Shown: positions 1-64,000 of the stretch, piece by piece
Numbering within the stretch: position 1 is the first letter of the stretch
Layout of the letters: every line of letters starts with the position of its first letter
From: Eledone cirrhosa
Taxonomy: Eukaryota
DNA length: 64,000 nucleotides
Direction: 5' to 3'
Assembly: GCA_964016885.1 (NCBI GenBank)
Contig: OZ024740.1
Location: forward strand, 31,558,001-31,622,000
Made by a program: the position numbers and the translations under genes
Notes under the pieces: generated by a model
The model's input: the letters and a program-made list of their open reading frames with translations, nothing else
The model's database searches: none
Told to the model about the DNA's origin: nothing

Positions 1-348
1 TGGTATGAATTTGGTGGCTTTATCAAAAAATTCTGTATGAGTGTGTGTGTGTATATATATATCTCCTTATAATATATAACCAGCAATTTCTCTGTCTGTC
101 TGTCCGACAGTGGAAACACGTGCGCGCGTGGTTGCTATCTCTCTCTCTCTCTCCAGCTATCCCTTTCTTTTAGTCTGTCTGTTTCTCTCACTCTCACTCT
201 TTCTCTTTGTAACACACTAACATTCCTCCCCTCTATCGCTGTGACGAATGGGGAGATGGAGGAGGAGGAGGAGGAGAGAGTCACTTTGTCACTTCACCTC
301 TGCCTTTCTTTCTCTCCCCTCTCACTCCCTCATTACGTACAGACATTA

Positions 349-542
349 GGGCGGTGGATTGGCAGAATCTGTAGAGAGTCGGACACCATGCTTCATAGCA
401 TGGAGTTACGTCCCTTTACGGTCTGAGTTCAAATACCGCCGAGGTTAACTTTGCCTTTCATCCTCACGGGGTCGATAAAATAAAGTACCAGTAATGTACT
501 GGGTAATTGCTGGCCTTGTGCCAAAAGTAGAAACAATTATTA
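349..542 (+). mobile_element. tRNA-derived SINE, representative of a family with >=12 copies in the window
   Basis: A-box-like tggcagaatc.gtaga, B-box gagttcaaat, conserved gcctttcatcct...ggggtcgataaaataaagtaccag, (ATT) tail. Other copies at ~11632, 17100, 17583, 20055, 22980, 24362, 29635, 42685, 49938(-), 51168, 61896. Confidence 0.85.
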
Positions 543-656
543 GAAACATTGCTTCATTTTTACATATCTAAGCATTAGTAAAATAACTAATAATTTCAAA
601 AGTAATTTTTCAATTCCAATTGTTATGAACAGCAAAACATTAATAATAATTTTGTT

Positions 657-914
657 CTAAGAAATATATATACATTTCTGTGTGTGTAATATATATATAT
701 ATACACACACAGAAATATATATACATTTCTGTGTGTGTAATATATATATATACACACAGAAATATATATACATTTCTGTGTGTGTAATATATATATATAT
801 ACACACACAGAAATATATATATATATACACACAGAAATATATATACATTTCTGTGTGTGTAATATATATATATATATATACACACACAGAAATATATATA
901 CATTTCTGTGTGTG

Positions 915-953
<39 letters not shown>

Positions 954-963
954 GAAATATATG
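657..963. repeat. Palindromic minisatellite (cagaaatatatatacatttctg / tgtgtgta(at)n tacacaca)
   Basis: About 5-6 units of alternating self-complementary blocks. Confidence 0.9.
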
Positions 964-1212
964 GGCATTTCTCTGTTTGTCTGTCTGTCCTTCCCTAAAA
1001 CTCAAATGTAGGTGCTACAGAAATATTACCTTCCCCTTCCTTTCTCCACTTTGGTACTACCAAGAGAAACACTGTCGCTATAGAAACATTACCTTCCCCT
1101 CTCCACTGACTTTGGTCACTGAGGCCGAGGGAATCGCTGGTTGCTATAGAGACACCTTGCACAAGCCAGAAGTAACCAGTTCGAGGCGGTTCTGACTTGA
1201 CACCATGCCAAG

Positions 1213-1710
1213 TCTACTTATAATATATAATGGGCATTTCTCTGTTTGTTTGTCTGTCTGTCCGTCTGTAAAAAATGCCAAGGAAACAAATAGACGCGGT
1301 TTCAAATCTTTATGCTTTTCAAATTCATTACATTAATCTTTATTTATACGTTTCGCTTTACGAGTGTTTCGACTTATGAGTGTTTCGGCTTATCATTATA
1401 TATAAACGTTTCTATTTCCATCGTTTTATCGTAAACGTTTATATATTTCCATCGTTATATCATAACGTTTATGTATCATAACGTTTATATTTCCGTCACT
1501 AATCTCTTTTTCTCCTTTTTCGTTTTAACATATATTTATTTCAAAGATTTCACCGTACAGATAACATATATATTTATACATGCATAAAAGACACACCGAG
1601 AGACGGTGAACATGTGGTGCCGAAAACATTTCTCATCCAAATCTCAACAATATCAGTATATACACTAGATTTGCTAGCAGAAAACCGCCCACCGGGTGGT
1701 TTTCTGCTAG
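1213..1710 (+). mobile_element. Non-autonomous Helitron-like element, followed head-to-tail by another (1711-~3000)
   Basis: 5' TCTAC...(TCTG)n; 3' GC hairpin + CTAG at 1707-1710; the next TCTACTATAT...(TCTG)n starts at 1711. Confidence 0.65.
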
Positions 1711-3049
1711 TCTACTATATAAATAGCATTTCTGTCTGTCTGTGTATCTGTGTATAACCAATTGGCACCTACACCAGTGATCCGATCCTGATGAAACTTT
1801 ACACACATGTTAAGCTAATATTCACAAACAGAACTGGCTAATTGGATTCAATAAAAATCAATAATGGAACCCCTGGGGACATCTTTACAATGGAGAAAGA
1901 AAGAGATGACATTTCAGTGAGAGAGGGGGAAGAGGCGATACTACTGTATGTTAAACCCTCCCTACCACTACTCCCCTTCCATCTCCCACAACTCAGTCCT
2001 CCAAAACGAGGCAGCAAATTTGTACTCCCAGCATGTTAATTGTAACATGCCATCTTTGAGAGTAGAGTTTATTTCGTCGCTATTTCGAGGTGTCGGATCG
2101 TGGGAAGATTGTTCTTGGTATATAAACGCGTGCATTCCCTATTGAATTTATATTACATGAATTGTCCTTTTAAACATAAGTAAATCCATTCGTTTTCACT
2201 TAAACAACAGTCTTTTTGCTTGCAACTTTAACACTACTCGGCAAGCCCACATTGGATTTTCAATAAAATCCATGTTTAATGCCTTTATATTAGAGTACTA
2301 TATCTAAGCAATTCCATTTCTTAACACTTAAACTCCAAGTTTTGAACTTATTAACTTACACAAAGCAACTCACATGTAGTGTGTGCTTACACTTACAATG
2401 TCAGGATGCAGAAAGCCAACAGAGTCATTAGCAATTAATGGTTTCGCTTCTTATTTGCTTAGCGACACAGCTCACCAGATGACACCCACCCCATCCCCTT
2501 CTTGGTTACTGTCAAGCTTCTGAAGTGCGTTGAATCGTCACTTTGCGCCATTTTTGTAGTTACCTATGGAACTAAAATTTAAAATCTTTCGATTTTCCTA
2601 TCACCCAACTTACTTATATTCAAAAAGGACATAGGGTGACGATTTAGGGTAGTTCAGATGTCTACTATATGGGGAACACGGGATGGTTTTATTGAATTGC
2701 TTCAGTCATTCGAAGGGCTTTACGAACAGTGATATACAGGGTGCTTGAACAGTACCTGAATATATTCACTCGGTTATAATTTCTTCCCGGCTTATTCACT
2801 CTGAATGAAGAAAGCTGGATGGAAGAAGGACTTATGACTTAAACAGCTAGTTCCACACAAAAAAAAATTAATCTGCCATAAACACCTAGCAATAGTTGCT
2901 ATTGAAAATCCATTACGGGCACCCAGAGTCCTAGCATTTTCAGGCACACTCTGGGAACTGCGAATAACCCAACCTTTCCTGGGTATTACCAAGTACTGCA
3001 GCTATATATATATATATATATATATAGGGAGAGAGAGAGAGAGAGAGAG

Positions 3050-5190
3050 AGAGGTGTATGTCTGTCTGTCTGATAGCACACACATACTGCATTAACTTCT
3101 GTTTATTTTTCATAAACAACAAACAAAACTAACGGTTGAATCAAATTTTTGGTGAATAAATATTCATTTGGAAAATCTCATAAAGCTAGAGAAATGGATC
3201 TGACCTCCAAATTACGTGAAAACGGATTTGACTTACAGAGAAACACTTTGGAACTTCTGGAGCTCTCACAGCCTCATCTGGCTCTCGCAGTTTGGATTTT
3301 TCCCTAACTCCAGCTGCTGTGATCAGCTTATCGAGTTCCTTGAAGACATTACCCGGATCACTGACAGCGGCTCATGGGTGGATGTTGTTTACCTTGGCTT
3401 CGCTAAGGCTTTTAATTCTGTGCCACACAAAAGACTTATGGCGAAACTCTCTGCAATGGGTGTGAAGGATGATCTTTTTAACTGGTTGAAATCCTTCATT
3501 CTCAGCCGAAAAGAGATAGTCACTGTTCTAGGACAGCATTCTTCACCATATGAGATGTCATCTGGTGTACCACAGAGATCTGTTCTTGGTCTCCTTTTGT
3601 TTGTGGCATATATTAATGACATAGATGCCAACTTACAGAATGCCACGGTACTGAAATATGCAGATGACATCAAGCTGTACCTTGAAATCAAAAGGACTGA
3701 TCCTGAAATCTACAACTCTTTCCTACAATCAGACCTGGACACAATGCAGCAATGGATCACAGACTGGCAACTGAAGCTGGCTGTGGACAAGTGTACCACC
3801 ATGCATTTTGGGAGGAAAAATCCAGCGTCCACATACTCCCTCAACAACACTGATATCAAGAAGTCCTCTTGTGAACGTGACCTGGGCATTACTGTCAGCA
3901 GCGATTTGCATTGGACAAAGCATGTCTCTAAGATTGTCAAGAAGGCCGAGGGTGTCTTGGCATCACTCAGCAAGACTTTTATTAGCCGCTCTCCAGCCAT
4001 TTATTTAAAACTGTATACAGCTATGGTACGACCACACTTGGAATTCGCATCATCAGTCTGGAACCCCTATCTTGCTCAGAACATTGACCCCTGGAAACTG
4101 TTCAGAGACGTGCAACCAAGCGCATACCCTCCATCAGACACCTACCATACTCTGAACGCCTTGCTTCCCTGGGCATGGATACATTGAAGCTCCGACGTCT
4201 GGCAATGGACTTGGTAAACACCCACAAAGTTATTAACCATCTAGCCAACAACAACCCTGAGCACCTTTTTGATCTCCATGTGTCTAACACACGTGGACAT
4301 GCCTACAAAATCAGAAAACAGCAGAGCTCCCATGACTTTCGGAAACATTTTCTCCCGCTCAGAGTTGCTGAAGCATGGAACAAACTGCCTGCATCAGTTG
4401 TTAGCTGTCGAGACACTACATCCTTTAAAACCCTCATGCTTCCCGAAATTCGCCAAAACTACACCTGATGTACCCCTTCCATACACATGCACACATGTGT
4501 ATATCATGACTCATGCACTGTTCATTTTCCTGACGTTTGTACATTACCCTATGTACTATACATACACTTTTTGTTGAGTTGTAGTGCACCTGAGCACTGT
4601 ACACAATATTTCATTATTATTATTATTTTAAATCATGCTAAAACAATTCCTTTTTCAGAAAAGGTAAAGATTTGGCTGCTATTTCTAGCATGTCAAGCAA
4701 CCACGTAGCTGTTGAAATTTTGCCGTAGCTGTCCCCTTTCCAAAAAAATATCCGTCTCCATTTTGAAAAATGGAAGGCTTAAGTTAGGGTTAGGGAATCC
4801 CATGAAAGAAAACTAATTTTTTTTAATAGAAAACTTTATGGGGGGGGGGGGGAGTCCAAGGGTCTGCCCTCTCTTCCGTTTTCCAGAGAAAGATCATTTG
4901 CAGCAGAGTCAGAGATGAGATTAATTGATAGCTCACAAATAAGCCAAACAATTATAATTATTTCCAACAAAAATCAAGAATTTGTTCTAAGAATTTACTG
5001 AATTTCTATCATAATTTACTTTTATGGGTTTTTTTAATTTCCAATTTATTATTGTTGTTGATCTCACAGAATTTGTTATGCCAATAATATTAGAATCACT
5101 AATCACAATAAGTATTAAGAAAATATATCAAGTTTTGAATAAAATTTCATTATTTTCTTTAACCTGGACAACGCTGGGTACTTCTGCTAG
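3050..5190 (+). mobile_element. Non-autonomous Helitron-like element interrupted by a LINE
   Basis: (TCTG)n near the 5' end; 3' end cctggacaacgctggg...ctgCTAG|T. Confidence 0.6.
3228..4627 (+). mobile_element. 5'-truncated CR1/L2-group LINE (RT) inserted into a Helitron-like element
   Basis: ORF 3216-4187 has YLGFAKAFNSVPH, SGVPQRSVLG, KYADDIK, ERDLGI, VRPHLEF; (ATT)n tail. Confidence 0.9.
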
Positions 5191-5624
5191 TATATATATA
5201 TATATCAGATAGGGTGTGGTAAAAACCAGGTAGACCATAACCCACCAGAGTACTCAGTACTTGGGGTAGTAGAGTCAGATCTAGCTGTCGAAACGGCTGG
5301 GTCCTGAATCTTTTCATATATATATATATAACGTTCCTAGAGCAACCGCAGAGAGTGAAAACCCGCGAATATTGTACGTGGTCCATAAAAATGCCTATAA
5401 ACATGAAAACATGTAAAATATAGGCCGACAAATATGGTATATTGTTATTAATAATTTAGCGTTAAAAAACGTGAAAAAATATATATTACAACAAAAAACA
5501 CCATTAAAAAATCACAGTAGATATTTATGATTCCGCAAATTTGCGGAGGTTTCCATAAATCATTTTTAGTTATGTTCTAAGGAAAATTCTGTGAATAACC
5601 GGGACCAGGAATGTGAGGAGAACA

Positions 5625-5677
<53 letters not shown>

Positions 5678-5750
5678 GAAATAGCAACACAATCGGTACA
5701 GTATATAGAAGGGATATATTAGGTTAACGCTTGATATAGCAGGAAGAGGG

Positions 5751-5786
5751 TCTTAACGTTTCGGACGCTAGTCTTTCATCAGAAGA
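5751..5786 (-). ncRNA. Minimal hammerhead-like motif in a ~365-bp element (5671-6037) bounded by (TA)n
   Basis: Minus strand TCTT-CTGATGA-A-AGAC(tagc)GTCC-GAAA-CG-TT-AAGA. Palindromic AACGTT fits dimer-type minimal hammerheads; one stem II mismatch. Confidence 0.6.
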
Positions 5787-6033
5787 AAGAATGAGAAATA
5801 AGATAGATTGAGGGGACGGGTGGGATGGAATTGGAAAAAATGTCTTTAGATAAAAATAACAGGTCCATTCGTGTTGACATCTCTGGCAATCTCCCCCCAC
5901 CTCATAAGCGCCAAAACCTGGTGACAGGCCTAAGACATTAACCACTGGAAATACCTCTTTATGTTGCATTTCTCCTCTTTGGAATTCTGAATGGCACAAT
6001 ATTCCTTCTTCAATTCTTGCACTGTGGCCATGC

Positions 6034-6086
<53 letters not shown>

Positions 6087-6189
6087 ATTAATCGTTAATG
6101 ACTCTGTTGGCTTTCTGCATCCTGACATTGTAAGTGTAAGCGCATTGTAAGTGTAATTGTAAGTGTAAGCTTCAGTGATTTGAGGTAAG

Positions 6190-6595
6190 CTCTCACCACC
6201 TCTGCCCATGTTTTTCGTGTTCTTCCTTTACTGCGTTTTCTTCCACTGGGATTTCTTGGCACTTTTTCACCCAGCGATCATCTTCCATGTGCATCACATG
6301 GCCATACCAACGCAGTCTTCTCCCCTGCATACTACAGTTTCACTCTCAACTCGTCCATGCTTGGTCGTTCATGCACATTGACATTGCACATCCATCGGAG
6401 CATGCTTGCTTAATTTCTCTCCAGCCTTCGCATATCCTCCGCAGTTGCTGCCCATGTTTCACTACCATGCAGCATCGGGCATCTCACAAAGGCATCATAT
6501 AACCAACCTTTCATTCATAGGGAGAAACCTTTCGTTGTCAACAGAGGAAGCAACTCCCTAAACTTATTCCATCCTGTCCTTATTCTAGATACTAT
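6190..6595 (-). mobile_element. RTE LINE fragment
   Basis: Similar to 43860-44280 (minus-strand LHGSETWA...LRWYGHV). Confidence 0.8.
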
Positions 6596-6939
6596 GTGTG
6601 TGTGTGTCGATGTTTACTGTTTGTTTTTGACAATAAAAGATCAATAAAAAATAAATGTCAGATTTGAAACAAAATATATACTGGGTCAGTTTGATTGAAA
6701 AAAATTATCTTCAAAGCATGGACACAGTATAATGACTGAAATCAGTAAAAGAGTAATATATATATATATATAGGCATGCACAATATCATGATTATCCCAT
6801 GACAATTATTTACAAGTCCTTAATCATGATTGTTGAATATTTTATTCTGTTTAAAAACGACCATTTGAATATAATGAAGTATAATCAATTTATTTTGAAG
6901 AAAAACTGAAAAAACTCTGGGAAACTAAATCAGAACAAC

Positions 6940-8625
6940 CTGCCATCCCCTGCACATAATCATATACTGGAATCAAGGTACAAATTGTTGTCTTTGAATG
7001 CACGTAGTCTATGCAATAAGATTCATCTTTTTGACTCCTACGTCAAAAGTATCAACCCTGACTTCATTACAGTCACGGAAACTTGGGCACATCCCTTACT
7101 CTGTGATGGGGTTTTCAGCATAACTGGCTACAACCTGTTTCGTAAAGACCGCATTAATTGTGGTGGTGGTGGTGGTGTAATTGTCTACGTTAGGTCAAAT
7201 CTGTCAGCAATCCCTTATGTTGATTTGAACCAATCACAGCAGGAAGTTTTTTTCTGTGACATACGTATGACCATGTCAACACTGCTACTTGGAGTCATTT
7301 ACCGTCTCCCAAATTACCATCAGGACACTCAACTTTGTGATATCCTCAGAGCTGCTGCCAGGAAAATAGCCACTTATGTCTTTATTGCAGGAGACATCAA
7401 TCACCCAGAGATTAACTGGGAAACCTTTCGTTGGCCGCCAAGTGCAAATGACTTCCTTGAGCTAGTGCTGGACTCGAATTGGTCCCAAGTAGTCACCTCC
7501 CCAACAAGAGGTGACAACACATTGGACCTACTCTTCACCACTACTCCTGAAACGGTCATTAGTGTTACTGCTGAAGAACCTTTAGGTGACTCTGATCATG
7601 CTATGATCATTGCCAATCTATCCCTCATGGGCAGTAATAAGAACCACAACCATCTCCAAACTGCTCACTTTTACTGGAATAAAGCAGACTGGAACTGTTA
7701 CTGCACCGAGCTGCAACGTCCAAACTGGCTTGAGTTCTACGACTCTGGAGATGTTAACACTGTACTCCAGAACATCCTGAGCTCAATATGGACAGCATGT
7801 GCAGCATCGGTGCCACGTAAGCGGAAAAACATCACAAAAGTGCAATTTGGGAGACTGCAGCAGTCCGCTTTGCTAGAAAAGAATGTTGCAATGCTGAACG
7901 TGAGTACAAACTGCACAAATCAGACATCAATAGGAAGAGGCGAAATAAATCGTCCAACCACCTCAAACAGGTGACAAAAAAGACAGTGCTTCAATTTGAG
8001 CAGCGCATAGCAACCAGCCCTGACAGTAAGGTGTTCTGGAAGTATGTTCATCAAAGCAGAGGCCTCACTCTCCAGTTGGTGCTCTTCACAATCCTCACAC
8101 AAGCCAGGTTACTGACGACCCCCAAGGAATGTGCAGAGCTCATTGCTGAATGCTATGCAGGCATTTTCACTATTGAAGACCAGAGTGTACCGTCTCCACC
8201 ACCTATGACACCGGACTCTATTACAACCATGAATTTACACCTGCAATGCTGCGACGTCACCTAAAAAATAAACGCAACCATGCCTCTCCTGGTCTTGATG
8301 GTGTTACGTACCTGCTTCTTAAATGTGGTGGGTACTTCCTTCTGCACCAGCTATCACGCTTTTTGATTTCCATGTGTCTAACACACGTGAACATGTCCAC
8401 AAAGTCAGAAAACAGCACAGTTCCCATGACTTTCGGAAACATTTTTTCACGCTCAGAGTTGCTGAAGCATGGAACAAACTACCTGCATCAGTTGTTAGCT
8501 GTCATGACATTGCATCCTTTAAAACCTCCATGCTTCCCGAGATTCGCCAACACTACACCTAATGTTCCCCCTCCATACACATACACACATGTATATCATG
8601 ACTCATACACTATTCACTTCCCTTT
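6940..8625 (+). mobile_element. CR1/L2-group LINE with APE endonuclease joined directly to the 3' end (RT core missing)
   Basis: ORF 6985-7974 has LSLNARSL, TETW, GDINHP, TRGDNTLDL, GDSDH. After SPGLDG (~8290) the sequence switches at ~8360 to a match with 4265-4530. Confidence 0.85.
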
Positions 8626-8711
8626 TGCTTTTCATCCTGATGGGGTTGAAGCAGTTTATAAAATAATGATGATAATATTTATATTTTGTGTATTTGTATC
8701 TTGTATTATAT

Positions 8712-9335
8712 GTATCAACAGAGGTCACCAATATAGCAGACATTTAATAGTCACCAGTTTAGCTGTTAAATACTATTATGTCATGTAATAATAATATCAA
8801 CAACAATATGTAGTTTGTTGTAACAGGAAAGGTATGGTTTGTTATATCAATAAATATTAGTTGAATTGAGGTTTTGCTGTAAGTCTCAGGTTCTGTTGCT
8901 GCTGTGATAATAACTCTGGAAGGAATCTTTCCATATCACATTTAAAGGCATGGCTGTGGTAAATAGCACCACAAGACTTTACAATGTTTTTACATCATTT
9001 ATTTACAAAGGTTGAGTTGGATTGAGCTGACATGCCAAACAAATGAAACAAACAAATTAAGATTTCAGAAGGCACGGTCCACTGGATGAGGTGTTAGCCA
9101 AGGCCGCTGTTATGTTGTAGTGTTACATATTGGCTAGTGATTTCACGACAAAAGAAAAATGGTTGTTTACCTTTCCACAGTTGAAGCAACAAGAGATCGA
9201 GTTTATTGAAAGGAGCGGGAAAGTCTCAGTTTGGGCGGAAGTTGAAAATACATATCTGTGCGCGGCTCACGATTGGCCTGACTTAGCCAAATCATGCACG
9301 AATAGCCTATCAATGTGCCAAAGGAAAGTAGCTTG
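8712..9335 (+). repeat. ~620-bp interspersed repeat (probable DNA-transposon derivative); inverted second copy at ~25445-26092
   Basis: Direct sequence match; ORFs 9130-9360(+) and 25389-25616(-) give near-identical peptides. Confidence 0.8.
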
Positions 9336-9557
9336 TTACAGGGCCAATAAAATAAAGTAGCAGTAATACACTGGGATAATTGCTGGCCTTGTGCCAAAAG
9401 TAGAAACAGTTATTGTTACTGAACTTCAAAATGGTATATCACACAGACATTGCTAAATATAAGTTTATTCCTAAATAACCATTAATGTTTAAAATAAAAA
9501 CTCACAATTATTTTTGCACCAACTTGATGTATTTTATTTCCATAATTATACTTCTAG

Positions 9558-9713
9558 CTGATGAAACTGATGGATCTGAAATTCATTTCAAAGAATGGGA
9601 GAGAACAACATTATCTGGGTCTATAATTCCTTTTGATATAAATGACCCAAGATTTAATGTTGCTGATAATTGCAGAGGCAAAATAAGTTTATATGACAAC
9701 CAGTCACCACATG
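9558..9713 (+). CDS. LRRK2: LRRK2-like exon A (pre-LRR linker)
   Basis: cttctag|CT...CATG|gtaatt, phase 1-1; [15 protein letters not shown]...DNQSPH. Supported mainly by phase continuity with downstream exons. Confidence 0.7.
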
Positions 9714-12700
9714 GTAATTGCAACATATTTTTTTATTATATCAACATTTCATTATTTTCCCATCAAAATTTTTTTTATTAATACCATATAATGGCAAGGA
9801 AGGAACTAACTGATGTAATTTCCAGGAATGTGCTACATATGATGCCTTGTATTCAGTGGTGTGATTGTATTAATAATAATTTCTAATTTAGGCACAAGAA
9901 AAAGAGATGATATATGATATGAAATGCTGGTATATGCATATTTGATTGATTGCTTTAACCAATTCATAAATATTTGATTCAGTAATAGAATTATACATTT
10001 ATTTTATTTTATTTCATTTTTTTTTTCCAGAACCATGGCTTCGTAAAAGCTGTATCTTAACAGAAAGCTCTCCACCAGATGTTGGTTGTTTAGATCCAGA
10101 CGATGCTGGTATTTACAATGACATTATGCCAAAATCAAAGGTAGGCTATGTCACAGGATTAACAAGTTGTTCTCCCAAACAAAAACAACAACAACAAAAA
10201 ACACTTATGTATTTCATATTAAAAAAAGAAGTATTTCTTGTATCTAGAAGCTTATCAAACAAGAGTTTATCTTGTGCTGTTAAGCAACTGAGAGTGCAAA
10301 ACATTCCCCTAGACATGAAGCCAGTCCAGATGTTGCTGGTCCTAATACCCAACTGAGTAGACCAGAGCAATATGAAATAAGACATGTAAAGGAACTCTGT
10401 TGAGGAAACCCCGACTATCCCCAGCTGCAACCTGGTGCAGTCTGCGACTGACCCAGGTTCTGCTGCATGTTGGGCTGAGGAGGCCAAACTCTCCAAGTAC
10501 CGGTCGCTCTCCAACAGGTTTGCGGTCGTACCCTTGGCAGTGGAGACTTCTAGTGTTCTCGGCCCTAGGGCTATCTCCCTACTCACCACCATAGGCGCTG
10601 AGCTGGCCAGCCACAGGTGTGAGCCTCGTGAGCTGGAATGGCTCTCCCTTGCCGTCCTCCGGGGAAATGACTTCTCCATTCTCTCCGCCGGGGCTGTGGG
10701 GAGGCCATCAATATGATTGACTGACTTGTCATTTTATCATGTACTTTTTATATATCTATATCTGTCCAACACCATATAATGAAAGCATATAACCAGCTAC
10801 ATCAGGCCAACACCTGCTACCATGTTGAGACTTTCCACTTAACCCTTCTAAAGTTGTCATGCTACTACTACTTCTAGCTAGTATAATCTAGCCTCCTCCA
10901 TTAGTTCCTGCTCCTTACCTGTAAGGGTTGTGATGTTCCAGGTTCCAAATGTCAAGTTTTGTTCCCTTCCAAACACTCTCTTTTGTTGACTGTTGTCTAT
11001 GAGAAGCTGTAGCTGGTTAGTTTATTAGGGTACCAATGTGTGCATGGCTTGTATCATGCAATTTAAATTGCCTCCTGTCTTTCAGAAAGGTTCCACTAGA
11101 ACTGAAAATAAATACAACGAAGAACTAGTTTATTCTTTGACAATGTCTAACAAGCAAGGGGTTTTGTTAGCTTGCAGCAATGTTATTCAATATTCAACTG
11201 GTAGTTTACCAGAACCCACCACCACCACCAATAGCAAGTTTTGCATTCTAGAGAGAACACTTTAACTTGATCTAAGCTATTTTCACTGTGACAGCCAATA
11301 GCATGAATCTATGGTTCAGAGAAACTGATAGATGTCTATATTGATCTTTCATCATTCAAAGAAATAGCACAAGTTATCCATATGAAAAAGGAAAGGATTT
11401 GATCATCAGATTGGACCAAGAAGACTATGTTTCCATTAGTCTTTCCATTGCTGATACTATCTAGCAGTCAAAACTCCTAACAGAAGGTAGAATTTGACCT
11501 CAGTACATACAAAACAAGATCAGATACTGCAAAGCATCCTTCTTTAACAGATATTAGGCACCCCTGTCCACTTTTTCATCTTTCAGGGTAATTTTCCCAA
11601 TTTTCTCAACTATTATCCATAGTTATCAACCATTTACGTCCCTTTATGGTCTGAGTTCAAATCCCGCCAAGGTTAAATTTGTCTTTCATCCTTACGGGGC
11701 CGATAAAATAAAGCACCAGTAATACACTGGGTTAATTGCTGGCCTTGTGCCAAAAGTAGAAACAATTATTACAGTTATTTTCTGCATTTAAGACTGTCAC
11801 ATTTTCAATTATATATGATATATTCATTATAGTATTCCAAGCTATAACAGAGGAATTAAAACTTGCTGCCCAGGAGAACTTTTCTAGGCAAATGATCTGG
11901 TCCTTATAGCCAATCCATTAAAGATCTCGGATATAAGTTCCAACTATGGAAACAAAATTTAGAATCAAAAGACCTAAGAGTAAACTTATCCAAATCTAAA
12001 GAGTAGGAGAGAAGATAGGACCCTGATTCCTTCAGGGAAGTGGCCCAGCTCAATATGTAGAAAGGGAGTAGGCATAAACTCCATACGATGTACACAAAAG
12101 ATGAAGTAGACTAACAGGAAGCAAAGACTTTTTTTTATAGAGGATGCTTAGTGGTAACCAAAGGGAAAATAACCAGTGATGTAAGCCTATTCCTGCCACA
12201 GGAAGAACTCATAGAAGTGGTTGATAGCTTCTGCACTCTAGGCAACATAATTAGCAATGAAGAAGAGTGCTTTGGGAGCATAATAGCTAGAATAAGGATA
12301 GGATCGGAAATGTTCAGTGAGCTCCCACTGTTGACCACAAAAGGTTTCTCCCTACATACAACAGGATGACTGTGTGACGCCTGTGTGCAAAGTGCGATGC
12401 TGCATGGTAATGAAACATGGGCTGTGATTGCAGAAGACATACATAGACTGGAAACAAATGAAGCAATGCTCCATTGGATGTGTAATGTATGTGTGAGAGA
12501 GAAGCAGAGCTTAGACGAGTTGAGGGAGAAGCTGAGTTTAAGAGAAATCCAAAGTGATGTGCAAGAGAGAAGACTGCATTGGTATAGACATGTGATGTGC
12601 ATGGACAATGACTGTTGAGTGAAAAGTGCCAGGAAATATTAGTGGAAGGAAGTCATGATAGAGATAGATCAAGAAAGACCTGGGCAGATGTTATGAGAGC

Positions 12701-13123
12701 TGACTTCAAAGGATCGCAACATGTGGAGAGATGCCATGCTGCGAAGGACCCGTCCAATCTATGCAAGCTTGGAAAAGCAGACGTAAAAATAATGATGATG
12801 ATCATATGATATATATAAAGGAAGGTAAAAACCCTACTGCGATGCCTAGCGTTTTTGCTTGTGACATTTCAAGCGTTGCTAAATACAAACCAAAATCACT
12901 TGGTGTCTTGGACAGGTTTTACCTTCTTTTATACCCACTCTGCTTCTTCCTATGTATAGAATACTAACCTGATTTGTGGTCTCCCTGGCTTTACATATAT
13001 CATCATCATCATCATCATCATTTAACGTCTATCTTCCACGCTAGCATGGGTTAGACGGGAGTTGTCCCACTTGAAGCAAGATTGATCGGGTGACCGTGTC
13101 TCGCTCGTATAGGACTATCTGGC

Positions 13124-13169
<46 letters not shown>

Positions 13170-16100
13170 CGTTTCTGAATTTGTTTAGCAAGATTCTTTA
13201 TCTGAAATCGTGTGTTGAAACCGATATTGTTATACTTTGGGAGGGTCATGTTGCCAATAAGAAACACACGCACCAGTTGCTTTCACTTCAATTTATTATA
13301 ATAAATTTATAATAAATTTATAATAAATTTATAAATTTATAAATTTCTGGTTGGTTGGTTGGTTCCACAACCAGATAGTTGTTTATATATTGTTATAGTT
13401 CTTTCGTCACACACTCTGTGACCTCTTCAGTGACTGGGGATTCCTTTCTTTGTTTCTGTGCCTCTCCTTTGTTCTGTCCTACGCCATTTTGTTTCTCTGT
13501 GTGTGTTGTGTGCTCAGTCTGCGCATGCACCACATCCAGGTGTCTGTGTGTGTTTATGTTCATTTATTTATTTGTTTATTTACATGTTACTGGTTGGTTG
13601 TTTGTTCTGTGTGTGTGTGTGTTTTCATTTTGTCCTTAATTGTAAGTTGTGATGTTGCTGTTCCACTCATATTTTCTATTTAACTTATTCATGGTATGGT
13701 GGGACAGTAGACTTAAACTTAAAGAACAATTAGAAGCCCCTTAACCCTGATAATGTACTCCCGCTACGTTGATGATATAAACATTGTAGTTAAGACACCC
13801 CTCTAGAGAACAGTCAGGAACTAGAGAAAAACACAATGGAAAGCATCCATCAAATAGCAAACTCCATCCACCAGAGCATTAGAGTTACTATAGACTACCC
13901 AAGTAAACACCCCAACCATCGATTACCTGTACTAGACACAGAGCTCTGGTTAGATACCATTAACAACAAAAAACAAATCCTCCATTCCCATTATGCCAAA
14001 CCCATGACTTCCAAACATCTGATCCACCGAAACTCGGCCATTTCGGACCATACCAAAATTAACATACTGATTGCGGATTTGGTACGGGTGATGAGAAACG
14101 TGTCCCGCATGTGCAACCCCGAAGAACTAGAGAGACACATACAACACTTCATCCACCGTATGCAGTTCTCTGGCTACAATCAGAGAGATAAAATCAGAGT
14201 GTATAGAGGAGCCAGAACCAAATGGGAAAAAATGGTAAATAATGACATAAATGGGACCTGCCCCTTGTATAGGAGCAAATTTTGGAATAGAATAGAAAGA
14301 ACTAGGAACAAGGCTAATAGAATAAACTCATGGTATGATAGCAATAAATACCAGAGTGTAATGTTCATCGATACAACCCCTAGAGGGGAATTAGCTTACA
14401 AATTTAGAAGGGCCCTAAACAAACATAAACTCAATATTAAGATAGTAGAAAGACCAGGTACCTCCGTAAAAACACTTATTAGCAAGACATACCCTTTTCA
14501 AAGACCCTCATGTATACATAAGAAATGTATAACCTGTAAAATAAGCCCCCATATTAACTGCAAAACTAGAAATGTAGTGTATAGCATAAGATGTACTGAA
14601 GGACAATGTAGAGACAAAAATATAGTGTACATAGGTGAGACAGCTCGTAGTGTAGGAGAATGGATAAATGAACACTGGCGAGACCTTCAAGATAGTAAAG
14701 AATCATCTGTACTCTACCAACATGCTAAAATAGAACACAAGGGTAAATTAGAGAACATAGAAATAAAAATAGAATCTACACACAGAAAAGACGCAATGTT
14801 TAGACAAATTACAGAGGCAATAAACATAAAAGAATTACAACCAAAATTAAATAGAAAATATGAGTGGAACAGCAACATCACAACTTACAATTAAGGACAA
14901 AATGAAAACACACACACACAGAACAAACAACCAACCAGTAACATGTAAATAAACAAATAAATAAATGAACATAAACACACACAGACACCCGGATGTGGCG
15001 CATGCGCAGACTGAGCACACAACACACACAGAGAAACAAAATGGCGTAGGACAGAACAAAGGAGAGGCACAGAAACAAAGAAAGGAATCCCCAGTCACTG
15101 AAGAGGTCACAGAGTGTGTGACGAAAGAACTATGACAATATATAAACAACTATCTGGTTGTGGAACCAACCAACCAACCAGAAATTTATAAATTTATAAA
15201 TTTATAATAAATTTATTATAATAAATTGAAGTGAAAGCAACTGGTGCGTGTGTTTCTTATTGGCAACATGACCCTCCCAAAGTATAACAATATATATATA
15301 TATATATACATATTCAAAATAGGGGGCACAGAGGACAAAGACAATGGAAAGGTGGTCTGTCCCATCTCCTCAGTCAACCTCTGGAAATCACTACAGTTTC
15401 AGTATATTAAAGTTGATACTATTCATTTGAGTGTACATTGGGGCATAACAAAACAGGTATAGACAAGTTATATATGTATATATATATTAAGAATTAAAGA
15501 ATTTTATTGTACATCTACAAACTGGTTACTGAGAGTTGATAAGATTTTGGTTTTAAACCAATTTTTTGGCTTTCATCATCTTAACATTTTAACATCCTAT
15601 TCCATTCACACCTGAAAAGTTATGCCACTGGTATTAAACATTTTTCATTTTCTACTGTTCTATATTACAGAAAATAAATATGATGGGTTCAAAACTTAAA
15701 AGAAATAAATTTGACTTCTACAGTACCTCTCCAGATAAAGAAAGGGAATTTTATTCTGATGAAGAATGTTCAACTTCAGATGATTGTAGAAAAAGTATGT
15801 GATTTTTTAAAATGGAATCCCACTATAAGATAGAAACTAAACTAATATTAAGGTTTATTTTAAAATTCAAAGGGTTAGGCAAACAGTTTTTTAGTTATTC
15901 TTCCATATGTGCATGTATATCTATTTACCTACCTACTTATGTACATTCCTTTATACATCCTCACACCCAAATAATTGTCATCATTTTAACATCTATTTTT
16001 CTATACTGACTCAATCATCAGTTGTCTCTTCTTTTTTAAGTCTAACATCTTGAGATAAACTATTGTTAATAGTACCTATAACTGAGGGAAGATGAGGAGT

Positions 16101-16533
16101 GATGTAGTTAGATTCAATGTTGTAATGCTTTGAATCAGGCTCACAAGATATAAATAACAAAACCCCCAAAATCAACAAGGCTTAGTAGTTTAAGAGTTTG
16201 CTTTGCAATCATTGTATCTGAGTTCAGTCCTGCTGCTTGTCATGTTGGACAAGTATTTTCTACTATAGCCTCAGGCTGTCCAGTACCTTGTGAGTGGAAT
16301 TTGGTATTCAGAAACTGCAGAAGCTCGTTATATATATAAAGAGAGAGAGGTAGAACACTGGAAGGTAATATCCATAGTGGTAGAGCACTCAATCCATGGG
16401 ACGAGTTTGGTAGAGGTAGTAACACAACAGTTAGTTCACCATACCAAGAACAATTGTTTCACCTTTTGCCTAAGGTGAAACATAAGGTGAAACAATTGTT
16501 CTCGGTATGGTGAACTAACTGTTGTGTTACTAC

Positions 16534-16583
<50 letters not shown>

Positions 16584-19500
16584 GTTATTTATCTAAGTGT
16601 TTATTTCTGAGTGTTGTGTTTGCATCATCTCACTCAACAAATTTGGTGTAAACAGGATAGAGCACTCCACATTGGTAGTAATGTAAATGCTAAAGGGTAA
16701 ATGTTTATTCATGTGTATATATATGTGTGTGTATATGTGTGAATATGTATGTCCCATAACTTAGCAGTTCAACAAAACCATTAAAAAAAATAAAGATTGA
16801 TAAAATAAGTATCAAATTAAAAAAAATAAATACAGAGTCGATATGATTGACTAAATCAAGGTGGTGCCCCAGCATGGTCAGAGTCTACTGACTGAAACAA
16901 GTAAATATAATAAAAGAATAGGTAACAAAAACTTAATGTGGACAACCACTACATGATAGCATGGAATATTTAACATAAAAACTAATGATGGTAATTTGGT
17001 ATTGAGTAACCCTTATTTGTTCTGATTCTGCCCTTCCATTTTCAAGAGAATAGGGTGTAATTTGAGGGTCATTTGGCAGCTATTATTAACATATTGAAAG
17101 GGCGGTGGATTGGCAGTATCGGTAGAGGGTCGGATGCCATGCTTTCCAGCATAGTTACGTCCCTTTACGATCTGAGTTCAAATCCCGCCGAGGTTGACTT
17201 TGCCTTTCATCCTTACGGGGTCAATAAAATAAAGTACCAGTAATGCACTGGGTAATTGCTGACCTTGTGCCTAAAGTAGAAACAATTATTAACATATTGA
17301 ATGATTGTGCCTTTATTGTTGATTTTAAACATGTCTGGTGATTGTAATGTCATTGTATAGCATCAACAACTAAAAAAGAGATAGACACTATGTAAGACAA
17401 TTACTAAATATAAAAATATATTTTAAAAATAGATTACTGATGCATTAACAGTGTTTTGTTTCAATGCCATACTGTGCTACTTACTTGCTTACTTTTCATG
17501 CCACATCAGATCTGATGGTTGGTAAATGTGTGATGCAGTTATGACATATGTGCGCATGTGCAGGTGTATGCATATACATATCAGGGTGGTGAATTGGCAG
17601 ATCGGTAGAGCCTCAGACACCATGCTTTGCAGCATTGAGTTATGGCCCTTTGCGTTGTGAGTTCAAATCACGCTGAAGTTAACTTTGCCTTTCGTCCTTT
17701 TGGGGGTCGATAAAATAAAGCACCAGTAATGCGCTGGGGTAATTGCTGGCCTTGTGTCAAAAGTAGAAACAATTATTATCAGTCATCAACATATTTTTTA
17801 ATATACAGACCCTCATTGAAAAAGCATTATAACAAATGCTTTCCCAGGGACCACCAAACTGAGGCAAGGTTGGCTTACTGCTCTTGAGAATATATCTATA
17901 AAAATATCATCATCATCGTTTAATGTCCATTTTCCATGCTAGTATGGGTTAGATGGGTTGTCCCATTAAAGGTAGTTGGGTCATATGACCATGTCTTGCT
18001 CATATAGGACTCTTTCTGGCTGGTTTTCTATGGGTGGTTGCCCTTCCTAATGCCAACCACTTTACAGTGTGTGCTGGGTGCTTTTTATTGTGACACCTAC
18101 ATGACCACTTTACAGTGTGAACTGGGGACTGAGGCAAGGGTGTAAAGGTGTGGGAGAAGGGTGTGTTGTTAGGGCGTGGGAGGTGCATGGAAGGGGGAGG
18201 GAGGTGCATGGAAGGGGGAGGTGCATGGAAGGGGGAGGGAGGTGCATGGAAGGGGGAGGGAGGATAGCAGTTAAGTGATGCATACTAGATGTATGCTTCA
18301 ATCTATGTGCATGGGAAGGCGCATCTTCTGTATTACTGCATAATGACAAAGATCTCGATCCTGTGTCATTGTCCTTAAGAGGTGCAATTGTGCAAGGTCA
18401 ACTTTTATCACTTCATTCCGAGTCTTCCTAGGTCGTCCTACTCCATAACTTTCATCAACTTTCATCGTCCTGTACCTTTTCATACAGGTGTCATCCTTCA
18501 TTCGCATGACATGGCTATACCAACACAATCTCTTCTACTGCACACTGCATTTGATCCCTCCTAAACCCAATTTCTCTTTCAGTTCATTCAGCTGATAAAC
18601 TCATAGGCTGACCAAGATACTCTCATGGAATGACCAAATGAGGTTTATTTTTCAACATAGTCCCTGGAAAGAAACACTGCAGTTATAAATAAGAAGAGTT
18701 GAAATTAATGCATACAAGATTTCACAGCTCTAGCATCACTTCTTTATTGTCAGCCTATGAACTTTTCTGCCGTCTCTTGTAGTATAACACTTTTTATCAA
18801 AATATTTTCATGTTAAAATAATATTAATTGAAAGGATTTTACTTTTTAAGTTAACAAACTTTTATTAGCCAAGTTTCTGATAATATAATATTAACTCTTT
18901 CAGAACTTTCTGGAAAGAAAAGCCCAAGTTTTGTTCAGAAAACTAAGAAAACTAAAACTAGCAGTGATGTTCATGAGAAACATGTTGCCTTAAATCTCTC
19001 ATACAACAATATTTTGGACTTCTCCTTTTCATCAGTAAAGAGTAATATCCAACAGAAATGTTTCCGATATCTACAGAAACTTAATATTTCTAACAATCAA
19101 CTTGTCACAATTTCAGAAAATTTGTTTAATGTAAGATTTTTCTTATTTCCTCTTCATTTCCTTTTTGCTTAATTGTTTTGAATAATAATAATAATAATAA
19201 TGAAATTATTGTGTAAAGTGCTCAGGTGCACTACAACTCATCAAAGGTGCATGTATAGTACATAGAATAATATACAAATGTCAGGGAAGTGAATAGTGTA
19301 TCAGTCATGATATACATGTGTGTATGTGTATGGAGGGGGAACATTAGGTGTAGTGTTGGCGAATCTCAGGAAGCATGGAGGTTTTAAAGGATGGTCTGCT
19401 CACATCTATTTTTATATCTATTAATGTTATGTCTACAAAAAGTTCAGTTTTTCTTTTCTTTGTGTGTCTGATCTCTTTTTTAAAATATCTTTGGTTTAAG

Positions 19501-22500
19501 AATGTTATCGTTTCTTGCTAGGAAGCTAGTAGTGTTGTCTGTTGTTGTTGAAGAAGATTACAAAGCAATTTTTCGGGTGTGTAGCACGTGGTGAAGTGTT
19601 TGGTAATGAATTGAAGCATTGTAGCGAAGTCACCCTAAATATTCTGTAGAACTGAAGTTTGGTAAATAATTTGAAGAAGTGAAGTTTTATCATGTAGATG
19701 AAAAGCTTGGTAATTATAGATTACCGGGGTTACCAATTGAAGCAATACAAAGTTAGTAGATGTTGTTAGGTGAAAATAACACAAATAGATGGTTTCATTT
19801 TGATATAAAATTTACTTCATTTCATAAATGAACAAAGAATAGGTTACTACGAGTTATAACGGTTGACGATGTTTTGTTGTTACTTCGTTATGCTGGTGTA
19901 GTCTGTGGCCAGAGAAGGTGAGAGCGAGAGAGAAAGGTTTGTAGGAGCCAGTAGACCAGGAGAGAGAGTAAAGGTCTCTAGAAATCTGTAGACCCCAAGG
20001 GGTCTGTAGGAAGCAAATGTACTGCTCCAAAGTGGTTTTATGTGGGCCCTAATGCTTTGTAGCATAGAGTTATGGGCCTTTACGTTCTGAGTTCAAATTC
20101 CGCCAAGATTAACTTTGTCTTTCATCCTTACGGGGTCAATAAAATAAAGTACCAGTAATGCACTGGGGTTGATTTAATCAACTTCCCCCTTCCCCAAAAT
20201 TGCTGGTCTTGTGCCTATAGTTGAAATCATTATTATTATAATAATAACAATAATAATTATTATTTCTACTTTTGGTACAAGGCCAGCAATTATCCCAAAG
20301 TACCAGTAATACACTGGGATAATTGCTGGCCTTGTATGATTGGCTATTTTATGACATTTACTTTGGTTGGTCCCTGCCTTCAACATAGTAATCAAATCAA
20401 CTTTGTGTTTCATTCCTCCACCGAGTCACTATAAATAGCAAAAGTGATTCAATCAACTATGCCTTCTCATATTTTGTTTAATTAAAAGAAAGTTTAAAAT
20501 TTAATTTTTAATTTTTATTTTTATTTTAGTTTCTACCAGAACTGAAGGAGTTGGACATTTCCAATAATTGTCTAAATAATTTCCCAGTTGGAGTTTTGAA
20601 TTGTCGGTGTTTGGAAACTCTGAAAATCAAATACAATAGGGTGTGTTATTTATCTAAGCATCATCATCATCATCATCATCATCATAATCCCCATCACCAC
20701 CACCACCATCCATCACCACCACCACCATCCATCACCACCACCACCATCCATCACCTCCACCATCATTATCACCAGCACCAACACCACCACCATCACCACC
20801 ACCACCACCACCACCACCATCCATCACCACCAACACCAACCACCACCATCACCATCACCATCACCACCACCATCACCACCATCACCACCACCACTACCAT
20901 CCATCAGCACTACCATCACCATTATACCACCACCACCACCACCACGACCATCCATCACCACTACCATCACCATTATACCACCGCCACCACCACAACCTCC
21001 ACAACCATCACCACAACCATCACCACCACCATCACCACCACCATCACCACCAACACCAACCACCACCACCACCATCACCACCACCATCACCACCACCACC
21101 ACCACCATCACCACCACCACCACCATCCATCACCACTACCATCACCATTATACCACCACCACCACCACCACCACCATCCATCACCACTACCATCACCATT
21201 ATACCACCGCCACCACCACCATCACTGCCACCTCCCCAACCATCACCACCACCATCACCACCACCACCACCATCACCACCACCACCATCACCACCACCAC
21301 CATCACCACCACCACCACCACCACCACCACCACCACCACCACCATCACCACCACCACCACCTACACCACCACCACCACCACCACCACCACCACCACCATC
21401 ACCACCACCATCACTGCCACCACCACCACCACAACCAACACCACCATCACCACCACCACCACCACCACCACCACCACCACCACCACCACCACCACCATCA
21501 CCACCACCATCACTGCCACCACCACAACCAACACCACCATCACCACCACCACCACCACCACCACCACCACCACCATCACCACCACCATCACTGCCACCAC
21601 CACCACCACAACCAACACCACCATCACCACCACCACCACCACCACCACCACCACCACCACCATCACCACCACCATCACTGCCACCACCACAACCAACACC
21701 ACTATCACCACCACCACCACCATCACCACCACCACCACCACCACCACCACCACCACCACCACCACCACCATCACCACCACCACCACCTACACCACCACCA
21801 CCACCACCACCACCACCACCACCACCACCACCACCACCACCACCATCACCACCACCATCACTGCCACCACCACCACCACAACCATCACCACCACCACCAC
21901 CACCATCACCATCATCATCAATATTGAAACATTTCTTTATTTCATCATGTTTTTATTTTTTCAGATTAAAGACATTTCTTGTGCAGATTTTCCTGTTTTA
22001 TTTAGTTTAAAGAATTTAGATTTATCAGGAAATACTCTTCATCAATTCCCATCATGGCTGGCAGAACATTTTCCAGGATTAGAGAATTTGTATCTGAAAA
22101 AGTGAGAAATAGCCAAACATTTCTTGTCTAGCATGACCTTCTTCTTCTTCTTCTTCTTCTTCTTCTTCTTCTTCTTCTTCTTCTTCTTCTTCTTCTTCTT
22201 CTTCTTCAGCTTAAAATGTGACCTGACATCTCTCCCCCCTCCCACTACCACCCCCTAACAGTTATTCTCAACTTCACTACTTCAACCCCCTCACACACAC
22301 ACACATTCCTGACAGCCCCCCCCCCCCCCATTTGGGAAGTGGTTGGTGATAGAAAAGTCATCCAGTTGTAGAAAATTTGTCAGACAACACATCAAGCGAA
22401 CCCTCCAGTCATGTCAAGGACATGACAACCTCCCTAGTGTTGGTGATTTACACGATAACTGCATCGTGTACACACTGTAAAGTGGTTGGTGATATGAAGG

Positions 22501-25500
22501 GCATCCAGCAATAGAAATCTTACCAAACAAAGGGATGGGAGGACCCTCAGTTGTGTCAAAGGCATGAAAACCTCTCCTGAGCACTCAATGGAATGTGAGA
22601 CTGTACATAAGCAAAACACAGATCCCTAGCTTGCCTGGGAGATCAGTGATTCTGCTTCAGTACTGACTTGGTCTGACCCATCCAAGCCTTGCTAGCAGGG
22701 AAAGCAGTTGTTAAAATGACAATGTATACATAAAGGAATGCACATAATATTAGTCTTCTGATTTCTTTCTTGTAGCATGAAAATGACCCTGATTGAAGAC
22801 AAACCGCTTCAATTAAAACGACTTTTAAAGTTGAATCTATCAGGCAACCAAATCACCACTGTACCTGAATCTTTTTTTATTAGTTGTAATAAATTGATCA
22901 TCTTTAAAATGGCTGAAAATAACTTAGGTAAGTTTTTCGATACTAGATTTTACTTATGTATTTTCTTAGTCTTAATCTGTGGGTGGTGGATTTGTAGAAT
23001 TGGTAGACTATTGGATAAAATGCCATTGCGGTATTTGTTGCAGCTCTTTACATTCTGAGTCCCAACCCTACTGGGGTCAAGTTTACCTTTCATCCTTTCA
23101 GGGTCAATAAAAAAGTTCCAATCCAATATTGGGCTTGATTCTTCTTCTATCTTTTTTTTTTTTACTTCCTCTTTCCCTCTTTGTAAGACATTAAATGTTT
23201 TCAGAAAGAGAAAGGTGATGAGCTCTGCTAGGTTTAAAGTGACCAAGACATGCCGTATGTCACGACAGTCTCCTAGAACTCCATCAGCAGTTACTGGTCC
23301 ATAACTTGCCTCAAATATTTCCAGAGAGAAGAATTTAACTACATTTTAGTTTTATTCAGGACTGGGTTGACCTTTAAGCAAAATAAGCACATGCTTAGGA
23401 CATCTAAAGAAAGGCACTGTTTTATTCAAATTAAATATATTTTCATTCTGCCTATCCAATTTTTTTACAGACTTTATATATTGGGGCATCATAATCTTTA
23501 CACGCTTAGGGCCTCAAAAGGACTTAATCCAGTCTATTTGCGCTGCTGTGCATGTTTATGTCCCCCCCCCCACCCCCACCCCACCCACCCGTAGATTCAA
23601 AAGGAGAATTAAAAAAATATTTTGTTGTATTTATATTTAACCTCCTGTTCATGACCAATGTATCTGTCTAGTTTATTTGATTAAAGTTCTTTTAAAAGAA
23701 AAATAGTACATCCCTGAAAGACAAAACTGTTTTGTTGGTATTTAGATAATTAAGAATTTTAATTTAGACACAAAGCCAATTATATGTGGGGATAGGAAAG
23801 TCAATTATTATATGTGTACAAAGATTAATACTTTTGTTGATTATGATTTTACGTGAAAAAATGAAATGATAAAAAAGAATAAGCTTATGCTTTTATATTT
23901 CTTAAGAAAACACTTGGTTTTGTTTTTTTTTAGCAATGATAACACTCTCTTCAACTGAACAGAAACCATATATAGATGGGGGGGGGGGGGGGTTAATGTA
24001 GTAATATAGTTAAAATGCACTAAGATTATACAAGAATACACCAAGTTTATCCTAAAATATGTGAATATTATGATTATCGTGATGATGCATATCATAATGA
24101 AATGTATGTTTACTTTGCAGAACAATTACCAAGTGAAACAGTTTTGAAAGAATTACCAATGCTTCAGAGTCTTCATCTTAATCATAATAATCTTGGCACC
24201 AAAGAACCATGGTATCTTCCAAAGTTTATCCTGAAGCTACCCAGGTAAAAATAACTTTCTCTAACCATTTACAGAATCAAATAATACTATAGATTGGATA
24301 AAATAAGCTATTAGCAGGGTTTATTTTTCAATTCAATTTTAATTGATAATTATATCAAAGTCGGGCTGGCGAATTGGCAGAGTCATTAAAATGTCAGATA
24401 GAGTGCTTTGGGGTATTCAGTTCAGCTCTCTGCTCTCTGAGTTCAAATCCCATTCAGGTCAAAATTGCCTTTCATCCTTTCGAGGTTGATAAAAAAAAGT
24501 ATCAGTCTAGTACTGGGGTCGATTCTTCTTGTATATCTCTTTCTCACTTCCTCTCTCTCTCACTCTCTAGCCTTCTCTGGAATAAATCTGCTGTACTCAG
24601 GCCTGGAGAGGAATGGGCTCTGCCAGGCTTAAAATGCCCAAGAAATGCTGTATGTCAATACAGCGCCCCTATAACCCCATCAGGAGTTACAGGACCTTTC
24701 CATGCAATATATCAAAGTCATTTCATCTACATATATGGCTAATATTCTTAAGACGGCGTAAACATCAAAACTACAATTCACCCTTTCTTCAAAACCATAG
24801 ACTTTATACCTACTGGGAAAAGGTATCAATAAAACACTTCAATGAACTTCTCCCTTCAAGGTCAAATTAAGTCTTTTTAAGGCCCTAAGCATTTCAAAGA
24901 TTATGGTGGCCACATATATAAAGCACGCAAAATCATTTTGTTTGAAATAACAAAAACATTTAATTTCAATAAAATGTTCCCCCTCTTCCCTTGATACCAT
25001 AAGCTATTGCTTATTTTGCTGAATAGTTAATCCAGCCATGTCTCCCTGAATCATTAGGATAGAGTCATATCATGTTATGTTTGAAAGCACATTCGATGAA
25101 TAATAATTTTTAAAATGACCAAGTAAATGAATCTCTGATTGACTGTGATCATAATGGACCTCTGATGGAGTGTTTCAGTTGTTCAATCAATGGACCAACC
25201 AACTCATGAAATTAGTATATAAGTGGCTAAGTATTCCCCAAACATGTGTATACTTTTAAAAAATTCTCAAAGAGATCCAGATGTGACAATGCTGGCCTTT
25301 TGAAATGCAAGTACAGTCCATTTACTGAGCTTCTAAACAATTTCCATCAAGCCAATTACACTTGCTGTATAAAATATAGTTAAAAGGTTTACTCCACCTT
25401 ACACCATGTTTTAGAAATCCTGCAATGGACATGAGCACTATCCTTTGCTACTTTCCTTTGGCGCATTGATAGACTATTCGTGTGTGATTTGGCTATGTCA

Positions 25501-28500
25501 GGCCAATCGTGAGCCGCGCACGGATATGTATTTTCAACTTCCGCCCAAACTGAGATTTTCTCGCTACTTTCGATAAACTCTTTCTCTTGTTGCTTCAACT
25601 GTGAAAAGGTAAACAACCATTTTTTCTTTTACCGTTCAACCCCTAGCCAATATGTAATGACAACAACATAACTACGGCCTGGCCAACACTTCAGCCAGTT
25701 GACCGTACCTTCTAAACTCTTAATTTGTTTATTTCTTTGTTTTGGCATGCCAGATCAACTCAGCTCAACCTTTGTAATTGGTTTGTAAATAAATTATGTA
25801 AAAACATTGCAAAGTCTTGTGATGCTATTTACCACAGCCATGCCTTTAAATGTGATATGGAAAGATTCTTTCCAGAGTTATATTCACAGCAGCAACAGAA
25901 CCTGAGTCTTACAGCTGAACCTCAATTCGACTTACATTTTTTTTATATAACAAACCATACCTTTTCTGTTACAATACATTATTATTATTATTATTATTAT
26001 TGTCATTGATATTATTATTACATGGCATAATATTATTTAACAGCTAAACTGGTGACTATTAAATGTCTGCTATATTGGTGGCCTCTGTTGATAGCACTAT
26101 CCTTTTTCCTTTGACCAAGCTATTGACAAAAACAAAAGGGAAATAGAAAGTAAGGATTAAAACCTTACATAAGTTGCATATTTCATTTGTAGAGTATTTA
26201 AAGACTTTTATTCATCTAACCCTTTCTTTACCATATATCCAATGAAAGACACTGCCTATAATTTTCAAAATGATCAAGAATTTGGAGGGAATTAATAATA
26301 TAATTAACCTTTTCATAATTAGGCAGCTGTTTTGAACATAATGAAGGTTCTTACATAAAATTATGATGGAAAGTTTTGAAATAAATATGAGCACTTTAAA
26401 ATAAACTGTTTTGTATCACAGAACCAGTGGCAGTACCAGCTGGTTTGATATCAAAAGGGTTAAACAGTTGTCATAAAAAAACAAACAGCTTACTTTTTGA
26501 AAAATATTTTTTTTTTTGTGAAGCAACAGTCCTTAATCACAAAAATGTTTTCTTTTTAATTATTTTCTGTAAAATATTCAGTTACTATATATTTCTCTTT
26601 TTTTTTAGTCTGGTCTATCTAGATTTGAGGTTCAACCATCTCACCAATATCTGTCCTCCAGCTATGTGGACAAGTAAAGTTCTGAAAAAAATGTATTTCT
26701 CCGATAACTTAATGTGTGAGGTAAGTTCATTGAAATTGTTCATTATGTTGCTCTGTGTGTATGTATGTTTCTGTAATTGTATTTGACTCTGCATGTGTGA
26801 GCAGTGGTGTATTGCTGCAGTGCATGGGGTTGCAGCTGCACCCCCAAAAAATTGTTGTCAGAAAATTTAGTTAATTTTGTTAGAAAATTAGTAATTTCTG
26901 TAAGAAAATTAATCGTATTTGTTGGAAAATTAGTCAATTTTGTAAAAAAATTAGTTATTTTTGTAAGAAAATTAGTTATTTTTGTAAGAAAATCAGTCAA
27001 TTTTGTTGGAAAATTATGAGCATCTGTAACACCCAAAATGATACAGCAATACACTTATGCATGTGTATGTTAAGGAAAATACATCTCTAGTTAATCAGAA
27101 TAAATGAGGGGAACAAAATAGCAACAGATAAATCAAAGACAATAATCAATTAATTAGTTAGTTAATTACTTTACTCATGAAATTATACATATTTATTGTT
27201 GCTATATAAATCCAGATGAGTTCTGATTGAGCAGACCCCTGGCCAAAGGCATTACAACTGTGACTCTCATATCTTTAGAATATTGTATCTAGTATTACAT
27301 TATCCAACATGCCTTTTTCATGTACTAAACAACACTACTCTACCATGATGGTGGAAATGATCTAAAGAGATAAAAGGTTTAATTTGTATTTTATGTAATG
27401 ATGCCCATAATTTCCATCATTTATTTTTGTTAAGTCCATGTTAGTTTTGAAAAGGCATGAAGTTTTGAAAAGGCATAAATAGTGAGAACAAATAATAGGG
27501 TGTGTATGAATGTATACAAATAATAGAGTGTGTATGAATGTATACAAATAATAGGGTGTGTATGAATGTATACAAATAATAGGGTGTGTATGAATGTATA
27601 CAAATAATAGGGTGTGTATGAATGCATATACAATATGTTAATGCTTAATAAACATACAAGAATCTCGCTATGGAATTTTTAAGCTGTGATCATGTCACAA
27701 CTATCCCAGTAGCTGTGTAAGAATGCCACATAGCTGTTTCAGATTTGTATCCATCATCAGTGACATTTACTCACTAATTAACTCATTACTGAAACAAAAA
27801 TAAGCTAAAGCCTATATGGGTTTTTTTTTTGTGTGTATGAAACATTGGCTGGAAATGCTCATTTGCATATAATATGAACTTAACTGATTACAATTAATTA
27901 GTTGTAGCACTGACATAGCATGGTTCATAATAGGTATGATATCTTTATGTCTATATAAACATACAAGAGTCTTTCTATGGGTGTTTTAAGCTGTGATCAT
28001 GTCTCAGCTATATCAGTAGCCTTCACATTGTTCTTAATCTGCAGATTACTGTATATACTCGAATATAAGCTAATCCAAATACAAGCTGATCCCCCACTAC
28101 ACCCACACCTATATTGTGTCTGGGAAATAGGCAAAAATCAAAACCTTGTTTATAAACCAAGGCAACTAATCAACACATTGTTTAGGTCGCATATATAAGC
28201 CCACATCCCATTTTACCATCCATTTTTTTTATCACATATTCCTTGGCTTATATTTGAGTATATATGGAATATTCTTATAAAATACCATTTCTTTTATAGT
28301 TGGATTTATCAAGAGGTGCAACAAATTGGAGTAACTTAGAAGTTTTGGACATATCCAACAACCTCTTAACCAAGGTATATATACTCTTTATTATTCCATA
28401 TTCATATTAAGATGAACTTATTGTAAAGTTGTTGGTTTTATTACTACAGCATCTGTATTTATTTTTCTGATTTACCTGTAGTTATCACCTGTTTTTAACA

Positions 28501-31500
28501 TTTCTTCACAATTCTATGAGATAACCCCTTTCAACTCTGTAGCTTATATCATATAATAAGACTAAATTTTCCAGTCAGAGTATTCAAATTCTTTGAAATT
28601 AAATAGTTTCTGATATCTTTACTTGTTTGATTTTGTTGTTATCACGCCTGATTGACAAGATCTATAATCGAAGATCCAGAATATTTTGAACAGAGACTTT
28701 TGACTCCATGTTTATAAAAAGATATTTGTATAGAAAACTTGTTTTTAAAGATAAGCTTTAAATTGAATGTTTTCTTTTAATATATTTCTGCTTTAGCTTC
28801 CAAGTGAAATTGGTCTCCTGAAATCTCTGCGAACATTAAACTTTAGCTACAATAAAGGAATTACTAATCTTCCAGATGAACTTGGAGCTTGTGACAAAAT
28901 ATGGGAGGTATCAATTTTGTTCTATGATTAAACTATTTCAATTGATTTATCCTCATGTCCAAAATACAAAATACAGGGCCTTCTTACTTCTATTGGAGGA
29001 ACATCTCCTTGGTTAACCTCCACTGTTTCCTATCTCTGGCCATATTGAGCCATGTGGGCCATGGTATCAGGTCAGATCATCATGCCATCTGACCTTTAAC
29101 CACCCTCTGGTTCTTCTCCACTAACTTGGTGTCACTCTAATAGGCCACCTGTTGTCTCTGAAATGAGAGACGTGGCCAGCCCATCTATGTTTGCCCTTCT
29201 TGGTGGTTTCAATTATGTCCTTCATGCTAGTCTGCTGTCGAATCCTCATGTAACATAGAGTAATATAAAACCATTATAAAATGTACTATGTGGACCTACT
29301 GACTCAGTTCTCCAATGCCTATGTTGTTTGCTTATATCCTGTCAGACTGGCATTCTATTCTGCCATGCACTTCTGTTTACTACTGTTATTTAAACTGCGG
29401 TCTGCATGGATCAGTGACTATTTAACATCATTGCTTTAATCTGAGTTCTTTGGTAAGGCATATGTTTATTAACCTTTTCTAGGCTTAAATAACAAATATT
29501 ATTTTTCCAGTGATTTTTGTGGAGACACCCCAAGTTAGGGACCATACATATGGCAGGTGTGTGTGTGTGTGTGGGGGGGGGGGGATTCTGGTTATTTCCA
29601 ATAAAAATAATTATTATCTTGTCATCAAAAGACAGTGGTGGATTGGCAGTGTCATCATTAGAGCATTGGACAAAATGCTTTGCGGTATTTAGTTACAACC
29701 CTTTATGTTCTGAGTTCAAAAGGTTAACTTTGCCTTTCATCGACAAGGAGTCAATAAAATAAAGTACTAATTAAGTACAGGGGTTCCTATTATCGAGTTC
29801 CCCTAGCCCTGAATTTCTGGTCTCATGCCAAAATTAGAAATTATTATCTCTTAACCAAATAAGCTGAGGCATATAGAATTAATTTTGCTCCAACACAGCA
29901 GATATAAACAAATATCTCAAGAATTGGTAGTATATTGATTAATTATTTGGATTAGAATAAATCATTTTTAAGCAGAAGAGTTGTTGGAGATACTTTCAAG
30001 ATTGTAATCCAAAAGAATCACTTATATTTCTCCAGAGACATTCTTAAGAAGTTTCATATTTGTTTTAACATACAGGACTTAATAATCATCATCATCATCA
30101 TTTAATGTCTGTTTTCCCTAATAGCAATGGTTGGTTATGTCATCACAGATCAAGTCAGTACTGAGTTGGATTGACTGACCTCGCAGATGGGCCAAAGGCC
30201 TGCATCTCACTTACATAAGTCTCTGCACTCAGTTGAGTGCTTAGATAGGGTGGGGGCTCACATCTTGCTTACGAGACTGTACCGTGTGCATTTTCTCAAG
30301 GCACCAGAACTCAAGAGATTGTCATGTCTTTGACCCTTTGTTGGACAGATTTTCTACAGCTGGATGCCTTTCTCATGACTTTTATAGATTGTACTGGATA
30401 CATTTATCATGTAGATCACCAAACACCAGAGATATTGTCTTAATAATTATCCTTCTTCTTCTTTGCCTACTTATTCTTGAGAGGGTTGTTGGGGCAGAGT
30501 CCTCAAACACTTCTTCCAGGGGGTCCTGCCAGAAGCAACCATCTCCACTGGTCCGGCTGGATCCCCAAGTGAGACCAGCCAAGCTCATGGATGTTAGTTA
30601 TCCCATTACAGATATATCATTTCATGTAAGCAATGATATGATATATTTTTAACTTTTAACTATTTTTAACATTTAATATCTGAATTTTTGTAATATCTGT
30701 TAGCAGAAATTATTTATAAACAGGTTCTTTAATTCAGATGTTTATAGTATCTTTTACTTGTGGGTAGATCTTTGTGAAAATTTGTAGCAAGCTAAAGTAA
30801 AGGTTTTAATTTTTAATTTGATGCAGCTATAGTGCTGTTTTGTGCTTTTCAAGAATGTCTTGCTAATGTGATTTCATGTGGTACAGGACATTAAGAGTGA
30901 AACATTAGTAGTTCTGTATATGCATTTTTTTCATTCATTCTTTTGATTTATAACACTACTCTATAGTCATGAATCTTGGGTAATGACTGAAAGAATATGA
31001 TCGTGAATACAAGTGGCTGAAATGGGGTTCTGCTGAAGAGTCTTTGGAGTAATGTTACTCAATAGAGTGTGTAACTTGGAGATCAGAGAGTCACTCAAGG
31101 TAAAGCCGCTACTTCTCCAAATTGAAAGACCACAACTTTGATACTAAGGGCATGTGGTTAGAATGTCTCAGGAAAGAATCGCTGGAGAGATTTTATCAGC
31201 AAAACCAACAGGCTGGGGATCCAGGGATAGACCCCGAGCAAGATGGTTGGATAACATCCATGAGCTTGGCTGTTCTTGTTTGGGGATCCAACCACATCAG
31301 TTGGATACGGTTGCTTCTGACAGGACCTGCTGGAAGGAGTGTTTGAGGACTCTGCGGGTTGTCTCCATATGCCTTATTTTAACCATAATTAGTGATAGAG
31401 AAAATGATTGTTGTCATCCCTAAAAGTGTAATTTTAATTAATTAAAATGCTTTAGTTTACTATATCAAGTTTTTTCTTTTTCATAACAGTTGTGAGGCAT

Positions 31501-34500
31501 TGTACCTTGTGTACATATGTATGTATGTATGTAGTGGCCAATACTAACAGCATGAACTTGTCAATGAAAGATTATCAGCCCCTGTTCATCTGTTCTGTCT
31601 CTCCAATATATAGAACTGTCATGAGCAACCTGCAGCTCGTGAACCTTTCTGAATGGCTCACCTAAGTCACCTAAGTGAAATCTTTCTGATGTTTTTACCC
31701 CAACTTTTCAGTCGTAATTTATCTTTCTATCATTTTTGCAATCGAGGAAAACAACGTGTACGAATTCTGAAGAAACAAATCAAAACAACCTGAGTTACCA
31801 CTCTTTTTTTTAAATGTGGGCACGAATGAAAATTAGCACTTGTAGCCTGCCTGAGAATGAGCCATATCTCATGCAGCCCGCTTCTCGAAAAAGGTTGCCC
31901 ATGCCTGATATAGAATCTCAGGCTAACACTAACGGCATAAACTTGTTGATAAAAGGTTATCAGCCTCCATTCATCCTTTCTGACTCTTCATTGTACACAT
32001 CCCCAGGTGTATGCAATCTCATGATCCCTGTAAGCAGATTATAGAAAGCATTACTAGGGTCCACTACATAATATTCTAATGACTCAGTTTTTACCATTCA
32101 TTAGAGGAGGGGGCCCACACATTTGTTTTGTTACTATTAGCTTTAACCCTTTCAATAGCAAATGACCTAAAACTGTGCTTGTCTCTATGATACAAAACTG
32201 TTTGTTTTACAATATATATATTTATTTAAAAACTTCCTATCATAATTTTATATAAGAACCTTTGTTGAGTTGTGTTCCAAACAGCTGCTTCATAACAAGA
32301 AAATTAGTTATATTACTAAATCCTTTTCGAAAAACCATAGGCAATGTCTTTCATTAGAAAAGTGGTAAGTTAGCTATATTACTAAATCCCTATAAATTCT
32401 TGAATATTATCAAAATTATAGGCAGTGTCATTCAAAAGAAATAATATATTTTGTTTCTGTTTAAAATATAACTGTTTTCTCTTCAGATGCCCCTAGATGG
32501 AGTTGATATCTCCCTCAATAACAGACTTTTGAAAGGCAGAGTAAGAGACATCATCTTGGACCTTAGTTACAGATTAAAAAATGTAAGAAGTTTGATTCTT
32601 TCTAAATTTTTACAAATTTAAATCTATTAAAGTACTTTTTTATGTAATGATCTTATAACTGCTTTGTTTTTAGTGTTGAGCGAAGGAGGGAAGGGCATAC
32701 CTATACCTATGGCAACGGTCTAGGGTTTCAGTGACTAGTGGAAGGGAGCTAGGTATCATCAAACTGGAAGATCTGTTCCAAATGCTTACAACACAGGTGG
32801 GTGTTAAATCAAGCATCAGATTAAGTTTACCATCCAAGTAGGTCCCAGCAGGATTTGAAACTTAGAATGCAAAGAGCTAAAAGAAATAACATAAGACAAT
32901 AAATTGTAGCATGCAAGAGAGAAGACTGTGATGGTATGGACATATGATGCGCATGGAGGATGACCGCTGGTCAAGAAATGCCAGTAGAAGGAAGACGCAG
33001 TAGAGGAAGATCACAAAAAACATGGACGGAGGTGGTGAGAGCAGACCTCAGATTGCTGAAGCTCACAGAGGAGATGACAAGTGGAAAGATGGTGTGCTGA
33101 ATATGACCCGTCCCACCCTTGCAAGCAGGGCAAAGTGGACATAAAATGATGATGATGATGATGATCTCATCTGATACCCTAGCAATTACAAAGACAAGCA
33201 TTAGTGTAGCAATGAAACAGTTCCAATGAGGACTTGAAACTGGATCAGAAAAGTAGTTCATAATAGAACTTATCAGGAGGAAATTATATATATGTATATC
33301 ATCATCATCATCATCGTTTAACGTCTAACTTCCACGCTAGCATGGGTTAGACGGGAATTGTCCCACTTGAGGAAAGGCTGGTTGGGTGACCGTGTCTCGC
33401 TCATATAGGACTGTCTGGCAGGTTTTCTACAGCTGGATGGCCTTCATAACGCCAACCACATTTAAAGTGCAGACTGGGAACTTTTTACCGTGTTACCTAC
33501 ACTGCCACATTACAGCGTGGACTGTGTGTTTTTTTGTTGTGACACCTACACAACCTCATTTATTTAGGACTGGATGTTGTGGTACCAACATAACTTTATG
33601 GAGAAAGGGGTGTTGATGGTGGGAGTGGAGTGGAGTAGGGGTAGTGGGATGGGGGTGTATATTTGGTTAAGAGGTGCCTACTGACTGTAGGCATCACTTT
33701 ATACATAGGCAAGGCGGGTCTTCTGTATTACTGCGTAGCGCCAAAGATCCAGTGACATTGTCTTAGAGAGGTGTAAGTGTGTAAGGTCAGAATTTATCAA
33801 ATCGTCCCAGGTTTTTCTGGGTCTACCTACTCCATAACTTCCATCAATTTTGATTGCCCTGCACTTTTTTATACAGCTGTCGTCTTTCATGCGCATCACG
33901 TGACTATCTCGAGTAAACAGCATCTGATCCCTCTTATTCCTAATTTCTCACTTAGTTCATTTATGCTTTGCCGTTCACGTATATTACTATTACATATCCA
34001 ACGGAGCATGCATGCTTCGTTCCTCTCCAGTCTGCGTATATCCTCTGCACACAATGCCCATGTCTCACTGCCATGTAACAAAGCTATTCGTATACAAGCA
34101 TCATACAGTCTGCCTTTCATTTTTAGAGAGAAACCTTTAGCAGCCAATAGTGGTATAAGCTCTCTGAACTTTTTCCATCCAGTTCTGACTCTAGCTACTG
34201 TACTTTCAGAGCACCCTCCACCACTGCTGATTTTGTCACCCAGGTAACGGAAGGTGTCTACTATTTCTATAGAACCATCTGGGCAGTAGAAGGAGCTAGT
34301 ATTCTGTGGGCACTTGCTACTTATTGCACCTGAGCACCGGCCACATATAAAATCTATGTTCTTAGTTAGCTTACCTGTGATCCCACTACATCTTTTATGC
34401 ACCCACATTTTGCATTTGGGACATAAAATGGAATTTCTACCTACTCCTTTCCTACACACTGAGCATGGCCATTTCCCAGATGGGACCAGTGCCCTATTTT

Positions 34501-37500
34501 CCTTCCTACATACTAGAACTTTAGTCTTAGGCAAGTTAACTTTAAGGCCTTTTGATTCTAGGCCATGCTTCCATGTTTGGAATTTCTTCTCTAGTTCAGC
34601 CATAAATTCGTATAGGAGTTCCCATGGGCAGCTGGTCTTGAACTCCTCTGTTATAGCCTGAAGGGCAATTGGAGGGGGCTAAGGACAGAGCCCTGATGAA
34701 CACCATATATATATATATATAGCTCCCTGATGATTTCTCACGAATGAAACAGTTCTAGTCCTGTATAAGCTCTTCTATATTAAAACTTTTATACTCTGCT
34801 ATGTATTGAGTACCTTACTTACTGTGGTTACCTCCAATTCAACCCGGAATAACTTATCATCATCATCATCATCATCACCGTTTTACGTCCGTTCTTCCAC
34901 GCTAGCATGGGTTAGACGGGTTGTCCTGTTGTGGGCAGTGTCTGGTCGGCTGACCATGCCTTGCTCATACAGGAACTGATTTGGCTTGATTTCTACAGCT
35001 GGATGCCCTTCCTAACACCAACCTCATTTACAGTGAGTGCTGGGTGCTTTTTTTCCGTGGTGCCTACACGTCCACTTTACAGTGCTCAGTCTCTCTCTCA
35101 ATTCATTTATGCTTTGTCGTTCACGTATATTATTGTTACACATCCATCGGAGCATACAGGCTTCGTTTCTCTCTAATCTACGTAAGTCTTCCACCTTCAG
35201 CGCCCAGGTCTCGCTACCATGCAACATCGCTGTTCGGATACAAGCATCATACAGTCTGCCTTTCATTCTGAGGGAGAAGCCTTTTGCAGCTAGCAGTGGT
35301 AGTAGTTTCCTAAACTTCTTCCATCCCGTTCTTACCCTAGTTATTGCACTTTCTGAACACCCACCTCCGTTGCTAATTCGGTCACCTAGGTAGCAGAAGC
35401 TGTCAACTGTTTCTACAGGGCCCTCCCAGAGATTGGTGGTACTTGTTTCCTGTGGCTGTTTGCTGTTTGCTGTCTCAGCACAGCTGCTGCATGTGAATCC
35501 TACATTCTTAATTAAGCTTCCTGAAATCCCGCTACATCTCTTGTGTACCCATTGTTTGCATTTGGGGCAGAGAATGGAGTTCCTACCTACACCTTTCCTA
35601 CATACTGAGCAAGGCCATTTCTCTGAGGGGGATCTGGGTTCTGTTTTCTCGTCTACTTACAAGGACCTTAGTCTTTGTCATGTTGACTTTGAGACCCTTT
35701 CTTTCTAGTCCCTGCTTCCAGGTTTGGAATTTATTCTCTAGTTCTACCATAGATTCAGCTATGAGTGCGAGGTCATCAGCATACAGGAGTTCCCATGGGC
35801 ATCCGGTCTTAAACTCCTCCGTTATTGCCTGCAGGACTATGATGAACAGGAGAGGGCTAAGAACAGAGCCCTGGTGGACCCCAACCTGTACACTAAATTC
35901 CTCGCTATACTCATTGCTAATCCTAACTTTGCTGACTGCTCCCCTATACATGGCTTGTACCACTTTCACAAGCCATTCATCTACTCCTAGTTTTCTAAGA
36001 GCCCACCAGATTACAGCACGTGGAACTCTGTCAAAGGCTTTCTCAAGGTCGACAAATGCCAAGTAGAGTGGCTTACTTTTAGCTAGGTACTTTTCCTGTA
36101 ATTGCCTCACAAGGAAGAGGGCATCAGTGGTGCCTCTTCCTGGTACAAACCCAAATTGCATCTCGTCTATTGTCCCTAATCAGCTGTGCTATAACTCTTT
36201 CTGTTACTTTCATGACCTGGTCCATCAACTTTATACCTCTATAGTTTCCTCTATCTAGTGCATCACCTTTACCTTTGTAGCAGTTGACAATGATGCTACT
36301 GCACCAATCTTTTGGTATGGCCCCTTCTAGTATTACCTGGTTAATGATACGTGTGGTTATAGTGTGACCTACAGACCCAGATGCCTTCAGCATCTCGGCA
36401 GCTATACCCGATGGACCGGTTGCCTTCCCCATCTTCATATCTCTGATTGCCTTACTTACTACGCTGCCGCTGACTTGTACTGCTGGTCCCTCTATAGGGT
36501 CTACTTGGGGTAGGGTCTCTTCTTCCCATGCATTCTCCTCATTTAGTAATCTATCATAATGACTCTTCCATGCATCTTTCTTCTCAGCACTTGTGAGGGC
36601 AAGCTCACCTTTATCATTCCAGATACACTTCTCTCCAATGACATCACAACTATCTCTGACACACTGCCTCGCAATCTTGAACACCTCCTGTTTCTGGTCC
36701 TCACGTTGTAAAACATGCTTGAATTTTCTATCCTCTGCTTCCCTCTTAGCTAAGTATACTTGTCGCCTAGCTTCCCTCTTGGTCTCTATGTAATGTACCC
36801 TGCTCCCCCCATTCTTCCATTCTTTCCATGCCTGTCTCTTGGCCTTGACTGCTTCATCTACCTTATTGTTCCACCACCAAGTCACTCTCCTCCTGCTTGA
36901 GGTCTTACTCCAGCCACAGACCTCGTCCGTCTCCTCTAGTAAATTATTTTTTAGTAACTCCCAGTTCTCTTCTACATTAAATGTCTGTATCTGTTCTTCT
37001 TTACTGTATTAGGCGTTGAGTAAAATATCTTTAAATCTGTTACTGGTTGAGGGGACATTCAGCTTCCAGATCTTTCTTCTCCAGGTTGGCCTCTGTTTCC
37101 AGGTTCGTCTAGTTCTGACCGTGAGGTCGCTGACAACTAAGCTATGTTGGGATGTACATTCCTCACTAGGGAAGGCTTTTGTGTTTACGACCGTCCATCT
37201 GTCACGTCCTCTGATGAGGATAAAATCTAACTGACTAGAGTGCTCCCCTGATCTATAGGTGATCAGGTGGTTGTCGGGTTTTTTAAAGTTTGTGTTACAT
37301 ATCGACATGTCATTGGCATCGCAGAATTCTAGAAGTCTGAATCCTTCCTCATTTCTTGTGCCAACCCCATGGCCTCCATGTACTCTATTGTAGCCGTCGC
37401 AGTGTTTACCTACGTGTCCGTTAAAATCTCCTGCGATGATTAGGAAGTCCTTGTCGTCTGTTAGAGCAGTAGTGTGTATTAGGGACTCGTAAAACCTATC

Positions 37501-38661
37501 CTTAAGTTCGTCTGGCAGCCCCGATTGGGGTGCATAAGCTGATATTATTGTGGTAATTGTTTTATTCAGGACTAGTCTGAGTTTAATGATTCTTGTGTTT
37601 ACCCTGTACACTGAGATTACTTTATCTATCCACTTGTCAGCTAGTAGTATACCTACACCACCCATCCCATCGTCATTTCCCACCCAGAAAAATTTGTAGC
37701 ACTGGCTTTTTCCTACAAGGACTCTAGCAGACCCTCCTCTCCATCTAGTCTCTTACACACAGCATACATCAACTTCCTTTCGCTCTAGCATTTCTACGAT
37801 TTCTCCTGCTCTTCCTTTCATTGAGCCTACATTGATGGTACCAACTCGGAGTTTTGGGCATTTGTCGACACTCGTAGGGAAGGGTCTCTGGGTTAGCGCT
37901 TCACGTGGGTGCTTGGTAGCTCGCAGATTCATATTTCATCTATTGATTCAGAGTTGCTCAAATTTATTCTCAGCTCATCCATCCATAACGGTGGGAAAAT
38001 TGAGGGCTAGAAGAACAGTGGTGGTGGGATAATGGCAGGGTGTGTTGGGCTGCGCCAGAGGAGGAGAGAGTTAGTTAGTAGTAGTAGTAGCAGCAGCAGC
38101 AGCCGTGGAAATGGCATGCTGAGGTTTGATTGGTCGAATAGGCTATGGTGGTGTGAGGGAAATTGTGAGGTAGGCACTGGGGATCGCATGGTAAATAACC
38201 GAGAGAGATACGATAGAATTAGAATACCGCATGGTAAATATCCGAAGTTAAAACAGCAGTAATATTAACAATAATAACGTCATAAAAACTAACTAAGATA
38301 CCTTCGAAGATTTGTATGGATGGGTGGCCGGAACGAAATGAAATCAACTCTAATGATACATTTTAGCAGATAAGGGAAAAAGGGTCTTATATATATATAT
38401 ATATTAGAAAGTGAGGTTTTTTTTACAAAATGAAAAATAACCGAGGTGTCCTACACAAGTGAAAGTATAAAGAAAAAAAGATGAAATCGAAAATGCAACT
38501 GGAATCTTATTTTTTTTAAATGTGAGAAAATGTGAGAAAGACCACAGACCCTCCATCTCAACTCTACTTGTGAAAAGCAGAAGAACTGCGAAACCGGTAA
38601 AGGAACCAAATATATTTTTTTTAAAATAAGACTCCAGTTGCATTTTCGATTTCATCTTTTT

Positions 38662-38693
<32 letters not shown>

Positions 38694-41075
38694 TTAATGA
38701 TGACGGCGTACTTGCCATCACCGACGCTGATAAGAAGGTAGCTTAGAAGTGTCACTATGAAAGGCTACTAAATGAGGAGAATAAATGGGAGAAAGACAGT
38801 CTCCCCCACATCGACCCAATAGAGGGACCAGCAGTGTTAGTCGAGGGTAGTATAATAAGTAACGCAATCAAGGATATGAAGACGGGTAAGGCGGCTGGGC
38901 CTTCGGAAATAGTTGCTGAGATGCTGAAGGCATCTGGCACGGTGGGACACACCATGGTCACCCGCATAGTTAACCAAGTCGTACAGAATGGGGTTGTTCC
39001 GAAGGACTGGCATAGCAGCATCATCGTTAACTGTTATAAGGGTAAAGGAGATGCCCTAGATAGGAGTAACTATAGAGGCATTAAATTAATCGACCAGGTC
39101 ATGAAGGTCACGGAAAAAGTAATAGCGCAACTAATCAGAGAGAGAATTGACCTAGATGAAATGCAGTTCGGGTTTGTGTCAGGCAAAAGTACCACAGACG
39201 CTCTTTTCATTGTACGACAACTACAGGAGAAGTACCTAGCTAAAGGTAAACCCCTCTACTTAGCTTTTGTCGACTTGGAGAAAGCCTTCGACAGAGTCCC
39301 CCGTTCCATTATCTGGTGGGCTCTTAGAAAACTAGGTGTTGACGAATGGCTTGTGAGAGCTATACAAGCCATGTATAAAGAAACAGTCAGCAAGGTTAGA
39401 ATTAACAACGAATATAGCGAAGAGTTTACCGTAAAAGTTGGCGTCCATCAGGGCTCTGTTCTCAGCCCCCTACTATTTATTATTGCCCTTCAGGCTATAA
39501 CAGAGGAGTTCAAGACTGGCTGCCCATGGGAACTCCTATACGCAGACGACCTGACACTCATAGCTGAATCAATGGCCGAGCTAGAGAAGAAATTCCAAAC
39601 ATGGAAGCACGGCCTAGAATCAAAAGGACTTAAAATTAACCTGGCTAAGACTAAAGTTCTAGTTTGTAGGAAAGAAAATAAGGCGGCGGTCCCTTCTGGG
39701 AAATGGCCATGCTCAGTGTGTAGGAAAGGCGTAGGTAGAAACTCCATTTTATGTCCCAAATGCAAAGTATGGGTGCATAAAAGATGTAGTGGGATCACAG
39801 GTAAGCTAACTAAGAACATAGATTTTACATGTGGCTGGTGCTCTGGTGCAATAAGTAGCAGCAAGTGCCCACAGAATACTAGCTCTTACAACTGCGCAGA
39901 GGGCTCTATAGAAATAGTGGACAGCTTCCGTTACCTGGGTGACAAAATCAGCAGTGGGGGAGGGTGCTCTGAAAGTACAGTAGCTAGAGTCAGAACTGGA
40001 TGGAAAAAGTTCAGAGAGCTTATACCACTATTAGCTGCTAAAGGGTTCTCCCTAAAAATGAAAGGCAGGTTGTATGATGCCTGCATACGAACAGCAATGT
40101 TGCATGGCAGTGAGACCTGGGCATTGTGTGCAGAGGATATACGCAGACTAGAGAGGAACGAAGCTTGCATGCTCCGCTGGATGTGTAACAGTAATATATG
40201 TGAACAGCAAAGCATAAACGAACTAAGGAAAAAATTAGAAATAAGAGGGATCAGATGTTGTTTACTCGAGAGAAGGCTACGTTGGTATGCACGTGATGCG
40301 CATGAAAGTCAATAGCTGTATAACAAAGTGCAGGGCAATAAAGATAGACGGTAGCCACGGAATAGGCAGACCTAGAAAAACCTGGGACGAGCTGATAAAC
40401 TCCGACCTCATACACTTAGACCTCTCCAAGACAATGTCACTGGACCGAGACCTTTGGCGGTACTCAGTAACAGAGAAGACCCGCCTTACCTAAATACATA
40501 GTAAAACCTACTACAGCCAGTAGGCATCTCTAACAAAATACACCCCCGTCCCACCACCCCCACCACATCCACACCGCCCCTTCTATGTAAAGTTATGTTG
40601 GTGCCACGCCATCCAGGCCAAAACAAATGAGATCGTGTAGGTGTCACGACAAAAAAACACACAGTCCACGCTGTAATGTGGCCATGTAGGCAACACGGTA
40701 AAAACCTCCCAGTTCCACACTGTAAATATGGTTGGTGTTAGGAAGGGCATCCAACTGTAGAAAACCTGCCAGACAGTCCTATGCGAGCAAGACAATCACT
40801 CTTGCCTCAAGTGGGAATACCCCCGTCCAAACCCATGCAAGCGTGGAACACGGACGTTAAACGTTGATGATGATGATGATGATGATGATGATAACAAAGG
40901 AATTGTGTTAAGGAACCAAATGAACCATAACGCACCAGAGTACTCGATACTTAGGGTAGTAGAGTGGGTAATATGAAAAAGTATGACTCCGACGGCAGAG
41001 CTCAAGCCGTTTCGACGGGTATTTCTGGACCAGAAATAGCCGTCTTGAGCTCTGCCGTCGGGGTCATACTTTTTC

Positions 41076-41108
<33 letters not shown>

Positions 41109-41207
41109 CATATATATTTCCCACTCTACTACCCTAAGTATTGAGTACTCTGGTGCGTTACGGTTCATCTGGTTCCTTACCACAATTCCTTTGTTACATA
41201 TATATAT

Positions 41208-41303
<96 letters not shown>

Positions 41304-41371
41304 AAATATATATATATATGTATATATACATATATATATACATATATATATACATATATATATACATATAT

Positions 41372-41410
<39 letters not shown>

Positions 41411-44400
41411 GGCGCCACGGAAAAAAGCACTCAGCACTCACTGTAAATGAGGTTGGTGTTAGGAAGGGCATCCAGCTGTAGAAATCAAGCCAGAATCAGT
41501 TCCCGTATAAGCAAGGCATGGTCAGCCGACTGGACACTGCCCACAACAGGACAACCCGTCTTACCCATGCTAGCATGGAAGAACGGACGTAAAACGGTGA
41601 TGATGAGGATGATGATGATATATATATATATATATATTAGGAGACATGGTAAAAAGGCTCCCAGTCCACACTTTAAATGTGGTAGGTGTTAGGAAGGGCA
41701 TCCAGCCATAGAAAACCTGCCAGATAGTCCTATACGAGCGAGACAAAGTCACCCGATCAACCTTGCCTCAAGTGGGACAATTCCCATCTAATCCATGCTA
41801 GCGTGGAAGATGGACATTAAACGATGATGATGATGATATATATATATATACTTAAATACATACACACACACACACATACACACATATGTATATATATGTG
41901 TGTGTGTGTGTGTGTATGTATGTATATATCATCATCATCATCATCATCATCATTGTTTAACGTCTATCTTCCATTCTAGCATGGGTTAGACGGGTGTTGT
42001 CCCACTTGAGGCAAGATTGCTGTAGTGGAGTCTGTGCTGCTGTACAAGTCTGAGGCTTGGACACTGAGAAACTCACTCAGATGGTGGATGGGTGCTACAC
42101 GAAAATGCTGAGGATGGCTCTGAACATTAATCAGTTTACACTGAGGATGAAGAACTCAGAGCTGTACGGGAACCTCTCAAAAGTCAGCTCAAAAGTAGTA
42201 CAGAGGAGACTGAGGTTAGATGGACATGCTCACCGACATCCAGAGTTGACTCTGCACTCAGTGCTCCTGTGGGAGCCCCTGCATGGACACACTGGAAGAG
42301 GAAGACCAAGGTTGATATATGTTGATGCCCTAAGGACAGACACTGGTCCCTTGGAGACGCAGGACATGGCAGCGATGACGAGGGACAGAGACTGCTGAAG
42401 AGAGCTCGTCCATAGATCTCGGGAATTTTACCCACCCTAGATAGATAGATATATATTAAATTTAAACCCACATCTCACACTGGGATGGATAATTGGCTTT
42501 TTTTTTAGCCCATTTGATTTTTATTTCCCCACCCAACTGAGATTTGGACTTAAATTTAATATATTTTAATACTTGTCTAAGTGGATTATTGATTTATTAA
42601 TTTAATCATTGAGATGCCTACATATTGAGAGACATTTACTTTATGAATATCATTAACTAGAAACCTTTTTGAAATGTTTTTGAGGATGGTGGATTGCCAG
42701 AATTGTTAAATTATTGGACAAATGTTTTGTGATATTTGTTTCCGCTCTTTATATTCTGAGTTCAAATATCATTGATGTCAATTTTGTCTTTTATCTTTTC
42801 AAGGATCAATAAAATAAAGTAGAAATCTAGTACTGGAGTCAATGTAATTGATTTTTTCTCTTCCCCAAATTACTGGTATTGTGCCTAAATTAGAAATCAT
42901 TAATTAGAAATTTCATTACCCAATTTCTTGTCTTATATTTGTAGTGCCAGCAACAGTATTCCATGAAGATGATGGTGATGGGTTATGGAGGACATGGGAA
43001 AACAACACTTATCCGAAGTCTTTTGAAAGAGAAGAAACAAACAACAGATACTGCAACTGTTGGTATTGTTGTTAGAAGATGGAAGTAAGCCATTTTTTTT
43101 TTTACCTTATATGTATTGGAGTGATATAATGGATGAATGAAAAAATTATTAGTTTACCACCTCATTAGTTTTACTCATCATGGATTCCTTTTTAAGGCAT
43201 TGATATATGACCAGGTGTGCTTCTTGGTGCCAACCTTTTTAGTTGCCTCTTATGACAAATAGAGGTTTGGTGTTTGAAGAAGAAGGAAAGTAACTGGGTG
43301 AGATGATTGATGGAAATGAATGTGGAAGGAAGTAAAAGAAGGGAAAGGCCAAGAAATACATGGCTAAAGATGATGGAGGAGAAAATGAAAATCAGCGTTT
43401 TGGTAAAATAGATAGGCTTATCATGGGACCAGTGAGGCCAACCCTTGCTTTAGCAGAGAAAATGGCCTTAAAATGCTTGTTGATGTTGTTTGTTGTAGTT
43501 TACCAGCTCATTCATTATAAGCTCAATGAGGGTTAGAGTTAGAGTTACCTGATCTGCTAGAATTGGAGAGTTTCTCTATTTCCTTGGAAGATATATTATC
43601 ATCTGTGGGGATTAATATATCTATTAGAGGGTATTTTTTTTTTCTTTGTGGTCTTTGACTATAATATCTGGTCAGTTGGCCTTGATCTCTCTGTATGTAT
43701 TGGCATTCATCATCATCATCATCATCATCATCATTTTACGTCCGCTTTTCCCTGCTTGCAAGGGTGGGACGGGTCTTATTCAGCACAGCATCTCTCCACT
43801 CGTCACGGTCCCTCGTCATCTCCACCGTAAGCTTCAATGATCTGAGGTCTGTTCTCACCACCTCCGCCCATGTTTTTCGTGGTCTACCTCTACCATGTCT
43901 TCCTTCAACTGGCAATTCCTGGCACTTCTTCACCCATCGGTCATCCTCCATGCGTATCACATGCCCATACCACCTCAGTCTCCTCTCCCGTACACTACAT
44001 TCTATCCCTCTCAGACACAGTTTCTCTCTCAACACATTTATGCTGGGTCGTTCACGCACATTTACACTGCACATCCAATGGAGCATGCTTGCCTCATTTC
44101 TCTTCAGCCGTCGCATATCCTCTGCAGTTGCTGCCCTTGTCTCACTACCATGCAGCATCGCGCTCCTCACACAGGCATCATACAACCGGCCTTTCGTACG
44201 CAGGGAGAAACCCTTCTTCGTCAACAGAGGAAGCAGCTCCCTAAACTTCTTCCAACCCGTCCTTATTCTAGATACTATGGCCTCGGAACACCCTCCTCCC
44301 ATGCTAATCTGATCTCCTAGGTACCGGAAGCTATCCACCACTTCTATAGCGCCCTCTTGCATTTGAAAAATGTGTCTATCAATGTGACTTCTACTGTCTA

Positions 44401-44866
44401 ATTTCCCTGTACATCTACTGCATACATATTTCTCCCTACTTGTTAGTTTGCCTGCTATCCCGCTACATCTCTTGTGTACCCAGGATCTGCATTGTGTGCA
44501 TTTTATAGAATTTATGCCAGTTCCTTTTCTGCATATCGAAATGGCCATTTCCCTGACGGAATCAGGGTTTTGTCCTCTATTATTATATTCAGATATATCT
44601 GAAAACTGACATTTCAAAACTATATTATTTTGATATAATGGTTCACTTTGTCTTTCCCTGCTAATCATATATGACTTTAAAAATATATTGATTCTATATC
44701 CAGATACAAACATTCCCGACACAAGAAAACTGTTGAATATTGTATTACAACATGGGATTTTGCTGGCCAGGAAGACTTCTACAGTACTCATCAGTGTTTC
44801 ATCTCTCGCCAAGCTATTTATCTGGTCAGTTTACAAAATGTTCAACTGCCTGCCTTTCTCTGTCTT

Positions 44867-44908
<42 letters not shown>

Positions 44909-47900
44909 GTGGTGGTGAGTGGGGGGGTTGCTAAAGGGGGCGGTGAGTAGATGTATGCTGTGTACAAGAGGTGAGATGGAGGGGTGCCTCTGCAACACTA
45001 CTCACAGGCAAACAGCATAATTACAAGTTCTTCTAGGTAGGAAATAACGATGGGGTAGGTGGTGCAATCATTCTACTAGCTGAGAAATGGTTAGATAATG
45101 TAATAAATATGGTTGGAATAAGTGACAGAATTATTAAGCTCAGATTAGTTGTAGGCAATAGAATGGTAACCGTGACCTCTACATATGCGCCACAAGAGAA
45201 TAAAAAGGACTATTTCTACAATTACTGTTGACAGAGACCTCATCATTCTCGATGGTAACTTCAATGGACATGTTGGGCAGCACCAGGATGGATTCGCTGG
45301 AGTACATGGTGGATATGTATATAGCTCAAGAAATGAAGAGTGATTGAGGCTCCTAGAATTCTGTGATGCAAATGGATTAATCATTTGCAACAGTAACTCC
45401 AGGAATTCTGCCAGCCATCTAATCACCTACCAATGGGGTGTACATACAAGCCAAATTGACTACTTATAAAACAACAAGATAGATGGATGATTATAAATGA
45501 TAAGACCTACTTCACTGAAGAATGCACTGCCCAGCACAAGTTAGTTATTAGTGACATCAGAATAAACATGATGAAACAAGACATCCAGGGGTATATAGAG
45601 AGTATGGAAGCTAAAGGACCTTTCTGTTAAATATAGGTTTAGATACATTTGACATAGAGGACAATTGGAAATTCTTACTTGGCAGCCTACTGCGAACTAC
45701 TGATGAGACTTGTGGCTGGAGCAAAGTACCAGCCAGATAAAGGGTCACCTGGGTGTGGAAGTACAGTAGACAGAGCCATCAAGTCCAAGAGATAGGCAAG
45801 AAAAGACTGGAAAAAATGTATGTAGCAGAGACCAGTACTGGGTAGCTAAGAGAGAAGCTAAGTGACAGGTATATACAGCTCAGAAAGAGGCCAAAAGAAG
45901 GTTTGCCAAGATCCTCAGACATGAGGTGTTCCATTTTGCAAGGCAGTGTGTCAGTGTGAATCAGGATGTTGTTGGGGAAAAGTGTGTTTGAAATTAATCT
46001 GGTGCACTAAGCATTACTGATGCTCCAAAGAAAGAGGCCTGGAAATGCAATTATGAGAGACTGATGATTGGAGAATGAATGGGAGGATGAGAGTACCTCC
46101 TACCTACCAACAGAGTGGCCAGCTATCGAAATCAACAGTTTTAGGGTCAAAGGAATGATCAAAGAGATAAAGAATAGTAGGAAGAATGTGAGAAGTAGGA
46201 GCTGAAATAGTCACCTGCATAGTAATCAGGTAATTCAAGATGGTGTCATACTGCAGCAGTACAATCATAAATTCATACAGAGGAAAAAGTGACTCTCAAA
46301 AAAGAGCAACTATAGAGAAATAAAACTAATGGACCAAGTTATGAAAGTGGTGGAAAGAGTTCTAGCACAGCTAATTAGGGAAAGAGTAAAGTTAGACAAG
46401 ATTCAGTTCGGTTTTGTGCCTGAGAGAAGTACTACAGATGCCCTCCTCCTAGTGAGACAACTACAAGAGAAGTTCCTCACCAAGAATAAGCCATATATTT
46501 ATATTTTGTTGATCTGGTGGTCCGTAAGGAAACTAGAGGTAGAAGAGTGGCTTGTGGGAGCAGTGCAAGCCGTGTACAGAGTAGATGTAAAGTGAGATTA
46601 GGAAAGGAGTTTAGTGAGGAGTACAAGATACAGATAGGAGTTCATCAGGGCTTGGTCCTCGCCTCACTTCTGTTCATTATAGTTTCCCAGGTCATAACAG
46701 AGGAGTTTAAGACTGGTTGTCCATGGGAACTTCTGTACGCTGAAGATCTGGTCCTCATAGCTGAAACTGTGGAAGAACTAGAGATTAAGTTCCGACTGTG
46801 GAAACAGAATTTGGAATCAAAAGGGCTGAGAGTAAATTTAGCCAAAACTAAAATGCTAGTGAGTAGGAGAGAAGATAGGACCCTGATTCCTTCAGTGACC
46901 CTGCTCAGTATGTAGAAAAAGAGTAGGCATAAATTTTTTTTGATGTACACAATGTAAATCTTGATTACACCAAAGATAGTAGGCTATTCATGATTGAAGG
47001 TTTGATTTGAGACATAACTTTTGTTTTCTTGGAATAAAGAGTAGTCTATGATATGAATAACACATTCCATTCCAGATATATTAGCAATACTCAAATGTAT
47101 TTTAAAGTGTTAGTGAATGTTCAGGACTGAAGTATTTTTTTTACTCTCAAGATGTAAGCTATCACTTGTGAAATAGTCAGGACTGTGTGTGTGTGTATGT
47201 GACAGCTGACACCTATGCAGGTTTAGATGGCCTCCTCCAAGGTATATCTCGTTGGAAGTGTCTTGGGTGATTTAATGGTAGGGACCCAGTCCTATCATCT
47301 CATTTCTACAGCTGAGTAAACTGGACCAACGTGAAATAAAGTGTCTTGCTTAAGGAAACAACACATCACCCGGTCCGAGAATTGAACTCACAACCTTTCG
47401 ATTGCAAGTCCAATGCTCTAACCACTAAGCCATGAGCCTTCACAGGACTGTGTGGTTGCTATTAAAAGCTGTTAGAAATTAATGTGCAGAAATGATGATG
47501 CTAAAGGTATGATATGATGATTTTTTCCTTATCTTCCTTCCATTGTGTTGATAATAAATATGTTTTCAATTTATCAGGTTGTGTTTGATCTTCGTAGTAA
47601 ACAAACAGATGTCTTGAAATGTTGGCTTGCTAATATACAGGCACAAGCCCCAGGCTGTCCTGTTTTAATTGTTGGCACTCATTATGATTTAATTCCTCGA
47701 GGTATGTATCAAGCTTCTTTTTTCTTGCTTTACTTCATTTCTGAGGGATGTGAATTGGCAGAGTCATTCAAACATCGGAGAGAATGCTTTGCGGTATTCA
47801 TTCCAGTTTTCTGCAGTAAAACCCTTTCTCCGTAAAGTTATGTTGGTACCACAACATCCAGTCCAAACTAATGAGGTCGTGTAGGTGTCATGACAAAAAA

Positions 47901-50900
47901 ACACACAGTCCACGCTGTAATGTGGCCGTGTAGGTAACACGGTAAAAAGCTCCCAGTCCGCACTGTAAATGTGGTTGGTGTTAGGAAGGGCATCCAGCCA
48001 TAGAAAACCTGCCAGATAGTCCAATACGAGTGAGACACGGTCACCCAACCAATCTTGCCTCAAGTGGGACAATTCCCGTCTAACCCATGCTAGCATGGAA
48101 GATAGACGTTAAACGATGATGGTGATGATGAATCCTGCTGAGGTCACCTTTGCTTTTTATCCTCTCAAAGTCAATCAAAAGTACCTGACAAGTACTGGCA
48201 TTGATCTTTCCATTATAACTCTTTCTCACTCTCTGGAAGAAATTGGTTATGTTCTGACCTGGAAAAGAGATGAGCTTGGCCAGATTTAAAGTGCCCAAGA
48301 CATGCTGTATGCCATGGCAATACTCCCATAACTCCATCTGGTGTTATGGATTCCCCCCCCCCACACACACACATACCCACACATATGAGCAAGGCATAGC
48401 GGCCAACTGGCCAGACCTCCCTTATAATGGGATCACCCAGCTCCCAAATTACGATTCCAATGTGAGCAGGGTACGACATGGCCAACTGGCCAGACCTCCC
48501 TTATAATAGGATCACCCAGCTCCCAAATTACGATTCCAATGTGAGCAGGGTACGACATGGCCAACTGGCCAGACCCTCTCCACCCAGTTCAACACTGTAA
48601 ACATAGTTGGTGTTAGGAAGGTCATCCAGCAGCTGTAAAAACCTAGCCAATACACAGTCCCAATATGTGCAAGGTACAGCATGGTCATCTGGCCAGTGAT
48701 ATCCCATAACAGGACCACCCAGTTCCTCACTATAAAATGGCTGGTGTTAGGAAAGGCATCCAGCTGTAAAACTCCCAGCCAAAATACAGTTCCGTTTGAG
48801 CAAGGTATGGCATGGCCAGCTGGCCAGACTTGTCTCATAACATGGATTACCTGTCTAACCCATGTAAGCATGGAAAAATAGACATTAAACAGTGATATTG
48901 ATGATGATGATGATGATACATACCTCACTTCTGATCACATCTTCAAACTGTGGCAAACTTGGAGCCTTAACCTCTTCAGTGCTGTAGACGTGATAACTCG
49001 TCCTAACATGTTTGAACTCTTTTCCAACAGTTCATAACTTCAAAGCTAGATGGGGTTACTAATTTATTGATGTCATGTTTGTCAATCATTCAGATATGTG
49101 TTGCTAATAAATGTTTGTTAAAAAAAATAGTCATTTTGCTGAAGAAAAAAAAAACCGACACAGCGACTGTAGCTGTGTAAAATATATACGGCAGTCAACA
49201 GGTTAAATCTATATTTGAAAAAAAAAAGTATTGTTTTTTTCTATTTATATCTAATTAAATTTATTCATTCATTGATTTATTCATTTATTTTTCAGGTGAT
49301 GAATCCATTCAAGAACTAAAAGATAAAATACTCCAATTCCAAAAAATGCCACGTATGTTTATTTGCTTCAATATTGTTATTGTTTTCGTTCTCATGCAAG
49401 AACACAATGTAAACTTAATATTTCCTGTAACTGCAATTTCAGATTAATCCAGACAACTAAGATACTAGTAGTTTCTATCCTATCACTTTTCTTGCATTAT
49501 ACATGTGGCCATCAATGATCAAATTTATCTCTCTTTAACCCTTTAGTATTTACATTACTCTATATATACTATTATATTTTTGTGGTAAAGGCTTTATCTC
49601 ACATAATATTGAATTTATGAGATTTTGATATTATTTATTTTGAGAAAAATACCTTAACATCAGTATGAGGGGCTGCTTACAGCTGGTTTGAACAGAAAGA
49701 GGTGAGAGAATTCTGGCTGGATAGAGCCGGTTCAAATACTAAAGGGTTAAGTGTGTTGGCCCTCCTTTGGTTTCAATGACAAGTGTTCAACTTGATATGA
49801 TCAATGGAACAGCCTGCTTGTGAAGTTTGCATGCAAGTGGCTGAGCATTCTACAAATACATGTATCCTTAACATAGTTCTGACCCTTTGCTGACCCTTTG
49901 AATTGCAGATACAACTCATTTTTGCCAGCTCACTGAAATAATTGTTTCTACTTTTGCCACAAGGCCAGCAATTATCCTAGTGTATTACTGGTACTTTATT
50001 TTATTGACCCTGTAAGGATGAAAGGCAAAGTTAACCTCGGCGGGATTTGAACTCAGATCATAAAGGGGCGTAACTCTATGCTGCAAAGCATGGCGTCCGA
50101 CGCTCTACCGATACTACCAATCCACCAAATAATGTGAAATAAAGTGCTTTGCTCAAGAAAATGTGTCATTAGGAAACTTACAACATTACGATCATAAGCC
50201 AAACACCCTAACCACTAAGCTACTTGCCTTCACATAAACAGATATCACAAAATAGTACAGTTTACCATTATAAGGCAGTGTATCAGCATTCATAGATGTT
50301 CTATGAATATTCTGTTACCTGGTTGTTGCTTGACAAAACCAACCAATGTTAATTAAACATTACCCTACACATTGCTGTGAATACTGTTGTACTAAAAACT
50401 ATATTATATTAAACCAAAATCATTCTGTGAAAATTGTTTGATTGGTGACTAAGTCTATTTTTCACTCTTTACTTCTCACTTCATAGGTTAGACGGGATCA
50501 TCATCATCATCATCATCATCACCGTTTTACGTCCGTTCTTCCACGCTAGCATGGGTTAGACGGGTTGTCCTGTTGTGGGAAGTGTCTGGTCGGCTGACCA
50601 TGCCTTGCTCATACAGGAACTGATTTGGCTTGATTTCTACAGCTGGATGCCCTTCCTAACACCAACCTCATTTACAGTGAGTGCTGGGTGCTTTTTCGTG
50701 GCGCCTACACGTCCACTTTACAGTGTGGGCTGGGTGCTTTTTTGCCGTGGCACCTCCACGACCACTTTGCGGTGGGAGGTGTGGGGGAATATTGTCTATA
50801 TGCTTCAGCTTGTACCCATGGGAGGTCGGGTACTCTGTATTACTGCGTGATGCCAGAGGTCACAGTCGTGTGTCATCGCCTTTGAGAGGTGTAATTGGGT

Positions 50901-53900
50901 AAGGTCGGCTTTTATCACCTCATCCCAGGTCATCTTGGGTCTCCCCACTCCGCGGTTTCCATCGACTTCTAGTGCTCTGCACCTTTTTATGCAGCTGTCA
51001 TCCTTCATACGCATCACATGTCCATGAGGAAATGCTTTACTGGTGGATGCCTTTCCTAATGCCATCTCTTTTAATCACCTTTTATGACATACAATAATTC
51101 TATAAACTGGTATACACACATTGCATCATACTCTATGAAGTGTAATACACTATAAACTTCTGTATTATTGGATTGGCCGTATCGTTAGGGGGTCGGACGC
51201 CATGCTTTGCAGCGTGGAGTTACGGCCCTTTACGTTCTGGGTTTAAATCCCGCCGAGGTTAACTTTGCCTTTCATCCTTACAGGGTCGATAAAATAAAGT
51301 ACCAGTAATACACTGGGATAATTGCTTGTCTTGTGCCAAAAGTAGAAACAATTATTGTTTGTTATATATATTTTTATTGTATTAATATTTTAATAGTGCT
51401 ACATCTGTTTTTCAAAGCTGTCATTTGTTGTATATTACTAACAGGATGTATTTAAAATATTGAGAGGAATCCCATTTTAGCTGGGTCTCAGTTATTAACA
51501 CAATGGTACAGAGTGGGACCTGGAGAGGAATGGGCTTCACCAGGTTTTAAATGTCCAAGACATGCTGTATATAAGGACAGAGCCCCTTAGGCTTCATCAA
51601 CAGTTAACCCTTTAACATTTAAACCGACCATATCTGACTATAATTCTCTCACCTCTTTCTGTTCAAACTGGCTGTAACCAGCTGCTCATACTTATGTTAT
51701 GGTATTGTTCTCAAAATAAATAATAACAAAATCTCATAGATTCGATATTATGTACGATAATTATGCAAGGTAAAGTGTTTACCATGAAAATACAATAGTA
51801 AATATAGAGTAATGTAAATGCTAAAGGGTTAGGGGTTCTTTCCTATTTATATTCCTGATATTTCTAAAAGTGGGAATAACTTAGATAATAAAATACTTGA
51901 TCTGATTCTTAATTTATTCACTTCTTCACTTATCTGAATTAATATTTCCCTACTGTTGATTTAGCATTTAATTTGTTTGAAGTCGATAAGATAAGTACTG
52001 TTAGTATAAGATAAAGTAAACAGTAGGATCAGGGGGAACTAGGGATGATCTGTGTTGCCATGAGACAGAAGAAGGGGCTGATGTTTCAGATAATAGCATG
52101 TTACCTGTAACATAACATACTTGTGGATGCAAGTTTACATTCTAGTTTTAGACTTGTCAGTTTTGTTATATATAACATTTTGAATGTAATTATTTTGTCC
52201 TTGTTCTCATGTAAATAGATATCATTAAATTGTAATTTGTTATCTCGGCTGAGGAGGTGCTAGGAGTATTGTTATCTCGGCTGAGGAGGTGCTAGGAGTT
52301 TTCTTTATTGTAACATAAATTGGGGGGGGGGGGGGTCGTGTTAAGTATCTTATGAAATAATTGGTTGAATTTAGTGAAATGTTTAAGATCCTTTTATGAA
52401 CTATATAACTTTCTTAGTGGAAAACTATATTGTTTAAAGTGGTCATTTAACAGAGTCATTAGAGGATCAGTGGATTTCTGCACTCTAAGTTCAAATCCTA
52501 ATGAGGTCTACTATATCTTTCATCCTTTCAGTGTTGATAATGAAAATTCTATCCCAGTGTTGCTACAACCCTCACCCACTCTAGTTGTCACATCCTGTTC
52601 CACTGGATCAAGGGTAGGAAGTGGAGTGGATGTCTGTGTCTGATCATAACTACATGAGCACCTAAAACCATTAGTGAAAGCATGGTATATGCTATTAAGT
52701 TATCCTTAATTGCAAGTGGTGGCCAAAACATATTGTAGAATTCTTTTCCATACGCTGACACGTGTATATGTGTGTGCGTGTGTGTATCTGCATATGCATA
52801 CATTTACATGTATGAGTATATAAATATAAACACACAAACACAGACACACTTACAAAAATACATTCACACAAAGACACATACATTCATACAAACACATACA
52901 TACATTCACAGAAACACATACATACATTCACACAAACTCACACGCATACTCACACGGATCTCAGGAAGCTTAATTAAGAATGTAGGCTTCACATGTAGCA
53001 GCTGTGCTGGGACAGCAAGCAGCAAACAGCCACAGGAAACAAGTACCACCAATCTCTGGGAGGGTTCTGTAGAAACAGTAGACAGCTTCTGCTACCTAGG
53101 TGACCGAATTAGCAGTGGAGGTGGGTGTTCATAAAGTACAATAACTAGGGTAAGAACGGGATGGAAGAAGTTCAGGGAACTACTACCACTGCTAGCTTCA
53201 AAAGGCTTCTCACTCAAAATGAAAGGCAGACTGTATGATGCGTGTATCCGAACAGCGATGTTGCATGGTAGTGAGACCTGGGCGCTGAAGGTGGAAGACT
53301 TACGTAGATTAGAGAGAAACAAAGCCTGCATGCTCCGATGGATGTGTAATAGTAATATGCGCGAACGACAAAGCATAAATGAATTGAGAGAGAGACTGAG
53401 CATAAGAGGAATCAAATGCTGTGTGCAGGAGAGGCGGTTGCGTTGGTATGGACATATGATGCGTATGAAGGATGACAGCTGCATAAAAAGGTGCAGAACA
53501 CTAGAAGTCGATGAAAACCGCGGAGTGGGGAGACCCAAGATGACCTGGGATGAGGTGATAAAAGCCGACCTTACCCAATTACACCTCTCAAAGGCGATGA
53601 CACACGACCGTGACTTCTGGCGTCACGCAGTAATACAGAGTACCCGACCTCCCATGGGTACAAACTGAAGCATATAGACAATATGCCCCCACACCCCCCA
53701 CCGCAAGGTGGTCGTGGAGGTGCCACGGCAAAAAAGCACCCAGCCCACACTGTAAAGTGGACGTGTAGGCGCCACGAAACAAAGCACCCAGCACTCACTG
53801 TAAATGAGGTTGGTGTTAGGAAGGGCATCCAGCTGTAGAAATCAAGCCAAATCAGTTCCTGTATGAGCAAGGCATGGTCAGCCGACCAGACACTTCCCAC

Positions 53901-56900
53901 AACAGGACAACCCATCTAACCCATGCTAGCGTGGAAGAACGGACGTAAAACGGTGATGATGATGATGACGATACATTTACACAAACACACACACACATAC
54001 ACTCACACACAACGTAGCTTTTTCACCATCCCCTTCCTTCCTTTTACACACACATACATTCATGCAGGCAGCAGTCATAAAGAGAGAGGAGTAGTATGAG
54101 ATAGTCAAACTACTCCTCTCTCTTTACATGTTGTACACAGGCAGCAGACATAAAGAGAGAGGAGTAGTATGAGATAGTCAAACTACTCCTCTCTCTTTAC
54201 ATGTTGTACACAGGCAGCAGACATAAAGAGAGAGGAGTAGTATGAGGTAATTAAACTACTCCTCTCTCTTTACATGTTGTACACAGGCAGCAGACATAAA
54301 GAGAGAGGAGTAGTATGAGGTAGTTAAACTACTCCTCTCTCTTTACATGTTGTACACAGGCAGCAGACATAAAGAGAGAGGAGTAGTATGAGATAGTCAA
54401 ACTACTCCTCTCTCTTTACATGTTGTACACAGGCAGCAGTCATAAAGAGAGAGGAGTAGTATGAGGTAGTCAAACTACTCCTCTCTCTTTACATGTTGTA
54501 CACAGGCAGCAGTCATAAAGAGAGAGGAGTAGTATGAGGTAGTCAAACTACTCCTCTCTCTTTACGAGTTGTGACAGAATTGCAGAAATTTAAATATAGA
54601 TGAGCTTTTCTACAAATATTTGCCTTGTGCTTTGTCAAAAGAAATAATCAATAACCTTACAGTTTCAGTAGTAATTGAACTCATATCTCATTGTCCAAGT
54701 ACTTTATGAACAACATGAATTACTTAGATCGTCTGAATAATAATTAAGGATTTTATGACAGCAAAATGTTTTCGTATATAGGCACATCATCATCATCATC
54801 ATCATAATCATCATCATTTGTTGTGTTTGCCATAATTTTGGCAAGGTTTTTGTGACTGGATGCCCTTCCTATCACCAACCACTATACAGCATGGACTAGA
54901 TGTATTATTCATGATCTGGAAGCTAATAGACCCCTTGGCCAGTAACAGATTTAAAGATATTTTACTCAACGCCTACGACAATAAAGAAGAACAGATAGAG
55001 ACATTCAATGTAGAAGAGCACTGGGAGTTCCTAAAAAATAACTTACTAGAGGCGACGGATGAGATCTGTGGCTGGAGTAAGACCACAAGCAGGAGGAGAG
55101 TGACTTGGTGGTGGAACAATAAGGTAGATGAGGCAGTTAAGGCCAAGAGACAGGCATGGAAAGAATGGAAGAATGGGGGAAGCAGGGTACATTACATAGA
55201 GACCAAGAGGGAAGCTAGGCAACAAGTATACTTAGCTAGGAGGGAAACAGAGGATAGAAAATTCAAGCATGTTTTGCAACGTGAGGACCAGAAACAGGAG
55301 GTGTTCAAGATTGCGAGGCAGTGTGTCAGAGAGAATTGTGATGTCATTGGAGAGAAGTGTATCCGGAATGATAAAGGTGAGCTTGCCCTCACAAGTGCTG
55401 AGAAGAAAGATGCATGGAAGAGCCATTATGATAGATTACTAAATGAGGAGAATGCATGGGAAGAAGAGACCCTACTCCAAGTAGACCCTATAGAGGGGCC
55501 AGCAGTACAAGTCAGCAGCAGCGTAGTAAGTAAGGCAATCAAAGATATGAAGATGGGGAAGGCAACCGGTCCATCGGGTATAGCTGCCGAGATGCTGAAG
55601 GCATCTGGGTCTGTAGGTCACACTATAACCACACGTATTGTTAACCAGGTAATACTAGAAGGTGTCATACCAAAAGATTGGTGCATTAGCATCATTGTCA
55701 ACTGCTACAAAGGTAAAGGTGATGCACTAGATAGAGGAAACTATAGAGGTATAAAGCTGATGGACCAGGTCATGAAAGTAACAGAAAGAGTTATAGCACA
55801 GTTGATTAGGGACCGGGTGAAACTAGATGAGATGCAATTTGGGTTTGTACCAGGAAGAGGCACCACTGATGCCCTCTTCCTTGTGAGGCAGTTACAGGAA
55901 AAGTACCTAGCTAAAAGTAAGCCACTCTACCTGGCATTCGTCGATCTCGACAAAGCCTTTGACAGAGTTCCACATGCTATAATCTGGTGGGCTCTTAGAA
56001 AACTAGGAGTAGATGAATGGTTTGTGAAAGCTGTACAAGCCATGTATAGGGGAGCAGTCAGCAAAGTTAGGATTAGCAATGAATATAGCGAGGAATTTAG
56101 CGTACAGGTTGGTGTCCACCAGGGCTCTGTTCTTAGCCCTCTCCTGTTCATCATAGTCCTGCAGGCAATAACGGAGGAGTTTAAGACCGGATGCCCATGG
56201 GAACTCCTATATGCTGATGACCTCGCACTTATAGCTGAATCTATGGTAGAACTAGAGAAGAAATTCCAAACTTGGAAGCAAGGGTCTCAAAGTCAACATG
56301 ACAAAGACTAAGGTCCTTGTAAGTAGACGAAAAAACAGAACCCAGATCCCCTCAGGGAAATGGCCTAACTCAGTATGTAGGAAAGGTGTAGGTAGGAACT
56401 CCATTCTCTGCCCCAAATGCAAACAATGGGTACACAAGAGATGTAGCGGGATCTCAGGAAGCTTAATTAAGAATGTAGGCTTCACATGTAGCAGCTGTGC
56501 TGGGACAGCAAGCAGCAAACAGCCACAGGAAACATGTACCACAAATCTCTGGGAGGGCTCTGTAGAAACAGTAGACAGCTTCTGCTACCTAGGTGACCGA
56601 ATTAGCAGTGGAGGTGGGTGTTCATAAAGTACAATAAGTAGGGTAAGAACGGGATGGAAGAAGTTCAGGGAACTACTGCCACTGCTAGCTTCAAAAGGCT
56701 TCTCCCTCAAAATGAAAGGCAGACTGTATGATGCATGTATCCGAACGGCAATGTTACATGGTAGTGAGACCTGGGCGCTGAAGGTGGAAGACTTACGTAG
56801 ATTAGAAAGAAACGAAGCCTGCATGCTCCGATGGATGTGTAATAGTAATATACACGAACGACAAAGCATAAATGAATTGAGAGAGAGACTGAGCATAAGA

Positions 56901-59900
56901 GGAATCAAATGCTGTGTGCAGTAGAGGCGGATGCATTGGTATGGACATGTGATGCGTATGAAGGATGACAGCTACATAAAAAGGTGCAGAGCACTAGAAG
57001 TCAATGGAAACCGCGGAGTGGGGAGACCCAAGAAGACCTGGGACGAGGTGATGGGGGCCGACCTTACCCAGTTGCACCTCTCAAAGGCAATGACACACGA
57101 CCGTGACCTCTGGCATCATGCAGTAATACAGAGTACCCGACCTCCCATGGGTACAAGCTGAAACATATAGACAAAATGCCCCACACCCTCCCACTGCAAA
57201 GTGGTCGTGGAGGTGCCACGGCAAAAAAGCACCCAGCCCACATTGTAAAGTGGACGTGTAGGCACCACAGAAAAAAGCACTCAGTACTCACTGTAAATGA
57301 GGTTGGTGTTAGGAAGACTGCCTACAACAGGACAACCCGTCTAACCCATGCTAGCATGGAAGAACGGACGTAAAATGGTGATGATGATGATGATGATGAT
57401 GATGCCATCAATACTAGAGAGGTTGTCTTACTGGGCTCAAGAGTCTTCTCCATTTTGTATCAGTTCTTATTTGGAGTGTCTACTCTCCGAGATAGGTTCC
57501 TTAACTATGCCTTATGGAGCCCACGTCTGCCTTATGCAGTCATTTTTAATCAGATTCATTGCCTTCCTAGATGGGTTGCCTTCACTACAGCTTATGGAGT
57601 CCATGTCTGCCCTGTACAGTCATTTTTAATTGAAGTCACTGCTCTCTTCGACGAGCTGCTTTCATTACAGCTACAGGGTCTACGTCTGCCCCAGAGAGTT
57701 GTTTATAATCGGAATTTCTCTCATCGTTGATGATCTGCCATCTCAATAATTTACAGAACACATCATCCACCCTGTGCAATCTTAATCTTACTTTACTCAG
57801 AGCAACTACTCTTCTAGACACTCATCTACACTGGGCAGCAACAGTCTGCAGAGTAACGAATCAACAGGCGGGAAGGTCGTAGAAAAAAAAAGTGGTGTGG
57901 CTACAAGTCCATGTTTGTCAAACATCTATGAACAAGGTGGGATTTCTTTGAGAGGGGTCAGCAAGAGGCTGCTAATGTCAGAAAAATACAGCATATCTAT
58001 GTGATAGCATATTTGAGATAGAAGGGAAGAAAGAAGAGAAGGAAGAGATAGAAAGGAAGGTATAGCCTGCAGTTTGTATAAAGTTGGTATCCAAAAAAAC
58101 ACCTAAGATTTACAAGAAAGGGAACATGCGAGTTCATAAAGTTATTGCCATTCCTAATATTCATTTTACTATTTACAGACTTTCCTAAAATTTATGATGT
58201 CATTATGGTGGACACTCGGACAGAAAACAAAGAGATGGAACATCTCAGAAATACCATTAAAATGGTTATTGATTCGTGAGTAATACCATATTAATTAAAG
58301 GAAGAAACTGTAAGGTGTGAGAGGAAGAGCATTTCAGTATTTACTTCTATACTTCTATATTCTTAGTTCAAATCCTGCAATGGTTGTCTTTGTTATTTAT
58401 CTTTCCAGAGTTGTATACTGGAGTCAGTTCAATTGACTACACTATTTCTTTACATATTAGTAGCCTTCCAATCCTGCCACAGTTGACTTAACTTTCATCC
58501 TTCTGAGGATCAATAAAATAAAATATTGTCAAGAACTAGGATTGATAAGAACTGGTAACTGCCTCAGTCTTCAACTGGAAAATTGTTTAGAAACCACTTG
58601 TTGTTGGTTTATAGTTACTCAAACTAGAATACATTTAAAATTACAATACCTTGATGGAATCAAAGATTTCAAAATGACCACAAGCTCTTATTCTTGCTTT
58701 ATGGAGAGGAAAGATTTATATCCTTGCTGACCTTGAAAATTAAAGTATTAAATTCGATATGTCATTAGACTAAGGAAGTAACAGTGCTGTTACTTCCTTA
58801 GTTTAATGACATATGATAGAGGGTGTTAAAGGTTAAGTGCCTGCAGTTATGTGTAATCTAGTGTAATAGCTTACAGAACACTTTTTATCATACAGTATTG
58901 TTGTGCTGCAATGGTAAGCTTCACCTGTGCTTGGGACTAATTTACTGACAGATTGACTGAGTCAGCAAGAGTAAAGACATGGATGCAACAAGTACATAGC
59001 AGGTGTAAGAACTTGCTGCATATATATTCAGTCCCGTCTAACCCATGCTAGTGTGGAAGAACGGATGTAAAATGGTGATGATGATGATGATGATGATGAT
59101 GATGACAACTGCAATTCTATGGAGCTGATAATGACAATGATAATAAAAATGATGATGATGGACATTCAAGTGAACTTGGTGATAATGTATCATCTTACTT
59201 TTTGCCTTTTCCACAGATATAAAGTGCGTGGAGAACCTGTGATGGGACAAAAAGTTCCAGCTAATTATTTGGTAAATTAATTTTTGGTTTCCATGGTTAA
59301 CCCTTTAGTATTTAAACTGGCTGTATCCAGAATTCTTTCACCTCTTTCTGTTCAAATTGGCCATAACTGACCCCTCATACTGACTTTAAGGTATTGTTCT
59401 CAAAATAAATAATAACAAAATCTCATAGATTCGATATTATGTGAGATAAAGTCTTTACTGTGAAAATACAATAATAAATATAGATTAATGTAAATGCTAA
59501 AGGGTTAAATTGATATGTTCTGGAAAAGAGGCAGTTGTTGTGACAGACGATTCAATACAAATGTAGAATCTGAGCACTGTGGCTGTAACTTTGTCAGTAG
59601 CAACTTGTTGGTGAAACTTCAAAGTCTCAATCACCCAAATTTATATTTCATTTAAATAGAACATACACACACACACACATATATATAAAAAGACTAGAAC
59701 TGTTTTATTCATATGCAACAGCCCCTGCTTCTATGATACAAAGTAGTTTGTTTCAAAATGTTTATATATATCTAAAATACCTCAATCCTAATTTTATATA
59801 AAAGTCTTTAAGTTATGTTCCAAATAGCTGTTTGATAATGATTATTTGAAAATCATAAGCAATGTCTTTCATTAGAAATATAGTCATGAAAAGATTAACT

Positions 59901-62291
59901 CTTTCTAATAAAAAAAAAAAAAACACTGCCTAGGATGTTTTTATTTTCATTGTTACAGAAACTAGGTGAGTTGGTTACAACTACAGCTGCTGTTCTGAAA
60001 AATGACTATCCAGTTCTCAATTATCAAGAAATGATGATGTTACTGAAACAATCTCAGCTCAATATGAGTCAAGAAGAATTTAATCAGGTATAATCATCAT
60101 CATCGTCACCACCATCAGCACCACCATGATCATGTTCACCATCATGTTCACCACCATCACCATCACCATCACCATCATCACCATTAATACCACCACCACT
60201 ATGATCATGATCATGATCATCATCATCATTTTACATCTGCTTTCCATGCTAGCATTGGTTGGACAGGTTGTTACACACCAAGTCAGTTCTTATTCGGAGT
60301 TACTGTCCTTCAAGATGAATTGGCAGACCATGTCATGTTCCTACACTCTAACATTTGGCCTTGTTTCTATGGCTGGATGACCTTCCTAATACCAACTACT
60401 TTACTTGGTGCATTTTATCATGGCAACAGCACTATAGAGGTTGTCAATTTCTCAGCAGAGTCCACTCTGTTACAAGTACTTGGGTCAGGTCTCCAGTTAG
60501 AGGATACACCTCACTCACACCAGTCTTAAAAGCCCTGAAAAGAGCCATGGTCACTGACCCCCCCACCCACCCACCCCCCACCCCCAACCCCCACCACAAG
60601 CAAAACAATAATTTAAAAAAAACCTAATGTAGTACTACTCAATAAGACAGTGCTGCCACTGCTTACAATGAGAATTGAATTTCTTTTTAGTATATACTAG
60701 CAGAATGGCCTGGCGTTGCTCGGGATTTGCTCTAGGGTTCTTATATATTTGATATATATTTATCCTTATCGAGCCTTGTGAAATAAATACGTTTGTTTAT
60801 ATTTTGTTATTGTGTATGCAAAAATATCTGTACACGAATTTATAATTATATATATATATATATAAATTTTTTTATAAGCACAAAATGTAGACACCATCCC
60901 AAGGCCGAGGTATTCCGTACTTTTCTGTACTGTTATATATATATATATAAATGTCTACATTTTGTGCTTATAAAAAAAATTGTCGTAGATTACCAGGGTT
61001 TTTTTCCGTGTGAAGAAAATCAATACTTTATCGCGAAATAATTACTTTTGTTTATATTTTGTTATTGTGTATGCAAAAATATCTGTACACGAATATATAA
61101 TTGTATATATATTAAAATAACAGACTAAAGTTTAAGCAAAGAATCGTTGCTTTCACCCTTAACGGGATCTTCTGAAACTAAAATAAAAAAATCAATCTGT
61201 GAACGCAGAATTAAATATTTCGAAAAACGTTACACACTATATATATATATACACACACTATATATATATAAATATATACACACACACACACACACAGCTA
61301 CGTCATAATGTCATAATGCAGACAGCCAGGCATACAGACAGATATTATAAGGGCACAACATTATATCTATGTATCTATCTAAAAAGAGAAAGACCAAGAG
61401 AGAGAGAGAGATCACTAAATCACCTAATGCGGACCCTAGGGCATTGAAAATTCGAAATTTAATTTGCTCAAAACACTCACAGGATCATGAGTATTACATG
61501 TGTAAAGTTTGAAAACAATCGGTTGGGTGGTTCTCGAGCTTTAGTGATCGGACAGACAGACATTCTCTGTTTTAGATATATAGATATATATGTTGGTACC
61601 ACAACATCCAGTCCGAAACAAATGAGGTCGTGTAGGTGTCACGACAAAAAAACACACAGTCCACGCTGTAATGTGGCCATGTAGGTAACACAATAAAAAC
61701 CTCCCAGTCCACACTGTAAACGTGGTTGGTGTTAGGAAGGGTATCCAGCCGTAGAAAACCCGCCAGACAGTCCTATACGAGCAAGACAACCAATCTTGCC
61801 TCAAGTGGGAAAATTCCCGTCCAAACCCATGCTAGCGTGGAAGATGGACGTTAAACGATGATGATGATGATGATGATGATGATATATTTGCAATAGGTGG
61901 CGAATTGGCAGATAGAGTTGGCGAACGTCGGAAAGAATGCTTTGTAGTATTCATTTCACCTCTCTGTTCTCTGAGTTCAAATCCTACCAAGGCCAACTTT
62001 GCCTTTCATCCATTCAGGGTCAATAAATAAAAGTACCAATGAAGTACTGGGTTGATTCTTCCTCTGTATTTCTTTCTCACTTCCTTTCTCTCACTTTCTC
62101 TATCCTTCCCTGGAAGAAATCTGCTGTATTCAGGCCTGGAGAGGGGATGGGCTCCACCAGGTTTTTAAAAAATGCCCTAGAAATGCCGAATGTTAATATG
62201 ATGCCCCTACAACTCCCTCAGGAGTTATGGGTCCATACCATATATATGCAAGTGTGGAAAAACAATGATGATGATATATAGATAAATGTAC

Positions 62292-62327
<36 letters not shown>

Positions 62328-63072
62328 TAAAACAAAAAACAAAAAACAATAATGAAGAGTGCAGTACAAAGTGTTAGTATTAGGTTCGTGCTTGAGAGTG
62401 GGGGGTGGGGGACATATATATATTTAATATATATGTAATATATATGTAATAATCACCCAGAAGGTGGTGAATTGACAAAGTCATTTGATCAATTCTTCCT
62501 TTAACACTCACTTACACACATACAAACATACACAGACAGACACACACTTTCGCTCTCTCTCCTCTCTCTTTCACTCTTTCTTTCTTTACAGACAAACTTA
62601 CTTCATACTAGAGTTGATTTTTGTTCTAAATGTTTTTGAAAAAACCAGATCTAAAAATGACCATTTTTTAAAATCCTGATATTATCCCGTGTATTCTTTC
62701 TTTTTTAAGATAGTAAGATGTAATTTTGGAAAGATTTGGTTGCTATTTCTAGCAGAGTGATCAACTACAAAGAAGCTTCCTTGTTGGTTTATTTGTTAGT
62801 AGTGTTAGTAACACGTATGTGCTATTTAATTCTGTATTTATATATTTATTCAGATATTTAACTGTCAATATGTTAAACTAACCATTTACTTGTACATCTT
62901 TTGTCCATTTTAGGCTGTTCGTTTCCTTGATGATACAGGTGTACTACGACATTTTGATGAAGCTGGTCACCAATTAAAAGATCTGTTCTTCATCGACCCT
63001 GCTTGGTTATGTAGAATGTTGGCACAAATTGTTACAGTGAAACAAATTAATCCTTTTGTGACTGAACAAGGG
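9558..63072 (+). CDS. LRRK2: LRRK2-like Roco protein gene, partial (20 internal exons: linker, LRR, Roc GTPase, N-terminal COR)
   Basis: 20 AG/GT-bounded exons join in compatible phases into one stop-free frame. Motifs [17 protein letters not shown] (P-loop), [29 protein letters not shown] and [14 protein letters not shown]...[18 protein letters not shown] are colinear with human LRRK2 LRR-Roc-COR as recalled. Orthology was not tested by phylogeny. Confidence 0.85.
10031..10140 (+). CDS. LRRK2: LRRK2-like exon B (linker)
   Basis: Long T-tract ttccag|AA...TCAAAG|gtaggc, phase 1-0; [37 protein letters not shown]. Confidence 0.75.
10400..10750 (+). mobile_element. 3' fragment of a restriction-like-endonuclease non-LTR element (CRE/NeSL-like)
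   Basis: ORF 10435-10716: AEEAKLSKY...[16 protein letters not shown]...LSLAVLRGN, the typical C-terminal REL signature. Confidence 0.7.
10790..10960 (-). mobile_element. LINE APE endonuclease N-terminal remnant
   Basis: Minus-strand [21 protein letters not shown]. Confidence 0.6.
11895..12805 (+). mobile_element. Degenerate RTE LINE 3' portion
   Basis: [30 protein letters not shown]; (ATG)n tail. Confidence 0.85.
13392..13434 (-). ncRNA. Second hammerhead motif in the inverted 5' pLTR
   Basis: Reverse complement of 15094-15136 with one stem I change (TGAC to TAAC). Confidence 0.68.
13836..14894 (+). pseudogene. PLE RT C-terminus + GIY-YIG endonuclease (truncated ORF)
   Basis: Translated ORF has [13 protein letters not shown], a Zn-knuckle linker and GIY-YIG motifs. 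The upstream YVDD segment is cut off by a stop/frameshift. Confidence 0.88.
15094..15136 (+). ncRNA. Minimal type-I hammerhead ribozyme motif in the 3' pLTR
   Basis: GTCA-CTGAAGA-G-GTCACA(gagtg)TGTGAC-GAAA-GAAC-TA-TGAC: stem I GTCA/TGAC, core CUGANGA...GAAA, 6-bp stem II, very short stem III, UA cleavage site. Confidence 0.75.
15671..15794 (+). CDS. LRRK2: LRRK2-like exon C (Ser/acidic linker)
   Basis: ttacag|AAA...AAAA|gtatgt, phase 0-1; [41 protein letters not shown]. Confidence 0.75.
16412..16537. repeat. 54-bp inverted repeat with an 18-nt spacer next to (CT)n(TA)n
   Basis: 16412-16465 vs 16484-16537, one mismatch. Confidence 0.9.
17906..18590 (-). mobile_element. RTE 3' end with a G-rich minisatellite in the UTR
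   Basis: [11 protein letters not shown]...GRPRKT; (gggaggtgcatggaagggg)n at ~18177-18262; (CAT)n tail. Confidence 0.8.
18904..19130 (+). CDS. LRRK2: LRRK2-like exon D (first LRRs)
   Basis: tttcag|AA...TTTAAT|gtaaga, phase 1-0; LNLSYNNIL and [14 protein letters not shown] fit the LRR consensus. Confidence 0.9.
19181..19393 (-). mobile_element. 3' UTR fragment of the same CR1/L2-group LINE
   Basis: Reverse complement of ~4418-4627, including the (ATT)n tail. Confidence 0.85.
20530..20640 (+). CDS. LRRK2: LRRK2-like exon E (LRR)
   Basis: ttttag|TTT...AATAGG|gtgtgt, phase 0-0; [37 protein letters not shown]. Confidence 0.9.
20659..21920. repeat. ~1.26-kb (CAC/CAT)n trinucleotide repeat with higher-order structure, filling most of intron E-F
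   Basis: Seen directly; recurrent variant blocks cactgccac...aaccaacac. Confidence 0.97.
21965..22101 (+). CDS. LRRK2: LRRK2-like exon F (LRR)
   Basis: tttcag|ATT...AAAAA|gtgaga, phase 0-2; [18 protein letters not shown]. Confidence 0.9.
22137..22207. repeat. (CTT)n microsatellite ~35 bp downstream of the exon F donor
   Basis: Seen directly. Confidence 0.95.
22776..22927 (+). CDS. LRRK2: LRRK2-like exon G (LRR)
   Basis: ttgtag|C...TTAG|gtaagt, phase 2-1; [18 protein letters not shown]. Confidence 0.9.
24121..24244 (+). CDS. LRRK2: LRRK2-like exon H (LRR)
   Basis: ttgcag|AA...CCCAG|gtaaaa, phase 1-2; [15 protein letters not shown]. Confidence 0.9.
26609..26720 (+). CDS. LRRK2: LRRK2-like exon I (LRR)
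   Basis: ttttag|T...TGTGAG|gtaagt, phase 2-0; [33 protein letters not shown] (cf. LRRK2 PGPAHWKSLNLRELLFSHN). Confidence 0.9.
26802..27059. mobile_element. hAT-like MITE with an internal 21-bp tandem repeat (~7 copies, 26860-27016)
   Basis: Termini cagtggtgtattgctg / cagcaatacactt; unit approximately agaaaattagttatttttgta. Confidence 0.6.
27488..27627. repeat. 28-bp tandem repeat, 5 copies
   Basis: (acaaataatagggtgtgtatgaatgtat)n. Confidence 0.9.
28048..28270. mobile_element. Tc1/pogo-like MITE just upstream of exon J
   Basis: tactgtatatactcgaatataagc ... gcttatatttgagtatatatgg inverted termini. Confidence 0.65.
28300..28374 (+). CDS. LRRK2: LRRK2-like exon J (LRR)
   Basis: ttatag|TTG...ACCAAG|gtatat, phase 0-0; [25 protein letters not shown]. 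Confidence 0.9.
28797..28907 (+). CDS. LRRK2: LRRK2-like exon K (last LRRs)
   Basis: ctttag|CTT...TGGGAG|gtatca, phase 0-0; [37 protein letters not shown]. Confidence 0.92.
30950..31350 (+). mobile_element. RTE-type LINE 3' fragment; a short inverted copy lies at ~30455-30600
   Basis: LY.HESWVMT...EMGF...[16 protein letters not shown]...RDRPRARW. Confidence 0.7.
32487..32582 (+). CDS. LRRK2: LRRK2-like exon L (LRR-Roc linker)
   Basis: cttcag|ATG...AAAAAT|gtaaga, phase 0-0; [32 protein letters not shown]. Confidence 0.88.
32900..33165 (+). mobile_element. RTE 3' end fragment (subfamily C)
   Basis: [13 protein letters not shown]...; tail matches 43707-43800 in reverse. Confidence 0.8.
33299..34705 (-). 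mobile_element. RTE LINE 3' portion (subfamily B) with 3' UTR and (CAT)n tail
   Basis: ORF 33896-34603 is nearly identical in protein to the C-terminal part of 38834-40315. Confidence 0.9.
34857..38390 (-). mobile_element. Near-full-length RTE-clade LINE (APE endonuclease + RT + PHD-like Cys region), frameshifted, with a 3' internal deletion
   Basis: Minus-strand [58 protein letters not shown]; (CAT)n tail at 34857. Confidence 0.93.
38566..38603 (+). ncRNA. Degenerate hammerhead-like motif inside a (TA)n-flanked foldback element (38405-38665)
   Basis: ACTT-GTGAAAA-GCAG(aagaa)CTGC-GAAA-CCGG-TA-AAGG. Stem II and palindromic ACCGGT are intact; the core has two substitutions relative to CUGANGA. 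Confidence 0.45.
38690..40892 (+). mobile_element. 5'-truncated RTE LINE (subfamily B) with a 493-aa open RT region and (GAT)n tail
   Basis: ORF 38834-40315 has [27 protein letters not shown] and YLG. Confidence 0.93.
40892..41196. repeat. ~300-bp foldback (palindromic) element with a (TA)n insertion in one arm
   Basis: Outer arms 40892-40974 / 41113-41196; inner arms 40976-41028 / 41030-41075. Confidence 0.9.
41407..42020. mobile_element. Cluster of three short RTE 3'-UTR/tail fragments (two +, one -) between (TA)n and (GAT)n runs
   Basis: Repeated aggaagggcatccag...cccatgctagc.tggaaga..gacgt.aaacg(atg)n modules. Confidence 0.8.
42021..42452 (+). mobile_element. 3' end of a different non-LTR retrotransposon (RTE/RTE-X-like)
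   Basis: VESVLLY.SEAWTL...[13 protein letters not shown]...RRLRL.GH...LLWEP.HG...RGRP; (TAGA)n tail. Confidence 0.75.
42945..43084 (+). CDS. LRRK2: LRRK2-like exon M (Roc P-loop, switch I)
   Basis: ttgtag|TGC...TGGAA|gtaagc, phase 0-2; [20 protein letters not shown]...[10 protein letters not shown]. Confidence 0.93.
43707..44578 (-). mobile_element. RTE LINE 3' portion (subfamily C) ending ~125 bp upstream of exon N
   Basis: Minus-strand FRYLGDQIS...RRLRWYGHV...GRPRKTW; (CAT)n tail. Confidence 0.9.
44704..44824 (+). CDS. LRRK2: LRRK2-like exon N (Roc switch II)
   Basis: atccag|A...TATCTG|gtcagt, phase 2-0; [25 protein letters not shown]. Confidence 0.93.
44925..46965 (+). mobile_element. 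Old, heavily degenerate RTE LINE (endonuclease to RT)
   Basis: Fragments [41 protein letters not shown], with many stops. Confidence 0.85.
47185..47445 (-). mobile_element. Second tRNA-derived SINE family; another copy starts at ~63915
   Basis: Minus strand tggcttagtggttagagc...gagttcaattc...tccttaagcaagacact; (CA)n tail. Confidence 0.75.
47578..47701 (+). CDS. LRRK2: LRRK2-like exon O (Roc, G4)
   Basis: tatcag|GTT...CGAG|gtatgt, phase 0-1; VVFDLR...[22 protein letters not shown]. Confidence 0.93.
48392..48575. repeat. ~80-bp tandem duplication (about 2.3 copies) of RTE-3'-UTR-like sequence
   Basis: ggccaactggccagacc...gagcagggtacgacat repeated. Confidence 0.8.
48971..49202. mobile_element. 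piggyBac-like MITE (second family)
   Basis: TTAA|cctcttcagtgctgta...tacggcagtcaacagg|TTAA; imperfect TIRs. Confidence 0.6.
49296..49352 (+). CDS. LRRK2: LRRK2-like exon P (Roc)
   Basis: tttcag|GT...CCAC|gtatgt, phase 1-1; [19 protein letters not shown]. Confidence 0.8.
49539..49746. mobile_element. piggyBac-like MITE (TTAA|CCCTTTAG...CTAAAGGG|TTAA); related copies at ~51609-51828 and ~59301-59504
   Basis: Terminal inverted repeats ccctttagtattt/aaatactaaaggg with a TTAA target duplication. Confidence 0.8.
50498..51025 (-). mobile_element. RTE LINE 3' end (subfamily A)
   Basis: [22 protein letters not shown]...; 3' UTR matches 53660-53970 in reverse; (CAT)n tail. Confidence 0.9.
52955..53971 (+). 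mobile_element. 5'-truncated RTE LINE (subfamily A)
   Basis: ORFs 52772-53134 and 53219-53668; (GAT)n tail. Confidence 0.9.
54065..54565. repeat. Minisatellite of 7 x 73-bp units, each containing a long hairpin
   Basis: Units start at 54065, 54138, 54211, 54284, 54357, 54430, 54503; stem taaagagagaggagtagt / actactcctctctcttta. Confidence 0.95.
54912..57404 (+). mobile_element. 5'-truncated RTE LINE (subfamily A), RT with frameshift and stops
   Basis: ORF 54860-56311 has a complete RT core; (GAT)n tail near 57380-57404. Confidence 0.93.
58179..58275 (+). CDS. LRRK2: LRRK2-like exon Q (end of Roc)
   Basis: ttacag|AC...GATTC|gtgagt, phase 1-2; [27 protein letters not shown]. Confidence 0.88.
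58757..58814. repeat. 58-bp near-perfect palindrome
   Basis: 28-bp arms with one G/T mismatch and a 2-nt centre. Confidence 0.9.
59217..59271 (+). CDS. LRRK2: LRRK2-like exon R (Roc-COR junction)
   Basis: ccacag|A...TATTTG|gtaaat, phase 2-0; [18 protein letters not shown] (cf. FKIRDQLVVGQLIPDCY). Confidence 0.9.
59959..60087 (+). CDS. LRRK2: LRRK2-like exon S (COR-A)
   Basis: ttacag|AAA...AATCAG|gtataa, phase 0-0; [28 protein letters not shown]. Confidence 0.88.
60697..61584 (-). mobile_element. Non-autonomous Helitron-like element
   Basis: Minus strand begins TCTATATATCTAAAACAGAGAATGTCTGTCTGTCC and ends cccgagcaacgccagg...ctgCTAG|T. Confidence 0.75.
62914..63072 (+). CDS. LRRK2: LRRK2-like exon T (COR-A)
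   Basis: ttttag|GCT...CAAGGG|gtgaga, phase 0-0; [43 protein letters not shown]. Confidence 0.93.
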
Positions 63073-63189
63073 GTGAGATAATTTTTTACATTATATTTAT
63101 CATATAAACTCATGTATAAGTCCCACCAATAGATAAGTCATGCCTCCATTTTATATAGAACATTTACAATGCACCATATATTTCAAATT

Positions 63190-63517
63190 GGGATTTTGTA
63201 GGAACAGTAGCTAAATTACATGCTAGTTTTTCATGCCTTATTTTCATGGAAAAATATTAACTTACCGTATTTCCCGGTTCTGAAGACGCTTCATCCTTGA
63301 GGATGCACCCTAATTTTGACAACCAAAAATTTGAAAAAAGATAATAAACAACCTTCGGCCTCCAGGATGCATGGTAGATTTTTGAGACTTATTTTAGGAA
63401 AAAAGTAGCGTCTTTGACACCAGGAAATAGAGTATATATCAGCATAAGTTAACATTTTTCCATGAAAATATGGCATGAAAAACCAGCATGTGACTTAGCT
63501 ATTGATCCTACAAAACT
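63190..63517. mobile_element. Tc1/pogo-like MITE (63265-63436) nested inside a ~75-bp inverted-repeat element
   Basis: TA|CCGTATTTCCCGG...CCAGGAAATAGAG|TA; outer arms ~63192-63263 and ~63446-63517 are reverse complements. Confidence 0.65.
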
Positions 63518-64000
63518 TCATTTTGAATTATACATGAAAGCACATGGTTTAGTGGTTAGAACCTTGGATTCACAATAGTGATCATAGAGGCTGCAGAAAG
63601 GGTTATAATAGGAGTGATGACAGTAGTAGGGGTAATGGTGGGAGGGGGAGGGGGTTACGGTGCTGCTGTTATTTAACCCCTTACTCAACAGACTTATATT
63701 TATAGGTGTTTCACCCATAACTATCCTATTTTGTTTTTGTCATTGTTTTTATTTTTCTCTAGCATATTGTATGTAGAATTACATTATCCAATATGTCCTT
63801 CCTTTTTTAAGAAAGTAGAGTGTGATTTGAGGAAAGTTTGGTTATTATTTCTAGTAGGTCAGGCAACATATAATTTTTATTAGTTTCTTTTGTGTGTGTG
63901 TGGTAATGATGTGTGTGAGTGTGTGACAGCTCACACCTATGCAGGGTTAGCTGGCCTCCTCCAAGGTATATCTCGTTGGAGGTGTCTTGGGTAATTTAAT

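Follow-up and report, generated by a model that had tools for sequence, protein, structure and literature searches.

Five short non-coding inserts (E1 to E5) lie next to TA repeats and share a terminal motif within 64,000 nucleotides of Eledone cirrhosa DNA (contig OZ024740.1, positions 31,558,001 to 31,622,000; the whole stretch is hereafter called the window). This raises the question what the inserts are and what the motif does. A sequence-only reading had described them as dissimilar fold-backs with a cis-acting motif, derived from the pLTRs of PLEs and mobilised as a non-autonomous, retrozyme-like system by a PLE at 13.2-15.3 kb. Inspection of the window sequence located all five motif variants where they had been placed, and the motif, the TA flanks and the fold-backs are real.

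Inserts and their putative coding parents

The E1 insert (5206..5316), which lies between TA tracts, is composed of a tail on the minus strand (5206-5275) and a short plus-strand arm containing the hammerhead 3' half (5276-5316). It was assigned as a Hydra-type PLE end from long copies and a match to locus L093 (86% identity over the tail), and a first look gave 3013 candidates for this family. E2 (12811..12996, plus strand) is an old, decayed Hydra-type fold-back with a tail and a U3-A8 family core, and its window copy is only 71-75% identical to long copies over 69-76 bp. E3 (16345..16545; about 90% identical to L286/L462) has its tail on the minus strand (16345-16411) followed by inverted arms (16412-16537) and is cut inside hammerhead stem II. 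E4 (34720..34856, plus strand) is a single arm with a full hammerhead core (CUGAUGA at 34727) and a tail; it corresponds to the 5' leader of a Hydra-type ORF of 713-716 aa and is 96% identical to L228. E5 (40893..41075), for which a read-through copy is available (L452), again has a minus-strand tail and inverted arms. It represents a sister family of E1, with which its window copy shares 82-85% identity over a 62-bp stretch, so that the five inserts are not all dissimilar. The reverse-complement motif copy beyond E5 is no terminal inverted repeat; it belongs to E5b (41115..41196, plus strand, 95% identical to L452), a tail-only piece of the E5 family past the TA tract, whose first base is exactly at end-site 1. 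A sixth Hydra-type family, F9, is present as a tail-less arm (61105..61234, minus strand), which the earlier list of inserts did not include.

Each of the five inserts matches an end of longer elements of this genome with RT or GIY-YIG coding sequence, which agrees with the proposed derivation from PLE pLTRs. They appear to be ends of five coding Hydra-type PLE families, truncated on the 5' side and partly inverted, with identities to the coding parents of 86-96% for E1, E3, E4 and E5 and 71-75% for E2. A single ORF with RT and C-terminal GIY-YIG was found in the E4 family (713-716 aa) and also in the E3 family. Long copies of E1 reach the RT C-terminus and a GIY-YIG EN with a CxCX5C linker, decayed E2 copies hold an N-terminus and a Hydra-type EN (in L577 the tail runs into the ORF start), and the E5 parent includes the N-terminal half of the RT only, with no EN seen. 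Frames of at least 700 aa in 51 of 150 scored matches point to young open-frame families in the genome. For E2, an exact 32-mer gave no matches and the 60 best-matching loci showed no coding link, which surfaced via a shorter pattern and extension. Read-through patterns for E1 and E2 gave one uninformative locus each, and no read-through copy of E1 was found. Coding sequence adjacent to E4 in L159-L161 was rejected as its own, as it belongs to other Hydra-type families across TA tracts, and a further GIY-YIG downstream of the E4 ORF in L158 was rejected as a family feature, being absent from the other 29 loci.

On the basis of protein motifs, the families were provisionally placed in the Hydra clade, one of PLEs with a C-terminal EN, which includes Hydra-1_Obim. 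As in the clade's description (PMC8557442), the ORF combines RT with C-terminal GIY-YIG and a CxCX5C linker (CNCPDRSSC in E1, CSCRKPEAC in E3, CNCLNKEAC in E4; decayed in E2) and has no CCHH. Further likenesses are CxxC and CxH near the C-terminus (around conserved E and N in E1, E3, E4 and one E2 copy), a DKT motif at the RT N-terminus (E3 and E4), a pLTR hammerhead, (TA)n targets and an inverted 5'-truncated arm with a one-sided tail. The differences from it are tails of about 60-90 nt instead of 30-40, a U3-A8-type core in E1, E2 and E5, a long stem II in E1 and E5, and some 3' UTRs above 1 kb (E1, compared with about 0.2 kb in E3). The E4 UTR is microsatellite-rich, pushing the unit beyond 3 kb, where Hydra-clade units are generally below that length. 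At the RWK site, RW is followed by R or Y, not K, in E2, E3 and E4. A Pfam search with four proteins gave one weak GIY-YIG match, below the cut-off, and no relative was found among viral contigs.

The GAAAC of the inserts had been compared to the 3' half of a hammerhead. This proved apt, and its reading as a mere hairpin loop was rejected, as full hammerheads can be read in long copies. Cores and helices were identified by hand in the pLTRs of all five families, with cleavage predicted; MFE folds recovered the helices partly for E5, E1 and E2 and not for E3 and E4. Since an Rfam scan of the window (E<=5) yielded only low-complexity microRNA-family matches and one tRNA-like match, without any hammerhead, the ribozyme readings rest on pattern and hand pairing.

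Three other elements had been drawn into the same system. H1 (5671..5889, minus strand) is a Penelope/Poseidon-like PLE end with an intact minimal hammerhead. H2 (38403..38670) is the folded-back end of a PLE whose GIY-YIG is of the CCHH type, and its hammerhead family is U3-A8 (11,131 exact 22-mer matches); its core at 38405-38665 is altered relative to that of its family. Both belong to non-Hydra PLEs in which the motif is absent, H2 having only a weak look-alike. The PLE at 13168..15292 (plus strand, ORF 13794-14894) is a 5'-truncated, Neptune-like element with an inverted pLTR and a 56-bp one-sided tail, the same architecture as the inserts. That it lacks the motif was confirmed, and because it is of another type and without the motif, it is unlikely to be the mobiliser. 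The E4 protein showed no significant match to its ORF (E 0.78).

The shared motif and its hairpin

The motif common to the inserts forms the 3' arm of a hairpin with a bulge, and this hairpin usually occurs twice per element. Its layout is NCUC paired with GAGN', an inner stem, a 1-2-nt bulge and then AC, the closing pair being G-C, A-U or U-A. Hairpin 1 of E1 (5248..5275, minus strand) has ACUC/GAGU, a 4-bp inner stem and a 2-nt bulge followed by AC. In E2 (12937..12965, plus strand) one outer pair is broken that is intact in other copies, and in E3 (16384..16406, minus strand) a 1-nt bulge is followed by GC, not AC. The remaining copies of hairpin 1 lie at 34793..34814 (E4, plus strand), 40938-40965 (E5, minus strand) and 41123-41150 (E5b, plus strand), with a fragment at 60725-60774 (F9, plus strand). 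Hairpin 2 is variant in E4 and decayed in E2, and the one E3 read-through copy has no nearby 3' arm for it.

A degenerate 12-mer, composed after the variants had been seen, matched 17 window sites against 6.3 expected, a number reached in none of 100 shuffles; all six named motif sites are among the 17. With a strict hairpin descriptor the window gave five matches, where 100 shuffles averaged 1.44 and reached 5 at most. These five include E1, E4, E5 and E5b but not the window copies of E2 and E3. Across the genome, a search with one form of the hairpin gave 71,191 occurrences, compared with 0 for a reversed-pattern control. On folding six hairpin-bearing stretches, single copies were not more stable than shuffles (z -1.4 to +0.5), and hairpin 1 is missing from the single-sequence MFE fold of the E1 window copy. 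A palindromic AGTACT as dimerisation site was rejected, most metagenome copies having GAGCAC.

Among 35 metagenome Hydra-type regions, 26 carry the hairpin 3' of the hammerhead, 16 of them in two copies, and three regions without the motif are unexplained. In the inner stem of hairpin 1, 67 of 75 cells pair versus 44 with partners swapped between loci, and 67 was reached in 0 of 20,000 swaps, for partly non-independent loci and an anchor relaxed after the data had been seen. In rows picked for pairing, 37 cells are altered on both sides of the stem. The hairpin 1 inner stem covaries across metagenome Hydra-type loci. For hairpin 2, 31 of 45 cells pair versus 27 when swapped, which is not significant (p 0.07). 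A matching hairpin was read by eye in the coral, sea-cucumber and copepod Hydra consensi of File S7 of PMC8557442; the displayed ends of Hydra-1_Obim did not show the motif. The consulted parts of that paper do not describe a conserved leader hairpin, and the word "hairpin" has no occurrence in its main text. Literature searches, with subscription journals and Repbase entries outside their scope, did not find the hairpin in the published descriptions they located.

Target sites, ends and junctions

Targeting of (TA)n, as proposed, is evident in all five families. Among anchor-matching copies, 20/21 (E1), 8/13 (E2), 16/24 (E3), 23/26 (E4) and 30/30 (E5) have a run of three or more TA units no farther than 25 nt from the end of the tail, against a background of 10-19% in the same loci. 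TA flanks are not found on every side of the inserts, since the left flank of E5 and the right flanks of E2 and E4 adjoin (ATG/CAT)n runs.

In read-through copies the hammerhead is followed by end-site 1 and hairpin 1, then by end-site 2 and hairpin 2, and last by the ORF start; in L452 the hammerhead, both hairpins and the ORF start are all present. Inserted copies end at either end-site, mostly at a TA(T) fused to the (TA)n target. In 18 junctions (six families of this genome, seven metagenome loci), the ends lie 2-13 nt (median 6.5) 5' of a hairpin, with end-sites chosen by eye and blurred by TA microhomology. As the ends lie at this distance from either hairpin, the one-sided PLE tail equals the hairpin spacing. 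The 3' ends of bystander copies are two-peaked (16 and 14 of 35 arms in E5, 23 and 11 of 46 in F9). Both end-sites track the hairpins, and the motif behaves like the cis signal it had been supposed to be. A common short-arm end of E4 lies 17 nt above hairpin 1, not about 6 nt.

The 5' boundary of short arms falls within a narrow zone, 60-80 nt above hairpin 1. In E4 a TATA box precedes this boundary by 29 nt, and in E1, E5 and F9 the boundary coincides with a TTAGTY word, going by the general promoter consensus. A single TATA-defined start for all families was rejected, as it fits E4 only, and so was a fixed processivity limit, since arms stop at the same template position from starts about 70 nt apart. 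Distinct junctions numbered 15 of 17 in E5 (tail-only sample), 28 of 29 in E3 and 11 of 14 in E4, and in about ten of 30 loci inverted E4 arms are joined directly to truncated coding sequence. No tandem head-to-tail hammerhead units were found at the inserts, whose copies are single or inverted. The variable junctions and the lack of tandem ribozyme units argue for truncated PLE ends and not for retrozymes or MITEs.

A model for hairpin-positioned reverse transcription

We consider it probable that the inserts are truncated Hydra-type PLE ends in which the hairpin positions the RT start a few bases upstream. The RT-EN protein would bind the hairpins in its own RNA, nick (TA)n and prime at site 1 or 2. 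Starting at the hairpin pair close to the 3' terminus of read-through RNA would give a long coding copy, and starting at the 5' leader pair would lead to run-off 60-150 nt further on, at the RNA 5' end. Head-to-head joining of two run-off cDNAs primed on opposite target strands would produce a lopsided fold-back whose tail is the hairpin spacing. The mini-elements would then be dead-end by-products and not a self-propagating class. More tentatively, a dimeric RT-EN may grip the twin hairpins and prime both nicked (TA)n strands, which would account for tail, inverted arm and mini fold-backs together, and the 25-nt signal would make any RNA a template.

It is unlikely that the hairpins act instead on DNA, with the EN cutting a few bases upstream of them, in cDNA or in an inserted copy, so that the intermediate is resolved and the two ends are fixed. 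Such an action would fit the tail-only pieces starting exactly at site 1 (E5b and several E2 copies), and PMC8557442 explains the tail by resolution through the EN. In work cited in PMC11167929, the Penelope EN of D. virilis is reported to need the tail for recognition, and G-U pairs are too few to tell RNA from DNA action. Against it, tail ends are RT start sites in the one PLE tested in vitro (PMC11167929), and the tail-less arm never includes hairpin 1, which fits initiation upstream of an RNA signal that is not copied. Still less probable is a role in translation control, RNA stability, export or packaging, with the ends close by through chance TA(T) microhomology. Hairpin 2 does lie about 20-30 nt 5' of the ATG in many metagenome loci, linkers are AT-rich and distances spread over 2-13 nt, yet the end-sites track hairpins across unrelated families with differing spacing (hairpin 2 at +68 to +90), and other TA words in the leaders are seldom used.

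The original proposal of non-autonomous, retrozyme-like units, transcribed and re-mobilised, we regard as very improbable, for all its tens of thousands of short copies of stereotyped size. One E5 junction does recur in 19 of 30 best matches, a query-biased sample fetched with the whole element, whereas junctions are heterogeneous in less biased samples. Animal non-LTR retrozymes, proposed to be PLE-derived, are likewise short, non-coding and pLTR-related with a type I hammerhead (bioRxiv 10.64898/2026.07.22.740005). Their defining tandem direct repeats, with a complete hammerhead per unit, are absent here; the inserts occur singly or inverted, and the hammerhead is often only half there (E1, E3 and E5 copies have no 5' half), the fold-backs include neither hairpin 2 nor the upstream promoter region, and a coding parent exists for every family. 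With inverted repeats and flanking TA, the inserts also recall DNA-transposon MITEs, whose terminal inverted repeats are bordered by TA duplications. A MITE origin is nearly inconceivable, because the repeats are asymmetric, internal and of variable length, one arm carries a tail, and all families join PLE RT/EN coding sequence.

The hairpin-positioned start has its closest counterpart in the Poseidon PLE PAc of Anolis, in which RT starts at two internal sites bounding the tail (PMC11167929). Shared features are two internal start regions, AT-rich targets and a signal that lies 3' of the hammerhead within the 5' region of the unit. PAc differs by starting in an AC-rich stem-loop within the ORF, without target homology, whereas the ends here lie 5' of two separate hairpins in a non-coding leader, at TA(T) microhomologies. 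The Neptune-like and Penelope-like elements of the window have the same tails without the hairpin. Short PLE-end debris is of a known kind: published solo and opposite-strand paired hammerheads, 100-700 bp apart, are attributed to truncated PLEs, and U3-A8 covariation is known from Cercyon; the consulted part of that work describes no downstream signal.

PLE RTs are the sister group of telomerase. A defined RNA-recognition element therefore bears on how template RNAs are selected. The choice of the RT start and the inverted arm with a one-sided tail are posed as open questions for PLEs in PMC8557442, and both have been answered only in part, for one Poseidon element (PMC11167929). A covarying, twice-repeated 25-nt signal at a fixed short distance from both copy ends is open to direct mutational test. 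For genome annotation, a very abundant class of apparent MITEs or retrozymes would be reassigned to PLE debris.

Hydra-type parents of the inserts

The five short inserts sharing an AGAGYACTC.ATAC-type motif (E1, 5206-5316; E2, 12811-12996; E3, 16345-16545; E4, 34720-34856; E5, 40893-41075, with a further piece, E5b, at 41115-41196) were checked directly in the window, and the motif variants lie where the sequence-only reading had placed them. A degenerate 12-mer, composed after the variants had been seen, has 17 matches in the window against 6.3 expected, a number reached in 0 of 100 shuffles. The inserts had been called otherwise dissimilar, which fails for E1 and E5, related at 82-85% identity over 62 bp. 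The claimed adjacency to (TA)n was borne out, as a TA run lies directly beyond the tail in 97 of 114 anchor-matching copies compared with a background of 10-19% in the same loci. First-look candidates in the 3.0-Gb host genome number 3013 for E1, 521 for E2, 2629 for E3, 1594 for E4, and 5042 for E5.

The inserts almost certainly descend from coding Hydra-type Penelope-like element (PLE) families, and the proposed origin from PLE terminal repeats (pLTRs) agrees with the coding PLE parents found for all five. Long E1 copies have more than 1 kb of UTR, then a GIY-YIG endonuclease (EN) and the C terminus of the reverse transcriptase (RT). In E4, truncated coding sequence is joined directly to inverted arms in about 10 of 30 loci, in four tandem copies hammerhead and tail lead into a roughly 716-aa ORF, and the ORF of a natural copy has 713 aa. 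The EN lies about 0.2 kb upstream in most long E3 copies, and read-through copies reach the ORF start in E3 (L462) and the RT N terminus in E5 (L452). E2, the oldest family, retains EN remnants in L562, L573, L575, and L577, with read-through to the ORF start in L577. The proteins show the set of features given for the Hydra clade (PMC8557442, in excerpt), with CxCX5C, CxxC, CxH, and DKT present and CCHH absent, a placement made by motifs.

Frames of at least 700 aa occur in 51 of 150 scored Hydra-type matches (13,102 first-look candidates). Because many copies with such frames are near-identical (L408-L437 and others), activity may persist in some Hydra-type families. At L158:1750-2100, directly after the stop of an E4-family ORF, an A-run is joined to another GIY-YIG fragment, this one of CCHH type, a chimera seen in that single locus. 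A sixth Hydra-type family, F9, has pieces at 60725-60774 and 61105-61234 and a 713-aa ORF elsewhere; its hairpin 1 loop is about 35 nt and its hammerhead core is CAGAAGA in the copies seen.

Of the two further hammerhead inserts, H1 has a Penelope/Poseidon-like PLE parent and H2 a parent with a CCHH-type EN. In none of the 39 other scored matches did the right portion of H1 (5890-6037) match its family. The PLE at 13168-15292 we take to be Neptune-like from its cysteine linker (PMC8557442, in excerpt). Its protein gave no significant match to that of E4. The motif was looked for in H1, H2, and this PLE and is in none of the three, as the sequence-only reading had remarked for the last. Tiny stubs, TA-flanked or isolated, at 59692-59712 and 32201-32227 match the E4 and H2 families.

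Several other features were recorded in the window. An RT frame of 522 aa (38747-40315) presumably belongs to a non-LTR, RTE-like element, judged by its look; beyond it a (TGA)n run (40865-40892) abuts E5, and similar (ATG/CAT)n runs adjoin E2 and E4. About 405 CCA copies at 80% matches, open in several frames, fill 20691-21911, and a near-perfect 73-bp unit that contains an inverted repeat occurs seven times at 54065-54572. A tRNA-like match at 47375-47432 (32.2 bits, above the Rfam gathering score) is probably the head of a tRNA-derived SINE.

The motif as a hairpin

The motif forms the 3' arm of a hairpin in which NCUC pairs with GAGN', the inner stem has 3-6 bp, and a 3'-side bulge of 1-2 nt, mostly UU, UA, or UC, is followed by AC. 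Outside this genome, 51 of 120 homologues among the matches listed were aligned and 76 metagenome loci fetched. Downstream of a hammerhead, 35 regions offered 150 nt or more of sequence; the hairpin anchor was present in 26 of them and twice in 16. Of the nine without it, three are 3' ends that lack a tail, the anchor being present in their 5' copy; three look non-Hydra or like false hammerheads; and three are without explanation.

Pairing was assessed with the outer anchor alone fixed, the anchor having been loosened after the data were seen and some loci being close relatives. On these terms 67 of 75 inner-stem cells of hairpin 1 pair, against 44 with partners swapped between loci (0 of 20,000 swaps), and 31 of 45 in hairpin 2, against 27 (p 0.07). 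An alignment with rows selected for pairing (27 of 28 informative) has 37 cells changed on both sides and a covariation score of 0.52, compared with 0.16 when shuffled. Since single-copy folds were no more stable than shuffled sequences, it is covariation that argues for structure, and the motif is very probably a conserved structured signal.

By eye, in the part of PMC8557442 File S7 consulted, the hairpin is seen in Hydra-2_Amil, Hydra-1_Ajap (twice), and Hydra-2_Ajap; Hydra-1_Crog has a varied and Hydra-1_Amil a partial form, and none was seen in the ends displayed for Hydra-1_Obim. For a hairpin look-alike at 16632-16667 (ACTC ... TAGAGCACTC) no family match was found.

Copy ends and hammerheads

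Copies are laid out as (TA)n, inverted arm, forward arm, (TA)n, with the motif in a 60-90-nt tail carried by one arm only. These elements and this insertion shape are already known: PLE insertions are described as consisting of an inverted copy, truncated at its 5' end, and a tail on one side (PMC8557442, in excerpt). The PLE at 13168-15292 is built alike, with a 56-bp tail. Distinct junctions number 15 of 17 in E5, 28 of 29 in E3, and 11 of 14 in E4; in a query-biased E5 set, 19 of 30 copies have a single junction in common.

In read-through copies the hammerhead comes first, then site 1 and hairpin 1, then site 2 and hairpin 2, and finally the ATG. In 18 junctions read by eye, from the six families and seven metagenome loci with read-through and terminal pLTR, the copy end, in most cases a TA(T), stands 5' of a hairpin at a distance of 2-13 nt (median 6.5). 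Bystander copies, in loci fetched for other families, have two-peaked ends (E5, 16 and 14 of 35 arms; F9, 23 and 11 of 46). Exceptions are an E4 end that is frequent yet lies 17 nt above hairpin 1, and a hairpin 2 that is variant in E4, decayed in E2, and incomplete in E3. Pieces consisting of tail only, starting at site 1 or a few bases from it, recur in E2 and E5 (41115-41196 in the window; L478, L482, L492, L498, L499, and L255); site 1 may also be cut as DNA, or TA may expand there.

The 5' boundary of the arms lies 51-80 nt above hairpin 1 in E4 (22/23), E5 (30/35), F9 (32/46), and E3 (6/9). In E4 a TATA box lies 29 nt above it, and in E1, E5, and F9 it falls on TTAGTY, which we take to resemble an initiator. 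The TATA-box distance and TTAGTY suggest that this boundary may be a transcription start.

The GAAAC stretches had been read as the 3' half of a hammerhead, and hand reading of pattern and pairing finds a full putative hammerhead in long copies of all five families. The cores of E3 and E4 read CUGANGA and are arranged as in the published table of Hydra elements (PMC8557442 File S2, in excerpt); those of E1, E2, and E5 are of U3-A8 type, a variant known from Cercyon (PMC4209133, in excerpt). In the window, the break in E1, E3, and E5 falls within stem II and leaves the GAAAC half alone, E2 is decayed, and the E4 core is intact. In long copies of E5 (L248) and E1 (L083), stem II is enlarged by an insert of about 55-60 nt, and since the boundary of the short arms falls within this insert, just half of the ribozyme would be present in leader transcripts. 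Between E4 subfamilies (L408 versus L223/L226), stem I differs by matched changes on both strands, which suggests that the fold is maintained.

Possible origin of the short copies

In the Anolis Poseidon element PAc, RT begins at two internal sites that delimit the tail, and cleavage by the hammerhead is dispensable in vitro (PMC11167929, in excerpt). By the scheme proposed here, the Hydra protein would dock at each hairpin and prime a few bases upstream of it. Short run-off cDNAs would arise when the hairpin pair in the leader is used, and two of them, joined head to head, would yield the fold-back. That the hairpins position the RT and the short copies originate by run-off is somewhat favored. 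The main rival, a hairpin acting as a DNA-level signal for EN resolution, is rather unlikely.

Of the sequence-only interpretation, the PLE pLTR origin and the TA targets are supported and the retrozyme-like units are not: retrozymes are defined by tandem complete units (bioRxiv 10.64898/2026.07.22.740005, in excerpt), which the inserts lack. No description of the hairpin was found in the open literature, subscription journals and Repbase notes lying outside the scope. The inserts are ordinary PLE debris, and the cis element that they carry is apparently undescribed so far and open to testing.
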